Source: Paragordius varius (lineage: Eukaryota > Animalia > Nematomorpha). Taken from it: a stretch of 64,000 bases of DNA. The stretch covers positions 14,260,001-14,324,000 of the forward strand of contig OZ176051.1 in the NCBI GenBank assembly GCA_964247055.1, in the 5' to 3' direction. This document shows, one piece after another, positions 1-64,000 of this stretch (positions are counted from its first letter, which is position 1; the number at the start of each line of letters is the position of its first letter). The notes beneath the pieces are model-generated. The model worked only from the letters and a program-made list of their open reading frames with translations, had not been told where the DNA came from and did no database searches. The position numbers were made by a program, and so were the translations under genes.

Positions 1-780
1 CTATATATGGAAAAAGCGCTGAGTTAAATTCTTTGCTTTTATAGGGCAAATATTTTGGATCATCTTTGATACCATCGTCTCATGGGTTATTCGAAAAAAT
101 ACCTCAACACTAATAATTGTTATATGATGGAGTTTTAGGGCATAAAGGCCCCAAATTAACGATTAAAACCTGACCTTAATATTTACCTAGTTACGGGTAA
201 TATTTCAAGCTTTTAAAGAGCTCATATGGCTTCATAGATTTTCTGTAAATTAGCTCCAAAACAACGCAATTTTATATATTGGCGCAGTTTTAGCGGCTCT
301 GTTTACCCAGCAGCCAATATTAAAAAAACGCAAGACTTAAATTTTTGCCTTTTAACAGAGAATAACTCGAATCCTCAGTAATTTTAACGGCATGCCCTGG
401 GCAAAAAAATATTTAGTTTTTTGTAAAAAATGGCATTTTACGGGGAAACGGGTAAAAAGAGAGCCTTAATTAAAAAAGTAAGCCGATTAGGTTCGGCGCA
501 ATCGAAAAGAAGTAAAAATAATTTGAAATCAAATGGTCCAACACCTTTCCAAGGAAATTGTATCAGAGACACGATTTTTCTGGACTTCTGTTTCCAAAAA
601 AACCCGTTTTTTACAGGGGGTGGTCTCGAACTGGGAATCTAATTCAAAAATGGGCGAAGCTATTGTCGGGGCATTCATTAATGATTATATTTTTTTGACA
701 TTTGGAGGATTTGAATGGGTCCACCGGTTTTCCGGAAACAGATCACAAAGCCAGTATTTTCCATTTTTATAAATATATAG
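1..780 (+). repeat. Partial copy of a dispersed satellite-bearing repeat (inverse of 58760-60900)
   Basis: 1-240 matches the reverse complement of about 60440-60660, and 430-780 matches about 58760-59120. ORFs 533-772 and 58783-58968 share KKTRFL...[15 protein letters not shown]...RFSGNRS. Confidence 0.8.
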
Positions 781-929
781 ATTTTAATGATCGGAATATA
801 AATGCTGATATAAACAGTCTTTCCGAACCAGAAGATTTTATGATATATTTATCTACGGATGATTGTTATTTTTCTTTATAACAATAATTTTACAAGTTAA
901 AAAACATTTTTTGTTTAATTGTATTTTTA

Positions 930-978
930 TCACTCGCGACCCCAAATGGGGTCGCGACCCATAGATTAAGAAGCCCTG
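930..978. mobile_element. hAT-type MITE terminus (right end only)
   Basis: GGGGTCGCGACCC...TTAAGAAGCCCTG followed by TTCTAGAC, a hAT-like target site. The left end was not found. Confidence 0.4.
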
Positions 979-1559
979 TTCTAGACATTCATTGCCATAA
1001 AAACAATGTTTAAGCTATTTTTACCATCAGTTTTAAAAATATTCTAATTAAACGTCTCGCTTCGCGCGTTTGTAGCTTCCTGGGTCCAATAATAACTATC
1101 AATTTAAAATATCGTTAGCATTATATAGTTTTCATTACTCTTACGATTGATATATTACAAATGGGCATTTGTTGTTTATTTTCAAAGAAAAGCATTTATT
1201 AGTAAAGTTTTGATAAAAAGGGCGCATAACCAAAAAAATTAAACTAAACAAAATTCTCAGGTGGATCATAATTTTTATTTCGGATATACTTTTAAAATGA
1301 TAGTAAATATCACAAAAAACTGTGTAAAAATTTATTTATTTTTTGGTTAGATTTTTTTTTCATTTAATTATTTTAGTGTTTATTTTTTTATTTATTATAA
1401 TACTTGGTTGTATTTTCATTTTCATGGGATTTGTTTGTGAAGCGTGCAGGCCATGTGCTTTGCCAGTATAAATGGTTCGTTGATAAGTAGGCTATATGAA
1501 TTAGTTTATGAGGTAAAAAAGGTAAATTTCTTTTCAGGAGACTAGATACCCTGGAAACG

Positions 1560-4295
1560 GCACTAAGACGTGAGATGCTAACTATAAAATGTTTTAGTTA
1601 AGGTTCTACGGATAGTTACAGTGGGAATTGCCATAATAGTCTGTCTAAGATTTGCCAATCAAGTATTTGAGGTTAGACGTGCAGAGAGTAGAATTTTAAG
1701 TATTGACCTGCTGGATAAGAGCGTTTCATCTTTAGCGTTTATGCTATCCAGATAAGGCTGACTTAACTGGAGAAAGATAATTACTATTTATTAGACGGAG
1801 AGAAAAATCATATTTTTAGATGATTTCGATGGGCATGAGGGAAAATATAGAAGAGGTTGGATTGGCATGGCAAAAGGGTGCTAATTTATTAAAATTTTCT
1901 CAATCAAATAACTTAGCTATAAAAATACCATTACCTAAAGGATTAGCCATTTTTATCTATGAAAGTGAATAAATAAGTCACAGATCGATTATATCCTTGT
2001 ACCGAGAAAGTCTTGAAAGTATGTTGTGGACTGCAAAGTCACACCTAACTTGCAGATTTGCATACAACATAATATAATTATGTATAAATACATTACAGAT
2101 ATAGCAATAAATGCTAAAAGGCGTAGGCTTATAGCGCCGAAGGTAATCAAATGGGATTCTTTAAGAAACAGTAAAAAAAGATTTGTAGAAACGGTAGGTA
2201 GGCTAGACAAAGATCCTGAAAGAGTTTGGTATTAAATGGCTAGAACAATCAGAGAGGCGGAAGTGTGTGGAACGAAAGGTGGTAGAAATCAGGTGTATAG
2301 AGAGTGCTGGCTGAAAGACGAAAAATTTTGAAGGTCTAAACAAAATTTTTGAATCGCTCGACAAAGACACAGAAAAAAACTGGACATGCCCCCTTACGCC
2401 ACCGCTATTAAAGACAAAAACGGTAAATTTGTGAAGAGAAATTTTTGAATAGGTGACAAGAATATTTCCAGGATCTTGAATTAGGCTTCAGTGAATTCAA
2501 TTTACCCGAAACAGCAGATTATGTGTCTGCGCATATTGAAAGTTTTACTAAAGAAGTCCAGGTTGGTTTAGAAGAGATGTCTATAAATTAAGCTGCAGGT
2601 CCAGACGATATTAACATAAACTGTTGAAAAATAATGTAAGAGAGATGTATTGAATTGTAAACGAATATTTGAATGTTGTTACAAATATGATACCATTCGA
2701 TAAGAAGGAGAGTTTCACGGTTCCCATTAAGGGTAAAGGAGATATAAATGATTAACAACTATAGAGGAAATAAGATTGATGTCGCATAATAAAGTTATTT
2801 CATAAGATATTAGAGAAACGAAAAGAAAAATAGTTAGTACAGAGCGTAATCATTTTGGTTATTCCGAGAAAATCCACCAAATACCCTCTCCCTGTAGTCA
2901 GAAGGCTATTGAAAAGCATAAAAAAGTTGTATGGTATATTATTCGATATTGAAAAGGCGTTTGACAGAAGAAACCGAGTACAATATGGTAGAGTTTAAGA
3001 CAGAAAACGTGCATGAAAGTTACATAAAATTGTAAAAAGCATGTACCGATTTCACCATACCAAATTTAAAACAGACAAGGGTAGTCAGATCGAAAAATTA
3101 AGGCATCTATCAGGGGCACAATCATTCCGTTGCTATTTATGCATGGACGAAATTTCAAAATAAGTGGAGCAATATGAATGAATGAGAGACAGTGTGGCTA
3201 ATAGATAATATTCAACTTTTTGCTGGACTTTATGGACATCAGGCTGGTCTGTCTAAAATTGATCAGATTGGAAAGTGTAAGGTGGGTCTGTTAATTGTTT
3301 TGACCATCTTTTTTGGGTCTGCCCCTTTTACATTTACCTGCTACCAGGCCCAGCATGATTGTTTTTTTCAATTTGTTGTTGCGGATGACGTGGTCAAGGT
3401 AGCCTAATCTCGTTTTGTTATCATTTGAAGTAATGTAGTTAGGGTTGATTTTAATGCGAATCCATTTATTAATAGAGTTTGTCCGTCTATATTTTACCAA
3501 GTAGCGTTCTCCAGCAGGTTTGCTATGGTGGCTGGAATTTTTTTTAAGCAAAGGACCTAAGAGTGCTTTCAGGCGATTCACATGAATTGAAAGAATTGGT
3601 GAAAATAAATGTATTACGACGGTGCGGTTTTAAAGTTAATAAAAAGCAAGGGAACCTAAAACTTTGGTGGGAAAAAGGATAAATGGAAATAAAGAAGGTT
3701 GGATATTAAAAGGTCAGGAGGAATGCAAATATTTAGGAGCAATTTTAGCAGCATATGGTTAATTAACGCATATAGATCTAAAAGTTATAAATAATAAGAT
3801 CTTAGTGTTTTGTGCGACAAAAATATTGACCTAAGAGCAAAGGGTAAGATTTACAGTGCTGTTGTACAACCAACAATGATGTACAACTCACAGACATGGG
3901 CAACAAAGAAATCAGAAGAGAGGCACTTTGAGGTTACTGAAATGAGAATGCTTAGATTGATGTGCGGTGTAACGAGGAATGACAAGGTGAGGATATACAT
4001 TAAAGGAAGTACTCAAATCGAGCCGATAACGCAAAAGATTAAATCGTCTTTGATGATTTGGACACGTAGAAAGAAGAGATAAGAACTAAATTGGTAAAAA
4101 GATTGATGATTTTATTGTGGAAGGTAAGAGGGGTAGAGGGCGCCCTAAAACGCGATGGATAAATAGGATTAAGAGGCGCATGACAAAACTGAAGCTAAAA
4201 CGCGAGGACGCCACAGACAGGGTTCTATGGCGAAATAGTTTACGGATATGACCGCTAGAGTGATATCATATATGGTAATTATTATTAATAATATT
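1560..4295 (+). mobile_element. Decayed RTE-clade non-LTR retrotransposon (APE + RT), many stops and frameshifts
   Basis: Remnants of the APE C-terminus (DYILV...VDCKVTP, about 1990-2050) and RT (IRLMSH about 2770, KIYSAVVQPTMMYNSQTW 3845-3900, GRGRPKTRW about 4130-4160), then an ATT-rich tail. Confidence 0.85.
3185..3585 (-). mobile_element. 3' fragment of a second RTE LINE inserted in opposite orientation inside the decayed LINE
   Basis: ORF 3291-3581 contains TRLGYLDHVIRNNKLKKTIMLGLVAGKCKRGRPKK, similar to the C-terminus of the 27809-29230 RT ([32 protein letters not shown]). Confidence 0.75.
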
Positions 4296-4720
4296 ATAAA
4301 AAAATTTTTTTTAAAAACAATATTTTAAAATTAGATTAGGATTCCGAAGGTTTTAAATATTTGGTCCTAATTAGGACATTATTTTATGTAAACCTCAAGG
4401 TAAAAATTTGTCAAGTCATGTTTTAATTAGCTTAATATAAAAAATGCATAAACAAACCAATTATTCTGTTAAAATAAATGTTAGATGTATTTTTAATAAA
4501 ATATTATTTTAAATTTATTGTTAAAATCAAATAAACACGATATTTTAAAAATATTCAAAATAAAATTGGCATCGAAGGAGTTTGATATGAAACTTGTTTT
4601 TCAACTAAATTTTATTCAGATATTTTGTTTTTGGATAATTTTTATTAGGATAAAAATATAACGAATTGGAACCGTTTCTTTCAGTAATTATATTTATCTA
4701 CTTATAGTATGGGGTCCTAA

Positions 4721-5103
4721 CAGGGGCGTACCGAGGTGGGGGCAAGGGGGTGCATCATGCCCCGGGCGCCGTTATTTAGGGGCGCCTAAATGATTATTAT
4801 AATTAAAATTTAATTATGCAAAAATAATAAGAACTTTCAAATGAGATTTTTCAGCAATAAATCCCTATAATATATACTCTATTATTCACCTAATTAGTAC
4901 CATTGAATAAATTCAGTATCATATAAATATATATATTTAATAGATTTAAAATTTATATGACTGTGCTGTCTTATCTAAGGTCCTTTACAACGTTTGTATT
5001 TTTTTTACTGATTTGTTTTATTGGCTTTTTTTTAAAAAAAAGGGGGGGGGGGCGCCATAAAAGTTTTATGCCCCGGGCGCCGCAAATGCTTGGTACGCCA
5101 CTG
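4721..5103. mobile_element. hAT-type MITE, 383 bp
   Basis: TIRs CAGGGGCGTACC / GGTACGCCACTG (11/12 match). Flanking 8-mers GGTCCTAA and GGTCTTAG (6/8). Internal repeated ATGCCCCGGGCGCCG. Confidence 0.75.
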
Positions 5104-6589
5104 GGTCTTAGATATTTGAATAGAAACGTTAAAAGGCCTTGGTTAAATGATAACACATATAAGAGGGAGATATAAAAATATCCTGATTTATATATACTCT
5201 CTTATAAAAGATATCAGGATCATCTAATGCTTTTTGGGCCTTACCACTAATTTGAGAAAAATTTTAGACTACTCCAAAAAATTCCCAGCGCACATCATGA
5301 TAACTAAAATATTTTTGGTAAAATCTAAATACTCATTCAATATATCATAGATGATATTCAAAAAGCAAAACATATTATAATACCAAGTCTACGAAAGTCG
5401 CAATAGTTTGAGTGCCCTTAATATGGACCCATATTCAGAATAAACGCAAAAACAACGAAAGGACATTTTTTATGGTATTTTGAAGCACGAAACGGTATTC
5501 ATGGCGTAGACATTCCTATCACCTCAGAATTTTTATATATTTCATCTTAAAATTTGAGTCATTTTTATATAGATTTTATATATACATAAAATTTGAAGAT
5601 TAACATATATGTAAATCAAAATTTAAAGCTAATAAAGATATTTAAGGTCATTAAATTCAAGAAAAGTTTTTTTAAATGCCCCCAAACATTTTTTATTATA
5701 TGCTAAATTTTAAAATCATTAAAGATTCTTAAAAATGTGTACTTTTGGAATGAGTATATAATCTATTTTAAATGTCAAGAAGTCAAAAGAACGAAACACA
5801 AACACTATATTTTTTAGAAAATTATATGTTCTTAATTTACATGGATACACAGGTAGGCAGATGCGTTTAAATGCCAAATTGTTTAGTTAACAATATGAAT
5901 ATAGTTTAGCGGGTAACTTCTTGAATGAATTTATTCCAGAATCAAAACTCCATCGCAATATCCACCAAGAATTATAAAAATATTAAAAATCAACAGATAT
6001 ATAATAAACATGATAATGTTTTAGCTGGGAAAACAGTAATCCCGAATTGAGGCGGTGAATATTTTTAGATATTATGCTAAAAAATTTAATGCAACATATG
6101 CATATTTACCCAAAAATCTATTTTTACACGATTTTAATAAAAAAGTTTTATCATACTTAATATTATATTACTGAAGTATACATATAGGTGTATTATAAAA
6201 CATATAATTATTATAAGCTCATAGCTCATTTTTAACATTATTGTAGAATCAATTATATTAATATAATTAACATTCATCAATAGGAACCATAGTGTCCAGC
6301 ACAGGGTTTGCGGGCCTCATTTTCAGCTCGAAAAACTGAGGACCACATTAAAAACATTTTATCTTAAAAGCCATACACTCTACAAACGTTTAAAATGATT
6401 CCCAGCTCTATGCGCAGAAAACCACCTGAATTTTTGAAAAAAATACCTTAATTCTAACTATTATACCAAAAATATATTTTAATATTTTTACCACTTATTC
6501 GCACACAGTATGATCCAAGTAAACAAAAACTACTCAAATTTATAATCCATTAACATCCATAAATTAATATAAAAAAATCAATCAATAAT

Positions 6590-8374
6590 TTATTTATGTT
6601 TTGTATTATGCTGAATACTGGTTGATGTGTTGATTGCACCTAGACATACATCATTTAGTTTATTCAAAGTTTCAAGTACATTAGGAATTTTGAGTTGCTG
6701 AATGAACAGTGATAGTGGAACAATAGTTGCATTATTAGGTAATTGGATGAGTGAATGTTTGTAGCTATCTTTGTACAAGTATCTGACATAACAATCGATC
6801 GAATCGATTGAAGTAGCTTTTGTGGTTGTGTTTTCTTCCACGTCTTCAACATCTTTGCACCACAATTCAAAGGTAAAAGCTGCCCCAAAACTCGGTTTCC
6901 GATTAACGGGTAAACCCAGATAGGTTAGTAAAGCATAAATGGTAAAATCATGGGCCAAGAAAACTTGTATGACATCATTTTTGCCATAATTTTTATGGAG
7001 TCGTCTAAGAAACGTAGCCGTACAATTGGCAAGCAAATTCAAGGATTCACGCGTTAAATTAGTATTATTCGTGTGGTGAGCATTATCCTTCATAGATACC
7101 AATTTACGCTGAACATTTTGACAGGCACGAAAAAAGGATTTCTCTTTTGCTATATTTTGTGTTTTATTATCCTTTTTCCCAAGCATAATAACCGTTTGAT
7201 TTTTGGCGATAACTTTATTGATTGTCTCAATCTTATGTAGCATATCTTTGTATAGCTCGCGCATGAAAACACCAACTACATAAGTTTGCAAGCTTTTATC
7301 AGCCCCAAACATATTAGCGAAAGTAATATCGACAAAATGTTGGACAAAATCCAACATATCTCTCGACTGAGGCGTCGAATCAACCGTTTTATTTAATTGG
7401 ATCCATGAGGGAAGGTATGTCATATTCTCCATGTGATCACTTGCTAAAGCATCCTCTATTTGCGAAGCACGAAATATTAGCTCTGAGAGAGTGAAACCCG
7501 TCAAATTAGATAACTGGTCCATAACGTGCAAATTTTGTTCAAAAAATGTGACCAGAGATGAATTTTGTGATAATAGGCTCTCCTCAATGTTTACGGTTAA
7601 GGGTTTACACATGTAGTAATTGTAAATAGTGTAGGGTAAGCTTGCAGGCGTAGAATTAACTTTAGTCAACCATTTATTGATTTGGGTGGAGGGAATAAGG
7701 CTGAGATGTTTTTTGACCCAATTATTGTGCGAGTTATTTCCTAGTCGCAAAATCTCCAAAATCATACTTTGATTCAATATATGCCACGGTTGTATATTAT
7801 CTATCAGAACATTGTGAATATGAGACGTGTTCTTTCTATCCCTCCAAGATTGTTCACAACCACCTACTTTGTTAATTTCTCGTTGGACATGCTTCATACC
7901 CTGGTATAAAGCATACGAGCTACTTATCGTACGACTAGTATTTGTAGCAATAAAAGAGATGGCTGAATCAGGCGTTAAATTTTTAATGATAATATTTTTA
8001 CCCGCTGTTTTCGATTGACTACTTATATTGTTTTTATTATTGTGACTAGAAAATGATTCATTAATCGTTGGCTTATTGTTAATTGATTTACTACTAGTTT
8101 CATTAATGTTACTACAGGGTAACATAATGCCAAAACTATAACGTGGATGCCATTTATTGCGTAAATCTCGAGCATATCGATCCCAAAAACGGGCACCCGC
8201 CTCAAAAAGTTGTTGAACGCCCAAAGGTGTTAAATGACCCAATCCGTAAGGCCAATGTTCGCTTCTAAGTTCATATTTGGGATAAAGGAAAAAAGGGTCG
8301 GGAGCCTTAGCCCCGTGTCTTGAAATGTAATACACCCCAACCAGCTTATAATCATCTGTAAAAGGAGGACACAT
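6590..8374 (-). CDS. Histidine acid phosphatase (branch 2, prostatic/lysosomal-like), 594-aa uninterrupted ORF; N-terminus may extend upstream
   Basis: SRHGAKAP, then WPYGLGHLTPLGVQQLFEAG, ATNTSRTISSS and FLAHDFTIYALL...PSFGAAFTFELW. The frame is open to a AATAG acceptor at 8411. A possible exon 8471-8506 (weak GTCGAC donor, 60-nt intron) would add a signal-like MNLGLIFKIIFIHYCMC. Confidence 0.85.
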   Translation of the reverse strand: MCPPFTDDYKLVGVYYISRHGAKAPDPFFLYPKYELRSEHWPYGLGHLTPLGVQQLFEAGARFWDRYARDLRNKWHPRYSFGIMLPCSNINETSSKSINNKPTINESFSSHNNKNNISSQSKTAGKNIIIKNLTPDSAISFIATNTSRTISSSYALYQGMKHVQREINKVGGCEQSWRDRKNTSHIHNVLIDNIQPWHILNQSMILEILRLGNNSHNNWVKKHLSLIPSTQINKWLTKVNSTPASLPYTIYNYYMCKPLTVNIEESLLSQNSSLVTFFEQNLHVMDQLSNLTGFTLSELIFRASQIEDALASDHMENMTYLPSWIQLNKTVDSTPQSRDMLDFVQHFVDITFANMFGADKSLQTYVVGVFMRELYKDMLHKIETINKVIAKNQTVIMLGKKDNKTQNIAKEKSFFRACQNVQRKLVSMKDNAHHTNNTNLTRESLNLLANCTATFLRRLHKNYGKNDVIQVFLAHDFTIYALLTYLGLPVNRKPSFGAAFTFELWCKDVEDVEENTTTKATSIDSIDCYVRYLYKDSYKHSLIQLPNNATIVPLSLFIQQLKIPNVLETLNKLNDVCLGAINTSTSIQHNTKHK

Positions 8375-9652
8375 ACAATAATGAATAAAAATTATTTTGA
8401 AGATAAGTCCCTATTTTGATCAAATATGATGTGGGGTAATGCAATTTAAAATATTAATTAATAAGTCGACTAAATTCATAATAGTAGTTATGTTATTACT
8501 TTCCATATGTATTGTTATTTAAATTTTAACATTCTCAAATATTTACTAATTAATTACTGTTAAAAAAATTTTAAGGCTAGGAAGAATCTAATTTTTTATG
8601 GGTATCTTGGCAGAGATTGTGACAGCTTCTAAAAATACAATGTCAAAATTTAACATATGTTTTCATATTTATTGTAAAAATTGCAGACATGCATTAACAT
8701 TTACACCATTAATAAAATTTTTAATACCGGTTTATGGATATGAGATGTCTTTAACAAGTGTACTTACAACTAAAAAATAATTGATTAGATCACATATATG
8801 TGCCAATGTAAATATAAAATGCGAAAATTACAAAATGAAGTGTTCGACATGTCTAAAAAACTGATTTAGTTAATTATAAATTGAGAATTCACATAAAACA
8901 CCAATTAGATTAGTGATCAAAAACAAAGTTAATTTTTTTTGATAAAAGAGTGGTCAAAATCACGATAAATATCCATTCATTCCGAACACATTATGAAAAA
9001 ATTTAAAACCGCCATTAACAATAAACGTAATACTCTAAAAATTTTAGTGTAAAACTTGTCACATAAATATTTTTTAACATTTTAGCCCATGTAAATATTA
9101 AAAATGTGCTTCTTATTTAAATAATATATTTTTACGATTTTACCAGGGTTACACAATCATCTTAAATGATTCCGTCATTTATTTTTATTAAGTCATTTAA
9201 GTTACTCCAACTTTGGTAATAAAAAAGAATAAAAAAATTATACCCGATTGAATATTGACAGAAACTAGCGGTATAATTCCTATACATAATATAAGGATGA
9301 TTAAACTTATCCAATTCATTACAACGAGTTAATATAAGTAAAAAAGTTAACATTCAATCTCAAAATTGGGGTTCACAAATTTTTCTTTATAAATACACTA
9401 GAATTAATCACATTATCTTTGCAAAACATCGAGATCAAATTTCTAACGCAATTTTTTATTGTAAAATAACAAATTATCAGCACAGTGATAATTCATAAAT
9501 CTCAATTATTTTCAATATAATAATCACTCACTTATTCAACGATTATATATTATTATCGACAATAATATATAAATATAAATATTTTATTTAATGCTATGTA
9601 TTTACAAATTGTAACGAATATATATATATATCAATATATATGTATATCGTAT

Positions 9653-11255
9653 TCATTCTTCAATGATTGAAATATTTGGCATTGAGAGATTGCATATCAA
9701 TTGATCACTCAAAGATTTTTCCCCTTCACTCAAATCACTGAGATCCGCATTAATTTGGGATGAACAGGTATCAAACACAGAAATGTTATCTAAAATATTT
9801 GATTTGGTCGATTTGTTAGATATATTCATAATAGTAATTTGCTGGTTTGCTGGTAAAGAACCGTTTTGTCCTTTAACCTTGAGGGATTGAGAGCTATTTC
9901 GATAACTTTTCGTAAGTTCCTTATCGTTTAACAAAAAAGGCATTTCTTTAGTTGTTTTTTGTGATGATTTCACTTTAATTTTACATTTATTATTTTGAAC
10001 ATTACTTAAAGCATTGGGTTGTTTATTTGTGCGCGTGTTGTCAATATTGCCATTTAACGCGGGTTTCATTGCAATATCATCATTATTATTTGAAGTAGTA
10101 GTTAGCTTTTTTGGTATTTCCATTTGTATCAAGGGTTTAGTAGTTTTTCTTACGCTGATATATTCAGATTTTTTAAGGTCGCTCCTTTTCTGAGCAGTAG
10201 TTGGTATTTGTGAAATGAGTTTAACCTTAGTTCCATCTTTGCTACTATTCGTTAGATCCTCTAATTTAGCTCGAGAATAAGAACCCATTTTTGTGTCCCC
10301 ACAAAAAGATTTTTTTACATTAAAATCTTGAGGTTTAGTTATTAAACTTGTCAATTTGTGGTTGCTAATGCAAGACGTCGGCTTATTTTGTCCAACGTAT
10401 TCGTGACATATTTGTTTGACAAAATCGTCGGAAAAATGATATGAGGTAGTGTTGTCATATGATTGAGAAGTTAATTTATTTAATCGCTCAATGTGCTATA
10501 TAAAAGGGTAGGTAGCATGAATTAAAAATGTAAGTAAATTTATGAAACACATATGAATTATATATTATCGTAATATTAGGATAAATGTATAATATGGAAA
10601 AACGCTTTGTTTTGATATAGCAACAGCCAAATCTCAAAATAAGAAATTTTTTACAAATAATGATGATGGTAACGCCACAATTTTAAATAATATTAAAAAA
10701 AACATTGTCAATACTATTTTTAAATTTAATCATATTCAGAACCATAATTTTCTCTATATTACATAGGGAATTAAGAGGGGCTCAAAATTTAATACTTGAA
10801 GGAAAAAAAAAGATTTTCCATAAAATATTTTATTAATTGCATTATCTTACGGTAACTAATCCCAATTTATTGGAAATTTTGTTTTCAACACGCCCCATAA
10901 GGGCGTAAATTTCATTCAAAAGGTCATCATTTGTGGGCATCAAAGCTAATTTAGATTTCATAACTTTTAACTTTTCCTGTAACACACTGTATGCCTTTTG
11001 CGAATTAGCCCAATCATACAAAGAGAAAAAGAGTTGTGAACTCTTGAAATCTAATACAGGATTGATATTATTAATTGTGAAACATTTTGGTTTCTTCTTA
11101 GTAAGTATATGTGTAATTAAGTAATTACGGCGTGAATCCTGATAATTTTTTTGGCAAAGTGTGAGATATTTTGTAGATACTTCGACCAAATCAATATTTG
11201 GTTTGTGTTGGATAGAGTTTACTAAATCACTAGCCTACACGATATTTACATGATA

Positions 11256-11305
<50 letters not shown>

Positions 11306-14300
11306 CAACATATTATTTTTAGATAATCACAATATAAAAATCAATTTTTACAAAAGAAAGAAAATTAAAGGTGTACGTACCTTTAGAATGTCCTTGTAAC
11401 CATCCAAAGATCTAAACAAAAAAAGATATATAAAAGTAATAATTAACATTAGTGTCCAGACAAAAATGGAATAATAATTATTTTTTACAATATAAAAATA
11501 TTAATTTTCGCGTTTCCTATCATTAATTTTGTCAGACATGGTTACAAAAAGAACAAATTTAAAATTGAAAAATAAATTCTTTTGTCAAATTGATTAAACA
11601 TGTTTTATTAGTATCAGTTAAACGATCTTTAAAAAAATTATAAGTATACCTCATGCTTTTAAGGCTTACAAATCCATCATTTATGCGTTTAGTAAAATTA
11701 TTCAAAGCTTCAACTTGATCCCCATATTTCGATTTATATCCTTGGATCTAGATATTATATAAGGCAAACACAATGATTAGAGAAAGCAGAAATAGTAATT
11801 TGTTAAACTTACGTTGATAGATAATTATTCGTCCCCCCCCCATTTATGCATATAAAAAATTTCAAAAAAACCTTTATTGAAAAAAAACACTTACAGATTG
11901 GTTCATTTTGCGCAAAGAGAGTTGTAATTCAGTCAGTGTATTGTTTGCATCTATCGGATCTAATTGACGGCTTACAATTATTTCATGATTAAGTTTGTTG
12001 AGATTGGTTGCCAATTCGCTTGAAACATAAAAAAAAGCGAATAGTATGCAAAAACATTATTGAAAATCAAAACCAAAAATAAATATATTATAAATTTACA
12101 CCAGTATGATAGGTGATATATTATTTAATATAATGTTTAAGAATTGTGTTTATATAAGCCTATGCATATTTCAAAGCCATATTTAACTAAACTGGGCAAA
12201 AAATTAAGTTCAATTAAAAGCAAATGACTTTTTCTCACAAGACATGCATATTATCATGAACTTTCTAATGTTATCAGGATTGTTATGGAGAAATATTATT
12301 TAATATATTGTTAAGTAATATTCAAAAAACTAATAATGGATATATTAAACCAGATCCCACAATCGAGGCCTAATGATAGTAAGAGGTATTCAACTATACT
12401 ATGTTTAAAATTATATCCTTTTTTACTTGTTTTTGTGTTCTAAAATAGTTTGAAAGTTTTCCTTTGCATTCGCTTGTTTACTCATTAATTGGTGCAATTG
12501 AGTTTTCAAATCTTGCAATGTCATGGGGATAGGTCTGTAGTGCGGTAATAACGTTAAATCACTCGATGTGTCTTGTGATAATAATTTTTTCCTTGTGTTT
12601 TGGGGTGTAGAACTTTGAGAGGTTTGAGGCGCCTCATTGTTGTTTTTACCATAAGATAAGGCTAGATATTGTTGAAATCCACAATCTTGCATAAGATTTG
12701 TTGACGATCCTATTATTGGTAAGAACGAAACAAATTTGTATGTGAAACAAAAATAAAATGTTTAATTATCCATCTCAAACAAAATGTGTGACAATTGATA
12801 AATGACAAGTAATTTATTGAATATTGTTTAAGCCGAAGTGTTATTGTATTACAAATGCAATTGAAATTCAGCTAAAATTAAATGAATTTTTGGGACGAAT
12901 TACAAAGTTTACTGTAGTAATTGAAAATTCCCCCCAATAAATTCATTTAATTTTAGCTGAATTTTAATTGCAATAATAATTAATTTGTTGAAAATACAAG
13001 AGTTTTATACGTTATAAACAGACAGACTAGGTTTTTAACAATTAAGGTCTAACGCTATAAAAGAGAAATAAATACCATAATGCGATAAACAGTTGATTCT
13101 TAGTTTTTTAACCGATAATTTCTTACATTTTAAAACCGTAAAAATTTTTAGATAGCTGCTTGATTAAATTTTAATTGGCAAATTCTGTTATATGTAGAAG
13201 TTAGGTCCAACAAAATTTTCTAATCGCCTAAAAATATGACCATAAAAAGGGTATTTTACAGTCAAAAATGTTAAACATGTACACTTTTGACATTTCAAAT
13301 TAGATTTTAATTAAACAGAAAACATATTTCTCACCATATTAAACTGAAAAATAATATAAAACATATTTAATCACACTTTCACATATATTTTAAAATATTA
13401 TATCTCTAGAATAATATTATGTAACCGAAAACTCAATTCATAAAGTCATATGCAAAAAAGCCCTAGTTTTAGTGAAAGTTATAATTTTACCCAAAATTAG
13501 TGTGTATTTTTTTGAAATTGTAAAACATTTCTGGTATATTTAAATTATACTTATTTTTCCCATATTATTATGAAATAAAAATTTTTTATATGGCTAAATA
13601 GGTTACAATAAAAACCTACCTACACCACCTTTTCCAAAGTCCATAGTACGATCATTTAATGTTAATAAATGAATCAGAACGAAGCGTGAAAAACGGGCTA
13701 AAAAGCGTACAACTTTAAATCCAGTCGGGCACACAAATATGGACATTGTAATAGGCTCCAATTTGGCATAACTGAATTCCTTAAATATATATATATATAT
13801 ATTATATTTGATCGTAGAGTTTTTAATTAAAATTTAATGAAAACCATACATTTTAGCCTTCTTTAAATAAAGACTTAGTTTTTTTATAGTTCCCAAATAG
13901 TTACCAGTGTATGTTATGAAAGCCCTCATAAAGAGCCAAAAAATATAACTATAATATAATATCCAATGTCATTCATTATAATTATCAATTAAAAAATAGA
14001 AAATTTTATATAACATTTACACTTCAAATTCACCTTTGAACAATTTAAATTCATACAATTCGAATTCATGCTAAAATAAATTATTAGTTATTTAAGATTA
14101 CAAATTACCTGTTTTTTATATGTTGTAAGAAAAATGGTTAAAATTAAAGTTATACTGAAAAATAAGTAAGCTAAGTCATAAATTTCATATTAATAATGAG
14201 TTATATCAGTTTGACACATAATTTATTTTTAGGGTGAATGTGAATTGTATTGGTATTCGCAAATCATGATGCGGATAATAAGTATTGAGAGAGTGAGATA

Positions 14301-14885
14301 GATGAATTTTGAAATATAAGATTGATATTCAGTGAAATAAATATATTTTACAGATAGGAAATTAGAATAAAATGGAGGGGGGTGACCATGTTTGATTACG
14401 CCATCAAATATTTTTTAGAAGAAGGTACCAAAATAGTATCGTTTATAAAACATTTTCAGTACACCTTAAAAAATTAAATTTTTGAAAAAAAAACATGAAT
14501 TTGATATTAATAGCATACTTTGTCGATGTCAACTACCCATTGTCGAGATATTTGACTGAATTCTTTAGCTTGACGCGCATCAAAGATAGGCCAACATAAT
14601 CTTTATTTTTAAATTATAAAAGCTAATATATACTCAAATTTTTTTAGGGTTTCTTTCCTATCATACAACTCAAATAGGTGATACATTATAAGTTGAAATG
14701 CATATCGGTTAGATGATTCAAATAGATCACTAATTTTCAATAATATTATATTTATACTCTGTCAAAACTAATTCCAAATCATTGTTTTTTAAAAAATCAT
14801 TAAATTTTAGTAGTTCCAAGTTTTTTCTAAGAATGTCACCATACTTTTCAATAATCTCCAATTTTTTGTGTGAAAAAGAATTCAT
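9653..14885 (-). CDS. HAUS6: HAUS augmin-like complex subunit 6, about 742 aa, 10 exons
   Basis: Exons: 14885-14758, 14729-14634, 14600-14519, 13779-13620, 12709-12427, 12018-11895, 11747-11650, 11411-11381, 11234-10851, 10495-9653. All GT-AG and phase-consistent (2229 nt). NRYAFQLIMYHLF...LCWPIFDARQAKEF...IFVCPTGFKVVRFLARFSRFV aligns by eye to the HAUS6 N-terminal domain (NRDAFHIISYFLF...CWPPFD...LFLSPGGPKFIHLMYHFARFV). The C-terminal half is unrecognised. Confidence 0.8.
11260..11301. repeat. (AT)n microsatellite in HAUS6 intron 8
   Basis: Direct run of TA. Similar runs at about 40203-40238, 49243-49278, 51868-51902, 53145-53170 and 57672-57722. Confidence 0.95.
14011..14255. mobile_element. 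About 220-250 bp foldback MITE family; other copies at 22877-23097, 24084-24336 and about 42245-42525
   Basis: Terminal inverted repeat consensus TA(C/A)CATTTACA(G/A)TTCAAATTCAC with homologous interiors. Three copies lie in introns of HAUS6 and SEPSECS. Confidence 0.75.
14601..14633 (-). other. 33-nt intron (HAUS6 intron 2)
   Basis: GTATATATTAGCTTTTATAATTTAAAAATAAAG. It has an in-frame TAA, and removal joins KKFE to LCWPIFD. Confidence 0.85.
14730..14757 (-). other. 28-nt intron (HAUS6 intron 1)
   Basis: GTATAAATATAATATTATTGAAAATTAG. Needed to join the ATG frame to the DLFESSNRYAF frame. Confidence 0.75.
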
Positions 14886-14948
14886 CAGAAAATTAAATTA
14901 TGCGCCGTTTACATTCATGCCTCATTACACATGTCTTCAAAAATTTAA
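14886..14948. promoter_or_regulatory. Putative bidirectional promoter, 63 bp between two divergent ATGs
   Basis: HAUS6 ATG at 14885 (-) and orphan ATG at 14949 (+). Each has an in-frame stop shortly upstream. Confidence 0.6.
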
Positions 14949-16030
14949 ATGAGATGTTTTGATTATTTAGAAAAAGTTATTGTACAATACAATACGGACA
15001 TAGAATTTAATAAATGTGAAACATATAACATTTGGAATAAAGTTTTATATGAACTTTATTCGATAACAAGAAGGGAATTCTATAATTTTTTATGTTTACC
15101 CTTGGAAAAATGCCCTTTAGGTAAAATATATTTAATATTTGTAAGTATTGATTGGATATATTAGCTTTAATACTTATCCATACAACACTCGTTTGTACAA
15201 AATTTATGCCTCATTGTTTTACGAAAAACTTTCTAAATTTCGATTCTTTATTTTTCCTTGTCCATATCATCCACAAATAAATGTAGACACTTGTGAGATA
15301 AATTTAATGTAAGCATAATATATTTTTATATTTTATTCTTTATAGGCAGACTTCATCCTTAAAATCTGGTCTCAATCAAATATTTCACATGTTTAATGAA
15401 ATATTTACTGATAGCAAATCTATTGCCACTTTTCCAGTAAACGTTGAGGCTTCACTTATTTTAGGGCAAAACTCAAACGCATTTACCGCCAAAGTTTTGG
15501 ATTTTGAATCTCAGCATAAAAATCTTGTTTCTTGCAACGAAAACCCAACATTCCAAGATCCAAATGAAATTATGTAATATTCATTGTAAAAATTATGAAT
15601 ATTAAAAGACATGTAGATTACAGTCATGTATCCTTCATATTAAATTTATTTTTTTTCGTTAAATGGGTATATATATTTGGTAAAGGATGAAAAAACAAGA
15701 GCTCTATGGTAATTCTTATACCTTTTTGATGATATATTGTTAAATACCATAGAGCTCTTGTTGTTTCCATTCTTTACCAAATATTTATATCCATTTAACC
15801 AAAAAAAATAAATTTTTGATAAAATAAGGATACATGATATTACCATTTTCTAATATATATGGTATTTTTAATGAAGATTACACGTTGACAATCAAAAACG
15901 TGTTGAAACTCCAGTTAATTTATTAGAATCTCGAATCCATCAAATGGAAATTTACAATGAGAAAGAATATGAATCGTGTTGGGATAATTTGGTTGCTGAT
16001 AATCATGAACATTCCTATTCTTGGCTTTAG
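14949..16030 (+). CDS. Hypothetical protein, about 238 aa, 4 exons
   Basis: Exons 14949-15120, 15146-15308, 15346-15573, 15877-16030 (717 nt). GT-AG introns of 25, 37 and 303 nt, phase-consistent. Sequence MRCFDYLEK...FIFPCPYHPQ...ESCWDNLVADNHEHSYSWL; no family recognised. Confidence 0.65.
15121..15145 (+). other. 25-nt intron (orphan gene intron 1)
   Basis: GTAAAATATATTTAATATTTGTAAG. The only GT-AG choice I found that keeps the frame open. Confidence 0.6.
15619..15840. mobile_element. About 225-bp palindromic MITE; second copy at 24976-25205
   Basis: Near-full-length hairpin with TCATGTATCCTT / AAGGATACATGA ends and internal AACAAGAGCTCT inverted arms. It fills most of a 303-nt intron. Confidence 0.8.
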
Positions 16031-16185
16031 TAGCTAACATTTTTATATTACCAAAAATAAATTATTACCTCTGATATTTTATATCTGTAAATTTTTTTGA
16101 GTAACCTTTGTGTTCCTTAGAAGGAAACTACAGTGTCCACAAAAAATATCCTGATTTAATTTATATCTTCTGATAGAAAAAGATT

Positions 16186-17310
16186 ACACTAGACAACAAA
16201 TTTTTCTGCCACTCGAGTTTTTTGCATTTTTTGATATTTAATATCATTTTAACAGTAAATCTGAAATAAAAATTATAACTCGTTGGAAGAATTTTGTATA
16301 ATTTGATTTTTTGATTATGCGCCCTCTTTATCAAAATTTTACTAAAAAATGTTTTTCTTTGAAAATATACAAGTAATGCCCATTTCTAATATATCATTCG
16401 AAAGAGTATTAAAAACTCTATAAAATGTATACTAATATGTATTACATCGACAGTTAATATTGGACACAAAGAGCGACAAACGCGCGAAGCGAGAGCATTT
16501 TTTTAATTATTATATTTTTAAAACTAATGGATGAAAATAGCTCAAACTTTGTTTAGATGGAGATGAATGTCCAAAAAAGATAACACAAAAAAGTTTTTTT
16601 TGATTAAAACATTTTTTATTGCTTTTATGTCACTCAAAACAGCCATTTTTAAGTTTTTTGTTTTTTAAAAATTACCATCTCATCAATATTAATTTATTTT
16701 CTTTACAAGGCTGATAATTTCGAAAATTTAAAGATAAAAACAAAGTTTAAGATATTTTTGATCTTTTATAGCCATTATGTAATAAATTTACAGTTATAAC
16801 TATGAATTTTAGTATCCACTAGGTAAAATATTTATGATAATAATAAATTTTATTAAAAAAGCAAACCAAAAGCTTTTTCAAACATTTTTTTTAATTTAAA
16901 TACTAATATAACCCTAAAAATTATATTAAAATAATTTATATGATTTACAAATCAGTTTGTCTGCGAAAATTCTTGACTTATTTAAGGATTGAAAATTTTG
17001 ACCATTTAAATCCAAAAAACTTTTACATCCGATGGATTTAAATGACTTACTACCATTTAAAAGATGCAGTTTTTTGCGCTCTTTCGAATGATATAAAATA
17101 CATGGCTTCATATCTAAAACTTTATATTTTCGAAATTTCGAGTTTAATGTTAAATTTGGGCCAAAAATTATCGATAAACTCTAATATAAAAAAATTCTTC
17201 CATGTAAGACCAATTTTCTTTTCAGATATACTAATTATGTACTTTAATGAAAAAATTTTTAAATTTACAAGAATGGCATTTAAAAAAAGTTAAAATTTGT
17301 TGTCTAGTGT
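16186..17310. mobile_element. Non-autonomous TIR element, about 1.1 kb
   Basis: Perfect 18-bp TIR ACACTAGACAACAAATTT / AAATTTGTTGTCTAGTGT. The interior is homologous to about 55920-56330 and inversely to about 985-1160. Confidence 0.75.
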
Positions 17311-18164
17311 TATCATTGTGATTTTGGTTTTTGCTTTTACTAGTGATTAACATGGTAACTGCTTCATATTAAAGCAAATGCTTAATTCTTAAAAATATTA
17401 CTATTTAAAAGTAAAACAGTATTTTTTTAAATAAAAATCTGGTAGGTACCTTAAAATACGCAAAAATCCGAGATTCTGTGATAAAATTGTTTAATATATC
17501 CACATCTATATGGTTAATAATTTATTTTAGTGATATTTTTCGTAACGAAGCTTTTCGCCAATTTAAAAATTAATCGCAAATTTTAATGTTTTTATGTGGT
17601 GACCACCAAGTGCAAATAATTTTTTTAAATTTCATGACTTTATCACTTTTTTGTCCGCTATGATATATTGGGGTAGTTTAACATCTCTGGGCTCAACTTG
17701 TAAATTAATCTTTGATAGTTGTTTTAATTAAAATCTAATTAACAAAAATTGTTGTTCTATATTAGATATAAAAGCTATGCGTCTATAATTTGAAACAGTT
17801 GTAAAACACGTCGGAAACTAAACAGCTGATTATAAAATAAATATCAAGTTTTTAATGGCAAAATTCAACCTGAAAGCTTATTAAAGTCAATTATTTATAT
17901 TTTGCAACCATCATATTTTGCCTACTTCATTAAAAAATTAAAAAAAAGCCAAATTTTTTAACATTTTCCAAAATCTGTATTATACGCCTAAAACGCTAAA
18001 GCAAGCATATGATAGTCATATTAATCGCTTTTAAATATATAATTACTTCAAAAGATCATAAAATGTGTCCTGCTGAAAGAGACGATTCCAATTTAAATTT
18101 ATCCACCCTAATAAAGATTCTATAAATAAGCCAAAATATCCAAATCAAATATAGATCTAGGTAT

Positions 18165-18283
18165 GCAGAAAAGGTTGTGACAACTATGGTCCCAACCGTC
18201 ACTGTCTTCACAGGATGACCCTTAGCGCCTTTCTACCGTTTTACACGCCTCAGGGCAGGGAGAAGGCACTTTCTTGTTGGTGC
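18165..18283. mobile_element. 119-bp GC-richer insertion with a 10-bp target-site duplication
   Basis: ATCTAGGTAT at 18155-18164 and 18284-18293. No TIRs seen. Confidence 0.6.
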
Positions 18284-18383
18284 ATCTAGGTATATACAGT
18301 AAAACATGTAGTCTTACATATAAATTAAATGAAATAATAGTATTAAATTATATGCAATTTACCCCCTATAAAAGTATTTGAAG

Positions 18384-20698
18384 CAGTGGTACTCACCAAA
18401 AAAAATTGACGGGCCAAATAAAATATATTTTTTTCGAGGGCCATGAATCTTATAATGGCAAATATTCCATAGCTATTTTACACATATGCACATATTTATA
18501 ATCTAAATCAGCACAATGAATATTTTGCGAATCGCATGTAAATCCAGCTAAAAACTCGTTTTGCACCATCTAATTTAAAAAATATTTTGATATTTTATTT
18601 TCATATTAATTAATAATTTTTGGCTAATTTGGTTTCGCCTCACACAGGCCATTCTTAATACGTCGTCCATATGATCATCGGTTAAGCGATTTCTGTCTGT
18701 ATTCTTGACATACTTCATTTTTGAATATGCCGTCTCACTCGTGTAAGTTGAAGGAAAAACAGTTAGGATAACTTGAGCACATTTATTATATCTTCTTATT
18801 TATTTGGCACATCTTGGCAAAACTCTGCATATCTTTTTTCTCCACGATTCTCCTAGAATATAGCCTCCAAATTGGAATCATTTTTAAAATCTATGGATTC
18901 AATGATATGCGCCTGATCAAAACCGAAGTGCTCAAATCGCTTAATATTGATATATCCATATGCCATGGATTTTCAACGAGTTTTACAATTTTTATTTCTT
19001 AATTCTTGAAATCTGAATTTCATCTTATTAGATAAAAATGTTGAATGATTGTCTATTATTAACCGTGGTAAATTCCATATTTTCTTCATGAATCGTTTTA
19101 ATTGATAAATATAGGAGTGTATTTATAAAATCTTGGTTATATATTATTAATTTTCAAAAGCAAATGTTTGATTAGCAAATTGGGTTATTATTTTGCTCCC
19201 TTGAGAACTTGTATTAAAAATACTAAGTTTATAAGTAATGTCACAAAGGTAGGCTAATAAAACACACCATTCGTCCCTATTTTCCTCGTCAAACTTTCTG
19301 TTATATTTTATAAATAATATAATTTCATGTCTTAAAACAAAAAATCTGTTTAATACGCTGCTTAGGCTTAGCCATCGCACAGCGGTGTACAAACGAATAT
19401 CAAACTGACTGTGGATTGATTTCAGAAGGTTTTTGAATTTACGGCGGTTGAATTTGCCACAGATGTGATTAGCTATATCCACAACAGTTTTAATTACTAA
19501 ATTGAGTGATTCATCTTTTACACGCGAAACCAAGTTTTGCTGATGAATAAAGCAGTGAACGGATAATATTTTAAATACATTTGTTTTTCAAAAGAGCTTT
19601 GTTTATTCCAATCATAGAGGGACAACCATCTGTGCAGATCGAAACCATTTTTTCAGAGATATACCATTATTATTGAAAAAAGTGCTAATTATTTCGAGAA
19701 AATCACTTTTTTTCGTAGTATTATTCATTAGTAAAATTTTTAAATATTCCTCGTACGAAGAGCGCACATTGAAGTGTTGAACTAATATCACTGCTATTTG
19801 CACTTTTTCATAACGAATGTTTTGTTAAAAATATATTTAGACATATCTTCAATGCGTTAAGCACATGTTGAATCAGAAAGTTAAAGTTGTTTTTGCCTCA
19901 TGATTTGATCTTTATTATGGAATTTATCAAATATAAAAGTGCAACCATTTATTAGACAATCTTTTAATATTTGGGAATCAGTAACGGTTTTATATTTTTT
20001 TCTAAAATATAGCAAATTTTATACGAAGCTAATGTTACAGCTTTTTTCTGGGAGAAAGCTATGGACATTAAGATTTTTCTTTCTGGTATAAATACTTACC
20101 CTTTTTTTCGTTTCTTTCCTCATGATTTTCTGAGAATGATGGATTGTAATTCAATATTGTATTTTTTAAAATTATGTTGTCCTTACACACAAGGGAGGTA
20201 GCAACATTTTTATTTAAAACGACAAATCTTCTTATTTCTAAAAGAGCAATTTCCATCGGATAATATACGTTTTTTAGCATTAGATGTCATTCTTTAAATT
20301 TAAGAATATGTTTTGAATTGTGCTATAAAAAAACAGGTTGAAATTTAATGAATGTAAATGAGTTTGGATAGCAATGAAAAGAATATGTATATGCATGTTT
20401 GGATGAAAGGCTTGCTTACAATGGAATGCAATAAAAATTTCAAATAGAAAATAAAATAGAATACAGAAACAGTGTGCCAAAATTTTGAAATCATTTCAAT
20501 GTAGGGAATTTTTTCCAATTTTGGGTAAAAAATAAAAATTACCAAAATTTTATCTAAAAAAATAAATTAATATTAAAATAAGGGAAAATTCGTTTATGTG
20601 TTATTTAAAAAATTTTTGATAAAAAAATAAGTATCAATATGGCCATAGGGCAATTTTTAAGCACTCTTCGCATGCGGCCCGCGGTTTGAGTACCACTG
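18384..20698 (-). mobile_element. Decayed hAT transposon (Buster/SPIN/GTF2IRD2-like transposase remnants)
   Basis: TIR CAGTGGTACTCA / TGAGTACCACTG. Flanks ATTTGAAG / ATTTAAAC. Transposase fragments LYTAVRWLSLSSVLNRFFVLRHEI (19147-19533) and the dimerisation motif FPSTYTSETAYSKMKYVK...RNRLTDDH (about 18670-18760). Confidence 0.9.
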
Positions 20699-21080
20699 AT
20701 TTAAACTAACAGACAACCACAAACTCTCTTGCATCGGATCCGCCCTATTTGCAGATAGTCTTTGAAGGCGGCGCTCGTGTCGACGCTGACGCTAGATGTA
20801 ATGAAATCTTTCCTTTTCCTCTAACAATTCTTACTCACATAAAGTAATTCGACGCCATTTTTATATTAAAACATTTTTGCATAATATCGATGTTTTAAAC
20901 GGTAAATTTAATTTATAAAAATTTTTAATATTTAGGCCTATATGTCATGTGGCCTAAATTTTTGATCTAAGGGTCATCCAAAAAATACTAATATCAGGTA
21001 ATTTTTGATCAATACGTCATAGTCAGTCCGATTGTGTTAAGCTTTAAATAAAGTTTAGCAGCTGTTTAATTTTTTAAGCT

Positions 21081-21934
21081 ATGAGCGAAGGCAGAAAAAT
21101 AGATTTTACAAATTGTAACAAAAATATATGGATTTTAAAAGTATAATTTACTTAAATGCAGGTTCCAAAATACTTATCGGAAACATGGGAAACTCACGAT
21201 CAGGAGATTGGAAAATTAATGATAGACAAAACAAAGTAAACAATATAATTTAAACGAAAGAAAAGAACAAAAAGGTCCTGATATAAATTTTTATTCTTCG
21301 ACAACAAAATCAAATTTACCGCAAATTCACAAAGTATTTATGAATCCTATACCTAATAATACCCTCTTTATTTCATCTCATTACGAAAATGATGAATCCA
21401 ATCCACTTTCCTCCATTTATTTTGTCGAAGGAAAGGCTAGCCAAAAACTTGAGATTCGCCCCCAAACTAACTCTACTGAATACATAAACGTATATTGTAT
21501 TTTACATATATTTGGTTTTATTTATAAATTATCACATTTTTTATTTTTAGCTTAAAAAGGCTCAGTTTGCTATAAAAAACCAGCCAGTTAACACCGTTCA
21601 AAAATTGGATAAACATGTTCAAAATTACAAACCCGTTTCATCACACGCTATGTCTAAGAATTCATTTTTTGGTTCTGAAAGACCCACTCCTAAAGACATT
21701 ACTGTCGGAGCCAAGAAAATGCGATTAGACAAAGAACAAGTAATGGAAATTTTATTTACCGCTTTCGAAAAACACCAATTTTATTCGATCAAGGATTTGG
21801 TTAACATCACTGGACAACCTATAACTTATTTGAAAGAAATTCTGAATGATATATGCGTATATAATTTACGCAATCCGCATAAAAATATGTGGGAACTCAA
21901 ACTTGAATATCGTCATTATAATGCACCATCCTAA
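21081..21934 (+). CDS. GTF2F2: General transcription factor IIF subunit 2 (RAP30), 248 aa, 4 exons
   Basis: Exons 21081-21140, 21162-21235, 21261-21489, 21551-21934 (747 nt). IWILK|VPKYLSETW, NYKPVSSH and LFTAFEKHQFYSIKDLVNITGQPITYLKEILNDIC...HKNMWELKLEY match RAP30. AATAAA near 21968. Confidence 0.95.
21141..21161 (+). other. 21-nt intron (GTF2F2 intron 1)
   Basis: GTATAATTTACTTAAATGCAG. It has an in-frame TAA, and removal restores the conserved W-x-x-K-VPKYL. Confidence 0.9.
21236..21260 (+). other. 25-nt intron (GTF2F2 intron 2)
   Basis: GTAAACAATATAATTTAAACGAAAG. Required for the frame change between exons 2 and 3. Confidence 0.8.
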
Positions 21935-22296
21935 TATGTGTACATATCATTATATAAATCTCTTATAATAAATAAACCTTTATTGGTTAGAGCGTAATTA
22001 ACCAGGGTTTTACCTACGACTTTTTGAGACACTTTGCGCTATCGAAGTTATATGAAAATATGTTCACAAATCATAGTAAAAATTAATATTTTTTAATTTT
22101 CTAACAAAGTTTTTCGGGCAAAAGATTAAATAAATAATAATTATATTGGGTTTTTGAGTCTAAGTGAAAACTAATAAATTATTTTTTAGATTATGTATAT
22201 ATTTTTAAGAGGCCCGCCAGTAAATTGAGTCCAAAATGCTGCGCATTTGTGTTAGACACTTCTGTGTGAAACATTCATAGTTTCATCTGATATGCG

Positions 22297-25200
22297 ATGG
22301 ATTTAGGTGTTTTGAGCACATTTTTACCATTAAATTACGTGACACAAGTAAAAGATGCCGAAAAGTCTATCCAAAAAATTATTAATACAATATTATATCA
22401 CGTAAAACATTTGTGTTTATATTGTTATAGAAAAAATTATTGGATTACCCGCTCTCAGACCACACAATTCGTCACATTTTGAATCTTTTTTCCATGATGG
22501 ACTCTAACAATTTTATAAATACGTGTGGTGTAGGGGAGCGTGAAGGACGAATGTATTCTTCATTAGTGGCCCAACGTCATTTTTAGTAATTAGGAATAAA
22601 ATATAAGGTTAAATATTATGATTTAGCTTATCACATGGTATTGGTAGGTCTGGACAATTAACTGAACTTCAGCCTAAAGCCTTGGGTTCCAGCTGTTTAT
22701 ACCAATTAACTAATTTGTTGGTAAAAGATGCCTTCGTAGTTGCAGGTAATCGATTTTTGCATCTATAACTAGCTTTACTTCCATAATTTATGGTTTTTAA
22801 ATAATTGTTTTTTTGATAATAATCGGAATTCTGAGTAGTTTTACTGCTTTGATGATACTGTATTAATGTTTTAATATAACATTTACAATTCAAATTAATT
22901 CTTGAACAATTTAAATTCACTGTTTTTGGGCTAATATAACTCATCATTGATATGAAATATATTCTTATGGCATAGTTTATTATTTCAGTATTATAAATTT
23001 CATTATTTAAAATTATATAGGTTTTTTTTAGCCTCATAAAAATTTATTTTAGGGGGATTTTGAATTGTTCAAGAGTGAATTTGAATTGTAAATGGTATAA
23101 AAATTAAATCCATTGCGTTTTCTGTTAAAAAATTACTGGGCGGAAGGTGGCAATAATACCTACGGACACCTGTTGTAAAAGACAATAAAAAAAAGGAAAC
23201 TTTATATAATATTTTAGCTTTTTGCCCTCTACAAATTTATTGGTTTTATTCCCTGAGTCCTGTTTTTATTTTGTCGTCGCTCTAATAGTTATTGATTGGT
23301 TAAATTACTTTTGATAATAGTTTAATTTGCCTTAGGACAGTTAATAAATTGACACATCCTACGAATACAAGAAAGCTAATATAGCATTTGTGTATTAATA
23401 CAAAAATTTATAACCGGGGTCCCTACACATCACTCTTGACTCCAAACAACACTGGTAGGAATAGCGTGATTGACTTAACTGAATTTAAGGCAAGTTTATA
23501 TATATATATGAGCAAGAATGAAATAAGATTTATATAAGATAACCTATAATCTGGTTAAAACAACAAGAAAAATAAAAGTAAAAGATTGCATTAAGAACCT
23601 ACAAGAAGTACCTTAACTCGATGTTAATTTTAATTGCCTAAAATTACTGTGATATTTGCAACGTAACTCCTACCATTTAAAAATTATTAAAGCTGGCTGT
23701 TTAGTTTGGAAAACATTTTTGGCCCTAAATTTAACAATCTATAAATACATATATATGACATAGGATTAACCAATGTTAATTCATGCCTCATCGTTCCATT
23801 AGCTACGGGCATGGCACTAACAATGTGTTTTTTAACCCTGAAAAAGAGTCGCCCAAAAGCAAAATATATCATTTTCTCCAGGATCGATCAAAAATCATGC
23901 TTTAAAAGTATCCTAACCGCCGGTAAGATGTATGAAAGTGTTAAATGTATATAATTAAAAATAATGTCATAAGGGCTGTTTTTGTAAATTTTCGCACTTT
24001 TATAAACAATCATATTTCAAAAAATTCATATTTAAATTTTTTCGTAGTGGCTAATTAAAGTCCAAAGAACTATTGTTGATATATACCATTTACAGTTCAA
24101 ATTCACTCTTGAACAATTCAAATACACCCTAAAAATAAATTATATGTGTTCGAACTAATATAACTCATTATTAATATAAAATCTAAGTTTATGGCATAAT
24201 TTATTATTTTTTCAGTATTATTTTAATTTAAAACAAAATTTTAAAAATATATTAAAAAATAGGGAATTTTTAATCTTTAAAAACATGAGGGGGGAATTCG
24301 AATTTTTTAAGGGATGAATTCGAACTGTAAATGGTAAATATTTTGCAGGATTTATCCCTATAATCATTGAGGGCCAATTAACCCACGATGGAACGGATGA
24401 TGAAATGCGTATAAAGCTCGACGACAATATAAAAAATTTCACGGATTTTATTACAAAATTTATTAATGTTAATGCCCAAACATTATCATTACCCATTGAA
24501 TCTGAAGATGATATTTTATGTTTTCTTTCCACCACTTCGTGTTTTGCTCCACGCGGTTCTGACAACATTTCAAACATTGGAATGTTTTGTGCCCACGCCA
24601 ATATTGTCCACATTGTAAATAATGCGTATGGGATGAATTCATTAACACTCATTCGTCAAATTAAGTAAGTAAATTTCAATTCTGTACACTTGTAATTATT
24701 CTTTGTTATCAAAATTTTATTTTATAATATATTCGGTTTATAAAAATTTTTTCGAGCAAAATAATTTATATTTAATATAAATTGTGTGTACGTTGTTGCT
24801 TTAAAGGGTCTTAATGAACGAAATTTCCGATAAGGTCCATTTATATGCAATATCTTTTAATTAAGTATTTTTTTTGAAATTTTTAACACTGTTTCCTCTA
24901 AAAACAAACGTTTTGCCGGCATATTTTGTTGGTTTGGAAAGCTTTTGTACAAATTTTTCGAGTATTAAAATAGATTCATGTATCCTTTATTTTAACAAAA
25001 AATTTATTTTCTTTCTTTAAAGCGGTATAAATATTTGTTAAAAAAATGGAAAAACAAGAGCTCTATATTTAAAATATCATATTCATTAAAAAAGTATCAG
25101 AATTACCAGAGAGCTTTTGTTTTTTCCATTCTTTATTAAATATTTATGCCCATATAACAGGGAAAAAAAATAAATTTTTGATAAAATAAAGGATACATGA

Positions 25201-28200
25201 CTGCACATATAAATAAGAAACAGTTTGTCAGACTTCCCACAAAATACCCATATGCATATTTTCATTTTATTGCGGAAAAATTATTTATACATTGATTGAA
25301 GTTATACTGTTGAAATCACAGTGATGCTTGGCATGTCTAACTAATATAATTAATATTATTTTTTTACTTATATGATAACTAGTAAAGCAGTGTTAAAGGG
25401 TGCCCGCATAGATGCTATGGTACAAAGTTGCGATAAAAATTTTATGGTACCAGTCGGCGGAGCCATTATCAATGATTTTAAGCCCTTGAAGAAAGCCAAC
25501 AAGGGTAAAAATAGAATATTTTAAGCAAAAATAAAATAATTTTGTACGAACTTTTTGTTTCCCAGGTAATATGGATAAGAATGGAGGAAATAACTCGAAA
25601 ACTTGTAGTACAACAAACCAAAATAAACGAAATTTCATCGAAGAAGTGGCGCATGTATACCCAGGTATATCTATTAATATTTTGTCTATCATTTTTCTCA
25701 ATGGAAAAAACCAACTATTAAACTCTTAAAAACATTAAAAAAGATTTCAAAATTCATGTAGTGAGCGAAAAATAATTTTATTATTGTCTCACATTTAACT
25801 TTAAAGGGAGGGCCTCAATAACACCATCCCTTGACATTTTTATCACCTTATTATCGATGGGTTCACAACGATATAAACAATTACTGATATCTCAGCTTGA
25901 AAACTTTGCCTATTTCAAGTCTGAACTGGAAAAAGTTGCACAAACATACAATGAACGAATCCTAAACACCCCAAATAATCCTATATCAATCGGTTACTCT
26001 TTAAACTTTTTTTATCAATTTGATATGAGGTTGCTTAGATAATAATTTTTTGCCTTAACAGTATTTTTTTGTGAATTACTATGAATGCAATATAAAATAA
26101 AATAGGATTCATAAGTACATATATTTTAATGACTTTTATGTATTTAATCATTTTCATAGTTTTTACCTCCAATATTTTAGTTATTCATTATTTTTATTCT
26201 ATTTATATGTGTTTTAATTATATCTTGTAAAAAAATTTTACGATTTTTTAGAATTATAGAATATAATAAATATTATTGTATAAACGCCCCTTTAAAACAA
26301 AACAGTAATATTGATTTATGACATTTGGTTTGGGCGCAAAATCAAAATATTTTCTAAAATCCAGCGTGTATTCGTTTCAATGTAATGTGTATTATGATAT
26401 CCCCTTTTCACAAAATGTTACTAAACCATAATGAAAAATACTATGTAAGCCTATGAACAAAACTAAATTTTATCACAAAAGTTAGCATATATATATATTT
26501 AGGTTTTTTTTCTTGCAATCTGGCTTGCTTTTTTGCTAACATTTTTTGTGATATGCGCGTGGTATTGGCAATCTAATTGCGATTACTATTATTATAGATA
26601 TGGGACATGAGACTATTTCTTTTAAATGCTACTAAAATCAGACTTTAAATCAGGCGTGCCCAACATATGGACATTAACAAATATTTCATAAACTACTACT
26701 ATTTATAACATCCTAAATTTGGAAAATTTAAAATTTACATTTGTTTGTTAAACAAAATCAATTCTACTTGAATTTTGTAAAAATTTGTAATTAAAATTTC
26801 TCTTGAGCTGCAGAAATACTTTGGAGGGCCGCGTGTTGAGCACCCCCTGCTTTAAATAGCCGACTTGTTTAATGCATATATTTAATCCTAATCGCAGCCG
26901 TACAAAATAAGTAGTTTATAAAAAAGGTTTCCAAACTGTGTTAAAAAATTAGAAGTTTGAAATTATACTCAACGATTAAAATTCTTACAAAAAAAAATCC
27001 GTAATATCTATTTTCTAAAGATTTTTACATTATGTCAATTTTTAGGTTTCGTTTGTTAGCTTTAGGACACACAATTAGAACAGATAAATGCAGAATGCGA
27101 AATTTTGTGATTAAAAACCAAATGCACCAAAGAATTAATTATTAATAATTTTATGTCATCTTTTTTGGTTAAAGCTGCTGGTATATAAAATATTTTTCGA
27201 AAAAAAACTTTGTGATTTTACCAATATTTATATACAAAGAATATAGCCGCTATTAACCTAAATTAATTTATATTTTTTAGCCAAAGATTTGAATTTTTTT
27301 ACTACTTTAACACTACACTATTGAAGCAATGGGTATAATATAGCAAAAAATGTGGTATAGCATTTATTGTTTGATAAAAACTCAGATGCTATTTAAAACA
27401 TCCTTTTGTGAAGCATCGTTTTTACAAAAAAATGCAAACAAATTCCTCCAAATTTTATTCATTTGGCTTTAATTTTTGCATTTTGAAACCACTTCTAAAA
27501 TATCAAGGCTATATAATAGATGTTCTTTTAAGTATTTATCCAAGTCTATCAAACATTAAACTTTTTTCCAAAATCTTTCATAAAACATATTTTTTATACT
27601 AAATATATGTACTTCATACATAAATATTATTATATACATTTTTCATGCAAAAACCTCATTTTTCCAAATGCAACATTTTTTCAACCAAACGCATCATTTT
27701 GTTACTAATCACTACCGTTTTCTCATTTAAGCTAGGCTAGAGCTAGCAAGAGGGCTAGGTTCATAAATATGACTCGAACTATCTAAATTGGTTGGTGGTT
27801 GGTTTTTCCTAAGTCGTAAACGACTTTTTGGATATAGTTTTAACTATTTCTTTCCATTTTTTTCTATCTTTAACCGCTATATTGAGCTCTTTCAGTGTCA
27901 TTTTGGTCTCTTCTTTTATCATATCCAACCACCTCATCGGTGGTCGGCCTCGTTTCCTTTGCCCTTCTACCTTCCCAAACATTGTATCTTTCTCCAGAGA
28001 ATTCGATCGCATGACATGACCAAAATATGTTAACTTTCTTTTTAGAATTATCTCCATGATGTTTGTTTTAGGTTTTATTTCTGTAGTTAGACTTTCATTC
28101 TTAATTTTATCCTTCCAGGTGTATCCTAGCATCCTACGCCAGCAGCTCCTTTCAAAAGCCATGAGCCTTTCTTTGTCCCTTTTTCTGAGAGTCCAACTCT

Positions 28201-31200
28201 CACCTCCATATGTGATGACCGGGAGAACGAAACAGTAGAGTAATCTTTTTTTGGTTTCAACTCCTACGCTTTTGTTTTTCCAAATCTTTATTAATTTGGT
28301 CATCGCTTCTCTACCCAATCCTATTCTCTTTCTGATGTCAGGAGTTGAAGACCCATCCTCTGAAATTATTGCGCCCAAAAACGTTAACTGTTTAACTATT
28401 TCTATTTCTACTCCTTCTATTATAATTGTAGGCTTTTTTCCTGTACATAATATTTTGGTTTTGTTAGGATTAAGCCTAAGACCATACCTCAAACTTTCCT
28501 TTCGAATCTCTTCAATCAATTCCTTCAAATCATTTGCACTTTCAGCTATAAGAGTGGTATCGTCTGCAAACCTTAAATTATTGATTGTTCTCCCTCCTAT
28601 TCTTACTCCAATATTTTTACCATCCAACTTCCTCATTATCATTTCTGTGCACATATTGAACAGATAAGGGGATAAGCAACACCCTTGTCTGACTCCTTTC
28701 AAGATTGGTATTTCGTCTGTGTCCCCCGCTGGTGTTCTAATAATCGCTCTTTGTTTTACATACAGAGAGCATCTTATTAAGTGAGACGATACCCCTACTA
28801 ACTTTAATGTTTCCCACAAGGAGTCATAGTTAATTGAATCGAATGCTTGTCTGTAATCAATAAAACACATGTATAATTCTTTCTGGAACTCTTTTGATGT
28901 TTCCATTATCCTTCTCATGTTTGAGATATGGTCTCTTGTGCTTTTTCCCTTCATAAATCCGGCTTGATTTTCTGGTATTTCTGTCTGTATGATACTGTGC
29001 ATTCTGTTTTGTATTACTTTTAGTAAGACCTTACTAGCGTGGCTAATAAGAGATATGTTCCGATAATTCTCGCATTGGAGTACATCTCCTTTTTTATATA
29101 TTGGGAGATATACAGATGATGCCCAATCGTTTGGCCACTCACATGTTTCCCACACCTTTTGACATAACTGGTGTAACTTTTCAACGGGAATAGCTTTTAT
29201 GAACTCTATTGGGATATTGTCTAATCCCATCGCTTTGTTGTTAGATTTGTTTTAAGGCTAATTCAACCTCCTCTCTTAATATATCTGGATCACGTTCTTC
29301 TTCTTTTAATTGCAACACCTTTGTTTGAGGAGCCTGATAGAGTTTTTGGGTGTATTCCTTCCATCTTTCTCGTACATCTGTTTGTTTGCACAATATGGTG
29401 CCATTCTCTTTTTTAATCTTTTGTGATGATATAAAAGGTTTATGAGTCATTTGCTTCAGTTTCTGGAACATTGGTTGCATTAATCCTTTTTTGTTATTTA
29501 ATTCCACTTCCAAACATTGTTTATTAAGAAAATCTTCATAATCCTTCCTTGTTTGTCGTTGAAATTCTCTGTTATATAATTTTACCATTTTATTATCACC
29601 TCTTGATTTAGCTTTTCTCCCCTTTTCTGCTATCTCTATACTCTTTTCTGATATCCATTTGTTATCTTTCCTCTTTACTCTCTGCACTTTTTCTTTTGCC
29701 ACTTCATTAACAACATTTTTTATCGTTCCCCATAATTGTTCTGAGCTATATCCATTGTCCAATCTTCCTAATCTATCTTTGGTTTCTGTTCTAAAACTAT
29801 TTGGAATGTTCCGAGTGTCATATCTGTATATCTGTTTAACCTTATTTTTAATTATTTTAAGTTTGATTTTGGTTATTAAAAGCTCATGATCGCTAGAGCA
29901 ATCGCTGCTTTTGCTTGTTTTGGTATCGATTATAGAGCTTTTCCATTTTTGAGGACACATTATGTAATCAATTTGATTCTTATATTTACCACATGGAGAG
30001 GTCCATGTGTATAACCTCCTATTGTGTTGTGGAAACCATGTGTTGGTTATCATCATCTCATTTTCTTGACAAAAATTGATCAGTGCTTCCCCGGCCTCGT
30101 TTCGTTCTCCCAATCCATATGGCCCGACTATTTGATCTACTCTACCTCTACCAACTTTGCTGTTCCAATCCCCTCCTATGATAATCATATCTCCTTTCTT
30201 CGTTTCATCCAAAACTATTTGCAACGTTGCATAAAAGTCCTCTATGTCTTCTTTGGGAGCGTTTGACGTAGGAGCATAGACTACTATGTATGTAAATTTA
30301 GGTGGCTTGGCATTCAGCCTAATACTCATGATTCTGGGTGTATATGGTGTATAACTAATGAGACTTTTATTTAATTTGTTTTTTATTAATACTGCAACGC
30401 CTTCAGATTTCTGGTCATCTCTCCCCGATCTTAACAATGTATAATTTTCGTTTTGTACTTTCGCGCTACCTTTTTGCTTGGTTTCCGTTAGACCCAGTAT
30501 ATCTATGTTCAATCTTTCCATTTTCTTTTCAATTATCACCTGTTTGGTTGATGTTAAGGAACGTACATTCCAGCATCCAACTTTGAAAATTCTTGTTAAG
30601 TTCATTTAGTAAAACTATTTTTTGGCAGTAATAAACGAGGGTGGTTTGCCATTGCCTTCCCTCTCACTTACCCTCTTTACAAAAAATAAATATCTAGAAT
30701 AATTAAAATTAAAGAGTAATCTTTATAAATGTTGTTAATTTGGATAAATTATAAATATTGATATTTTGCTCTGTCTGGCAATCATAAAGGAAAAATATAA
30801 AGAAATTATGGCTAGGCTAGTAAAAATAAAATAATTAGGCACCAAGGAGTAGAGAAAAAAAAAAGAGAGAGATCTGTATAACAATGATTTTTGATGACTT
30901 AAGAATTATGTTACTCTTTAAATTACATACTTAGCATACAAATAAAATAAAAACTCTACAAAACAAAGAAAAAGATTAATAATTACTAAAAGGAAACCTA
31001 TTTTTTAAATATATTTATAGTATATAATAAAATAATACTATCCTTGAATATCCTCCCGCTTTCAATCACATAGTTTCATGCATGAAAAAAAAATCTACTA
31101 TCTAAATTATCTATACCATTGCTGATATCTCAACAGTTTTTTCTTTCTCGTGTGAGCTGGCAACTAAGGACACATTGGTCGAAATGGCTTTTAAAAAATC

Positions 31201-32277
31201 TGTCATTATTTTCATTTTTGGAACACTACTGCGTTTTCCTTCGCTCTTTTGCGTTTGATTGAAAAAATGTTACGTTTGCTTAAAAAAAATGATGTTTTTG
31301 CATGAAAAATGGTATATAAACTTTTTTACTGCCTCATATAGCCATGTCATTAGATAACATTATGGGACAAAACAACATATCCCAGCAAAACGCCGCATCC
31401 AACACAAAGCCAAAAAAATCAGTAACTGAAATTGGAGCAATGTTATATACTCGTCGAGTTACTGGTGCGCGGTAATCCTTATTTATTCCACATTTTAATT
31501 GTGTTTTATTTTATTGTGTTTAAAAAGCGAAAAATATTGAAAGTTACGTTGATGATATTTATAGATAACTGAGAATATTTTCCTTTAACATAGCTAGTTC
31601 ATTAAATTATCATATTATTGTTACCTGCTGATATTTAACAAGTTTGTTGTGTCAACTTTATCACGACCGACATATTAGGAATGGTTTTTTTTTCATTAAG
31701 AGAGAAAATAAAATAAAATTTGACAAAAAATTTAACCCAAAATAAAAACTATAATGCAAAAAAATGGAAATGAAACCACAACTTATTTATCGAAATCCGT
31801 TTTTCCATCAAAGCAAGCAGTGAACTTTTTTAACAATACAAAAAATTAAACACACCTAATACACTTTTTGTCCTTAAATAGAGTGTTGTTTTACTATATA
31901 GTATGCATGCACATTTATGCTGGCCTTCTTTTAACATTATTGTTGGCCAATTTGTATGTAATACAATAGTATATGGGTAAAAAACAAAGGAGAATTAAAA
32001 TTTAACAATTTTTTCCTATCTTACTACAACATTAAATTTGATTTAATTATTATATGTGCATACTATATTTTTTTAATATCTATGTAGAGTGGTATACCCA
32101 ACGTCAAAATCTACAATCATTGATGGCTATAATTTTGTTAATTGGGGATCTCATAACTCAAAATATTCTTATGCATACTTAACTGTAGCCTGTACCTTAG
32201 GACTTGAACGTAACACCATTGATAAATTTTGTGCGAAATTACGTAATGTATTGAAAGATTTTACCTCAACAAACTAG
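22297..32277 (+). CDS. SEPSECS: O-phosphoseryl-tRNA(Sec) selenium transferase, about 526 aa, 10 exons
   Basis: Exons 22297-22401, 22431-22585, 22627-22745, 23764-23922, 24349-24664, 25383-25504, 25566-25664, 25807-25992, 31342-31471, 32088-32277 (1581 nt). Motifs MDSNNF...[58 protein letters not shown] (PLP lysine) and YPGRAS. Confidence 0.95.
22402..22430 (+). other. 29-nt intron (SEPSECS intron 1); intron 2 at 22586-22626 is 41 nt
   Basis: GTAAAACATTTGTGTTTATATTGTTATAG. The frame shift is needed to reach MMDSNNF. Confidence 0.85.
26651..26849. mobile_element. hAT MITE, 199 bp, in SEPSECS intron 8
   Basis: TIR CAGGCGTGCCCAAC / GTTGAGCACCCCCTG. Perfect 8-bp TSD CTTTAAAT on both sides. Confidence 0.85.
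27785..30670 (-). mobile_element. Near-intact RTE-clade LINE (APE endonuclease + reverse transcriptase) with one frameshift, in SEPSECS intron 8
   Basis: ORF 29241-30605 is APE ([33 protein letters not shown]). ORF 27809-29230 is RT ([27 protein letters not shown]). CCAA-like 3' tail; 5' motif GAAGGCAATGGCAAACCAC. Confidence 0.95.
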
Positions 32278-32331
32278 TACAACGTAAATATATATACACC
32301 ACAAATAAATTTATATTATATAAAAATTAAT

Positions 32332-34579
32332 TTACAATGTATGCCAAAACAGTGATATTGCCTTAATCATCCCCACATCAGTGTAATTAATGTAATAAAG
32401 TAGGCCCAGAGTAGTTATAGAAACCGCACTAACACCCATTTTAGTTAACGGGCCCAGGAAATTCCAGCGGTTATAACGGTCCCATCGTTCAACATAATCA
32501 CTCATTACAGTTTCCATTCCCCTACAAATTATTGATGATATATATTGGTTTTTTAACACTAAAAAACGTTAAAAATATTATACAAATTATTTTAATTGTT
32601 AAAAAATACGAGAAAATCAGTTTAAAATACTATATACTATATATAAACATTTTTTAATTCCGTTGTTGTAACTCTTTAGTAGAAAGAATTTTTTTTCATA
32701 TTTTACTATACGAACCAAATTCCAAAATTAACATTATTATTAATCAAGTAAATAACTCAAAATTAAAACACATTTGTGAGTAAAGGCATTTGTTTTAAAC
32801 CAGGGATGTCCAACACAAATGGCTTGAAGATCCACATTTTCGACCTGAAAAATCGGAAGACCCACATTTGAATTAATATCATTTGCACTTCAAGAGTGTC
32901 CTTGAACACTTCAAGTTGGTCCTTAAAATTTTTATTTAACCATTATTTATGCATGTATTTTTTATTTTATTATTTTTTGACCTAATTTTCTTAATTTATA
33001 TTATATATTTTATCATTTAAAAATAAAAAAATTTATTCAAAAACCACTTTTTTATTAAAAACTAATTTTTTTCCAATTAAAAAATTATTTAATTTAAATG
33101 TATTTAATGAAAAATTGTAAATAATACCTAGAAAACTTATAAATTTTTAATTAGGTGTTAAATTCTCATAAATATCTAATATTAATTACAGAAATTAAAA
33201 AATATTTTCTCAATGATTAAAAGTTTACATTGATTTAAAATGTTAAATAATTAAAAATAGGTCAAAAACGATACAATAGATAAATGATTTACGATTTGAT
33301 TGATAAAAGTAAAAAACATAACAAAAACGTCAAAGGATTAACTTAAACTGTTCAAGAAACTTGAAATGTTTAAGGACCAACTTGATGTTTTCAAGGACAC
33401 TCTTGAAGTGTAAATGTTATATATCTGCTATTGATGAAAACACAAATATAGAATATATCACAATGAATTCTATTCAAGAAATTAATGAATTTATCCACCA
33501 CTAAATTCCTGAACTTGTTTGTATCAAATTTTAAATATTTTAAGAATATATTAGAAATATATATATGGGCTACCGAGGAATCTTTTATAAATGTAAAATA
33601 AAATTTCACCTCTCAATTAAGATCAATATGAACATATTTGTTTTACAATGACACTTAGAAATGTAGTTAATATCATCAGTTTTAAAGCATAAACATTAAT
33701 AATCTATTGAAGATATTGATACCAAATTTGAGATATTATTATACTGCGGTTTACACAAATATGGCTCTTTTAATAAATTAAAAACATTTACCAATTCAGA
33801 ATTTTTTCGAATACGTAATATATAACTTCAATAATATAGGTATAACTATATTAAAAATGAGTATGATTTTCAGATATATGGCTCTCTCACTAAATAATTA
33901 CCATAAAAGGTTTTCCAATGGCAAGTATTATAAAGATTTTCAGATTGTAAAGGAAATGATAAAATAAATGTCATAAAAATATTAATAACATCGAATTTTA
34001 TGAAAATCAAATTAAAATCTTTTTATAGAAAATTAACACTCAAAAATAAAACTTTTTGCCAGAAATTTTTTTTTAAATATTTTTAAAAATATACTCAAAA
34101 TTTCGGAACCACTTGTTGGACGCCCCTGTTTTAAACCCTAATCATTAGCGGCATAAAATTAAAATACGTTAAAAGATTATATATATTTTTCATTTAAGTA
34201 TTTCCATTCTATATTTTTAAAATTATTTAGGAGATAATTTAAGTGTTAAACTGAAAGATTTAAATTACCAATGTGAATGCAATATTAATGTGGTAGCTAA
34301 CAAATAATCCATAAATGGTGCTTGATAAAAATAGGCTAAAGGATACATAGAAGCAAGTCCAACCGTAACAATCCTTTCAATCGTCCAATGTAATGCCGTA
34401 TGATCTTTTTCCTCGCCTTTAATTTTCAATACAGTTGGAATGGCATCTATAATAAAAAAATAAAATTAACTTGCCACTGTAGATTGAAAACGTGGAAATT
34501 GTGATAGTTTAAAATAGTTTTGTTGATAAATAAAGTTAGGATAGTTTTTATTTGCAACAACCCGAAAAATTAGAGACAT
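32332..34579 (-). CDS. SDHD: Succinate dehydrogenase cytochrome b small subunit (CybS), 158 aa, 3 exons
   Basis: Exons 34579-34471, 34446-34269, 32521-32332 (477 nt). Presequence-like N-terminus, ALHWTIERIV, MDYLLATTLILHSHW|GMETVMSDY and LYYINYTDVGMIKAISLFW match SDHD. Confidence 0.92.
32801..34128. mobile_element. hAT non-autonomous element in SDHD intron 2, carrying a nested MITE at 32877-33421
   Basis: TIR CAGGGATGTCCAAC / GTTGGACGCCCCTG. Perfect TSD TTTTAAAC. The nested MITE has TCATTTGCACTTCA ends and about 21-bp subterminal repeats; a second copy is at 52568-53140. Confidence 0.85.
34447..34470 (-). other. 24-nt intron (SDHD intron 1)
   Basis: GTTAATTTTATTTTTTTATTATAG. It has an in-frame TAA and phase 1 on both sides. 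A weaker upstream donor (GTTTTC) would give a longer intron. Confidence 0.7.
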
Positions 34580-34666
34580 CGTAATATCACAAATACGATT
34601 TCTATTCACACATGGAGTTGTGTTTAGATGTGAATGTTTGATCGCCAAAAAATCTGGTTATAACTA

Positions 34667-37600
34667 TTAACACTACGATTCATATTGGGGTATCTAAATA
34701 CCCCAGACTATATTAAATTTATATTTTAAAACTCTATTAAATAAAATGGTCCCAATTTCCTTATCAAAATTATATAAAAAAGCCGAAATATCCAAATAAA
34801 TATGGTTTTGAAAAGAAGTTCCATATCAAACTACTTAGACGCCTTTTTTATTTTACAACATTTTTGCAAAATATCGTTATTTAATTTTAAAGCTAAATTA
34901 AAAGCTAATTTTTCATTTAAATCACATTTAACATTGATAAAAACAGAAAAAGCGGTTTATTTTGTATTATTTATAATTAGCTAATGCACACTGTCATGTT
35001 CACTAATTTTTTCCTTTGTTATATCTTAAAATTAGTAATATCAAGTATTTTTAAATATAAATTTTTATAAATTTCGGTTCATTATGTTACAAATGTGCAA
35101 GTTTTTCCCAAATCAGAATTCATTCCATAATTTTTGAATTATTCATTTTAGACAGGCCTGGGGATCCAACTGCCCCAATCTGAATCGAAGGACAAAAATA
35201 AATGTGTTTTGTATACAAATGTTAATAAACTGAAATATATAAAAAAATTATTCAAAAATACTTGATATTTCTTATTTTAAGCTAAAACCGAAAGGTAAAA
35301 ATTTAGTCAACGTGACATATATGCAATGGTAATACAAAATAAACCGCTTTTTTTATCAATGTTAAACGTGATATAAATAAACAATTTTCTTTAGTTATAC
35401 CCTTAAAAATGAAGACGATATTTGCAAAAATTTTATAAAATAAAAATGGCGTCAAAGTAGTTTGACATGGAACTTTTTTCTCAAAACAATTTAGTTAGAT
35501 ATTTTGGCATATTTATTTAATTTCTAGTAGTAGCACATTTAAATTAGCACCGTTTCCTTCAGTAGTTTTTTAAACCTAACTCAAATTTAGTTTGGGGTAT
35601 GTGAATACCCCAATTTGAATCGAAGTGTTAGGGAAAAACCCAAAGGTATTAATCATGCATTAGCAGTACAAATTATACCACTTCTTCTATTTCTATCAAT
35701 GTTAGATGTGATTAATATAATAAATAAGCTTTAATTTTAGCTTTTTTAACACTTGGATACAACACATTATTTTCAGTCCTTCGATTCAAATTGGGGTAGT
35801 TGGATACCCCAGGCCTAAAACTAAATTCTTTAAAAAATATGGAAGGAATCGAAACCATGGCAAATTGCACTTATATAACATTAATAAACCGATAAATATA
35901 AAAAATTTTATTCTAAAATACTTGATATTACTTATATTAAGCTAAAACCGAAAGGTGAAAATTTCGTCAATGTTTGTGAGAAATGATCAAATTGAAAAAT
36001 AATACAAAATCAACCGCTTTTTCTATTTCTATCATTGTTAGATGTAATTAATTAGCTTTAATTTTACCCTTAAAATTAAATGAGGACAATATTTTGCAAA
36101 AATTTTGTAAAATAAAATTGGCTTTGAAGTAGTTTGACATGGAACTTTTTTCAAAACAAAATTTTATTTAGATATTTTGGCATATTATATAATTTTTATT
36201 AGGATCGAAGAATAAATTTAAATTGGAACCGTTTCCTTCGGTAGTTTTAAAAATCCTAACTTAATCTTAGTCTGGGGTATTTAGATACCCCAATTTGAAT
36301 CGAAGTGTTAAAATAAAATAAACAGGATGTTTTGCAAAAACATTGTAAAATAAAAATGGCGCTTATGTAGTTTGATATAAAACTATTTTTAAAACTAAAT
36401 TTTTAAGATATTTCGGGTTATTTTTATAATTTTTATGAGGACAGAAGCATAAATTTAAATTGGGACAGTTTCTTCCAGTAGTTTTTTAAAAATATCAAAT
36501 TGAATATCGCTAGTATTTAGATAACCCAAAAGTGTTAGTTTTAAGTCAAAAATTAAGTTTTCTCTTCTATTTATATCTCCTTTAACATTGATAGAGAGAA
36601 AAGTGGTATATTTTGCATTATTTTTATATTTAGCTTTTGACATGTCACGTTGGCTAAATTTTTACCCCCTTTTTACATATAGATAAGTAATATAAAATAT
36701 TTTTGATTTTTTTTATATTCGGTTTATAAATGGTATATAAGTCCAAATATTTTTTAAACAAGCCTGGGATATTTAAATACCCCAATTTAAATCGAAGGAC
36801 TGAATGAATGTGTTAAATCCAAGTGGTCTTTTGATGAAATCTATGGCAATGTATAATTCACTACACTTCAGTAACTTTCCTTTTTTCTTTATAACAAGGT
36901 AGATACAAAAAATATCCTGTAAAATTGACATATTTTGCAAGATATATATAAAAATTCTATGATACATTTGGGTTAATATTAGCAAATAATTTAGGAAAAG
37001 TGTAATACTTAGGTGTTTAATCTAAAATCGCAAATAATCTCATAAAATTTAAATTAAATTTTTTGGTGAAAGCTAAATGCTAAACACAATTATCATATCT
37101 GTGCAAAAAATATCTATTATATATATTAAATTTTTAGATCCGGGGTCCCAAAGCTCCACATTTTAAGTCCGAAACCACTTTTTGTCGCATATATATCTTA
37201 ACATCTTAGATTTTTTTGAAAATACATAATCAGTTCATATATTTAATATCTGTTTATTTAACCGTATTTTATGGTATTAAGATGACAAAATGTTCTAAAA
37301 GTCCTACTAATGTATTTAAAACACTTTATATGTAATACTGCGCACAAAATTGGGGATTCTGGTAATATATTTATATTATAAAGGTATTAGGATTTTATGA
37401 CGCTTTTTCTTTCGGACCTTGCTGCTAAAACTGTTTCCACTTTTGTGGTATTTGCAAATCAAAAAATTGCAAATACGCACATTATAAATAAATTATTAAT
37501 TAATGCAACAATCCAGGAAATCCCTTAAATATAAAATAAACTGCATTGAATGTCTCGAATTTCCCTCTAAGGTGGGCTAATTTCTTTAAAATGAAAGCTA

Positions 37601-39998
37601 ATCCAATATTTTGGGATATAATTTTTGACAGGCTAGATGGTGATATAAAAATTTTTTTGGAAAAATATATTCTTTGTTCAAAAATAATTTAGCATAGATA
37701 CATCGTATGTTATATTATTTTTAGACATGGTAAAAAAGGTATAAAGAAACTTCAAGTTTAAAGATCTAATTTTAAAATTTGAATATATAGTTTTTTCGGC
37801 ATTGAGATACACAGTCCACACGAAAAATATATTTTCTGATAGAGTGTCAGGATTGTGGCAGTTTTGGTTTTGGGTGACTCTTTTGTGGTCCTCAGAGCAA
37901 ATGATGGCAAAACACACATTTTATTAAGGAAAACTTTTATGAAAGTTATGCTTTATTCCAAAAAATATGGATATATTATAAACTATATATGAAAAACGAA
38001 CATAATTAGATGTGAATTCAGAAAGTGCGAAATAAGAGCCGTCTAAAATGGCCTAATTTTTTTAAAATGTGGGCGAAACATTTCGAAAATTTTAAAGATA
38101 TGCCATATTTTGACATCAAAAACTTTTTTTAAAAAAAGGATACTTTGCTAAAATTTAATGAGACAAAATTTTGAGGCGAGTTTTAAGGAGTGCGGTGAAA
38201 ACGCTATATAAACACCTTTTCGATGATCCATCGCTTTATTAAGAGATTTGTTATAGACAAAATAAATCTATTTATTACCTCTTTTACAAAAAATCGTTAA
38301 AAATTTCACGTCTAAAACATTATCAAATCAAAAATCTGATGTATTGGAAAGTTTAGCATCATTGTATTACATGGAAGAAATGTGTAATATCTTTAATTTA
38401 TACCGCTTCCACCATGATTCAAATACCTTAAAGCTTTCTTTCCCAAAATTTTGCTATTTAAATTTTTAGGCAAAATATCCAATTTTTATTCGGAAAAAAA
38501 ACTATATCGTGCATTATCGATATTATTGCCTGAGAGCCAACTAATTTTTGACGAGTCCAAAAATTAGGGTCTTTTAACACTTGGATACAACACACTCATT
38601 TTAGTCCTTCGATTCAAATTGGGGTAGTTGGATACCCCAGGCCTGTTTAAAATCAAATACTTTAAAAAGTATGGAAGCAATCGAAACCAAGGCAAAATTT
38701 TGCACTTATATAACATTAATAAACCGAAATATAAAAAAAATTTTATTCAAAAATACTTAATATTACTTATTTTGAGCTAAAACTGAAAGGTAAAAATTTA
38801 GTCGACGTGAAATGTGTCTAATTGTAAAATTAAAAAATAATACAAAATAAACCGCTTTTTCTATTTCTATCAATGTTAGATGTAATATATATAAAAAATA
38901 AGCTCTAGTTTTACCCTTAAAATTAAATGAAGACGTTATTTTGCAAAATTTTTGTAAAATAAAAATGGCGTCAAAGTAGTTTGAGATGAAACTTTTTTTT
39001 CAAAACAAAATTTTATCAAGATATTTTGGCATATTTATATAATATTTATCAGGATAGAAGCATAAATTTAAAATGGGACCGTTTCCTTCAGTAGTTTTTT
39101 AAAAATTTTAATTTAAATTTAGTCTGGGGTATTTAGATACCCCAATTTGAATCGAAGTGTTAAAATCGCCATTTAAAAGTTAAAATTTTATGAAAATGTT
39201 GCTTTGTATAATTAGTTTATGTTTTATTTTAGTGTTTTTTTTAAGGTATTTTTTCACGAAAATATTTTATTTAGCTAAATAACTTTGCCATTTTTTGATA
39301 TTGATATTAAGTAGACTATGATAATCCCGAATTTTCAGAAAATATATATTTGACAGCATATATTCTATATAATTTAATAATGTTAAACTCTTGTTTCACT
39401 TTGGCTGAAATTTTTTGCTTTCACTTCGATTCAAATTGGGGTATCTAAATACCCCAGACTATATTTAAGTTGAAATTTTTACAAACTACGGAAAGAAACG
39501 GTCCCTATTTAAATATGCTTCTATCCTGATAAAAATTATATAGATACCGAAATATCTAAATAAAATTTGATTTTGAAAAAAAAGTTCCTTATCAAACTAC
39601 TTCGACTGCATTTTTATTTTGCAAATTTTTTTTAAAATATCGTGTTTATTTGATTTTACAACTAAAATGAAAGCTAATTTTTTATTTATATTATATCTAA
39701 CATCGAGAGAAACAGAAAAAGTGGTTAATTTTGTATTATTTTTAAATTTAGATATGCACACATGTCATGTAGACTAAATTTTTACCTTAAGGTTTTATCT
39801 AAACATAAGTAATATCAAGTATTTTTGAATGAAATTTTTTTATATATTTCGGTTCATTATGTTATAAATGTGCAAATTTTTGCCATGGTTTCAATTCATT
39901 TCATATTTAAAATATTTAATTTTAAATAAGCCTGGGGTATCTAACTAGCCAAATTTAAATCGAAGGACTGAAATGGATGTGTTGTATCCAAGTGTTAA
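34667..39998. repeat. Cluster of about 6 copies of a 520-590 bp TTAA-flanked MITE (piggyBac-like target), mixed orientation
   Basis: Clear copies at 35746-36311, 38574-39163 and about 39421-39998. Partial copies at 34667-35632 and 36310-36830, and another at about 56577-57085. Shared TTAACACTT ends and TTCGATTCAAATTGGGGTA subterminal repeats. Confidence 0.85.
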
Positions 39999-40198
39999 AC
40001 TTCTAGTTTTTTATTCCATTCTATGCTTCAAAATACCATAAAACACGGTATATTTTTGCAGATAATATTTTTAAACAAATACGCATTTTTTTAAACTATA
40101 CTCTAGCATATTCGATAGCGTTTATTTCACAAGAGGGCGAATATTCGAGTTAGGATAGTTTAATATATACAAATATTTTAAAATTTTTTACCACGAAA

Positions 40199-40241
<43 letters not shown>

Positions 40242-40299
40242 CAGTAAGGCCCAAAAGGCATCAATATATATATTTTGTTAAGATTTTTTTTGCTGTATA

Positions 40300-40600
40300 T
40301 CGCGCATTGATAATAAATTTTGAATCACGGATTGCGAAACTAGCAGAAAACACCTTAAAATCTTTTCGTTGAGAAATTATTATGTCTTTGAAATACTCTC
40401 CTGACCCAACGCTATCGGACTATAGCCTCTTATGGGACACGAGCCCAAACGACAGCACTTTTAAATTACGAAAACGCTGAAAAAGTGCTTACGAATAATT
40501 TGCTGCAAATGCACGATATTTGGAATAAAATTAATTCATTTCCTTTCATTAGACATGACTTTATTACACCAAGTAGACGGAGACTTCGAAAGTTTCAAAA
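40300..40600 (+). mobile_element. Decayed mariner transposase 3' remnant
   Basis: YSPDPTLSDYSLL at 40394-40432 resembles the mariner YSPDLAPSDYHLF motif. The downstream frame is broken. Confidence 0.6.
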
Positions 40601-43600
40601 TTTTTGCCACCATAAAATGGGCTAATTTATTAAAATAAAGGCAACGTTTATTTGAGGAATAGCCCATTTAAAGGGGGCTAAAAAATCTAATCATTCGAAG
40701 TTCATATATAAAATGTTAAATTTGATAATATTGTTTTGCTTTTTTAATGTATTAATAATAATTTTGGAATCAAGCAAAGAGCTATGAATTTTATTTGGCA
40801 TAATGCGCGCAAATGCGATTTTTCAATACGGTCATTCGAAGGTCAACCAAGCACCATTATAATCCTATACATTGGTATATCCGAATATATTAATATTTTC
40901 AGGATTTTTTATTTCCCAATTTCGTGACTGTTATACCATGGCAGAGAATATTTTAAACAAATTTAATAATTTATTTTTATGTGAAATTCTATCAAATTAT
41001 CCTAAGAGGCGGCCTAAACCTGCCTATAATTTTTTATTTTGGTTTTTAATGATAAATGATCGATCTCCTTTTTAAACCGAAGCTGTTTTTTTATTTAATT
41101 ATATAATAGTATATGATATGAAAATTCATAAAATAATTTTAAACATTTTCCGCTGTATATAGTTTTATAGATTGACGACACATTTTAGCCTGCTTGTTGG
41201 CTTAAACGTAATGTTTTAACGCGCATTTAATGCATTTAACCTTGGGAGGATGATAGTTAGATGAATACCATAAATAAGCAAGAAAACTTCTATAGTATAC
41301 AATGTGTATAGTTAATTTATCGCACTTTCAGAATCTTTGATTTTTTTCCACTGTGAGAGTCACAGAATTATTATTTAGGTATTAATGTGATCTGCTATTA
41401 ACCAAATGAAATTTAATAACTACTCCCGTGTGTTTATTGATTTTTATAAATGAACGATATTAAGGAAGGACTATATATGGTATGTTAATACAGAAAAAAA
41501 ACTCAGATAACTATATAATTTCCGGTTTATTAACGCTATGATTAAATTTTATTAGTAATGTAATCAATTTACCTTCGAAGCTTTTTTCACATTAAGTATG
41601 GCTTCCTTTAAAAAAATATAATAAAAAAGACGGTGGTAAAATTATTCTATATAAATGTACTCCATATTAGATATCATTTTTGCATATTATTATATATATA
41701 AAAAAATAATTATTTATTAGCTAGGAGTGAAGAAGTTAGTTAATTTGAATTATCTGCTAATGGTATTAAAGAGAACTTACATTACAAAATCCTTATGGTT
41801 ATTATTGAATGTTCATTCCTTTAAGCCTTAAAATATTATCTTATACATAAAATTTTTGCTCTAAGTTCGCATGCCGTATGCGGCCCGCGAAAATTTTGGA
41901 ATGCTAATTTGCAAAAACCACTACTTGGTAAAATTGATATTTCTTAGATATTTTTTTCTAAATAAATCTCTCCAAATAGCAAGAACGAGAAAAATTGTTG
42001 CATTCCGTTTTCTTTTTGTAGTCTTATGTATAAAATTAAATTATTTATGAATGCCCATATATATTTCGAATGCTGCCTGTCATAATTTTGAGTTATAGCG
42101 ACCCCCAAAGTCAATTGTGTTTAACACTCTAAAATTTAAATATTCTTCTATCCCAAAATTTCATAAAGAACAATCTGTTTGTTGTTTAAAAAGATATAAT
42201 ATTGTTGATTTGTTTAGTGGTATGGTTTCGATTATTATTAGTGTCAAATCAAATTTCACCCTTGAATAATTCAAAATCCTCAAATAAATGATGTGTTTTT
42301 TTAGGATTTAAAATTACCTATAAATATATATTTAAAAAATTAAAATTTGTTTAAAATCTATATAACACTGAAAAAATTAGAAACTATGCCATAAAGATGT
42401 ATTTTATATTAATAATGAGTTATATTAGCCCCAGATTAATTTTTCCGGTAAATTTAAATTGTTTGAGGGTTAATTCTATATTGCTTGTGGGGTAATTTGA
42501 ATTGTTTAAGGGTATAATGTAAATATTTATATTAATATAGCTAAGTCTATGCCCAATAAAATATAAAATTAATGGACTGGTCATTATATAAAGTTCCTTA
42601 GACATTAATAAGTTAAAGCTATAATTAAATAAGTTTTATAAAATGAAATCAAAGCTAAAAAAACATAAAAAGTTTTATAACAGGCTTGTAAATTGAAAGG
42701 TCTTTATGTCAGTTTTGTCTAAATACGATAGTAATAACACTAGCTATTATATGTTATTGACATGAGAGTGTGATTGACCCTTTTGGTAATATGGAATAAA
42801 AATAAATGCTTTTTTAAATATAAACATGCCCAAATAGTTTTATATAAATTGCATTACAAGTAAAATATTTGCTATAAATTATACTCAAAAAGCTTATACC
42901 ATAAACTCGGTTAATAGGCCCCACACAATTTGATGAACGTCATCAAAAAAATAATTTTGCTTCTTAAGATTCGACGGGTTAATAGAAAGTGGCCTTGTAA
43001 ATACATGGCTTTTACCTTGCCAAGCCCCACACCAACGTCAAATCGTTTCGGCGAACTCACGAATAATTTGCCGCAAAAGACAATCAATTATTATGGCGTG
43101 GCATTCAATCCGTATTGGACGGAATTTGTAGAGCCGAAGGATTATATTTAATATAATTGATTTCCTTTCAAAGCTACATGAAACAAAAACTGTTAGGGAC
43201 TTTGGAATACACTGGTAACTAATAAAATATTATCTTTTAATTTTTATACAATATAACCTTTTTTCTTTGCAAAGTGTGGGTTTCGGAATCTAGCCTCACC
43301 ACAAAGTGTATTAGTGAATATTTCTTAAAATAATAATGGAAGCATGCTCACGATTTTTATCAACTTTTTGTAAAAGTATCCTTTATATTCAATGATTTTT
43401 TTGTCTAGTAATATTGAAAGGGCTAAAATTATACACTATAAAACTAAATACATCTGATTATAGTTTTTTGCCTTCGAGAATAACTTAATATTTGATACTT
43501 ACACCTTTAGATTGATTTTAATCCCAAATTTCAATAATCACAAACTTTAAGTGATTACAGTATACGTGAATATATATTGCTAGGAAGTTAATTATTGCCA

Positions 43601-44569
43601 AATAGCATATGTCAAAAGAATTATAAGTGGCTAATAATAAAGTAAATGAAAATAACTATAAGCCAATAATAAGCTATTTGGCAATAATTAATTAATTAGT
43701 AAGTAATATATACTTACTAATATACTGTAAAATCAACGTTTAATGGTGACAATCTATATAACGAATTATTTTTTCCCAATACTAAAAAATCATAAATCAA
43801 GATTATATTTTTCTAATCCAATCATACCATACTCAGTTATTATGTTTGTATAATGGCTGGCTAAAATGTAAGTTATAATTTTGCGATTTTAAATTTTAAT
43901 GTAATTAAAAATTCAATGACCATTTTATTTGTTAATTAAGGTTGTAAAATTAGTTGGACAATAAAACTACCATTATAAAACTATTATTTACTATTTAAAT
44001 TATCATTTTAGTGTGCAATGAATGGAATATAGATAAATCTTAAATACATTAAGAAAAAATGATTTATCAAAGTCTATTAAAGCGTAAATGCATCCATTTT
44101 TCAAGAAAAAAATAATGAAGCAAGGGGTAACCCTTATACGATCTCAAAAGATTTTGTATGATTTTTATTCATGAATATTGTTCAATGTCTGGGTTTACCC
44201 AGGTTAAATTAATTTTCAAAAATGGGTCTGCAAAATTTATCGGGGGATAATATTTTTTTTAGGATGATGTGCTAATATTGATTTTGGATTTATGCTAAAT
44301 TTAATTCTGATTCTGCCCCATGGTAGATGAACAAATTATTATATATTGTTACGTTAACCGTTGAGTTTTGATCGATTTTGAATACTACTGTTAAATTTTT
44401 CTCGTGTACAGAAGTAACGAATCTTAAATAAATCATCATCTGAAGGCATTATGATTCTAGTAACCCTATTAAAATTCGCGAATGTGTGTTTTATGTCGTA
44501 TATTAAAAATATGATAGTTAAAAACTCATTTTTGATTAATTATTTAGGGTGTCATATATTTTTACCAGA

Positions 44570-45560
44570 TTTTTAGTAATAATGTAATTATGAAGAGAAA
44601 TTGTTTATTATTTTACAGACATTGTATCGGCCATTTGGCTCATCTCTTAGATACATAAGAAAGCGGTGGTATAAAAATGATTGTCTTTTGGGTAATCCAT
44701 TCCACAATCCCTTTTCCAATGTCTTCCAAATTATTTTAGTACTGCTATCTTTACTCTGCTTAGGTGTGCCACATTGATGCAAGGAGGTTATAGTTAGATG
44801 ACCCTATGTTAGAAGAATAGGGGGACGATTTTCTCACCGAAGCGATTTTAAGGGATTACTGGTTATGTTGTGTGAGATGGTAGCTTTTTCAAGAGCGAAA
44901 TCACTTTGCCATATTTTTTGGTCTTTCCAGTCGATTTTCGATTAGTGAAGAAGCGTTGTATAAATATGACTTAATATGCTTCGAAAATTCATAATAAATA
45001 CCGTTCTCATACAGACACCGAGTATCGTCTTGCCGTTGGTATTAATTTTGACCAAACGACCTCACAACATCATGGCTCGGATTTTTCCTGATCTTTGTGT
45101 TAATAAAACAATTACGCGTCACAGTCAAGATATTCTACGAAAAATATTCCCTTTCGCGACGTCAAAGCACGAATCTACACTAGAGCAATTTTTTTCGATT
45201 TGACGCTATATTGTGTGAGGCTTATTTACCGAGTTTATTGGTGTATCTCATTGCTATAAGTGACTGCTGATTGTTTATTGTGATGCATAAAAAATTCTTA
45301 TTTCTGTGGAGTTTGAGTGGGTGATTCATCCAATAACTCTTGCCCGTGATAGTGTTTGCAGTTGTGTGGTCTACCAGAGCGTCCGCTGTCTACATTGGAA
45401 TGACAACTCAAAGCTATGTATCACATGATTTAATCGATGGATTATGCCCACCATATTTTTTCACTAGCATACGATTTAACTTCTCTTATTTATAATAAGA
45501 AAAGCAATGCCTACCGCAAATATACTTTTTGAGGTACGAAATTTGACAATAAGTGATCAA
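44570..45560 (+). mobile_element. Highly decayed Penelope-like element (RT + GIY-YIG remnants)
   Basis: CLLGNPFHNPFSNVF (about 44681-44727) resembles the RT G..MGNPLSP.LANIF motif. VVY (45366) followed by VYIGMTTQ (45388-45411) resembles the GIY-YIG motifs. Confidence 0.5.
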
Positions 45561-46871
45561 AATTAGACGCTATCTTTTGACTGTCAAATTGTGGTCTTAT
45601 GAAGGTGAATGGCATATCAAGGATGACTCAAAATAATGCATCTGGTATAATATGTAAATTATAAAAGTATTTTTTGTCCTTAAGTGTTAGCACCTTAACA
45701 TGTTTTATAAATGACGAGATGGTCCTGTTCTTTATATTTATATCTCGGTGCCTCTTGTCTGCCAATATTTGTTCTGAAAGCCTATCACCTACTTTATCAA
45801 AAAAAAGTCAGCTACCCTAAACCTTCAAGAAGTCCCCTAAATTTGTATAAAGTTAAGGACTTTGGCTGTGATTAAATTATAATAATAAAATGCACATTGT
45901 TTTTTATCTTAGGTGTCATATAAAATATTTATAAAATTTTTCATTTTTATCGGTTCCCAAACCAAAATACATTTTTTTATTTTGATGGTCTTTCAAGGAA
46001 GGATATAATAAAAATATTAATATCAAAATTAATTTATTTTTATAATTCTCATTATTTTACATATAGCTATATATTTTTTGATATGTAAAGCTTAGCTCTC
46101 GAATCTTGGGCGAAAAAAATAATGAAAACTAATTACCAATACAATAATATAAACATTTTATGAATAATAATAATTGAATATATAATGTTTTAGAGATATA
46201 CTCCAAAACTTTTTTAATATATTAAATTATTGCACATAACTCTACAATTTGTTGCAAAAATCTTTGACCAATATGAGACTTGAGAATATTTCATCGTTTC
46301 ATATATGAATTATTATAGTAGAATTAATACATGCATTGTTAAAGTAAGCCACATTACAAATATTAATATAAAAAATAATAAAAAAGAATAATCATGATAG
46401 TCTTATAAAAAAATCAATCATTTTTGCATTTTTCTTCACTCACGTTTTTACACAAGCCAGTTAAAGACTATCCTGATAAATTTATTATTTCGATTCTCTT
46501 CAATCGTTTTGAAAAAATGTGTGATAAAAATTATTAATTTTATATGATTCCGGAATAGCTAATTGATATATATTTTTTCCATAGTTCAATTTGTATTGGA
46601 TTACTGATTAGTTTTAATTAGATATATACAATAGTTTCAAATTTTATAGATTGCTCTTCGTATTTTATGGTATGCGATTTGTATGTTTTTTCAATTCTCT
46701 CGTTATAGTTATATGTGCATGGTATCCACTAATTTTTTGCACAAGATTTTTTTCATATTTATCTGTAAAACCAATAATATTGTACAAAATGAATAAACAA
46801 CCTTAAAGCTGATATAACTGAGATTCATATCTATTTTTTGTGTATCACGACTTAAATTTTTCACCATAAAC

Positions 46872-49240
46872 ATGCCAATCGCAAACAGTGGATTAATTAA
46901 GGGTCCAACAACAGCCCCCCTGTCACCAAATTTAAAAAATGATCCTAACAAGAAGAAGAAAAGTATTTTGCCCTCATCTAAAAGTAGCCTATCTGTCGGC
47001 ATAACTAAAAGCGGCACTAATAGTCGGAACTTCGAAAGTATGTTGAATATGAATAGTAAAAATGAAAACATATCAAACAACACTAACATGAAGGCGAACA
47101 AAAATGTTAATATGGTTGTTGGGAAAAAGTTGCTCTGTAAAGTTCAACTCTTGGATGATTCTATCATTCCTTTTCAAGTTCCGGTATATGTATAAATATA
47201 ATATATATATATGTAGTATATATATATATATATATAATTTTCATGATATATAATAACAAACATGAATAACAGAGATTCATATCTCTTTTATATATGGGTT
47301 TATGTATTTTGGAAATTTGAAATAAATAGAATTTGGTATGCATATATCCGAAATGCCTTATAATAGTCACATAATAAATATTTACAAATTATTGATAAAA
47401 AAGTACAATCGTGGTATAGATAAGTTAGGGTTGGACTCGCGATAACTTTGTATGACCGTGAATGACAGTTTTTTAACATAAATCAGGCAAAAGCTTTCTA
47501 AACATGTGTTTACGTGATATAAAAAATAATGATATAGATATAGAACTTTTGTTATAAAAAAATGAGATTCATTTATTTTGTTTTTATGATTAGTTAGGAG
47601 GTATTACCATTTTTAAAGAAGTAAAAATGGTTAATTTCGATTATTATACAATACACAAATTTTGTCTAGTTACATAATGGAAATTCTAAGTAGTGGTCCA
47701 GAATAGCAGTTTAAATATGACTTTTAAATAAACTTCATTGCATGCATGATTCTATCAGAAAAATCTGAATTGAAAATTATATCAATATCTCTCACTAATT
47801 TTTTATCTATATAACATTTTAATTATTTATCCATAACATATAATAATATAATATTTCATCTTCCTATACATTATTTTTTCATGAACTTTATTATCTTTTC
47901 ACAAAAATATTTTGTACTTTATATAGTTAAATTCAGAACAGCCCTCTAATTGCCTGACCTATTTAATTAACTAACTAATATCTCTATATAAAAATTATTG
48001 TTACAATAAATAAATAAATAGGATTTCTCATTGCATAATATATTAAATACATAAATACATTATTGGAAATAAAAAATGCAATAATATGGAGTATTAAATA
48101 AATGATACAACAAGCACAGTATTGGAATTTAGCGTGCATAAGGCATAATATTTAACAAGCAGGATTAATATTAATGATTTTTAATGTAAAATCGTAATGC
48201 AAAATTTATCCAATGGTTTCTACCTAATGAATTAATTGGAAATAATATTTTTAACAAATTATTTTTGGCAACGATATATAATTAGTTAAATTAATGAAAA
48301 GTATAATTTATATAATTGCAAGATGTAGACGCTACACCCCATATACAGTAAAACTGAAATTATACGGACAAAACGTAAAATATTAAGACAAATATTTTTT
48401 TCTAGATAACCATACTTTTTCAAACCTTATTTTTTCCCATATAAGCTATGTAATTATAATTGTTATATATAGAATTGTGTCAATTACATATCAATTTTAT
48501 AGATTGCAATTTGAAATGAGTTATTTTTTAAATAATGGAGTTAAAAAAGTATGGTTTTCTTATAGGAAAAATTTTTTGTCCTTATATTTTTACATTTTGT
48601 CCGTATAATTCCAATTTTTACTCTATTTATAAAAACAGATTTTTCTCGTATTTGGTTTTTTATATCATATTCGCCTAAACAATAAGTATTAAATATGATA
48701 TTTTATAGCAGTTTTATGCATTAAATTCTTCAATTTCTAGAATTGACTTTTTTTTATATATAATAAATTTCAATGCGTTAAATTAAATATACACCTAATT
48801 TGGATTTCAAAGTAAATATTCGTATAAAGGAATTTATAAATATTAATAAGATTAGTACAATGAAGGCGTTTCCATATCCTAACACAACACAATTTCTAAA
48901 ATATTTTAAAAATTTATATTTTTATCTTGTTTAGTACCGATATAAGGCTATTTAAAAGTCAAATAGAAAAGTAACAACTGTTTTATTTATATATTATAAT
49001 ATAAACTCTATAAATATTTCAAAATTTGAAAATTTAACCATGCAGTATAAATATTACTTTTGAATATAAGGCAACCATTTTAGCAATGAAAATATTTAGA
49101 TTGTCCACATAGAAAAAAATCATTGATAAAACAGAGTTTAAAATTTATTAACTAGAGATAATCGATATGGTAAAAATAATTATTGGTTAAAAATTTGCTT
49201 TTACCATGATAGGTCAATATTCAGGGCTACGTATGTGTTT

Positions 49241-49283
<43 letters not shown>

Positions 49284-51863
49284 TTTATGTACATTTAGTA
49301 TCAAATGCTAATTTAACTGATTTTTTTCGATTGGTAACATAAAAATTTGTCAATATTTATTTAAATCAGAATTTAAAGTATTAAATACTTATTTGGGGAT
49401 ACGTCAAAAAAACCAGACACAACACATATTTTAATTGGTTTAGGCTCCAACATTTTTTTTACAATTAAGAATGTTCTTAAAAATATCTGCCTTATCCTTT
49501 TGATGGCTCAGATATTTAGATATAAATCTAACCCTGGAACACTAATTGATTTCCCTGACAGAATTAGAGTCTGAATGGGTTTTAACGAGTCCTATCGATT
49601 TTATTTTATGGTCCTATTTTTAAAATGGCTATGCTTCACATATATGAAGGTACATAGTTCGGCTGAACACGTATTCTCCTTTCTACCTGAAAATATAAAT
49701 AATTTTAATATTGGGATTATAATCAGCCATAATTGCAATGGATTTCTTAAAGTGAATTTTTAATTACTACAAGTAATCTTTGTCAAACCTAAAAATAAAT
49801 TAAAATATAAACTAAAAATTTAAGTATAAATAAAAAATACTCCTTAAGGCGCCAGAAAATTATCCTGCACGACCCCTATATATTTCTATTCTGGGTTAAA
49901 TATAGCTAAAATATTTGGTGAAATATCCGAATCAGTCAAAATATATTGATTTTTGATTTAACACATAATAGAACCAAAAAAATATTGCATTTCGCATATC
50001 GATTACTCAATTATGATTATACATGGTGTGTTATATTAAACAGTTTAAATATTTTTTTATCGTCACAGTAAACACGAAAATAAAATTAGTTTAATAACTA
50101 TGGAATGCATCCTTTTGCGATTGTTATTTCGTAGTATTTTTCCATCATAATTTAACTTGAAAATTTTTATTAACGAATGGCAGTGTGAAGAAAAATTTTT
50201 CTAAACCTAATTTTTTATATTTTTTAATGGATAGGTTTTTAGCCATTATTTTTACATTTAGAGTTTGCTTGTTATGACCTTGTGGCGTCTATTACCTTAA
50301 TTTGAAAAGTAAGATGTGAAAATTTGTTACGTCCAATAATGTTAGTCAACCAACTAGTTATATTTATAAAAACATCAAATCAAGAAAAATCATTAAATAC
50401 ATAATATAATATTATTTGATAAATCACAGTAGTACGTATATCACAATATTTTTTTATCTATCCATTTGCCAATATAACTTTTGCATTTGCAAGAATGTAT
50501 GTTGTAGTGTGGTTATTAAGAATTTTTTTTCTGTTTTCAATAGATATTATTTTTTTATCGATTTTCTCATTATGTGCCTTTTTATTTCCTCCAAAGTTGC
50601 TCACTCTCGCTATCTTTCCATCTCTCCAGTGTTGTTTAAACTATTGTTAAAGAATTACTTCTTTTGTCTCTTAGAATAGTAATCCCTAAAAATGATCATG
50701 AATCCCTAAAAAAATCCTATAGAGTCTGTTTTTTAAATCTGAAAAAAAAATAATTTTATGCAGTGTAAAAGTTTAGGTTGTATTTAAAATGTATTTTTAA
50801 TATTTATTTTATTTTTTAACATTTCTTGTGCACTAATAAAGCGCAAATTATTGTTAGGGTTCGATTAACAGCTATATAGTTATAGACCAACATACAATGA
50901 TCATAAAATATATTAGTAATAATAAATTTAGTATGAAACAAAAATTAATAATTAGATTATCATAGAATAGCTAAAATGACATACCCATACATTACTTGCC
51001 TTTTAAATGCAAAGTTTAAAATTAATCTATAATCCCAAAACTCGATTATTGAGATAATTATATTATTTAGAGATATTTTATTATATTTTAACCATGTATA
51101 TAGGACACAAAAAATATCCCACCCGATCAATAAATGTAACAGGTCTCTTGGTGCTTTTATTGGGTGGGCCTTGCGGGTGTATGAGGAATCTTTTTTCGTT
51201 TTTATGACAATTTGTCTATATCAAAAAGTCGCAAATTGGCGCATATTGTGTTAAATTATATTGGAAACCTAAATGCCTCATCCCAAAAATTATCAGAATA
51301 TAGCAAAATATATGTTTTGATATTCTTTGTCTGTTCGTTTCAAATTTTAAAATAAAGGCAATAATAGCAAGATTGGGCAATATCAATGCGCTAGATGACA
51401 TTTTTTTTAAAAAAATGCATACTTTGGTAAAATATAATTTTTAGCTAAATGTTATATATATGGTGGGATGGTGGCAATATAAAACATTTTTAGTTATTTA
51501 AAAATACTTTTTCCATATGATTTTATGATTTTGCATATTTCTACCTCATTTTGATAAATCACATCAAATTTAAGTATTTGAAAACATTGAGTCGAGTTAC
51601 TATTTTAATCAAAAAATTGAGCTAAAAATGTTCAGCATTATTAGTCATTAAAGATATCACAAGATTCATATTGTTTCCACCATGCTTCAAAAATATAAAA
51701 CTTTAAAATTTTGCTAAATATCAATTCAAACAAAGTATGCATTTATTACACTATAAAGTCATAATCTAGCATGAAATTTATCTTTTTAATTTCGGCCTTT
51801 TTGGGTCTATTTTTAGAAAATTCGCCATCTGGAAGTATTTGAGATTTTGGTCCGTTTCAGATT

Positions 51864-51905
<42 letters not shown>

Positions 51906-53139
51906 CGTTTTAGATATAGTTTATAATATATATATAAATGAAAACAAAAAATCATTCAAAATATGCTATAATTTTGAGTTTTTACAATATGGATTAACAC
52001 AAAAGTTGGTATTTTTTTTTAAATAACTCGTTGGGCTCAACACCAAAAGCACAATGAAAATCCGATACATTATTGTAATAGAATTATAATATTCATTCAT
52101 CTCTTATACTCCCGGTTTTCGCACCGTATTATACAGTAAAAGATTCATATAAAAATTATGATTGCACAAAATTAAATTCCATATTTTCGAATTTTTGCTA
52201 TAGATCATTATATATAATTACAAAATTTATCTATTTGTTTGGTCCATATATCGAGCATAAAATGCTGTAGATTTCTCTTTTTCGATTTATCTCATTATAA
52301 TAACAGTCGCGATAAAGAAATTAGCTATTTATCATTATCACGATTTTATGTTCGAGTTTGTAAGGTTTAAGTTAAATAAACTATACAAACTAATTAAGCA
52401 AACGTAAATTTATAGAAAATTAACTGAAAATTTAAATTATATTTATAAACTAAAATTCTAAATGATAGGTACAACCCATCAATCGTTATCGCAGTAGTGC
52501 TTGTTAGCACTCATCAGTACGACACAACTATTTAACTTGGGGTTTTACATAAATTTTGTATATATTTATCATTTGCACTTCAGAATGTCCTTTAACAGTT
52601 CAAATTACTTCTTGAACATTTCAAGTTGGTCCTTGAACATTTTAAGTTGGTCTTTGAACACTTCAATCAAGTAGGTCCTTAAACATTTCAAGTTTGTCCT
52701 TAAAATTTTTAAATTTTAATTTAATCATAATATTGCATTTATTTTTTTATTTTATATTTTTTAACCTAATTTTCTTTATTTATTATATATTTATACATTT
52801 AAAAATAAAATTTTTTAAAAAACACCTTTTTGTTTCAAAATAATTTTTTTCCAATAAAATTATTAACTTTTAAATGTTTTTAATAAAAAATTTGGTATAA
52901 TAACCCAGAAAACTTATATATTTTTTAATTTCTTGTTAATTTCAAATAAATATTTTCAATAATTTAAAAAAATTAATGATACGGTTTTTGAATGATTAAA
53001 CCTTGATATTGATTTAAAATTTATGCTAAATAATAGAAAATAATTAAAAACGATAAGATAGATGAATGATATACGATTTCCAATTTGAAATGTTCAAGGA
53101 CCAACTTGAAGTGTTCGAGGACACTCTTGAAGTGCGATT

Positions 53140-53170
<31 letters not shown>

Positions 53171-56100
53171 CGAACTTGGCAATTTTGGTATAAATGCAGT
53201 CGGTTATACGAATTAAATTAAATTTAATTGACATTTATAAAAAAATTTATATAATTATTATCATATCTTCAGGATTTAACAACTGTTATTACAATACATT
53301 ACCAATCCGTCATTAATTTGGAATGTTTGGTATCAAACGGCCTTCATTAGCATCTGTAAAATATAGATTTATATATCCCTGTGAATGATCAAGCTATAAT
53401 AATTAAAAGTCTTTACACAATGAATAATACTAGTGTCCTTATTTTTCCAATAAAAATGTAAATTCATTTCAAAGCCTTATACATTATTTAAGAAAAAAAT
53501 ATACGCCTTTGAAATCGTAATGAAACCATTTTTATTCGCCAATAAAATTTTGATAGGTTCATCTACTTTCAAGGACAAATAATGGTCATTTTTATTTTTT
53601 TAACCATCGAATCTAACTTACATGGATATTTTTATTAGGGAAATAGATCACAAAATTATATAATGACAAAATATAAAAATTAATGATCTTTCAAATATTA
53701 TCATGAACGTTTTATAATTTTAGAAAAAATGTTGAGTTTTATATATAGGAGTAGTATTAAAAGTATAAAATAGCTTTACTTATAAAATCCAATTTTAACC
53801 AATCTTTTTCCGAATAAATTATATTTTATAAATATGCATGACGCGGGATATACTTTCATAAAAGCCTCCAAAACTTTTTAGAATTGTTGGAAAATTTTAT
53901 TACTCTTATTGATTGATTTTATAAAATTGTTAAAAATTAATATGTTTTAGAATAATGTGCCCAACATAAATGGCTTCATGGGCCGCATTTTTTACTGAAG
54001 TAATTCGGCGGGCCGCGTACATAATAATGCAAACATATGACACAATAGTTTTTGCCCAAACATAAAGCCGTTTGCCTACCATTTTTCAATTACTAATTTT
54101 TATTCAACTACATTAATTGATATAACTCTTTCGTTGATAAAAGTTGTCGTATTCAGTATTAAGGTTGTATAGAAATATTTGTATATGTAAAATTTTTTAC
54201 CATAGATTATCGATAAAACACATATAAATTCATATTAATGATAATCTTGTATTTTACAACTTGAATGACTACCAAATATTAGAAAACTAGTAGTAAACTA
54301 ATATTTAAAAAATCCGCAAACAATAATATTTTTAGAATTTACGCGCTTTTATAATATTTTAAAAGAGTATTGCAATTATAATGGTGTTAGTTTCTCTGTT
54401 TTTTTAACAAAAGACGACATATTAATGTAAATATCATCAAGATTAACCTTTATTAATTTGATTGGATTTTAATCTAAGCCTGCCTGAAATATTATGAATG
54501 TGTATTAAAATTGTAAACAAACTTTCTTTTTACAAAAGGGTTTGCTTTTATAAAATGGGCCAAGTAATAATGGTACGGGGTATGCATTGAAAAAAGTAGT
54601 TGTTGTTAGTTTCTATACCTTTTGGGGTAGTTTTATATCCCAATTTGAAATTTAAGTTTTTTATAACGTATTAATATTTAGCCGAATTTAAAAATATGAT
54701 TTCTTTAGCCTTTTAGGCGCATAATACAAATGTTTTTATAGAATGTAAGATTGTCATTTCAAACTTTTTCGCTGCCATTTTTTTTAAAGACAATAGGCAA
54801 GTAACTGAATATTATGGTAAGAAAATGTAAATATTACCTTTAGTAATGTTTCAGATGGCATTCTACCAGCAAAAACTTGAAATATATTGATTTTAAAATA
54901 AGCTATTTAGTCCAATCGTGTTTTGGAGCTGTTCCAATTTCAGACCCTCGAGTTACAATCTACTGTAAAAAGCTTTATTATTTATAAAAAACAATTTTTG
55001 AAAATTATATAAAAACCAATTTCAAAACAGTAGATTTACAATGAGCTCCGGAACATAAAACTACCCCAATATGTCATCGTGAACAAAAATTTGAAAAGGT
55101 CATGAAGTGTTTAATATTTAATATTAATTTATGGAAGATCTAATAAAAAAATAATACAATCCTGATGTATATTTGGTGTTTATATAAATTTTTTTTACAT
55201 ATTTAAAATCTGGTTATTTTTTTAAAAAAAAGCGTGATGGTATAGTAGGTAGGGCGCCGGACTCTAACTCTGCGTGCCAGAGTTCGAACCCCGAAACTAC
55301 GCATTTTTTCCATCATCACTGTCAGCCCTGGTCAGGCAGTCGAGTGTTAAAGGCTTCACATGTCCGGATACAATTTAAGTCCTTACCCTTTAATATAAAA
55401 GGAAAAAAGAGACTCTAAACTGTTTATTTTAAAGGCTTCCTAAATATGATTTTTAAATGTGATTTAAATACCCACGACATCATGGTTCTAATTCAATAAT
55501 CTTAATATATATTACTGTTTTATAATATTGATGTCCTCTTATACCAATATATGAGAAATTAAATTGAATATATATTAACGAACAAATCGATGCTGTCCGT
55601 AATATTTATTGAGATGTTTAATTTTTCTGATACATCAAGAATACAATAATCATTTTAAAATTGGCAAAGGATGAATTTATTATTATCAACTATCCATTAA
55701 AAATATTTAGGGAATTGTAAAAAAATGAAAACTATATAATTTTGATTATATTAAAATTTAAGGATGACCTTGGACGCACAAAAAGTCATGAAGCCGCCTG
55801 AATTATAAGATTAGATCTCTACATTTTTATCAATAAAAGTTGCAAAATGCAAGTTTAATTGTTAACCCTAAATTAATAATTTTTACAATTCGGCATTTTT
55901 CGTCCAATATTTTTAACTAATTTTTCTGCCACTCCATTTTTTGATATTAACCATTATTTTAACAGTAAATATAAAATAAAAATTATGATTCTACCTAAGA
56001 ATTTTTTGTAGTTTGATTATTTTTGATGCTTACTATATCAAAATTTTATTAAAAAATATTTTTCTTTGAAAATTACAACAACTGCCCATTTGTAATATAT

Positions 56101-57668
56101 TATTTGAAGAAAACTCTAAATACATATTAATATGTTTAACATGATAGTAAATGTTGGACATAGGAAGCGACAAACCCGCAAAGCGAGAACATTTTTGTCA
56201 ATATATATATTTTTATACCAATCGATGAAAATAGAAACTTTGTGTAGATAAGATGGCAATGAATGTCCAAAATAGATAATAAAAAGTTTTTTTTAAAACA
56301 CCTAAATTTTGCTTTTATGTCATTCAAAATATAAAATGATAATAAATTTTAATATCTCAAGTTTTTATTTTTTTATTAACTTTAATTTTCACTTTTTGCC
56401 CAATTTTGATTTTCTCACAATATTTTCAAAACTATGTCGGCAAAACAAAATTTTTTGCCGCAAATGAATTCGCTCGTTATGGACCTGATGATGAAAAAAA
56501 TTGCACAGTGTTATAAAACAAATTTTGTCCATGATTAAAAAACCATATTAATGTTTTGAGATTGAAGAAGATTGTTTAACCTTTCGATTCAAATTGGAGT
56601 ATAAAAAACTACTGTAAGAAACGGTTCCATAAATTTATGCTTCTATATTAATAAAAATTAAATAAATAAGCCAAAATATTTAAATTTAGTTTTGAAAAAA
56701 TGTTCCGTCTTAAACTACTTGGACGCTATTTTTATTTTAGAACATTTTTGCATAATATCGTGTTTATTTGATTTAAAATTAAAAATTAAATTTACTTTTT
56801 TATTAACATCACTAACATTGATATAAACGGAAAAACTGATATATTTTGCATAATTTTTTATATAAAGCTTACGCACATAGGTCATGTTGGCTAAATTTTT
56901 ACCTAATAAGTAATATCGAGTTTTAAATGTTTTTTTATATTTCGGATTATTTATGTTATACAAGTGCAAACTTTTGCCATGGCTTCAATTCATTCCATAT
57001 TTTTTGAAATATTTAATTTTAAACAAGGGGGCATCTAACTTCCCTAATTTGAATCGGACCGAAATGAATGTGTTGGAAACAAGTTTTATTTAAATATTTT
57101 GCTGTTTCCTATACAAGGTGGCCAACAACTATGTAAATAAGCCATCACAATTGTGCTTACTGTCTTTTCAAATAAAATGTTTTTTGAACAAATTATATTT
57201 TATTTTTTTAGCCTACACGGCTTTTTGCTTTAATAGGGTTATTATATGAACAAATTTTCAATGATTAATATGGTGACCAAAAAAATATTTCCTAATCCAA
57301 GATTATAAGTTATTTATAAAGTTTTTTAAATATAAGTTTACAATAAATACATTTATCCAAAGGTAAAAAATATGCCTATTTTTAATATGCCTATTTATTA
57401 ATAGGGTTAGTCTGAATCTATGAAAAGTTTTGATTATTTAAAAATGAAAAATAAACTAAAAATAAAAAATTTGGGATTAATGATATTAGATGAAAATTAT
57501 AATCTCAATTTTCCTCGTTTATTATTGTGTCAATTTTTGGCAGACTGCATTTGCCTGTGTAATATATTTAAATTTTAAGCATGCATGCGAATAATACATT
57601 TTTCATAAAACCTCTATTTTTATAAAATGTTTGCCTAACTTTTAAAGTTCACTGACCACTTTCTACCA

Positions 57669-57732
<64 letters not shown>

Positions 57733-60700
57733 TGTGTGTGTATAAAATAAATTTATCAACTTTAGGAAAAGTCTGAACTTTTAGGCTTTTATCCAGAATT
57801 CAGTGCATTAAAATTGTTATTCCATTAAGTTCGCAATGGTTGTTAACCAAAGTTGTGGTTACATTAGTAACTACTCTTTCTGACAGTACACAACTGAAAA
57901 AAAGTAATTAATTATTATGTTTGTTAGTTGCCTTTCTCTAACTTTACCTTTTTTTTCTATGTAAGAATAGTTGTTAAAATTAATTAATTAATTAATTTTA
58001 TTTGACAAGAAGCAAGCTGGCTTCCGACTTGTTTGGCACGTGTCTATCGATAAAAATTCATTTGGTATTAATGAAATGGTTTTTAGTTAATTAAACACAC
58101 ACATTACTAATCTAAATTAATTAATTTATTAATAGATATCAGCTTATGAGTCTGATGAGGTTAATTTAATTTAAGAAGGAAGAACCGAAAAATTATACCT
58201 TAAACTTTTGACAAGTTGGCAGTATCCTAATTACCTATATTTTGACAAAATAATTTTTGAACTTATAATTAAAGTTTCTTTTTTATTATTAAAATTATAA
58301 TATAAATACTTAAAAGCCATTAATCAATTTAAAAATTTGTAAGTTTAATGTCATATTCCATTTTATTATTATAATATAAATTTACAAATATTATATAGAT
58401 TTTTTACATATTTTTTGGATCACGTTTTCCTTGAACAAGAATCCACTTCTTTTATCAAAACCTGTGTCTATTAAAATAAATATAATACATTTATAAACAA
58501 CATTTTATATTTATTTTAATATAACGGTATTAACTGATAATAATACTAACATTAGCATTTTTAAATTAGGCAAGAGCAGTGGGAAAAACCTTGTTTGATG
58601 AAGTCTGTCAAAGTTTAAATTTGTTGGAATGCGACTATTTTGGTTTGGAATACGAAGATGCAGAAGGAAATAAGGTATCATTTTTGTCATAATTATATCA
58701 TTGTAGCTCTTTACAAATTATGTTGCATTGGGAAATAAAAAGTTTTATAATCATATATTTATAAAAATGGAAAGTGGTGGCTTTATGATCTGTTTCCGGA
58801 AAACCGATAGACGCATTCAAGTCCAAATATCAAAAAAATATAATCATTAATGAATGCCCCGACAATAGCTTCGCCCTTTTTTGAATTAGGCCCCCAGTTC
58901 GGCACCCCGTGTAAGAAACGGGTTTTTTTTGAAAACAGAAGCCCACAAAAATCGTGTCTTTGAGACAATTTTCCCTAAAACGTGTTTGACCATTCAATTT
59001 TAAATATGATTCTTTTTTACTAATTTTCGATTGCGCCGAACATCTCTCTTTTTACCCGCTGCCCCCGTAAAATGCCACTTTTTTCAAAAAATTAAGTCCA
59101 CAAAAATAATTTTTTGAATCTATTTTTCGCCCAACGTAGACCGTAAAAATTCAATAAGGATTCCACGTATTCCCTGGTAAAGGGCAAATATTTTAGTCAA
59201 GCGTTTCTTTGATGATAGCTGCTGGGTAAGGAGCTACCCGCTATAAACTGATCCGTCATATCGAAATAGTGTGCCTTTGAGGCTAAATTTCAAAGATCTA
59301 TCAGGCCAAATGAGTTCGATCCGTGCTTAAAATATTACCCGTAATAAGGCAAAAATTAAATCGTGTGGTTTTTTAAAATTAGCGGTTAATTTGGCCCTTC
59401 ATGCCCTGAAAAATGCGCCACCATATAATTTTTTTATTTTGAGGCAATCTCTCCGAAAACTAATGAGAGCATATGGAATCGATCATGATTCCAGGTATTC
59501 TCCGTAAAAAGGCAAAATTTTAATCAAACGCGTTTTTTGTATCAGCCTCTGGGTAGGGAGCTACCCGCCTACAACTGCGTTACCATATTTAAATTGCTTG
59601 TTTAGGAGTTAATTTTCAGAAAAAATATCTGGTATAAGTTTTATAAGGGCCTGAAATATTAACCGTAAAAAGGCCAAAATTTAAGTCGAGCGGTTTTTTT
59701 AAAATTAGCGGTTAAATAGGCCCTTTAGGCCATAAATGCGCTATCATTGAATTATTGTTTAGTTTTGATGCCATTCTTCCATAAACTATTAAGAGCATAT
59801 GGAATATATGATGATTTCAGGTATTCCCACATAAGGCAAATAATATTATTGTGTTTTTTTGATAGTGGCCTCTGGGTAGGCAGCTACCCGCCAAAAACTG
59901 CGCCACTATATCAAAATTGCGTTGTTTAGAAGTAATTTTCAGAAATCAGGCCATTTAAGTTTTATTAGGGCCTGAAATACCGTAAACGGCAAAACTTTAA
60001 TTTGAGCGTATTTTTAAATTAGCGGTTATAGGCTTTGGTTAGGGGGCTACCTGCGTAAAAATGCGTCACTATATCGATACATCACGCCTTTGGAGCCAAA
60101 TTTCAGAAAACATATGAGGCTATGTGAGTTCAACAAGGGCCTAAAATATTTATCACCCCTTAAAAAACAAAAATTTTAAAATAAGGGGTTATTTCAATGA
60201 GTCGCTAAAAAAAGTTTTATGCCCTAAAAAATTCGCCGCCATAGAACAATTTTTTGGTTTTGAAGCAATATTTTCAAGAATAGGAACATATGAACATTAT
60301 AATTCCAGATATTCCCCATATAAAGACAAAAATTTTGCCCGACGCTTTTTTATACCTGCCAAAAACTGTGCCACTATATAAAAATTTCGTTGTTTTGGAA
60401 TTAATTTAAAACTTATGCTATATGAGCTCATTTAAAGTTCGAAATATTACCCCCAGCTAGGTAAAAATTAAGGTCAGGCCTTATTTATTAACCGTTAATT
60501 TGGGGCCTTTATGCCCTAAAAATACGCCATCATATAACGTTTATTTAGTGTTGAGGTATTTTTTCATATAACCCATAAGACCATGGTCTCAAAGATGATT
60601 CCAAATATTTTCCCTATAAGTGCCAAAAATCCAACTTAGCGCTTTTTCCATATAGGCCAATGCGCAGGGGTCTATGGTTTTAAAACTGAGACGCCATACA

Positions 60701-61401
60701 AAAATGGCGTTTTAGAGCTAATTTTCAATTAAAAAGCTATACGAGTTCAATAAAGGCTTTAAATATTACACATAAAGGGTAAAAATTATAGTATAGCGGT
60801 TTTTTCCGTTAGCCGTCAATTTGGGGCCTTCACACCAGTAAACAATATATTAAATGCACCGTTTTGAAAATCCTATGAGTATCATAGCTATTAAATAAGG
60901 TTTCAAAATCCACATATATGGATCATTTTATTGTCCCTTTTTGGCACTATCTCCCTAAACAATTTTTTGTGAAAAACTAATTCCGGTTTTATAAAAATAG
61001 TCTGACACCAATTTGCTGTATTAAATTGTAATAACGTTAAACCATTTAGAATCACTGTTTTATATAAGCAATGATTTAATATATTTTTCAAAGAGCTGGT
61101 TAGATCCAGATAAAGTGATTGCTCATCAAATAGAAAGCATAAATACATCCTTACGACAAAACATTCTTTTCAAATTTTGCGTGAAATTTTATACCCCGGA
61201 TCCCACTCAGTTAGAAGAGGAATATACCAGGTAGATGATATGCTTTAAATATTATATATGTATGAACTCAAAAAATTTAAATGACATCATGTCAAATTTT
61301 TAGATACCTCTTTTGCCTACAACTGAAACGGGATTTAGCCGATGGAAGTTTACCTTGTTCAGATAATACCTCAGCTCTTCTGGCATCGTATATTGTCCAA
61401 G
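46872..61401 (+). CDS. FERM, RhoGEF and pleckstrin domain protein (FARP/CDEP-like), 5' part only; the gene continues beyond the last exon found
   Basis: Exons 46872-47183, 58570-58674, 61094-61230, 61304-61401; introns 11386, 2419 and 73 nt. [16 protein letters not shown]|[28 protein letters not shown]|SWLDPDK...[19 protein letters not shown]|[32 protein letters not shown] is an N-terminal FERM domain closest in memory to FARP1/2. Confidence 0.85.
48344..48625. mobile_element. About 280-bp foldback MITE, Tc1/mariner-like TACAGT end
   Basis: Long imperfect inverted arms (ATTATACGGACAAAA / TTTTGTCCGTATAAT; ACCATACTTTTT / AAAAAGTATGGT). Confidence 0.7.
54606..55113. mobile_element. Uninterrupted copy of the TTAA element that is interrupted at 61530-63490
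   Basis: Same right end AAAAGGTCATGAAGTGTT and homologous interior (TAGCCTTTTAGGCGCAT, CAAACTTTTT). Confidence 0.7.
55232..55410 (+). mobile_element. tRNA-derived SINE (or tRNA pseudogene with a GC-richer body)
   Basis: A-box TGGTATAGTAGG and B-box GTTCGAACC. Acceptor stem GCGTGAT/ACTACGC is imperfect; anticodon and T stems are broken. About 100-bp body, then an A-rich end. Confidence 0.65.
58760..60900 (-). repeat. Dispersed element with an internal degenerate tandem array (about 160-bp monomers, about 325-bp dimers)
   Basis: CTGGGTAxGxAGCTACCCG at about 59222, 59550 and 59872. TTCCAxxTATTxxC at about 59161, 59490, 59817, 60303 and 60599. Confidence 0.8.
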
Positions 61402-61529
61402 GTAATTTTCGGATAAGCCTTAATAAATGGAATGAACAATAAATACCTTTTCTCAACCGCCTAAAAAATCTGGATTTTTAATTGCACCTTACACTAACAA
61501 GGGGTTTAGGCAATAAAGCTACAATAACA

Positions 61530-63490
61530 TTAACACTTCATGACCTTTTGGGGAGTTTTATATCCCAGAGCGATTAAACATTTGAATATCTTAATTAAGT
61601 TATTAAGCCGAATTTTAAAAGATGATATTTTAGCCTTTTAGGCGCATTATACAAAAAAAATTAAAAAAATGTAAAACTGAAATCCTAATCTCAAACTTTT
61701 TTGCCGTCATTTTTTTTCTTTAAAAGCTTTAGCCATGAATGTATATTATTAGGAAATCTTTTTAAGAGCCTACATTTTACCAGTTAACTTGATATATATT
61801 GATTTTAATATCAAGTGTCCGTTTCAGTCATGGTTTGGAGTTTGTCATAATTTTAGACATTAGGGTCCATGTGAATGAGCCAGTAGGCTCATTCACCACT
61901 TTTAATGATCCAGGTGAATGAGCCTTCCTCATCCTGTTGAGATGGAGGAATTTTTAAACCTGGTTTTTTCAGGATTAAGGTTGTTACAAAAGCCGATATC
62001 TCGAGAACTAGGAAGAATTTTTGGAATCTGCAAACTGTATTAGCCTAAATAAAGTATATTTAATATATGTATATGGTAGGTTTTGGAAATTTTGGACATG
62101 GATTAAAAAATATTTTTCGGGCAAATGCTTACTAAAGGTTAGATGCTTTATTTTTATATATTTAGCCAAGAAATGGTAGTTAGTTCGAGTTTATAAGCAA
62201 GTTTAACTGAATATTTAGAAAATCATTGTATAACTACTGATATGTTCAAATAATTTTTTTCTCACTTGAAACCATTCTAAATGGTAAAATAATCAGGGAT
62301 ACTATCGAGTATTTTAAATTTGGTTTATTTTAGACATGAAACTCTGCTACTTACTAATGATAATCGGAGTATTCGGTAATACATATTTCTATAAAAGCGA
62401 TAGGTAACATTGAGGAAAATGAGTTAGCAAACTTTTATCAGAAGATCAGACAACACCTATATTGAATAGCCATCAGACAGGAGTAAATCGGAGAAACGAA
62501 ATTTGACATAATTTTATTTATAATTTATTTTTACACAATAAATGAATATATTTTATAAATGTATTATTGGTTTGGCTCAGTTATTGGGATTCCATGGATT
62601 AATTTACGATATATGTCTCTATCATTTGTTGCGTTTCGAGGTATGTTCAGGAATTTAAAGTCTTGTTCTATAATTTGAGTCCAAGTTGTTTTAGGCCTCC
62701 CTTGTTAAGAGCAGGGATCTACAAATCAAGAATTTCTTTTGCAGGTGAGTCTTTACTGGATCTGTCTATGTGTCCAAAATACCGAAGTCTATTTGTTCTG
62801 ATTAAAGCTGTTATTGGTTATAGAATGGTAGAATTTATCATCATATAGCATTTTGTCTTCCGTTCTTTTCAATCTCGATTCTAATGTTTTTGTGATTGCC
62901 CAATTTAAATATTGATCATTTCTTCGGCTAAAGCCTCTCAGACCTTAAGCTTTTCGTCATTGCAGAATTTATTTACGGATTCATAAAGATGCACAGATAT
63001 CTCGAAATTATTTAGACAAAACTTTAAGACCCGCATATAAATCGCGTGTAACTGTTTTCATCATATTGATAAAAATACAAAACAGGCCTTCTCCATTGCA
63101 AAATTTATTTACGGTATTCATAAAGATGGATGGATATCTATAAATTATTTGAACAAAATAACCTAAATAGCGTGTAGAAATGTTATCCTTCACACTGATA
63201 AAAATTTCAAAACTTTCACCTCAAAAACTCAATCACCTCCCTCAAACATATGATTCCTCATAATCCATAATCCAGGTGAATGAGCTTGAAAATTGGCTCA
63301 TTCACATGGCCCTAGAAGTCACAAAACTAAAAAATATACCTTTTTAACGTCTACATAAGAACATGTTTGATAATTGAATTTTAATGAAAACTTTCTAAAC
63401 AGTGGTTTATTTGCAAAATTGAACTCTGGGATATAAAACAACCCCAATATGTCATTGTGGACATATAATTAAAAGGTCATGAAGTGTTAA
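61530..63490. mobile_element. TTAA-flanked TIR element containing a TA-flanked TIR element (61861-63314), which contains an RTE 3' fragment (about 62585-62830, -)
   Basis: Outer perfect 20-bp TTAACACTTCATGACCTTTT / AAAAGGTCATGAAGTGTTAA. Inner TAGGG(T)CCATGTGAATGAGCC at both ends. The LINE piece encodes RLRYFGHIDR and GRPKTTWTQII. Confidence 0.85.
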
Positions 63491-64000
63491 ATAATTTTCT
63501 CTTAAAACAAATCCCAGAAAAATGTTCTAAAAATTTATAAATTTTAAAAAGATAAAATTATTTTTGTACTTAACAATATTCCCTTTAAAGGGAATCTATG
63601 AATTTTTAGAATACCTTAAAGCTAAATTATATTTAAGTAGTCAATTTAAATTTAAGAGTAAGTTGCGGATCGTATTTTAAATAAACTCTATTTCTCTTTT
63701 ATATGTGGATGTATAAACACGGAAGATTCCTAACTAAACCATATAAACGCAAGATATATTTTATTTAGAATATTCTATCGAAAATAATTCTAATGAGTTG
63801 AAGAATATTTATTTAAATTGTTATATTTAAAATGGTTTAAAATAATATTTTGTTATTGTCCTCGGAATTATACAAACTCCACAAGAAAAAGCAACAAATA
63901 TTGAAAATACTATGGCATATAAATTTTAGATAATGTTAATGATCCCAACTCAAAATGATTTATTTAAAAATACATTTTAAGATTTTATTTCATTAATTTA

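Follow-up and report, generated by a model that had tools for sequence, protein, structure and literature searches.

The closest described counterparts of the introns analyzed here are the microintrons of flatworms, for which a concentration near the transcription start was described by Ershov et al. (2019, PMC6530080) and by Protasio et al. (2012, PMC3254664), the latter citing Berriman et al. 2009. This 5′ clustering holds genome-wide, and the splice sites are near-consensus, with the polypyrimidine tract often absent (PMC6530080), while intron definition is among the ideas put forward for these introns (PMC6530080; PMC3254664). Hence, the statement of an earlier sequence-only reading of our hairworm DNA, that no description of such a pattern was known, does not hold. 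In the hairworm genome papers, as far as they are accessible, introns go unmentioned. Flatworms (Opisthorchis felineus, Schistosoma mansoni, and others) resemble the hairworm Paragordius varius in that a repeat-rich genome contains both kilobase introns and a discrete, ultra-short class of GT-AG introns, and in both the short introns are located preferentially near the gene start and adjacent to each other. A second short class is found at ~90 nt in O. felineus, and at ~61–73 nt in the hairworm window, which is the whole 64,000-nt stretch of DNA that was analyzed. The tiny introns are shorter in the hairworm (21–41 nt) than in flatworms, where they peak at 37 nt and are defined as <75 nt. The evidence from flatworms covers whole genomes and is backed by RNA, while the hairworm pattern is known from the DNA sequence of six genes, and the hairworm belongs to Nematomorpha within Ecdysozoa, while flatworms are Platyhelminthes. 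The hairworm pattern is probably the same phenomenon as the 5′-clustered microintrons of flatworms, with the introns even shorter and the host an ecdysozoan. As the pattern was already published for flatworms, the hairworm is a second animal lineage showing it rather than a new kind of thing.

Uniformly tiny introns of ~15–35 nt with canonical ends are also present in Paramecium and other ciliates, in dicyemids, and in the Bigelowiella nucleomorph, where intron retention leads to a stop or a frameshift, as it does for the hairworm tiny introns. These are, however, compact genomes in which introns are almost without exception tiny, wherever in the gene they lie, while the hairworm has tiny introns at gene starts and others of up to 11 kb. 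In most animals and plants the first introns are the longest, a rule reportedly described, for example, by Bradnam and Korf in 2008. Intron length is position-dependent under this rule as in the hairworm, but with the opposite polarity.

The models of six genes in the window, containing 23 introns, were rebuilt as follows, with the offset of selected introns given as genomic distance from the ATG, upstream introns included, so that the ATG and not the transcription start site was the reference point.

13606–14885, minus strand: 5′ part of a HAUS6-like gene, ATG at 14885; exons 14758–14885, 14634–14729, 14519–14600, then from 13779 downward; introns 14730–14757 (+128, 28 nt), 14601–14633 (+252, 33 nt), 13780–14518 (+367, 739 nt).
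14949–16030, plus strand: hypothetical gene X, head-to-head with HAUS6, ATG at 14949; exons 14949–15120, 15146–15308, 15346–15573, 15877–16030; introns 15121–15145 (+172, 25 nt), 15309–15345 (+360, 37 nt), 15574–15876 (303 nt, repeat-rich).
21081–21934, plus strand: TFIIF-beta gene, 248 aa, ATG at 21081; introns 21141–21161 (+60, 21 nt), 21236–21260 (+155, 25 nt), 21490–21550 (+409, 61 nt).
22297–32277, plus strand: SepSecS gene, 526 aa, 10 exons, ATG at 22297; introns 22402–22430 (+105, 29 nt), 22586–22626 (+289, 41 nt), 22746–23763 (+449, 1018 nt), 23923–24348 (426 nt), 24665–25382 (718 nt), 25505–25565 (61 nt), 25665–25806 (142 nt), 25993–31341 (5349 nt), 31472–32087 (616 nt).
32332–34579, minus strand: SDHD (CybS) gene, 158 aa, ATG at 34579; introns 34447–34470 (+109, 24 nt), 32522–34268 (+311, 1747 nt).
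46872–61401, plus strand: 5′ part of a FERM-domain gene, ATG at 46872; exons 46872–47183, 58570–58674, 61094–61230, 61304–61401; introns 47184–58569 (+312, 11386 nt), 58675–61093 (2419 nt), 61231–61303 (73 nt).

The data showed that the polarity of intron length, with tiny introns near the ATG and longer ones downstream, is real in this window. All the pairs of offset and length named in the sequence-only reading were present in the sequence when the gene models were rebuilt, and its claim that every intron within 300 nt of the ATG is tiny was borne out, with 8 of 8 such introns measuring 21–41 nt. Its further claim of a single small intron among 21 beyond +300 stands for the 15 of them that were rebuilt, where the only tiny one has 37 nt (at +360) and the other 14 have 61–11386 nt; the rebuilt set covers 23 of its 29 introns, while the later HAUS6 and FERM introns are outside the count. 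For HAUS6 these introns were left out since no Pfam support was found for the downstream exons. The enrichment of tiny introns (≤41 nt) within +300 (8/8 versus 1/15) was significant in Fisher's test (p = 1.8e-5). The tiny introns form a discrete class, as nine of the 23 introns have 21–41 nt, none has 42–60 nt, and the rest have at least 61 nt. In HAUS6, gene X, TFIIF-beta, and SepSecS two consecutive tiny introns are introns 1 and 2, while in SDHD the only tiny intron is intron 1. Among the tiny introns the length increases with the offset from the ATG (rho 0.76, p = 0.017), which agrees with the rise in length that had been noticed in the 5′ zone. The size boundary around +300 is not sharp, because the gene X intron at +360 has 37 nt, while the SDHD intron at +311 has 1747 nt. 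One further gene possibly counts against the polarity through a candidate intron.

6590–8506, minus strand: histidine acid phosphatase gene (Pfam His_Phos_2) with a 594-codon open reading frame at 6590–8374, a possible 36-nt first exon at 8471–8506, and a candidate 60-nt intron at 8411–8470 (+36).

A search for phosphatase homologs with which to check this first exon gave no match at E ≤ 1e-5.

These observations are probably best explained by a position-dependent architecture with two classes of introns, in which the 5′ introns are intron-defined and near-minimal, while the downstream ones are inflated by TEs. Introns within ~300 nt of the start codon, usually one or two adjacent ones, would be kept at a near-minimal 21–41 nt. 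Being close to the pre-mRNA's 5′ end, they would be recognized across the intron (intron definition), and thus could be free to shrink to the lower limit of the spliceosome, while insertions lengthening them would not be tolerated. Downstream introns would depend on a recognition mode that requires at least ~60 nt. As TE insertions would be tolerated there, the size of these introns would drift upward, and interspersed repeats and retrotransposons would have expanded most of them to kilobases. An intron at the boundary could take either state, for example the one at SepSecS CDS position 260. The two causes put forward in the sequence-only reading, a cap- or promoter-proximal splicing mode and a TE-excluding, deletion-prone 5′ zone, are both possible.

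The second of these causes could act alone, if promoter-proximal open chromatin made TEs avoid the first ~300 nt and the bias toward small deletions were stronger there, with splicing the same throughout. Consistent with this explanation, the long introns are full of repeats, while the short ones are repeat-free. Interspersed repeats, defined as sequence recurring elsewhere in the window, were found in 10 of 11 introns of at least 300 nt and in none of ≤142 nt. SepSecS introns 3–5 contain very high-copy DNA seen as read-depth peaks, and SepSecS intron 8 contains a retrotransposon.

27812–30605, minus strand: RTE-like non-LTR retrotransposon, antisense to SepSecS, with endonuclease and reverse transcriptase open reading frames (Pfam Exo_endo_phos, RVT_1).

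The rise of tiny-intron length with distance is also what a decaying deletion pressure would give, and no significant difference was seen between the splice signals of the tiny introns and those of the rest. On the other hand, TE exclusion alone is insufficient, because even among the introns lacking repeats those near the start are smaller (21–41 nt) than those downstream (61–616 nt; exact Mann–Whitney p = 0.001), and a purely mutational cause leaves the apparent ~60-nt floor of the repeat-free downstream introns unexplained.

The comparison with another hairworm also speaks against a purely mutational cause. The highest exon-level identity to SepSecS in tblastn searches was that of XP_065318724.1 from Gordionus sp. 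m RMFG-2023 (Nematomorpha), with 55–76% over the exon matches, and the base composition is similar, with a GC content of ~27% in the window and 26.93% in the Gordionus assembly. Introns are present in both at SepSecS CDS positions 105, 260, 379, and 538, with lengths in the window and in Gordionus of 29 and 40, 41 and 2206, 1018 and 885, and 426 and 821 nt, respectively. Hence, the intron at position 260, which is located at ~+290–300, is tiny in one hairworm and has 2206 nt in the other. A point against the two-class architecture comes from Ndr, annotated at the same Gordionus locus, in which an apparent 15-nt first coding exon is followed by >4.8 kb without a coding-like open reading frame, and therefore a long intron can adjoin the ATG, if this annotation is right. 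Neither TFIIF-beta, SDHD, HAUS6, nor gene X adjoins SepSecS at the Gordionus SepSecS locus, and single-exon and profile searches for Gordionus TFIIF-beta listed proteins from arthropods, priapulids, and others, with none from a hairworm. Overall, we consider a mutational or chromatin cause alone unlikely.

Next to the two-class architecture, the pattern could also reflect obligatory cap-proximal splicing, in which introns of less than ~45 nt would be spliceable near the cap only, for instance via the cap-binding complex, and not at all downstream. It agrees with this idea that all the tiny introns validated by homology are located within 289 nt of the ATG, and that the pyrimidine tracts are strong (0.92) in both downstream 61-nt introns as compared to 0.33–0.83 in the tiny ones. 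Flatworm microintrons often have no such tract (PMC6530080). However, the signals as a whole carry no sequence mark of a separate splicing mode, which counts against the two-class architecture as well. All rebuilt introns are GT-AG with donors that are mostly GTA[AT], the donor hexamers are alike in tiny and other introns, and the mean pyrimidine fraction over the 12 nt preceding the acceptor AG is not significantly different (p = 0.41; 0.58 in tiny introns versus 0.64 in all others). Gene X, if it is real, is also at odds with obligatory cap-proximal splicing through its 37-nt intron at +360. Ciliates and dicyemids splice tiny introns at any position, which further speaks against a mode restricted to the cap, and we regard this explanation as quite improbable.

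It is very doubtful that the pattern is a modeling artefact, with tiny introns sought or invented at ATG joins and overlooked downstream. Six of the nine tiny introns (29 and 41 nt in SepSecS, 21 and 25 nt in TFIIF-beta, 28 and 33 nt in HAUS6) lie inside ungapped, junction-spanning alignments to homologs or Pfam profiles. The full-length SepSecS alignment with 13 homologs is gap-free at every junction. The TFIIF_beta_N profile gives one unbroken match across TFIIF-beta junctions 1 and 2, the TFIIF_beta HTH domain sits in the last exon, and BLASTP showed colinearity with crayfish, priapulid, and insect proteins. In both these genes the downstream exons follow the homologs colinearly, with no additional tiny intron required. 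The spliced HAUS6 peptide gives one continuous Pfam HAUS6_N match (positions 22–72) spanning both tiny junctions, and exon 4 picks up the profile at positions 92–125. Every tiny intron, if retained, would cause a frameshift or an in-frame stop. Of ten sequencing runs found, the four containing this stretch proved to be DNA, with contigs that read through the tiny introns unspliced, and none of the sampled words of this stretch were present in the RNA-labelled runs of the species. The 24-nt intron of SDHD and the 25- and 37-nt introns of gene X, which favor the artefact explanation by lacking homology support, follow from open reading frames and splice-site logic alone. In SDHD, exon 2 matches Pfam CybS positions 23–76, and the tiny intron was called because this exon needs a start codon; exon 1 contains no acidic residue, in which it would resemble a mitochondrial presequence. 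Gene X, modeled from open reading frame continuity and GT-AG sites only, is the least certain model and may not be a gene. Its last exon has weak similarity to APOBEC_C (E 4.4e-5; PDB APOBEC3G, E 0.03), deaminase motifs were looked for and not found, and for exons 1–3 neither a Pfam family nor an Atlas signal was found.

Blind scans of the whole window for tiny introns joining open reading frames gave 910 and then 294 candidates, the latter for 18–45-nt GT-AG segments between two frames of at least 25 codons. This is far too unspecific in DNA of 27% GC, and it shows that such junctions easily arise by chance in an AT-rich window, as an artefact would require. Three downstream candidates in known genes were rejected, as they lead into non-coding-looking sequence, with a better exon further on, which again argues against overlooked introns. 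The segment 12399–12426 in HAUS6 leads into a 28-codon hydrophobic open reading frame ending in a stop, and 15574–15608 in gene X leads into a repeat. The sequence after 58675–58706 in FERM has no FERM likeness; this candidate was rejected in favor of the exon at 61094, which has the expected WLDP...KFY.PDP motif and precedes the FERM_M exon. In this gene exon 2 matches FERM_N positions 17–46, and exon 4 matches FERM_M positions 7–47.

Chance in a sample of six genes, combined with a neutral ratchet in which tiny introns present a very small target and stay tiny anywhere, while target size favors the growth of already long introns, is highly unlikely given the within-gene permutation result (p = 5e-4, or 1.5e-3 with gene X left out) and the genome-wide 5′ clustering in flatworms (PMC6530080).

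If the pattern is genome-wide, hairworms would be a second, unrelated animal lineage with tiny introns at gene starts and TE-filled later introns. Two independent lineages would open the unexplained flatworm pattern to comparative study, with parasitism, AT-rich and repeat-rich genomes, and perhaps trans-splicing as candidate common traits. Trans-splicing is known in flatworms, while for hairworms no report either way was found in the literature. A more speculative reading, which we hold to be rather doubtful, is that hairworms and flatworms independently evolved position-dependent splicing, in which the first ~300 nt would accept introns of 21–41 nt without the normal branch-to-acceptor layout, with a floor of ~60 nt elsewhere. 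If this were true, it would point to a general, still unrecognized coupling of transcription start or capping to the lower limit of intron size. On the practical side, standard gene finders miss such introns, which leads to truncated protein N-termini; the Gordionus SepSecS model XP_065318724.1 is without ~44 N-terminal residues that are present in another, longer product of this gene.

Six genes of the window were rebuilt from the sequence, and the position of each intron was expressed as an offset, which in the sequence-only reading proved to be the genomic distance from the ATG inclusive of any earlier introns. The window was AT-rich, with a GC content of ~24–35%, mostly near 27%, and contained ordinary animal genes as well as an RTE-like retrotransposon, while no tRNA genes and no Rfam matches were found in it. 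All rebuilt introns had GT-AG ends, and the models reproduced every offset and length listed in the sequence-only reading.

Introns of the six rebuilt genes (offset from the ATG:length in nt, window coordinates in parentheses)
ATG 14885, minus strand: HAUS6-like gene; +128:28 (14730–14757), +252:33 (14601–14633), +367:739
ATG 14949, plus strand: gene X, hypothetical; +172:25 (15121–15145), +360:37 (15309–15345), then 303 nt
ATG 21081, plus strand: TFIIF-beta gene; +60:21 (21141–21161), +155:25 (21236–21260), +409:61
ATG 22297, plus strand: SepSecS gene; +105:29 (22402–22430), +289:41 (22586–22626), +449:1018, then 426, 718, 61, 142, 5349 and 616 nt
ATG 34579, minus strand: SDHD gene; +109:24 (34447–34470), +311:1747
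ATG 46872, plus strand: FERM gene; +312:11386, then 2419 and 73 nt

The data confirmed the polarity of intron length in the window. All eight introns within +300 were 41 nt or shorter, as the sequence-only reading had claimed for introns near the ATG, versus one of the 15 located further downstream (Fisher p = 1.8e-5). Shuffling of the lengths within genes gave p = 5e-4, and the exact probability was 1.5e-3 when gene X, the least certain of the models, was left out. Among the nine introns of 21–41 nt, hereafter called tiny, length increased with offset (rho 0.76, p = 0.017). Position fits the data better than intron rank; in the FERM gene, intron 1 lies at +312 and is 11.4 kb long despite its rank. 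The boundary of the zone is fuzzy, with +289:41 and +360:37 on one side versus +311:1747 and +367:739 on the other.

Artefact and chance are unlikely causes of this polarity. Retention of any tiny intron would lead to a frameshift or an in-frame stop. The four sequencing runs containing the region were DNA, and their contigs were continuous through the tiny introns, with no joint. A blind scan showed that chance junctions between open reading frames are common in the window DNA, and therefore we relied on junctions validated by homology, from which we infer that the tiny introns are spliced. The 526-aa SepSecS product aligned from end to end with 13 homologs, and none of the nine junctions showed a gap. 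The spliced N-terminal peptide of TFIIF-beta matched Pfam TFIIF_beta_N in one stretch spanning both tiny junctions, and the 248-aa product was colinear with crayfish, priapulid, and insect proteins. Similarly, the spliced HAUS6 peptide gave a single uninterrupted match to positions 22–72 of HAUS6_N that spans the two tiny junctions, and the exon past the 739-nt intron resumed at positions 92–125, with exactly the number of intervening residues needed. In SDHD, exon 2 matched CybS, and the 24-nt intron was proposed because this exon lacks its own start codon; exon 1 has no acidic residues in 36 codons and resembles a mitochondrial presequence. Gene X was modeled from open reading frames and splice sites only. 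Judged by such sequence comparisons, we grade six of the nine tiny introns as solid, one as reasonable, and two as uncertain.

The SepSecS gene could also be compared with that of another hairworm, Gordionus sp. m RMFG-2023, the assembly of which has a GC content of 26.93% (preprint 10.1101/2023.06.26.546503). Its protein XP_065318724.1 had the highest exon-level identity to the SepSecS gene of the window in tblastn (55–76% over the exon matches). Judged through SepSecS, the window thus belongs to a hairworm (Nematomorpha) that is a relative of Gordionus but distinct from it. Introns are present at identical CDS positions and phases in both genes (105, 260, 379, and 538), with lengths of 40, 2206, 885, and 821 nt in Gordionus and 29, 41, 1018, and 426 nt in the window. 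The shared positions indicate that the tiny introns are old introns rather than new insertions. The 5′-most intron is tiny in both worms, while the one at about +290–300 is tiny in the window (41 nt) and long in Gordionus (2206 nt). One Gordionus SepSecS protein model is ~44 N-terminal residues shorter than the longer product of the same gene, as would be expected if a small intron had escaped the gene finder. At the same Gordionus locus, the annotated Ndr gene has an apparent 15-nt first coding exon (ATG...GTAAGT), followed by >4.8 kb with no coding-like open reading frame (23670–28559 in coordinates of that locus). This start could represent a long intron right at the ATG or an annotation error; hence, long introns adjoining the ATG may exist.

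The longer introns were distinguished by their repeat content. Sequence repeated elsewhere in the window was found in 10 of the 11 introns of at least 300 nt, but in none of the 12 introns of up to 142 nt, and in no exons. Within each of SepSecS introns 3, 4, and 5 there is a segment of enormous depth in the DNA runs (22924–23107, 24028–24395, and 25132–25315; summed contig depth 10^5–10^6 versus a few hundred alongside); these segments represent short repeats of very high copy number, probably MITE-like. Intron 3 of gene X harbors a related inverted-repeat element at about 15630–15850. SepSecS intron 8 contains an intact-looking RTE-like non-LTR retrotransposon (27812–30605, minus strand, antisense to the gene) with two long open frames, for an endonuclease of 454 aa and a reverse transcriptase of 473–480 aa, and a single stop region between them; it may be a young copy. 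These elements indicate that the long introns are inflated by transposable elements (TEs). This load explains only part of the size difference, as the repeat-free introns were 21–41 nt near the start versus 61, 61, 73, 142, and 616 nt further on (exact Mann–Whitney p = 0.001).

The donor hexamers were similar between tiny and other introns, and pyrimidine content before the acceptor did not differ significantly between them, the strongest tracts being those of the two 61-nt introns. The best reading of the mechanism combines intron definition with TE tolerance. Introns near the 5′ end would be recognized across the intron and could shrink to a lower limit in a zone where insertions would not be tolerated, while downstream introns would need about 60 nt and would tolerate TE insertions. 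The earlier interpretation, which invoked a cap- or promoter-proximal splicing mode or a TE-excluding, deletion-prone zone, is partly supported; a purely mutational or chromatin cause of the polarity, or an obligatory cap-proximal splicing mode, is possible but less probable. Small indels segregate in short introns: run X5, from a different sample labeled as this species, showed 1-nt and 3-nt deletions and several substitutions in the 61-nt intron of TFIIF-beta (21490–21550), and the flanking exons differed by substitutions only.

The sequence-only reading knew of no description of such a pattern, but 5′-clustered microintrons have been published for flatworms (Ershov et al., PMC6530080; Protasio et al., PMC3254664). 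The literature searches retrieved no account of small hairworm introns, and the word "intron" was absent from the hairworm genome texts that could be consulted; within this literature, the pattern appears unpublished for Nematomorpha.

Several neighboring features were also observed. The histidine acid phosphatase open reading frame (6590–8374, minus strand; 594 codons) contains an RHG motif and matches Pfam His_Phos_2; none of 5560 word-sharing candidates was related to it at E ≤ 1e-5, so the protein is highly divergent and rich in low-complexity sequence. In gene X, the final exon (15877–16030, plus strand) shows weak similarity to the C-terminal helices of AID/APOBEC deaminases, with an E value of 4.4e-5 for Pfam APOBEC_C, slightly above the family cut-off, and of 0.03 for PDB APOBEC3G; no similarity was found for the preceding exons, and HxE and PCxxC motifs were absent from all plus-strand frames of 14881–16100. 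Gene X could be deaminase-like but degenerate or inactive. Its start codon (14949) and that of the HAUS6-like gene (14885) are divergent and separated by only 63 nt; provided that gene X is a true gene, the pair either has a common minimal bidirectional promoter or overlaps at the 5′ ends. SepSecS exon 7 (25566–25664) carries a ~25-residue N/K/T-rich insertion before the conserved YPGRAS motif; this insertion is missing from non-hairworm homologs and partly common to Gordionus. The SepSecS and SDHD genes are convergent, with stop codons 54 nt apart (32275–32334), and hence their 3′ UTRs must be either very short or overlapping.

Follow-up and report, generated by a model that had tools for sequence, protein, structure and literature searches.

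Spliceosomal introns of 15-33 nt are a feature of ciliates (Paramecium, Stentor 15-16 nt), the Bigelowiella nucleomorph and microsporidia. Among animals they are rare, and a 2026 survey of 51 animal genomes found introns shorter than 30 nt solely in myxobolid cnidarians and in Dicyema, both of which have reduced genomes (PMC13644364). The median intron of the myxobolids Henneguya salminicola, Thelohanellus kitauei and Myxobolus is 22-27 nt, and for the ultra-short introns of Dicyema japonicum the same survey cites Lu et al. 2019 and Zverkov et al. 2019 (PMC13644364). An earlier, sequence-only reading of the DNA discussed here had listed the lineages with tiny introns, and that list has to be amended, as the myxobolid myxozoans were missing from it (PMC13644364). 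Here we examine micro-introns of comparable size in the window, the 64,000-nt stretch of DNA that was analysed, and conclude that they are very probably genuine U2-type GT-AG spliceosomal introns shrunk to 21-41 nt, lying close to the starts of ordinary housekeeping genes in a relative of the horsehair worms (Nematomorpha).

The sequence-only reading had reported nine GT...AG segments of 21, 24, 25, 25, 28, 29, 33, 37 and 41 nt, and all nine are present, each where and as long as it had been described. Seven of them are no longer than 29 nt, and five of those seven are among the supported introns discussed below. That none can be read through was likewise borne out, every segment having an in-frame stop or a length not divisible by three. 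The 5' end reads GTA in eight segments and GTT in one, and the 3' end TAG, AAG or CAG. A+T makes up 76-92% of each segment and C just 3% overall, so there is no evident pyrimidine tract. In this small sample of nine sequences, a yTnAy motif occurs in six, and A/T-rich runs are seen 5-12 nt ahead of the AG; comparing micro-introns with longer introns over the last 14 nt shows no clear difference at this sample size. Neither of the U12-type motifs, 5' [AG]TATCCTT and branch site TCCTTAAC, occurs in any of the nine segments. The window DNA is AT-rich (27% GC), and Rfam and tRNA scans of it returned no matches.

The clearest case is the GTF2F2 (TFIIF-beta) gene at 21081-21934 on the plus strand, which has four exons, encodes 248 aa and carries introns of 21, 25 and 61 nt; as with SEPSECS and SDHD below, its spliced model is an intact ORF. 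The 21-nt intron (21141-21161, phase 0, GTATAA...GCAG, with an in-frame TAA) separates NIWILK from VPKYLSE, and the 25-nt intron (21236-21260, phase 2, GTAAAC...AAAG) splits the lysine codon AA/A after IDKT, reading through which leads to a stop. Once both segments are removed, the 248-aa TFIIF-beta aligns end to end with its homologues, the closest being XP_065325179 of the hairworm Gordionus (E 1e-81 over residues 3-246; full-length identity 61%, as against 39-47% for other animals), and Pfam TFIIF_beta is recognised in exon 4 at E 1e-21. The 21-nt junction falls inside the invariant WLVK/VPKY motif of TFIIF-beta, and the pattern W-L-[VLI]-K-[VIL]-P-[KN]-Y is ungapped at this junction in 16 of 16 aligned homologues.

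Homology also fixes one junction each in SEPSECS and HAUS6. SEPSECS (22297-32277, plus strand; 10 exons, 526 aa) has introns of 29, 41, 1018, 426, 718, 61, 142, 5349 and 616 nt, and its exons 2, 3, 4 and 5 match Pfam SepSecS. The 41-nt intron (22586-22626, phase 2, GTAATT...TTAG) lies between exons 2 and 3, where the Pfam profile reaches position 29 at the end of exon 2, has the split codon as position 30 and resumes with position 32 at the second residue of exon 3; the profile is therefore ungapped across the junction, and removing the intron restores a 13-residue stretch of the protein. The HAUS6 gene spans 9656-14885 on the minus strand, and our model covers its first four exons (14885-14758, 14729-14634, 14600-14519 and from 13779 on), separated by introns of 28, 33 and 739 nt. 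Pfam HAUS6_N is matched by exon 2 (positions 28-57), exon 3 (60-87) and exon 4 (90-125), and over the 33-nt intron (14601-14633, phase 2, GTATAT...AAAG, with an in-frame stop) the profile runs without a gap from 57 through the split codon at 58 to 59 and 60. Since homology on both flanks fixes the junction to the residue, these two junctions and the two in GTF2F2 stand beyond chance, and we regard the GTF2F2 21- and 25-nt, SEPSECS 41-nt and HAUS6 33-nt introns as proven by comparison of the encoded proteins. At these four junctions the conserved protein was restored residue by residue, as the earlier reading had proposed; at the other five, removal of the segment restores the frame only.

For those five a competing explanation has to be weighed, namely that only the homology-anchored junctions are real, and that the 25- and 37-nt segments of an orphan gene, and possibly the SDHD 24-nt, SEPSECS 29-nt or HAUS6 28-nt segment, are chance joins, the true first exons lying elsewhere behind ordinary introns. 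Such joins do arise: among random ORFs 50 or more codons long, about 4% can be joined to an upstream ATG-ORF through a 20-45-nt GT-AG segment, and the window holds 18 of these joins. The SEPSECS 29-nt intron (22402-22430, phase 0, GTAAAA...ATAG) precedes an exon 2 that has a stop immediately before it and offers no usable ATG. Residues 10-51 of that exon align to human SEPSECS 48-89, and the proposed exon 1, an ATG plus 35 codons, brings the N-terminus to within 3 residues of the human numbering. The situation in HAUS6 is similar: residues 2-28 of exon 2 align to residues 45-71 of human HAUS6 (7sqk_F), the exon requires a start further upstream, and an exon 1 of ATG plus 42 codons, joined through the 28-nt intron (14730-14757, phase 2, GTATAA...TTAG), makes residue 45 of the model residue 45 of the human protein, with identical numbering. 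In both genes the next intron is one of the proven micro-introns, which also argues against chance. In favour of chance joins, neither first exon gave a meaningful match when searched alone against Pfam and PDB. Both score at the 82nd percentile for coding potential (leave-one-out for SEPSECS), a scoring that is noisy below 40 codons. The codon-usage score is in general too noisy for exons of that size, and the proven exon 1 of GTF2F2 itself scores low.

SDHD (CybS; 32332-34579, minus strand; 3 exons, 158 aa) has introns of 24 and 1747 nt. Exon 2 covers Pfam CybS positions 23-76 and exon 3 covers 78-133, and exon 2 has no ATG before the CybS domain. The 24-nt intron (34447-34470, phase 1, GTTAAT...ATAG), reading through which meets a TAA, joins it to an exon 1 of ATG plus 36 codons. 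This exon has no acidic and four basic residues, and in this composition resembles a mitochondrial presequence, which speaks against a chance join. We grade the SEPSECS 29-nt, SDHD 24-nt and HAUS6 28-nt introns as probable, a grade that draws on N-terminal length and on the start codon still required, and not on homology of exon 1. Each lies upstream of a homology-confirmed exon that lacks a start codon, and set against the null rate of about 4% these three junctions are probably beyond chance; three independent events of that kind would together be unlikely.

The orphan gene (14949-16027, plus strand) is a different matter. It lies head to head with HAUS6, 63 nt apart, and is modelled with four exons encoding 237 aa. 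The 25-nt segment between exons 1 and 2 (15121-15145) is based on ORF continuity only; at the 37-nt segment between exons 2 and 3 (15309-15345), exon 3 is coding-like and needs an upstream start, and exon 2 is unsupported. Exons 3 and 4 stand at the 99th-100th percentile for coding potential, exon 1 at the 34th and exon 2 at the 55th. A homologue search with the gene came back empty, exons 1-3 have no significant Pfam match and exon 2 no match in PDB. The downstream exons look AID/APOBEC-like in sequence: against Pfam, the last exon (15877-16027) hits APOBEC_C at E 4e-5 as well as APOBEC2, NAD1 and NAD2, and it matches APOBEC3G/AID chains at E 0.03. A search for the canonical deaminase motifs HxE and PCxxC found neither. 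Exon 3 is 228 nt long, and a transcript skipping it would therefore also stay in frame. As ORFs of 50-70 codons are common by chance at 27% GC, and as exons 1 and 2 have no coding signal, Pfam match or homologue, we place the two orphan junctions at a level not above chance. The chance-join explanation as a whole seems to us rather unlikely, with enough weight to be kept in mind. Of the nine junctions, four exceed chance, three more probably do, and the two in the orphan gene do not.

Further evidence on the nature of the segments comes from their age. Positional homology was compared at the GTF2F2 locus of Gordionus, the nemertean Lineus longissimus and the scallop Mizuhopecten yessoensis. 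At the codon boundary and phase of the 21-nt intron there is an intron of 42 nt in Gordionus, 520 nt in Lineus and 1742 nt in Mizuhopecten; at the split lysine codon and phase of the 25-nt intron the lengths are 39, 156 and 348 nt respectively. Given introns at the same codon and phase in a hairworm, a nemertean and a scallop, this gene comparison shows both GTF2F2 introns to descend from ancient bilaterian introns that have since shrunk. Compared with Gordionus over 51 nt, the 20-codon exon 1 has 16 differences and keeps 14 of 17 residues; 12 of the 16 differences fall at third codon positions, which shows purifying selection.

It could still be argued that the segments are never removed, and that the genes are pseudogenes or the segments assembly or insertion artefacts, and it is true that no transcript turned up in the collections searched. 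Representative and homologue searches with GTF2F2 exon 4, and a search with the full-length Gordionus orthologue, found no protein, transcript or contig of the same species, and an exact look-up of ten window ORFs found no same-species sequence. One Logan contig, 79% identical to the winged-helix part of the protein, was dropped as a 37% GC genomic contig from another taxon. Against non-removal stand the intact full-length ORF that every gene yields once spliced, the purifying selection on GTF2F2 exon 1, and GT-AG ends at ancient intron positions; nine such artefacts across five genes are not credible, and we hold this explanation to be very improbable. Slighter still is the chance of removal by other means (IRE1/XBP1-type or tRNA-endonuclease-type cutting, somatic DNA elimination, or ribosomal bypass), for which the overlap of the 21-41 nt range with the 26-nt XBP1 intron could be cited, because all nine segments have GT...AG ends, two lie at positions homologous to those of ordinary spliceosomal introns in three other animals, and their sizes grade into GT-AG introns of 61 nt and longer in the same genes. 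The original proposal, spliceosomal GT-AG introns far below the usual animal floor, is accordingly supported by the end-to-end TFIIF-beta, the same-phase introns in three animals and the gap-free SEPSECS and HAUS6 profiles, with the two orphan introns unproven.

The seven supported micro-introns begin 60-289 nt after the ATG, and every later intron of the four homology-identified genes measures 61-5349 nt, several holding MITE or LINE insertions, so that in these genes position separates the micro-introns from the longer ones. Introns in the 61-5349 nt range, with MITE and LINE insertions present, make up 10 of the 19 modelled introns in the window. The micro-introns have reduced signals, with GTA or GTT as the 5' splice site and (A/T/C)AG as the 3' splice site. 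To judge from nine sequences, they would be recognised without an evident polypyrimidine tract, the branch adenosine probably lying in the A/T-rich stretch some 5-12 nt before the AG. Removal would be by intron definition, through a spliceosome whose minimum spacing between 5' splice site, branch point and 3' splice site is far below that of other animals, and an intron left in place would be expected to truncate the protein. Their confinement to the start of the gene could reflect a position-dependent regime, be it promoter-proximal exclusion of intron growth and transposons or cap-proximal help for tiny introns. We suggest, tentatively and at rather less than even confidence, that in hairworm-type genomes ancient introns within a promoter-proximal zone, the first ~300 nt after the start codon, are compressed to the smallest size that the spliceosome can physically handle (~40 nt in Gordionus, ~21-30 nt here), downstream introns being free to reach kilobases and to take up transposons. 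If this is true, a position-dependent rule is at work, such as assistance from the cap in splicing introns so small that the branch and 3' site cannot be recognised normally, or exclusion of insertions near the promoter, and the size limit of the spliceosome would have been lowered recently within one phylum.

A gene finder or BUSCO-type tool that imposes a minimum intron length could fragment such genes or overlook them. BUSCO completeness of Gordionus is 71.6%, and we infer that annotation breakage may bear on the large-scale gene loss reported for hairworms. As the genome here is repeat-rich and has kilobase introns, intron miniaturisation would need no genome compaction.

The resemblance to the unicellular systems lies in tiny spliceosomal introns and in an apparent selection for stops or frameshifts that make retention detectable. 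Ciliates, the Bigelowiella nucleomorph and microsporidia are, unlike the present case, unicellular lineages with uniformly tiny introns, and we know of no positional restriction of tiny introns within their genes. Dicyema japonicum, likewise from a parasitic animal lineage, has introns of ~20-30 nt that sit at conserved positions, and its 5' splice-site motif is reduced; there, however, short introns are the genome-wide norm, in contrast to the two length classes by gene position seen here. With the myxobolids the window species shares animal GT-AG introns below 30 nt, a 5' signal down to GTA with little beyond the AG at the 3' end, A residues just upstream of the AG, and conserved intron positions between conserved exons. 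Introns under 30 nt at conserved positions with a 5' GTA, the pattern of Myxobolidae and Dicyemida, are thus found; a compact genome poor in transposons, with a median intron length under 30 nt, is not what the window shows. Myxobolid genomes are compact and their median intron is tiny, whereas here the genes that carry micro-introns also have introns of 0.4-5.3 kb with MITEs and a LINE inside them. The micro-introns keep to the first ~300 nt after the ATG, and the phylum is another one (Ecdysozoa). The hairworm-type genome would be the third animal lineage with introns below 30 nt, and one of different architecture; a third unrelated lineage, if confirmed, would mean that the metazoan spliceosome can be retuned repeatedly. 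The nearest comparison is Gordionus sp. m RMFG-2023 (GTF2F2 locus, OX940783.2), which has the orthologous introns at the same codon and phase, is likewise AT-rich (27% GC), and arranges its introns in the same way, short ones towards the 5' end and a long one (1425 nt) last; no synteny was seen within 10 kb of GTF2F2. Its GTF2F2 introns of 39-45 nt, on which two independent annotations agree, are near the usual animal floor, unlike the 21 and 25 nt of the window species at the two shared positions, and include two further 45-nt introns absent from the window species. With 39-45 nt in Gordionus and 21-25 nt at the same sites here, the two species would form a within-phylum series in which to look for the spliceosome changes that lowered the size limit.

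All nine GT-AG segments proposed as ultra-short introns were found in place, each beginning with GT and finishing with AG, and reading through is blocked in every one of them, either by an in-frame stop or by a length not divisible by three. The sequence-only reading had taken all nine for real spliceosomal introns. Comparison bears this out for four of them (the 21- and 25-nt segments of GTF2F2, the 41-nt segment of SEPSECS and the 33-nt segment of HAUS6) and makes it probable for three more; the two junctions of the 'orphan' gene, which lies head to head with HAUS6, stay unproven. Removal itself we infer: the collections queried yielded no protein or contig from the same species.

The two smallest proven segments, at 21141-21161 and 21236-21260, lie in GTF2F2 (TFIIF-beta; 21081-21934, + strand), modelled as four exons encoding 248 aa with introns of 21, 25 and 61 nt. 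Queried with exon 4, a set of 1.84 billion representative proteins gave 940 TFIIF-beta relatives, and the spliced model aligned with relatives continuously from about residue 3 to 246. The 21-nt segment sits at the NIWILK / VPKYLSE boundary, where all 16 of 16 aligned homologues carry W-L-[VLI]-K-[VIL]-P-[KN]-Y, ungapped at the junction. The closest homologue, XP_065325179 from the horsehair worm Gordionus sp. m RMFG-2023, is 61% identical across the full length, versus 39-47% for other animals. Intron positions were compared across species for this gene only, and in Gordionus they were placed by mapping the protein onto its fetched locus (L001, from OX940783.2; gene at 7813-10272, introns of 42, 39, 45, 45 and then 1425 nt). 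The 42-nt Gordionus intron is in phase 0 and lies exactly between K and [VI], the position of the 21-nt segment, and the 39-nt intron cuts the lysine codon that the 25-nt segment also splits (AA|A, phase 2); two independent annotations agree on these short Gordionus introns. Introns at both positions, in matching phases, occur as well in Lineus longissimus, a nemertean (520 and 156 nt), and in Mizuhopecten yessoensis, a scallop (1742 and 348 nt); the two GTF2F2 micro-introns therefore derive by shrinkage from ancient introns. Purifying selection acts on the first exon, of 20 codons: 16 of 51 nucleotides differ from Gordionus, 12 of those 16 at third codon positions, and 14 of 17 residues are kept. 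Exon 3 is continuous in the window, with no counterpart of either 45-nt Gordionus intron, so these were lost in this lineage or gained in Gordionus.

For SEPSECS (22297-32277, +; ten exons, 526 aa; introns of 29, 41, 1018, 426, 718, 61, 142, 5349 and 616 nt) and the 5' part of HAUS6 (from 14885, -; first four exons modelled; introns of 28, 33 and 739 nt), one junction each is fixed by profile coordinates. In SEPSECS, the Pfam SepSecS profile runs to position 29 at the end of exon 2 and to position 32 at the second residue of exon 3, positions 30-31 being filled by the split codon and one residue; in HAUS6, exon 2 reaches HAUS6_N position 57 and the second residue of exon 3 corresponds to position 60. 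Taking out the 41-nt (22586-22626) and 33-nt (14601-14633, -) segments therefore leaves neither gap nor overlap. Alignments to PDB chains agree, with human SEPSECS 48-89 matching exon 2 residues 10-51, and human HAUS6 residue 45 matching exon 2 residue 2, itself residue 45 of the spliced model.

The three probable junctions are those of 29 nt in SEPSECS (22402-22430), 28 nt in HAUS6 (14730-14757, -) and 24 nt in SDHD (34447-34470, -), the last gene being modelled at 34579-32332 (-) with three exons, 158 aa and introns of 24 and 1747 nt. In all three, homology confirms the downstream exon, which begins directly behind a stop without a usable ATG, and the upstream exon is an ATG followed by 35-42 codons. 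The N-terminal lengths of the spliced models fit human SEPSECS and HAUS6; the first exons of these two genes gave no meaningful homology match when searched singly. SDHD exon 1, with four basic and no acidic residues, has a charge pattern like that of a mitochondrial presequence. In Markov-shuffled sequence, 4% (143/3518) of ORFs of at least 50 codons had upstream an ATG-ORF of 20 codons or more to which a GT-AG segment of 20-45 nt could join them; each junction singly is therefore suggestive, and the three jointly are convincing, short of proof.

The 25- and 37-nt 'orphan' junctions (15121-15145 and 15309-15345, +) do not exceed what chance would give. In such AT-rich DNA, ORFs of 50-70 codons are frequent (about 88 per strand in shuffles versus about 130 observed), and exons 1 and 2 lack coding signal (34th and 55th percentile). 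Exons 1-3 had no significant Pfam match, exon 2 no PDB match and exon 3 no homologue. Part of the gene (from 14949, +; four exons, 237 aa in our model) is real all the same, with exon 3 and an additional exon at 15877-16027 at the 99th-100th coding percentile. The gene probably does not stop where first read, running on instead through a 303-nt intron (15574-15876) into this additional exon; the intron starts 625 nt after the ATG, counted in a model in which introns 1 and 2 are unproven. In Pfam, the additional exon hits APOBEC_C (E 4e-5, passing the curated cutoff), APOBEC2, NAD1 and NAD2; its resemblance to APOBEC3G and AID chains is weak. A canonical HxE or PCxxC zinc motif is missing; inspected by eye, exon 3 shows NVE...SC spaced as in HxE...PC, so the product is possibly AID/APOBEC-like with a dead zinc site. 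At 228 nt, exon 3 can be skipped without loss of frame.

All nine segments are 76-92% A+T with 3% C, and begin with GTA (eight) or GTT (one) followed by A or T. They end in TAG, AAG or CAG, with A or T-A runs 5-12 nt ahead of the AG and no evident pyrimidine tract. The standout trait of the micro-introns is their position in the gene: the seven supported ones start 60, 105, 109, 128, 155, 252 and 289 nt downstream of the ATG, and the remaining introns of the four homology-identified genes start at least 311 nt after it and measure 61-5349 nt.

The window (GC 23-35%) holds ordinary animal genes amid transposon debris; whole-window scans detected neither a tRNA nor an Rfam family above threshold. 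Genes are tightly packed despite long introns: HAUS6 and the 'orphan' start 63 nt apart (14885/14949), the SEPSECS ATG follows the GTF2F2 stop by 362 nt, and SEPSECS and SDHD lie tail to tail with stop codons 54 nt apart (32277/32332). The long introns contain MITE-like inverted repeats and a LINE. The LINE, opposite in strand within SEPSECS intron 8 (27809-30605, -), looks nearly intact, with two long open frames of 454 aa (endonuclease/exonuclease/phosphatase) and 473-480 aa (RVT_1 reverse transcriptase). MITE-like elements and hairpin repeats, whose terminal inverted repeats measure 44-76 nt, lie at 22875-23099, 24082-24330, 15642-15815, 25040-25170 and 32876-33420. SEPSECS, SDHD and the 'orphan' share these families in their long introns, and no such element lies in a micro-intron of the window. 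Broken frames at 18600-20300 (-), with motifs such as HCFIHQQNL and VRWLS, resemble a decayed hAT-type transposase; Pfam gave no match on 19150-19587. A 606-codon histidine acid phosphatase ORF (6593-8410, -; His_Phos_2, RHG motif, many N-x-S/T sites) possibly starts with a coding exon of 9 nt, followed by an intron of 57 nt. A FERM-domain gene is represented by two exons 2.6 kb apart (58570-58685 and 61281-61410, +; FERM_N E 3e-11, FERM_M E 7e-9), its 5' end not being found within the window.

Introns go unmentioned in the Gordionus genome preprint and in the comparative Mermithidae/Nematomorpha preprint, and a full-text literature search on hairworm introns gave only unrelated work. Ultra-short animal introns are already known: a survey of 51 animal genomes found introns below 30 nt in Myxobolidae and Dicyema japonicum alone, and predicted further cases (Molecular Biology and Evolution, September 2026; PMC13644364). 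Judged from the window, the present genome is of hairworm type, not compact, and its micro-introns would be a variant of the known ones in such a setting. Gordionus GTF2F2 has the matching layout, introns of 39-45 nt and then one of 1425 nt, and the micro-intron signals here resemble the reduced signals described for both Myxobolidae and Dicyema.

What the first reader, a model, noticed from the sequence alone, without database searches (positions are those of the whole stretch)
21141..21161. A 21-nt intron splitting the conserved WILK|VPKYL motif of TFIIF-beta
Seen: GTATAATTTACTTAAATGCAG at phase 0, with an in-frame TAA, exactly between residues that are adjacent in RAP30 orthologues (human WLVKVPKYL). 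It is the cleanest test case because an essential gene leaves no alternative model. From memory, and needing a check, human GTF2F2, SEPSECS and SDHD have introns at this and several other positions seen here. That would make these shrunken ancestral introns, not new insertions.
Basis: partly seen in the sequence, partly recalled or inferred. Interest (0 to 1): 0.75.

Follow-up and report, generated by a model that had tools for sequence, protein, structure and literature searches.

The report
21-base intron in hairworm TFIIF-beta
A single-copy essential transcription-factor gene of a horsehair-worm relative is split by a 21-base GT-AG segment exactly where seven other animals have an ordinary intron, so it is almost certainly a real, shrunken ancestral intron, below the 30-base limit long assumed for animals; no RNA was available to show it being cut out.

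Summary
Window 21141-21161 is GTATAATTTACTTAAATGCAG, with GT-AG ends, at phase 0, with two in-frame TAA codons. It lies between ...NIWILK and VPKYL... of the only TFIIF-beta (RAP30) gene in the 110.6-Mb genome.

I mapped annotated orthologues onto their own DNA. A phase-0 intron sits at exactly WLVK|VPKY in a limpet, a brachiopod, a lancelet, a sea spider, a tubeworm and a pufferfish (277-13,813 nt). The hairworm Gordionus, the closest relative found, has one of 42 nt. A psyllid has lost it. The next intron here (25 nt, phase 2) is also at an ancestral site and is 39 nt in Gordionus.

A second individual's DNA has at least 4 changes in the 21 nt. Of the 13 listed exon changes, 10 are synonymous and two more fall in a single codon. 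So the gene is under selection in the spliced frame and the 21 nt is not coding.

The 21-mer is unique in the genome, and U2 snRNA is canonical.

Direct RNA proof is missing: all runs laid were DNA.

Human DNA, SEPSECS and SDHD intron positions were not tested.

Introns under 30 bp are published only for Myxobolidae and Dicyemida. Earlier notes of this scan report the same intron class in many other windows of this genome.

The parts
21081..21140 (+). TFIIF-beta exon 1 (20 codons, MSEGRKIDFTNCNKNIWILK). An in-frame TAA lies one codon upstream of the ATG.
   Evidence: It aligns end to end with orthologue N-termini, with D8, W17 and K20 invariant. 14 of 17 residues are identical to Gordionus. 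The one listed change in the second individual is synonymous.
21141..21161 (+). Intron 1: 21 nt, GT-AG, phase 0, two in-frame TAA. An A-run (AAA) lies 5-7 nt before the 3' end inside CTTAAAT.
   Evidence: The same site and phase are occupied by introns of 277-13,813 nt in six animals and 42 nt in Gordionus. At least 4 of 21 positions differ in run X5, against 13 of 599 in exons. The 21-mer is unique in the genome.
21162..21235 (+). Exon 2 (VPKYLSETWETHDQEIGKLMIDKT plus 2 nt of a Lys codon).
   Evidence: Pfam TFIIF_beta_N, E=0.004, profile positions 9-37. It aligns to human TFIIF-beta residues 23-48. 12 of 25 positions are identical to Gordionus.
21236..21260 (+). Intron 2: 25 nt, GT-AG, phase 2 (GTAAAC...TTTAAACGAAAG). 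It shifts the frame if kept.
   Evidence: The same site and phase (after GKLxIxxx plus 2 nt) are occupied in all six outgroup animals and in Gordionus, where the intron is 39 nt. The only other AG nearby gives a stop (read).
21261..21489 (+). Exon 3 (76 full codons, KEQKGPDINF...TEYIN).
   Evidence: The listed changes in X5 are four synonymous and one I>V.
21490..21550 (+). Intron 3: 61 nt, GT-AG, phase 0 (N|LKK). It lies 8 nt upstream of the bilaterian phase-2 site, but at the same place as a 1425-nt intron of Gordionus.
   Evidence: X5 has deletions of 1 and 3 nt here.
21551..21937 (+). Exon 4 with the TFIIF_beta winged-helix domain and the TAA stop. Two overlapping AATAAA follow at 21967-21976.
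   Evidence: Pfam PF02270, E=1.1e-21. It is the only match in the whole genome. It is 61% identical to Gordionus. Four listed X5 changes are all synonymous at third positions.

Best explanation
Window 21141-21161 is a genuine U2-type GT-AG spliceosomal intron of only 21 nt in the single-copy TFIIF-beta (RAP30) gene of a gordiid-like horsehair worm (Nematomorpha). It is the lineage-specific, shrunken remnant of an intron that was already at this codon boundary in the bilaterian ancestor. Its size is hundreds to thousands of nt in other phyla, 42 nt in Gordionus and 21 nt here.

Inferred, not shown: the canonical spliceosome removes it, using a minimal GTA 5' site, an A-rich branch region (CTTAAAT, A's about 13-15 nt from the 5' end and 5-7 nt from the AG) and the terminal AG. 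This joins ...NIWILK to VPKYL..., the first beta-strand region of the TFIIF dimerisation domain.

The gene kept its two 5'-most ancestral introns as mini-introns (21 and 25 nt), kept a third of 61 nt, and lost the ancestral introns further 3'. This pattern is what reverse-transcript-mediated, 3'-biased intron loss combined with a deletion bias would give.
For: Shown:
1. The sequence, its phase and its stops.
2. Exons 1 and 2 abut residues that are adjacent in all orthologues.
3. Exact maps of annotated proteins on their own genomic loci put a phase-0 intron at WLVK|VPKY in Lottia (588 nt), Lingula (478), Branchiostoma (681), Nymphon (13,813), Lamellibrachia (2046) and Takifugu (277), and at WLVK|IPKY in Gordionus (42). 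The window's 25-nt intron matches a phase-2 intron in all seven.
4. PF02270 hits only this gene in 110.6 Mb. PF17683 finds no uninterrupted N-terminal copy.
5. In run X5, another sample under the same species label, at least 4 of 21 intron positions differ against 13 of 599 exon positions (Fisher p=0.0017; 0.008 if all unlisted changes are put in exons). Ten of the 13 exon changes are synonymous and two more fall in one codon (D>G). Intron 3 carries 1- and 3-nt deletions.
6. The 21-mer occurs once in the genome.
7. U2 snRNA is present in many copies with the canonical GUAGUA box.
8. The closest protein in 1.8 billion representatives is Gordionus TFIIF-beta, which places the genome in or near Nematomorpha.
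9. Other mini-introns at gene 5' ends in this window: SEPSECS 29 and 41 nt, SDHD 24 nt.
Against: No RNA evidence was obtained. The four runs laid were three DNA data sets that contain the 21 nt and one presumed RNA set that does not cover the gene. No own-species transcript-derived protein turned up in the protein searches. The branch point is only inferred. A distance of about 13 nt from the 5' splice site to the branch point is far shorter than the spliceosome structures solved for yeast and human accommodate (established knowledge). In the X5 allele the listed changes remove both in-frame stops, so retaining the segment there would add 7 residues instead of truncating the protein. One unlisted 1-nt gap lies somewhere in 21050-21429 of the X5 contig, so the intron length in X5 is not certain.
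Confidence: 0.92

Rival explanations
1. The copy is a pseudogene or the 21 nt stays in the mRNA, so translation stops at the first TAA after 21 codons.
For: Two in-frame TAA codons. No RNA shows removal.
Against: It is the only TFIIF_beta domain in the genome of an animal that needs TFIIF. All four exon frames are open. Ten of the 13 listed differences from a second individual are synonymous. The breaks coincide with ancestral intron sites and have GT-AG ends.
Confidence: 0.03
2. Translation starts at the ATG at 21156-21158 inside the segment (MQVPKYL...), and 'exon 1' is an untranslated leader or uORF, so no 21-nt intron is needed.
For: That ATG is in frame with exon 2.
Against: Exon 1 encodes the conserved N-terminus: D8, W17 and K20 are invariant across nine sequences, and 14 of 17 residues are identical to Gordionus. 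The X5 allele changes this ATG to ATT (21158 G>T). The 25-nt frame-shifting intron 75 nt downstream would still require mini-intron splicing.
Confidence: 0.02
3. The 21 nt is coding, with TAA read as a sense codon or read through, giving a 7-residue insert.
For: The length is a multiple of 3. The X5 allele has no stop in it.
Against: No exon has an in-frame stop, and the gene ends on TAA where the orthologues end. The neighbouring 25-nt and 61-nt segments shift the frame, so they must be removed anyway. The segment evolves about nine times faster than the exons. It would split a strand conserved in all orthologues.
Confidence: 0.01
4. The segment is removed at the DNA level (a ciliate-like internal eliminated sequence), or it is a recent mobile 'introner' insertion.
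For: Its size resembles ciliate IESs.
Against: DNA contigs of runs X1 and X5 carry it, and no joint at 21140/21162 is among those listed for any DNA run (275 further joints were not shown). The ends are GT..AG, not TA..TA. The 21-mer is unique in 110.6 Mb. The site is ancestral.
Confidence: 0.01

Closest known systems
Ultra-short spliceosomal introns of myxobolid Myxozoa and Dicyema japonicum (PMC13644364; PMC6736024)
   Same: Introns under 30 nt, here 21 and 25. The 5' site is reduced to GTA. There is no polypyrimidine tract. Two to three A residues lie just upstream of the AG. The introns sit at conserved ancestral positions. U2 snRNA is canonical. The animal is a parasite.
   Different: The lineage is different: an ecdysozoan close to Gordionus. 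It is not reported in the 51-genome survey text, which contains no nematomorph term. In this window the tiny introns are the first one or two introns of a gene and coexist with introns of 61 nt to more than 1 kb that hold transposons. In myxobolids and Dicyema, by contrast, short introns dominate the genome (median 22-27 bp in myxobolids, mean 38 bp in Dicyema).
Orthologous intron 1 of TFIIF-beta (GTF2F2/RAP30) in other animals
   Same: Identical codon boundary (WLVK|VPKY) and phase 0 in Lottia, Lingula, Branchiostoma, Nymphon, Lamellibrachia, Takifugu and Gordionus.
   Different: The length is 21 nt against 42 nt in Gordionus and 277-13,813 nt in the others. The intron is absent in the psyllid Diaphorina.
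Tiny introns of ciliates (Paramecium about 25 nt, Stentor 15-16 nt; PMC9505925, bioRxiv 10.1101/2021.08.05.455221)
   Same: The size range is similar and the ends are GT-AG. In the reference allele an in-frame stop would flag a retained intron.
   Different: In ciliates essentially all introns are tiny. Here only the 5'-proximal ones are. The host is a bilaterian animal with a standard genetic code.

Membership tests
U2-type GT-AG spliceosomal intron | GT at the 5' end and AG at the 3' end | tested here: met
   The listed X5 changes leave both dinucleotides intact.
U2-type GT-AG spliceosomal intron | Removal restores a continuous, conserved reading frame | tested here: met
   Tested exon by exon. 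Exon 1 ends on the K of WLVK. Exon 2 starts on the V of VPKYL. The joined model was not sent to any tool.
U2-type GT-AG spliceosomal intron | Homologous intron at the same position and phase in orthologues | tested here: met
   Seven species from six phyla plus Nematomorpha.
U2-type GT-AG spliceosomal intron | Branch-point adenosine able to pair with the U2 GUAGUA box | tested here: inconclusive
   U2 is canonical. The intron has TACTTAA (5 of 7 to UACUAAC), X5 has TTCTAAA, and Gordionus has CTAAAT before its AG. No lariat data exist.
U2-type GT-AG spliceosomal intron | Absent from mature mRNA | not testable with these tools
   The single read-laying run returned only DNA contigs. The presumed RNA run X6 does not cover the gene.
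Animal ultra-short (<30 nt) intron class | Length under 30 nt with a reduced GTa 5' site and an A-run before the AG | tested here: met
   21 nt (GTATAA...AAATGCAG) and 25 nt (GTAAAC...AAACGAAAG). The criteria come from PMC13644364.
Animal ultra-short (<30 nt) intron class | A recurrent class in the genome, not a single case | tested here: inconclusive
   Three introns under 30 nt occur in this window: TFIIF-beta 21 and 25, SDHD 24. SEPSECS adds 29 and 41. Genome-wide counts rest on earlier unchecked scan notes.
TFIIF beta subunit (RAP30/GTF2F2) | C-terminal winged-helix domain PF02270 above the cut-off | tested here: met
   77.1 bits against a cut-off of 23; 78.2 bits in the genome search.
TFIIF beta subunit (RAP30/GTF2F2) | N-terminal dimerisation domain PF17683 | tested here: inconclusive
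   Exon 2 alone scores 18.1 bits (cut-off 25, E=0.004) because the domain is split over three exons. Pairwise alignments to Gordionus and arthropods cover it.
Processed or decayed pseudogene | Neutral substitution pattern, frame-breaking lesions, and a functional copy elsewhere | tested here: not met
   Ten of 13 exon differences are synonymous. There is no other copy. The breaks are only at intron sites.

The most novel reading that the evidence does not exclude
Gordiid hairworms have a distinct class of 21-30-nt introns, restricted to the first introns of genes, that coexists with ordinary and kb-long, transposon-filled introns. This would mean that a canonical U2 spliceosome can work with about 13 nt between the 5' site and the branch point when the intron is cap-proximal, perhaps helped by the cap-binding complex or by promoter-proximal co-transcriptional assembly. 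The halving from about 40 nt (Gordionus) to about 21-25 nt would have happened within Nematomorpha. That would be a third, independent and mechanistically different origin of sub-30-nt introns in animals.
Probability: 0.35. Interest if true: 0.8.

Novelty: new member of a known kind. Interest (0 to 1): 0.6.

Why it matters
The most recent survey I could read states that introns under 30 bp exist in only two animal lineages, both with compact genomes (PMC13644364). The case here comes from a third lineage, an ecdysozoan. It is anchored in an essential single-copy gene and dated by a relative: 42 nt in Gordionus, 21 nt here.

It gives a clean substrate for asking how short an animal intron can be and where its branch point lies.

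It also matters in practice. Standard gene finders set minimum intron lengths above 21-25 nt. They would truncate or split genes like this one, which may add to apparent gene losses and low BUSCO scores in Nematomorpha (71.6% reported for Gordionus). That last link is my inference.

Tried and rejected
1. RNA evidence. The look-up of sequencing runs listed no holder on record as RNA. Read laying on 20700-26400 with X1, X3, X5 and X6 gave DNA contigs only, and X6 gave one 35-nt partial match elsewhere.

2. Own-species or transcript-derived proteins. The word search with exon 4 and the exhaustive search found nothing above 61% identity.

3. Priapulus and Tachypleus loci. The exact look-ups failed. 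Gordionus isoform X2 also failed, but isoform X1 worked.

4. My first junction mapper, built on tblastn HSPs, missed many junctions. I replaced it with an exact walker.

5. blastp-short with exon 1 gave spurious matches to the C-terminal KNMWELK. I replaced it with a MAFFT alignment of N-termini.

6. A phylogenetic signal from exon 4 alone. Arthropods, Priapulus, a bivalve and an annelid all score 54-58%, so this was uninformative until the Gordionus hit.

7. An ab initio scan for ORF-bridging mini-introns. I did not run it. At 27% GC, stop-free flanks of 20-25 codons are too common, and I expected hundreds of false positives.

8. The literature held in the library has no paper on hairworm intron lengths.

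9. The myxozoan and dicyemid origins of the genome were rejected. The genome is 110.6 Mb at about 27-28% GC, and its closest TFIIF-beta is Gordionus. Dicyema is 67.5 Mb at 36.7% GC and Henneguya is 74.9 Mb.

Full report
**Observation.** One search shows GTATAATTTACTTAAATGCAG at 21141-21161. Translating from the ATG at 21081 gives MSEGRKIDFTNCNKNIWILK, then V*FT*MQ, then VPKYLSETWETHDQEIGKLMIDKT. The segment is therefore 21 nt, at phase 0, bounded by GT and AG, with two in-frame TAA codons. An in-frame TAA lies one codon upstream of the ATG.

**Gene model.**
- Reading on, a second segment at 21236-21260 (25 nt, GT-AG, phase 2) must be removed to reach KEQKGPDINF...TEYIN.
- A third segment at 21490-21550 (61 nt, GT-AG, phase 0) leads into the last exon, 21551-21937.
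- The last exon carries the TFIIF_beta winged-helix domain (PF02270, E=1.1e-21).
- Exon 2 alone gives TFIIF_beta_N at E=0.004.
- Exon 2 aligns from its first residue to V23-T48 of human TFIIF-beta chains such as 1f3u_A and 5iy6.
- Two overlapping AATAAA follow the stop at 21967-21976.

**Is it the working copy?**
- A six-frame search of the whole assembly (110,561,105 bases, 44 contigs; the window is C2:14260001-14324000) with PF02270 finds exactly one match, this gene.
- PF17683 finds no uninterrupted N-terminal domain anywhere.
- The 21-mer occurs once in the genome. The only other hit has 2 mismatches. So it is not a repeated mobile insert.

**Which organism?**
- Earlier scan notes called the genome a probable horsehair worm. 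I tested this.
- The exhaustive search of 1.84 billion representatives with exon 4 puts P0225 first among full-length single-stretch hits (160.9 bits, 61% identity). P0224, an oribatid-mite protein with a duplicated C-terminal region, scores higher overall on two stretches.
- The listing of cluster members names P0225 XP_065325179.1, TFIIF subunit 2-like of Gordionus sp. m RMFG-2023.
- The N-termini nearly coincide: GRKIDFTNCNKNIWILK here against GRKIDFSNCNKNIWLVK, 14 of 17 identical.
- The window therefore comes from a nematomorph that is related to Gordionus but clearly distinct from it.
- The GC content (about 27-28%) matches the 26.93% reported for Gordionus.
The Gordionus affinity excludes both groups.

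**Is the intron ancestral?**
I fetched the genomic loci of annotated orthologues. I mapped each protein exactly onto its own DNA with a script that walks codon by codon and allows only GT/GC-AG jumps.

A phase-0 intron lies exactly between WLVK and VPKY in:

| Species | Locus | Intron length (nt) |
|---|---|---|
| Lottia | L004 | 588 |
| Lingula | L005 | 478 |
| Branchiostoma | L006 | 681 |
| Nymphon | L007 | 13,813 |
| Lamellibrachia | L008 | 2046 |
| Takifugu | L009 | 277 |
| Gordionus (WLVK\|IPKY) | L012 | 42 |

- The psyllid Diaphorina lacks this intron.
- All seven species also have a phase-2 intron after GKLxIxxx plus 2 nt. This is precisely where the window's 25-nt intron sits. It is 39 nt in Gordionus.
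- The window's 61-nt intron (N|LKK, phase 0) lies 8 nt upstream of the bilaterian phase-2 site (YMKLK|R). It coincides with a 1425-nt intron of Gordionus (KDYMN|LKKQ). The shift is therefore shared by both hairworms.
- The remaining ancestral introns are absent here: two at phase 1, and two at phase 0 at NHxxN| and QPI|TYLKEIL. Gordionus keeps one phase-1 intron (45 nt) plus another 45-nt intron.
- So this gene kept only its 5'-most ancestral introns, and those two are the tiny ones.

**Evidence from a second individual.**
- Read laying returned no RNA. X1, X3 and X5 are genomic contigs, and X6 does not cover the gene.
- X5, another sample under the same species label, differs from the window at many sites.
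- Within the 21 nt it differs at four listed positions: 21145 A>C, 21150 A>T, 21153 T>A and 21158 G>T. GT and AG are intact.
- Across 599 exon nt there are 13 listed changes. Ten are synonymous (nine at third positions, one at a first position). Two more fall in one codon (D>G). One gives I>V.
- Intron 1 against exons gives Fisher p=0.0017, or 0.008 if all eight unlisted substitutions are assigned to exons.
- Intron 3 carries 1- and 3-nt deletions.
- This is the signature of a selected coding sequence interrupted by unconstrained spacers. It argues against a pseudogene.
- Two details matter. The change 21158 G>T destroys the in-frame ATG at 21156, which removes the 'downstream start' model. 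The listed X5 changes also remove both TAA codons, so in that allele a retained intron would add seven residues rather than truncate.
- Caveat: one unlisted 1-nt gap lies somewhere in 21050-21429 of the X5 contig, so the intron length in X5 is not certain.

**Mechanism (inferred).**
- U2 snRNA is present in 46 matches, the best at 177.7 bits, with the canonical GUGUAGUAUCUGUUCUUAUCAG region. Conventional U2-dependent splicing is therefore expected.
- The 5' sites are minimal: AAA|GTATAA and AAA|GTAAAC.
- Neither intron has a polypyrimidine tract.
- Both mini-introns carry TTAAAYG four to five nt before the AG. Intron 1 has TACTTAA (5 of 7 to UACUAAC), X5 has TTCTAAA, and the Gordionus intron ends ...CTAAATAG.
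- That places the likely branch A's 13-15 nt from the 5' end and 5-7 nt from the 3' end.
- The same features are described for myxobolids and Dicyema: a 5' site reduced to 'GTa' and 2-3 A residues upstream of the AG (PMC13644364).
- I could not test branch-point use.

**Context in the window.**
- SEPSECS (ATG at 22297, + strand) begins with introns of 29 nt (22402-22430, phase 0) and 41 nt (22586-22626, phase 2). Introns of roughly 250 nt to 1 kb follow, and some hold high-copy repeats.
- SDHD (- strand) has a 24-nt phase-1 first intron at 34470-34447, followed by an intron of about 1.7 kb.
- In all three genes the tiny introns are the first ones. This agrees with earlier notes of the scan on other windows. 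Those notes are unchecked leads. The same class has therefore been reported by this scan before, on other DNA of this genome.

**Comparison with what is known.**
- The most recent survey (PMC13644364, September 2026) states that introns under 30 bp are known among animals only in Myxobolidae and Dicyema. Its text contains no nematomorph term.
- The Gordionus genome preprint does not contain the word 'intron'.
- Searches for hairworm, Nematomorpha or Acutogordius together with 'intron' found nothing relevant.
- Within the literature I could search, this is an unreported third animal lineage.
- It differs from the two known lineages in that the tiny introns coexist with long ones and sit at gene starts.

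**Verdict.** The 'shrunken ancestral intron' reading is supported at about 0.92. What is missing is RNA. The kind of feature, an ultra-short spliceosomal intron, is known. The lineage and the exceptionally clean comparative anchoring are new. Not done: the human GTF2F2 gene map (by rule), SEPSECS and SDHD intron homology, and any search or fold of the joined protein model.

Noticed in passing
window 22402-22430 and 22586-22626 (+): SEPSECS (ATG at 22297) starts with GT-AG introns of 29 nt (phase 0) and 41 nt (phase 2). Its later introns run from roughly 250 nt to 1 kb, and some contain high-copy repeats.
   Followed up: partly
window 34470-34447 (-): SDHD (CybS, ATG at 34579 on the - strand) has a 24-nt phase-1 first intron, GTTAAT...TTATAG, unusual in having GTT at its 5' site. 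The next intron is about 1.7 kb.
   Followed up: partly
window 21490-21550; L012 8470-9894: The third TFIIF-beta intron sits at N|LKK (phase 0) in both this genome (61 nt) and Gordionus (1425 nt). This is 8 nt upstream of the phase-2 site shared by six other phyla, so it looks like an intron slide, or a loss plus gain, in the hairworm stem lineage.
   Followed up: partly
window 27809-30605 (-): Two adjacent long open frames, 454 aa (endonuclease-like N-terminal part) and 473 aa (reverse-transcriptase-like). They look like an apparently intact non-LTR retrotransposon. I ran no family search on them.
   Followed up: no
window 20700-20890, 22801-23182, 23947-24328, 24902-25283: Summed contig depths of 10^4-10^6 in runs X1 and X5, against about 300-500 for the flanks. 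Many contigs join 22920-23099 to 24079-24221. These are high-copy repeats, and two related copies sit in and around the long SEPSECS intron.
   Followed up: no
window 21050-21786 (run X5 against the assembly): Sample S3 carries the same species label as S1, the probable source of the assembly. It differs by about 4% over the gene, and run X3 shares several of its variants. This means either very high polymorphism or two cryptic lineages under one name.
   Followed up: no
window 19147-19533 (-): A 128-aa open frame (…YTAVRWLSLSSVLNRF…) that looks, by eye only, like the C-terminal dimerisation region of a hAT-type transposase.
   Followed up: no
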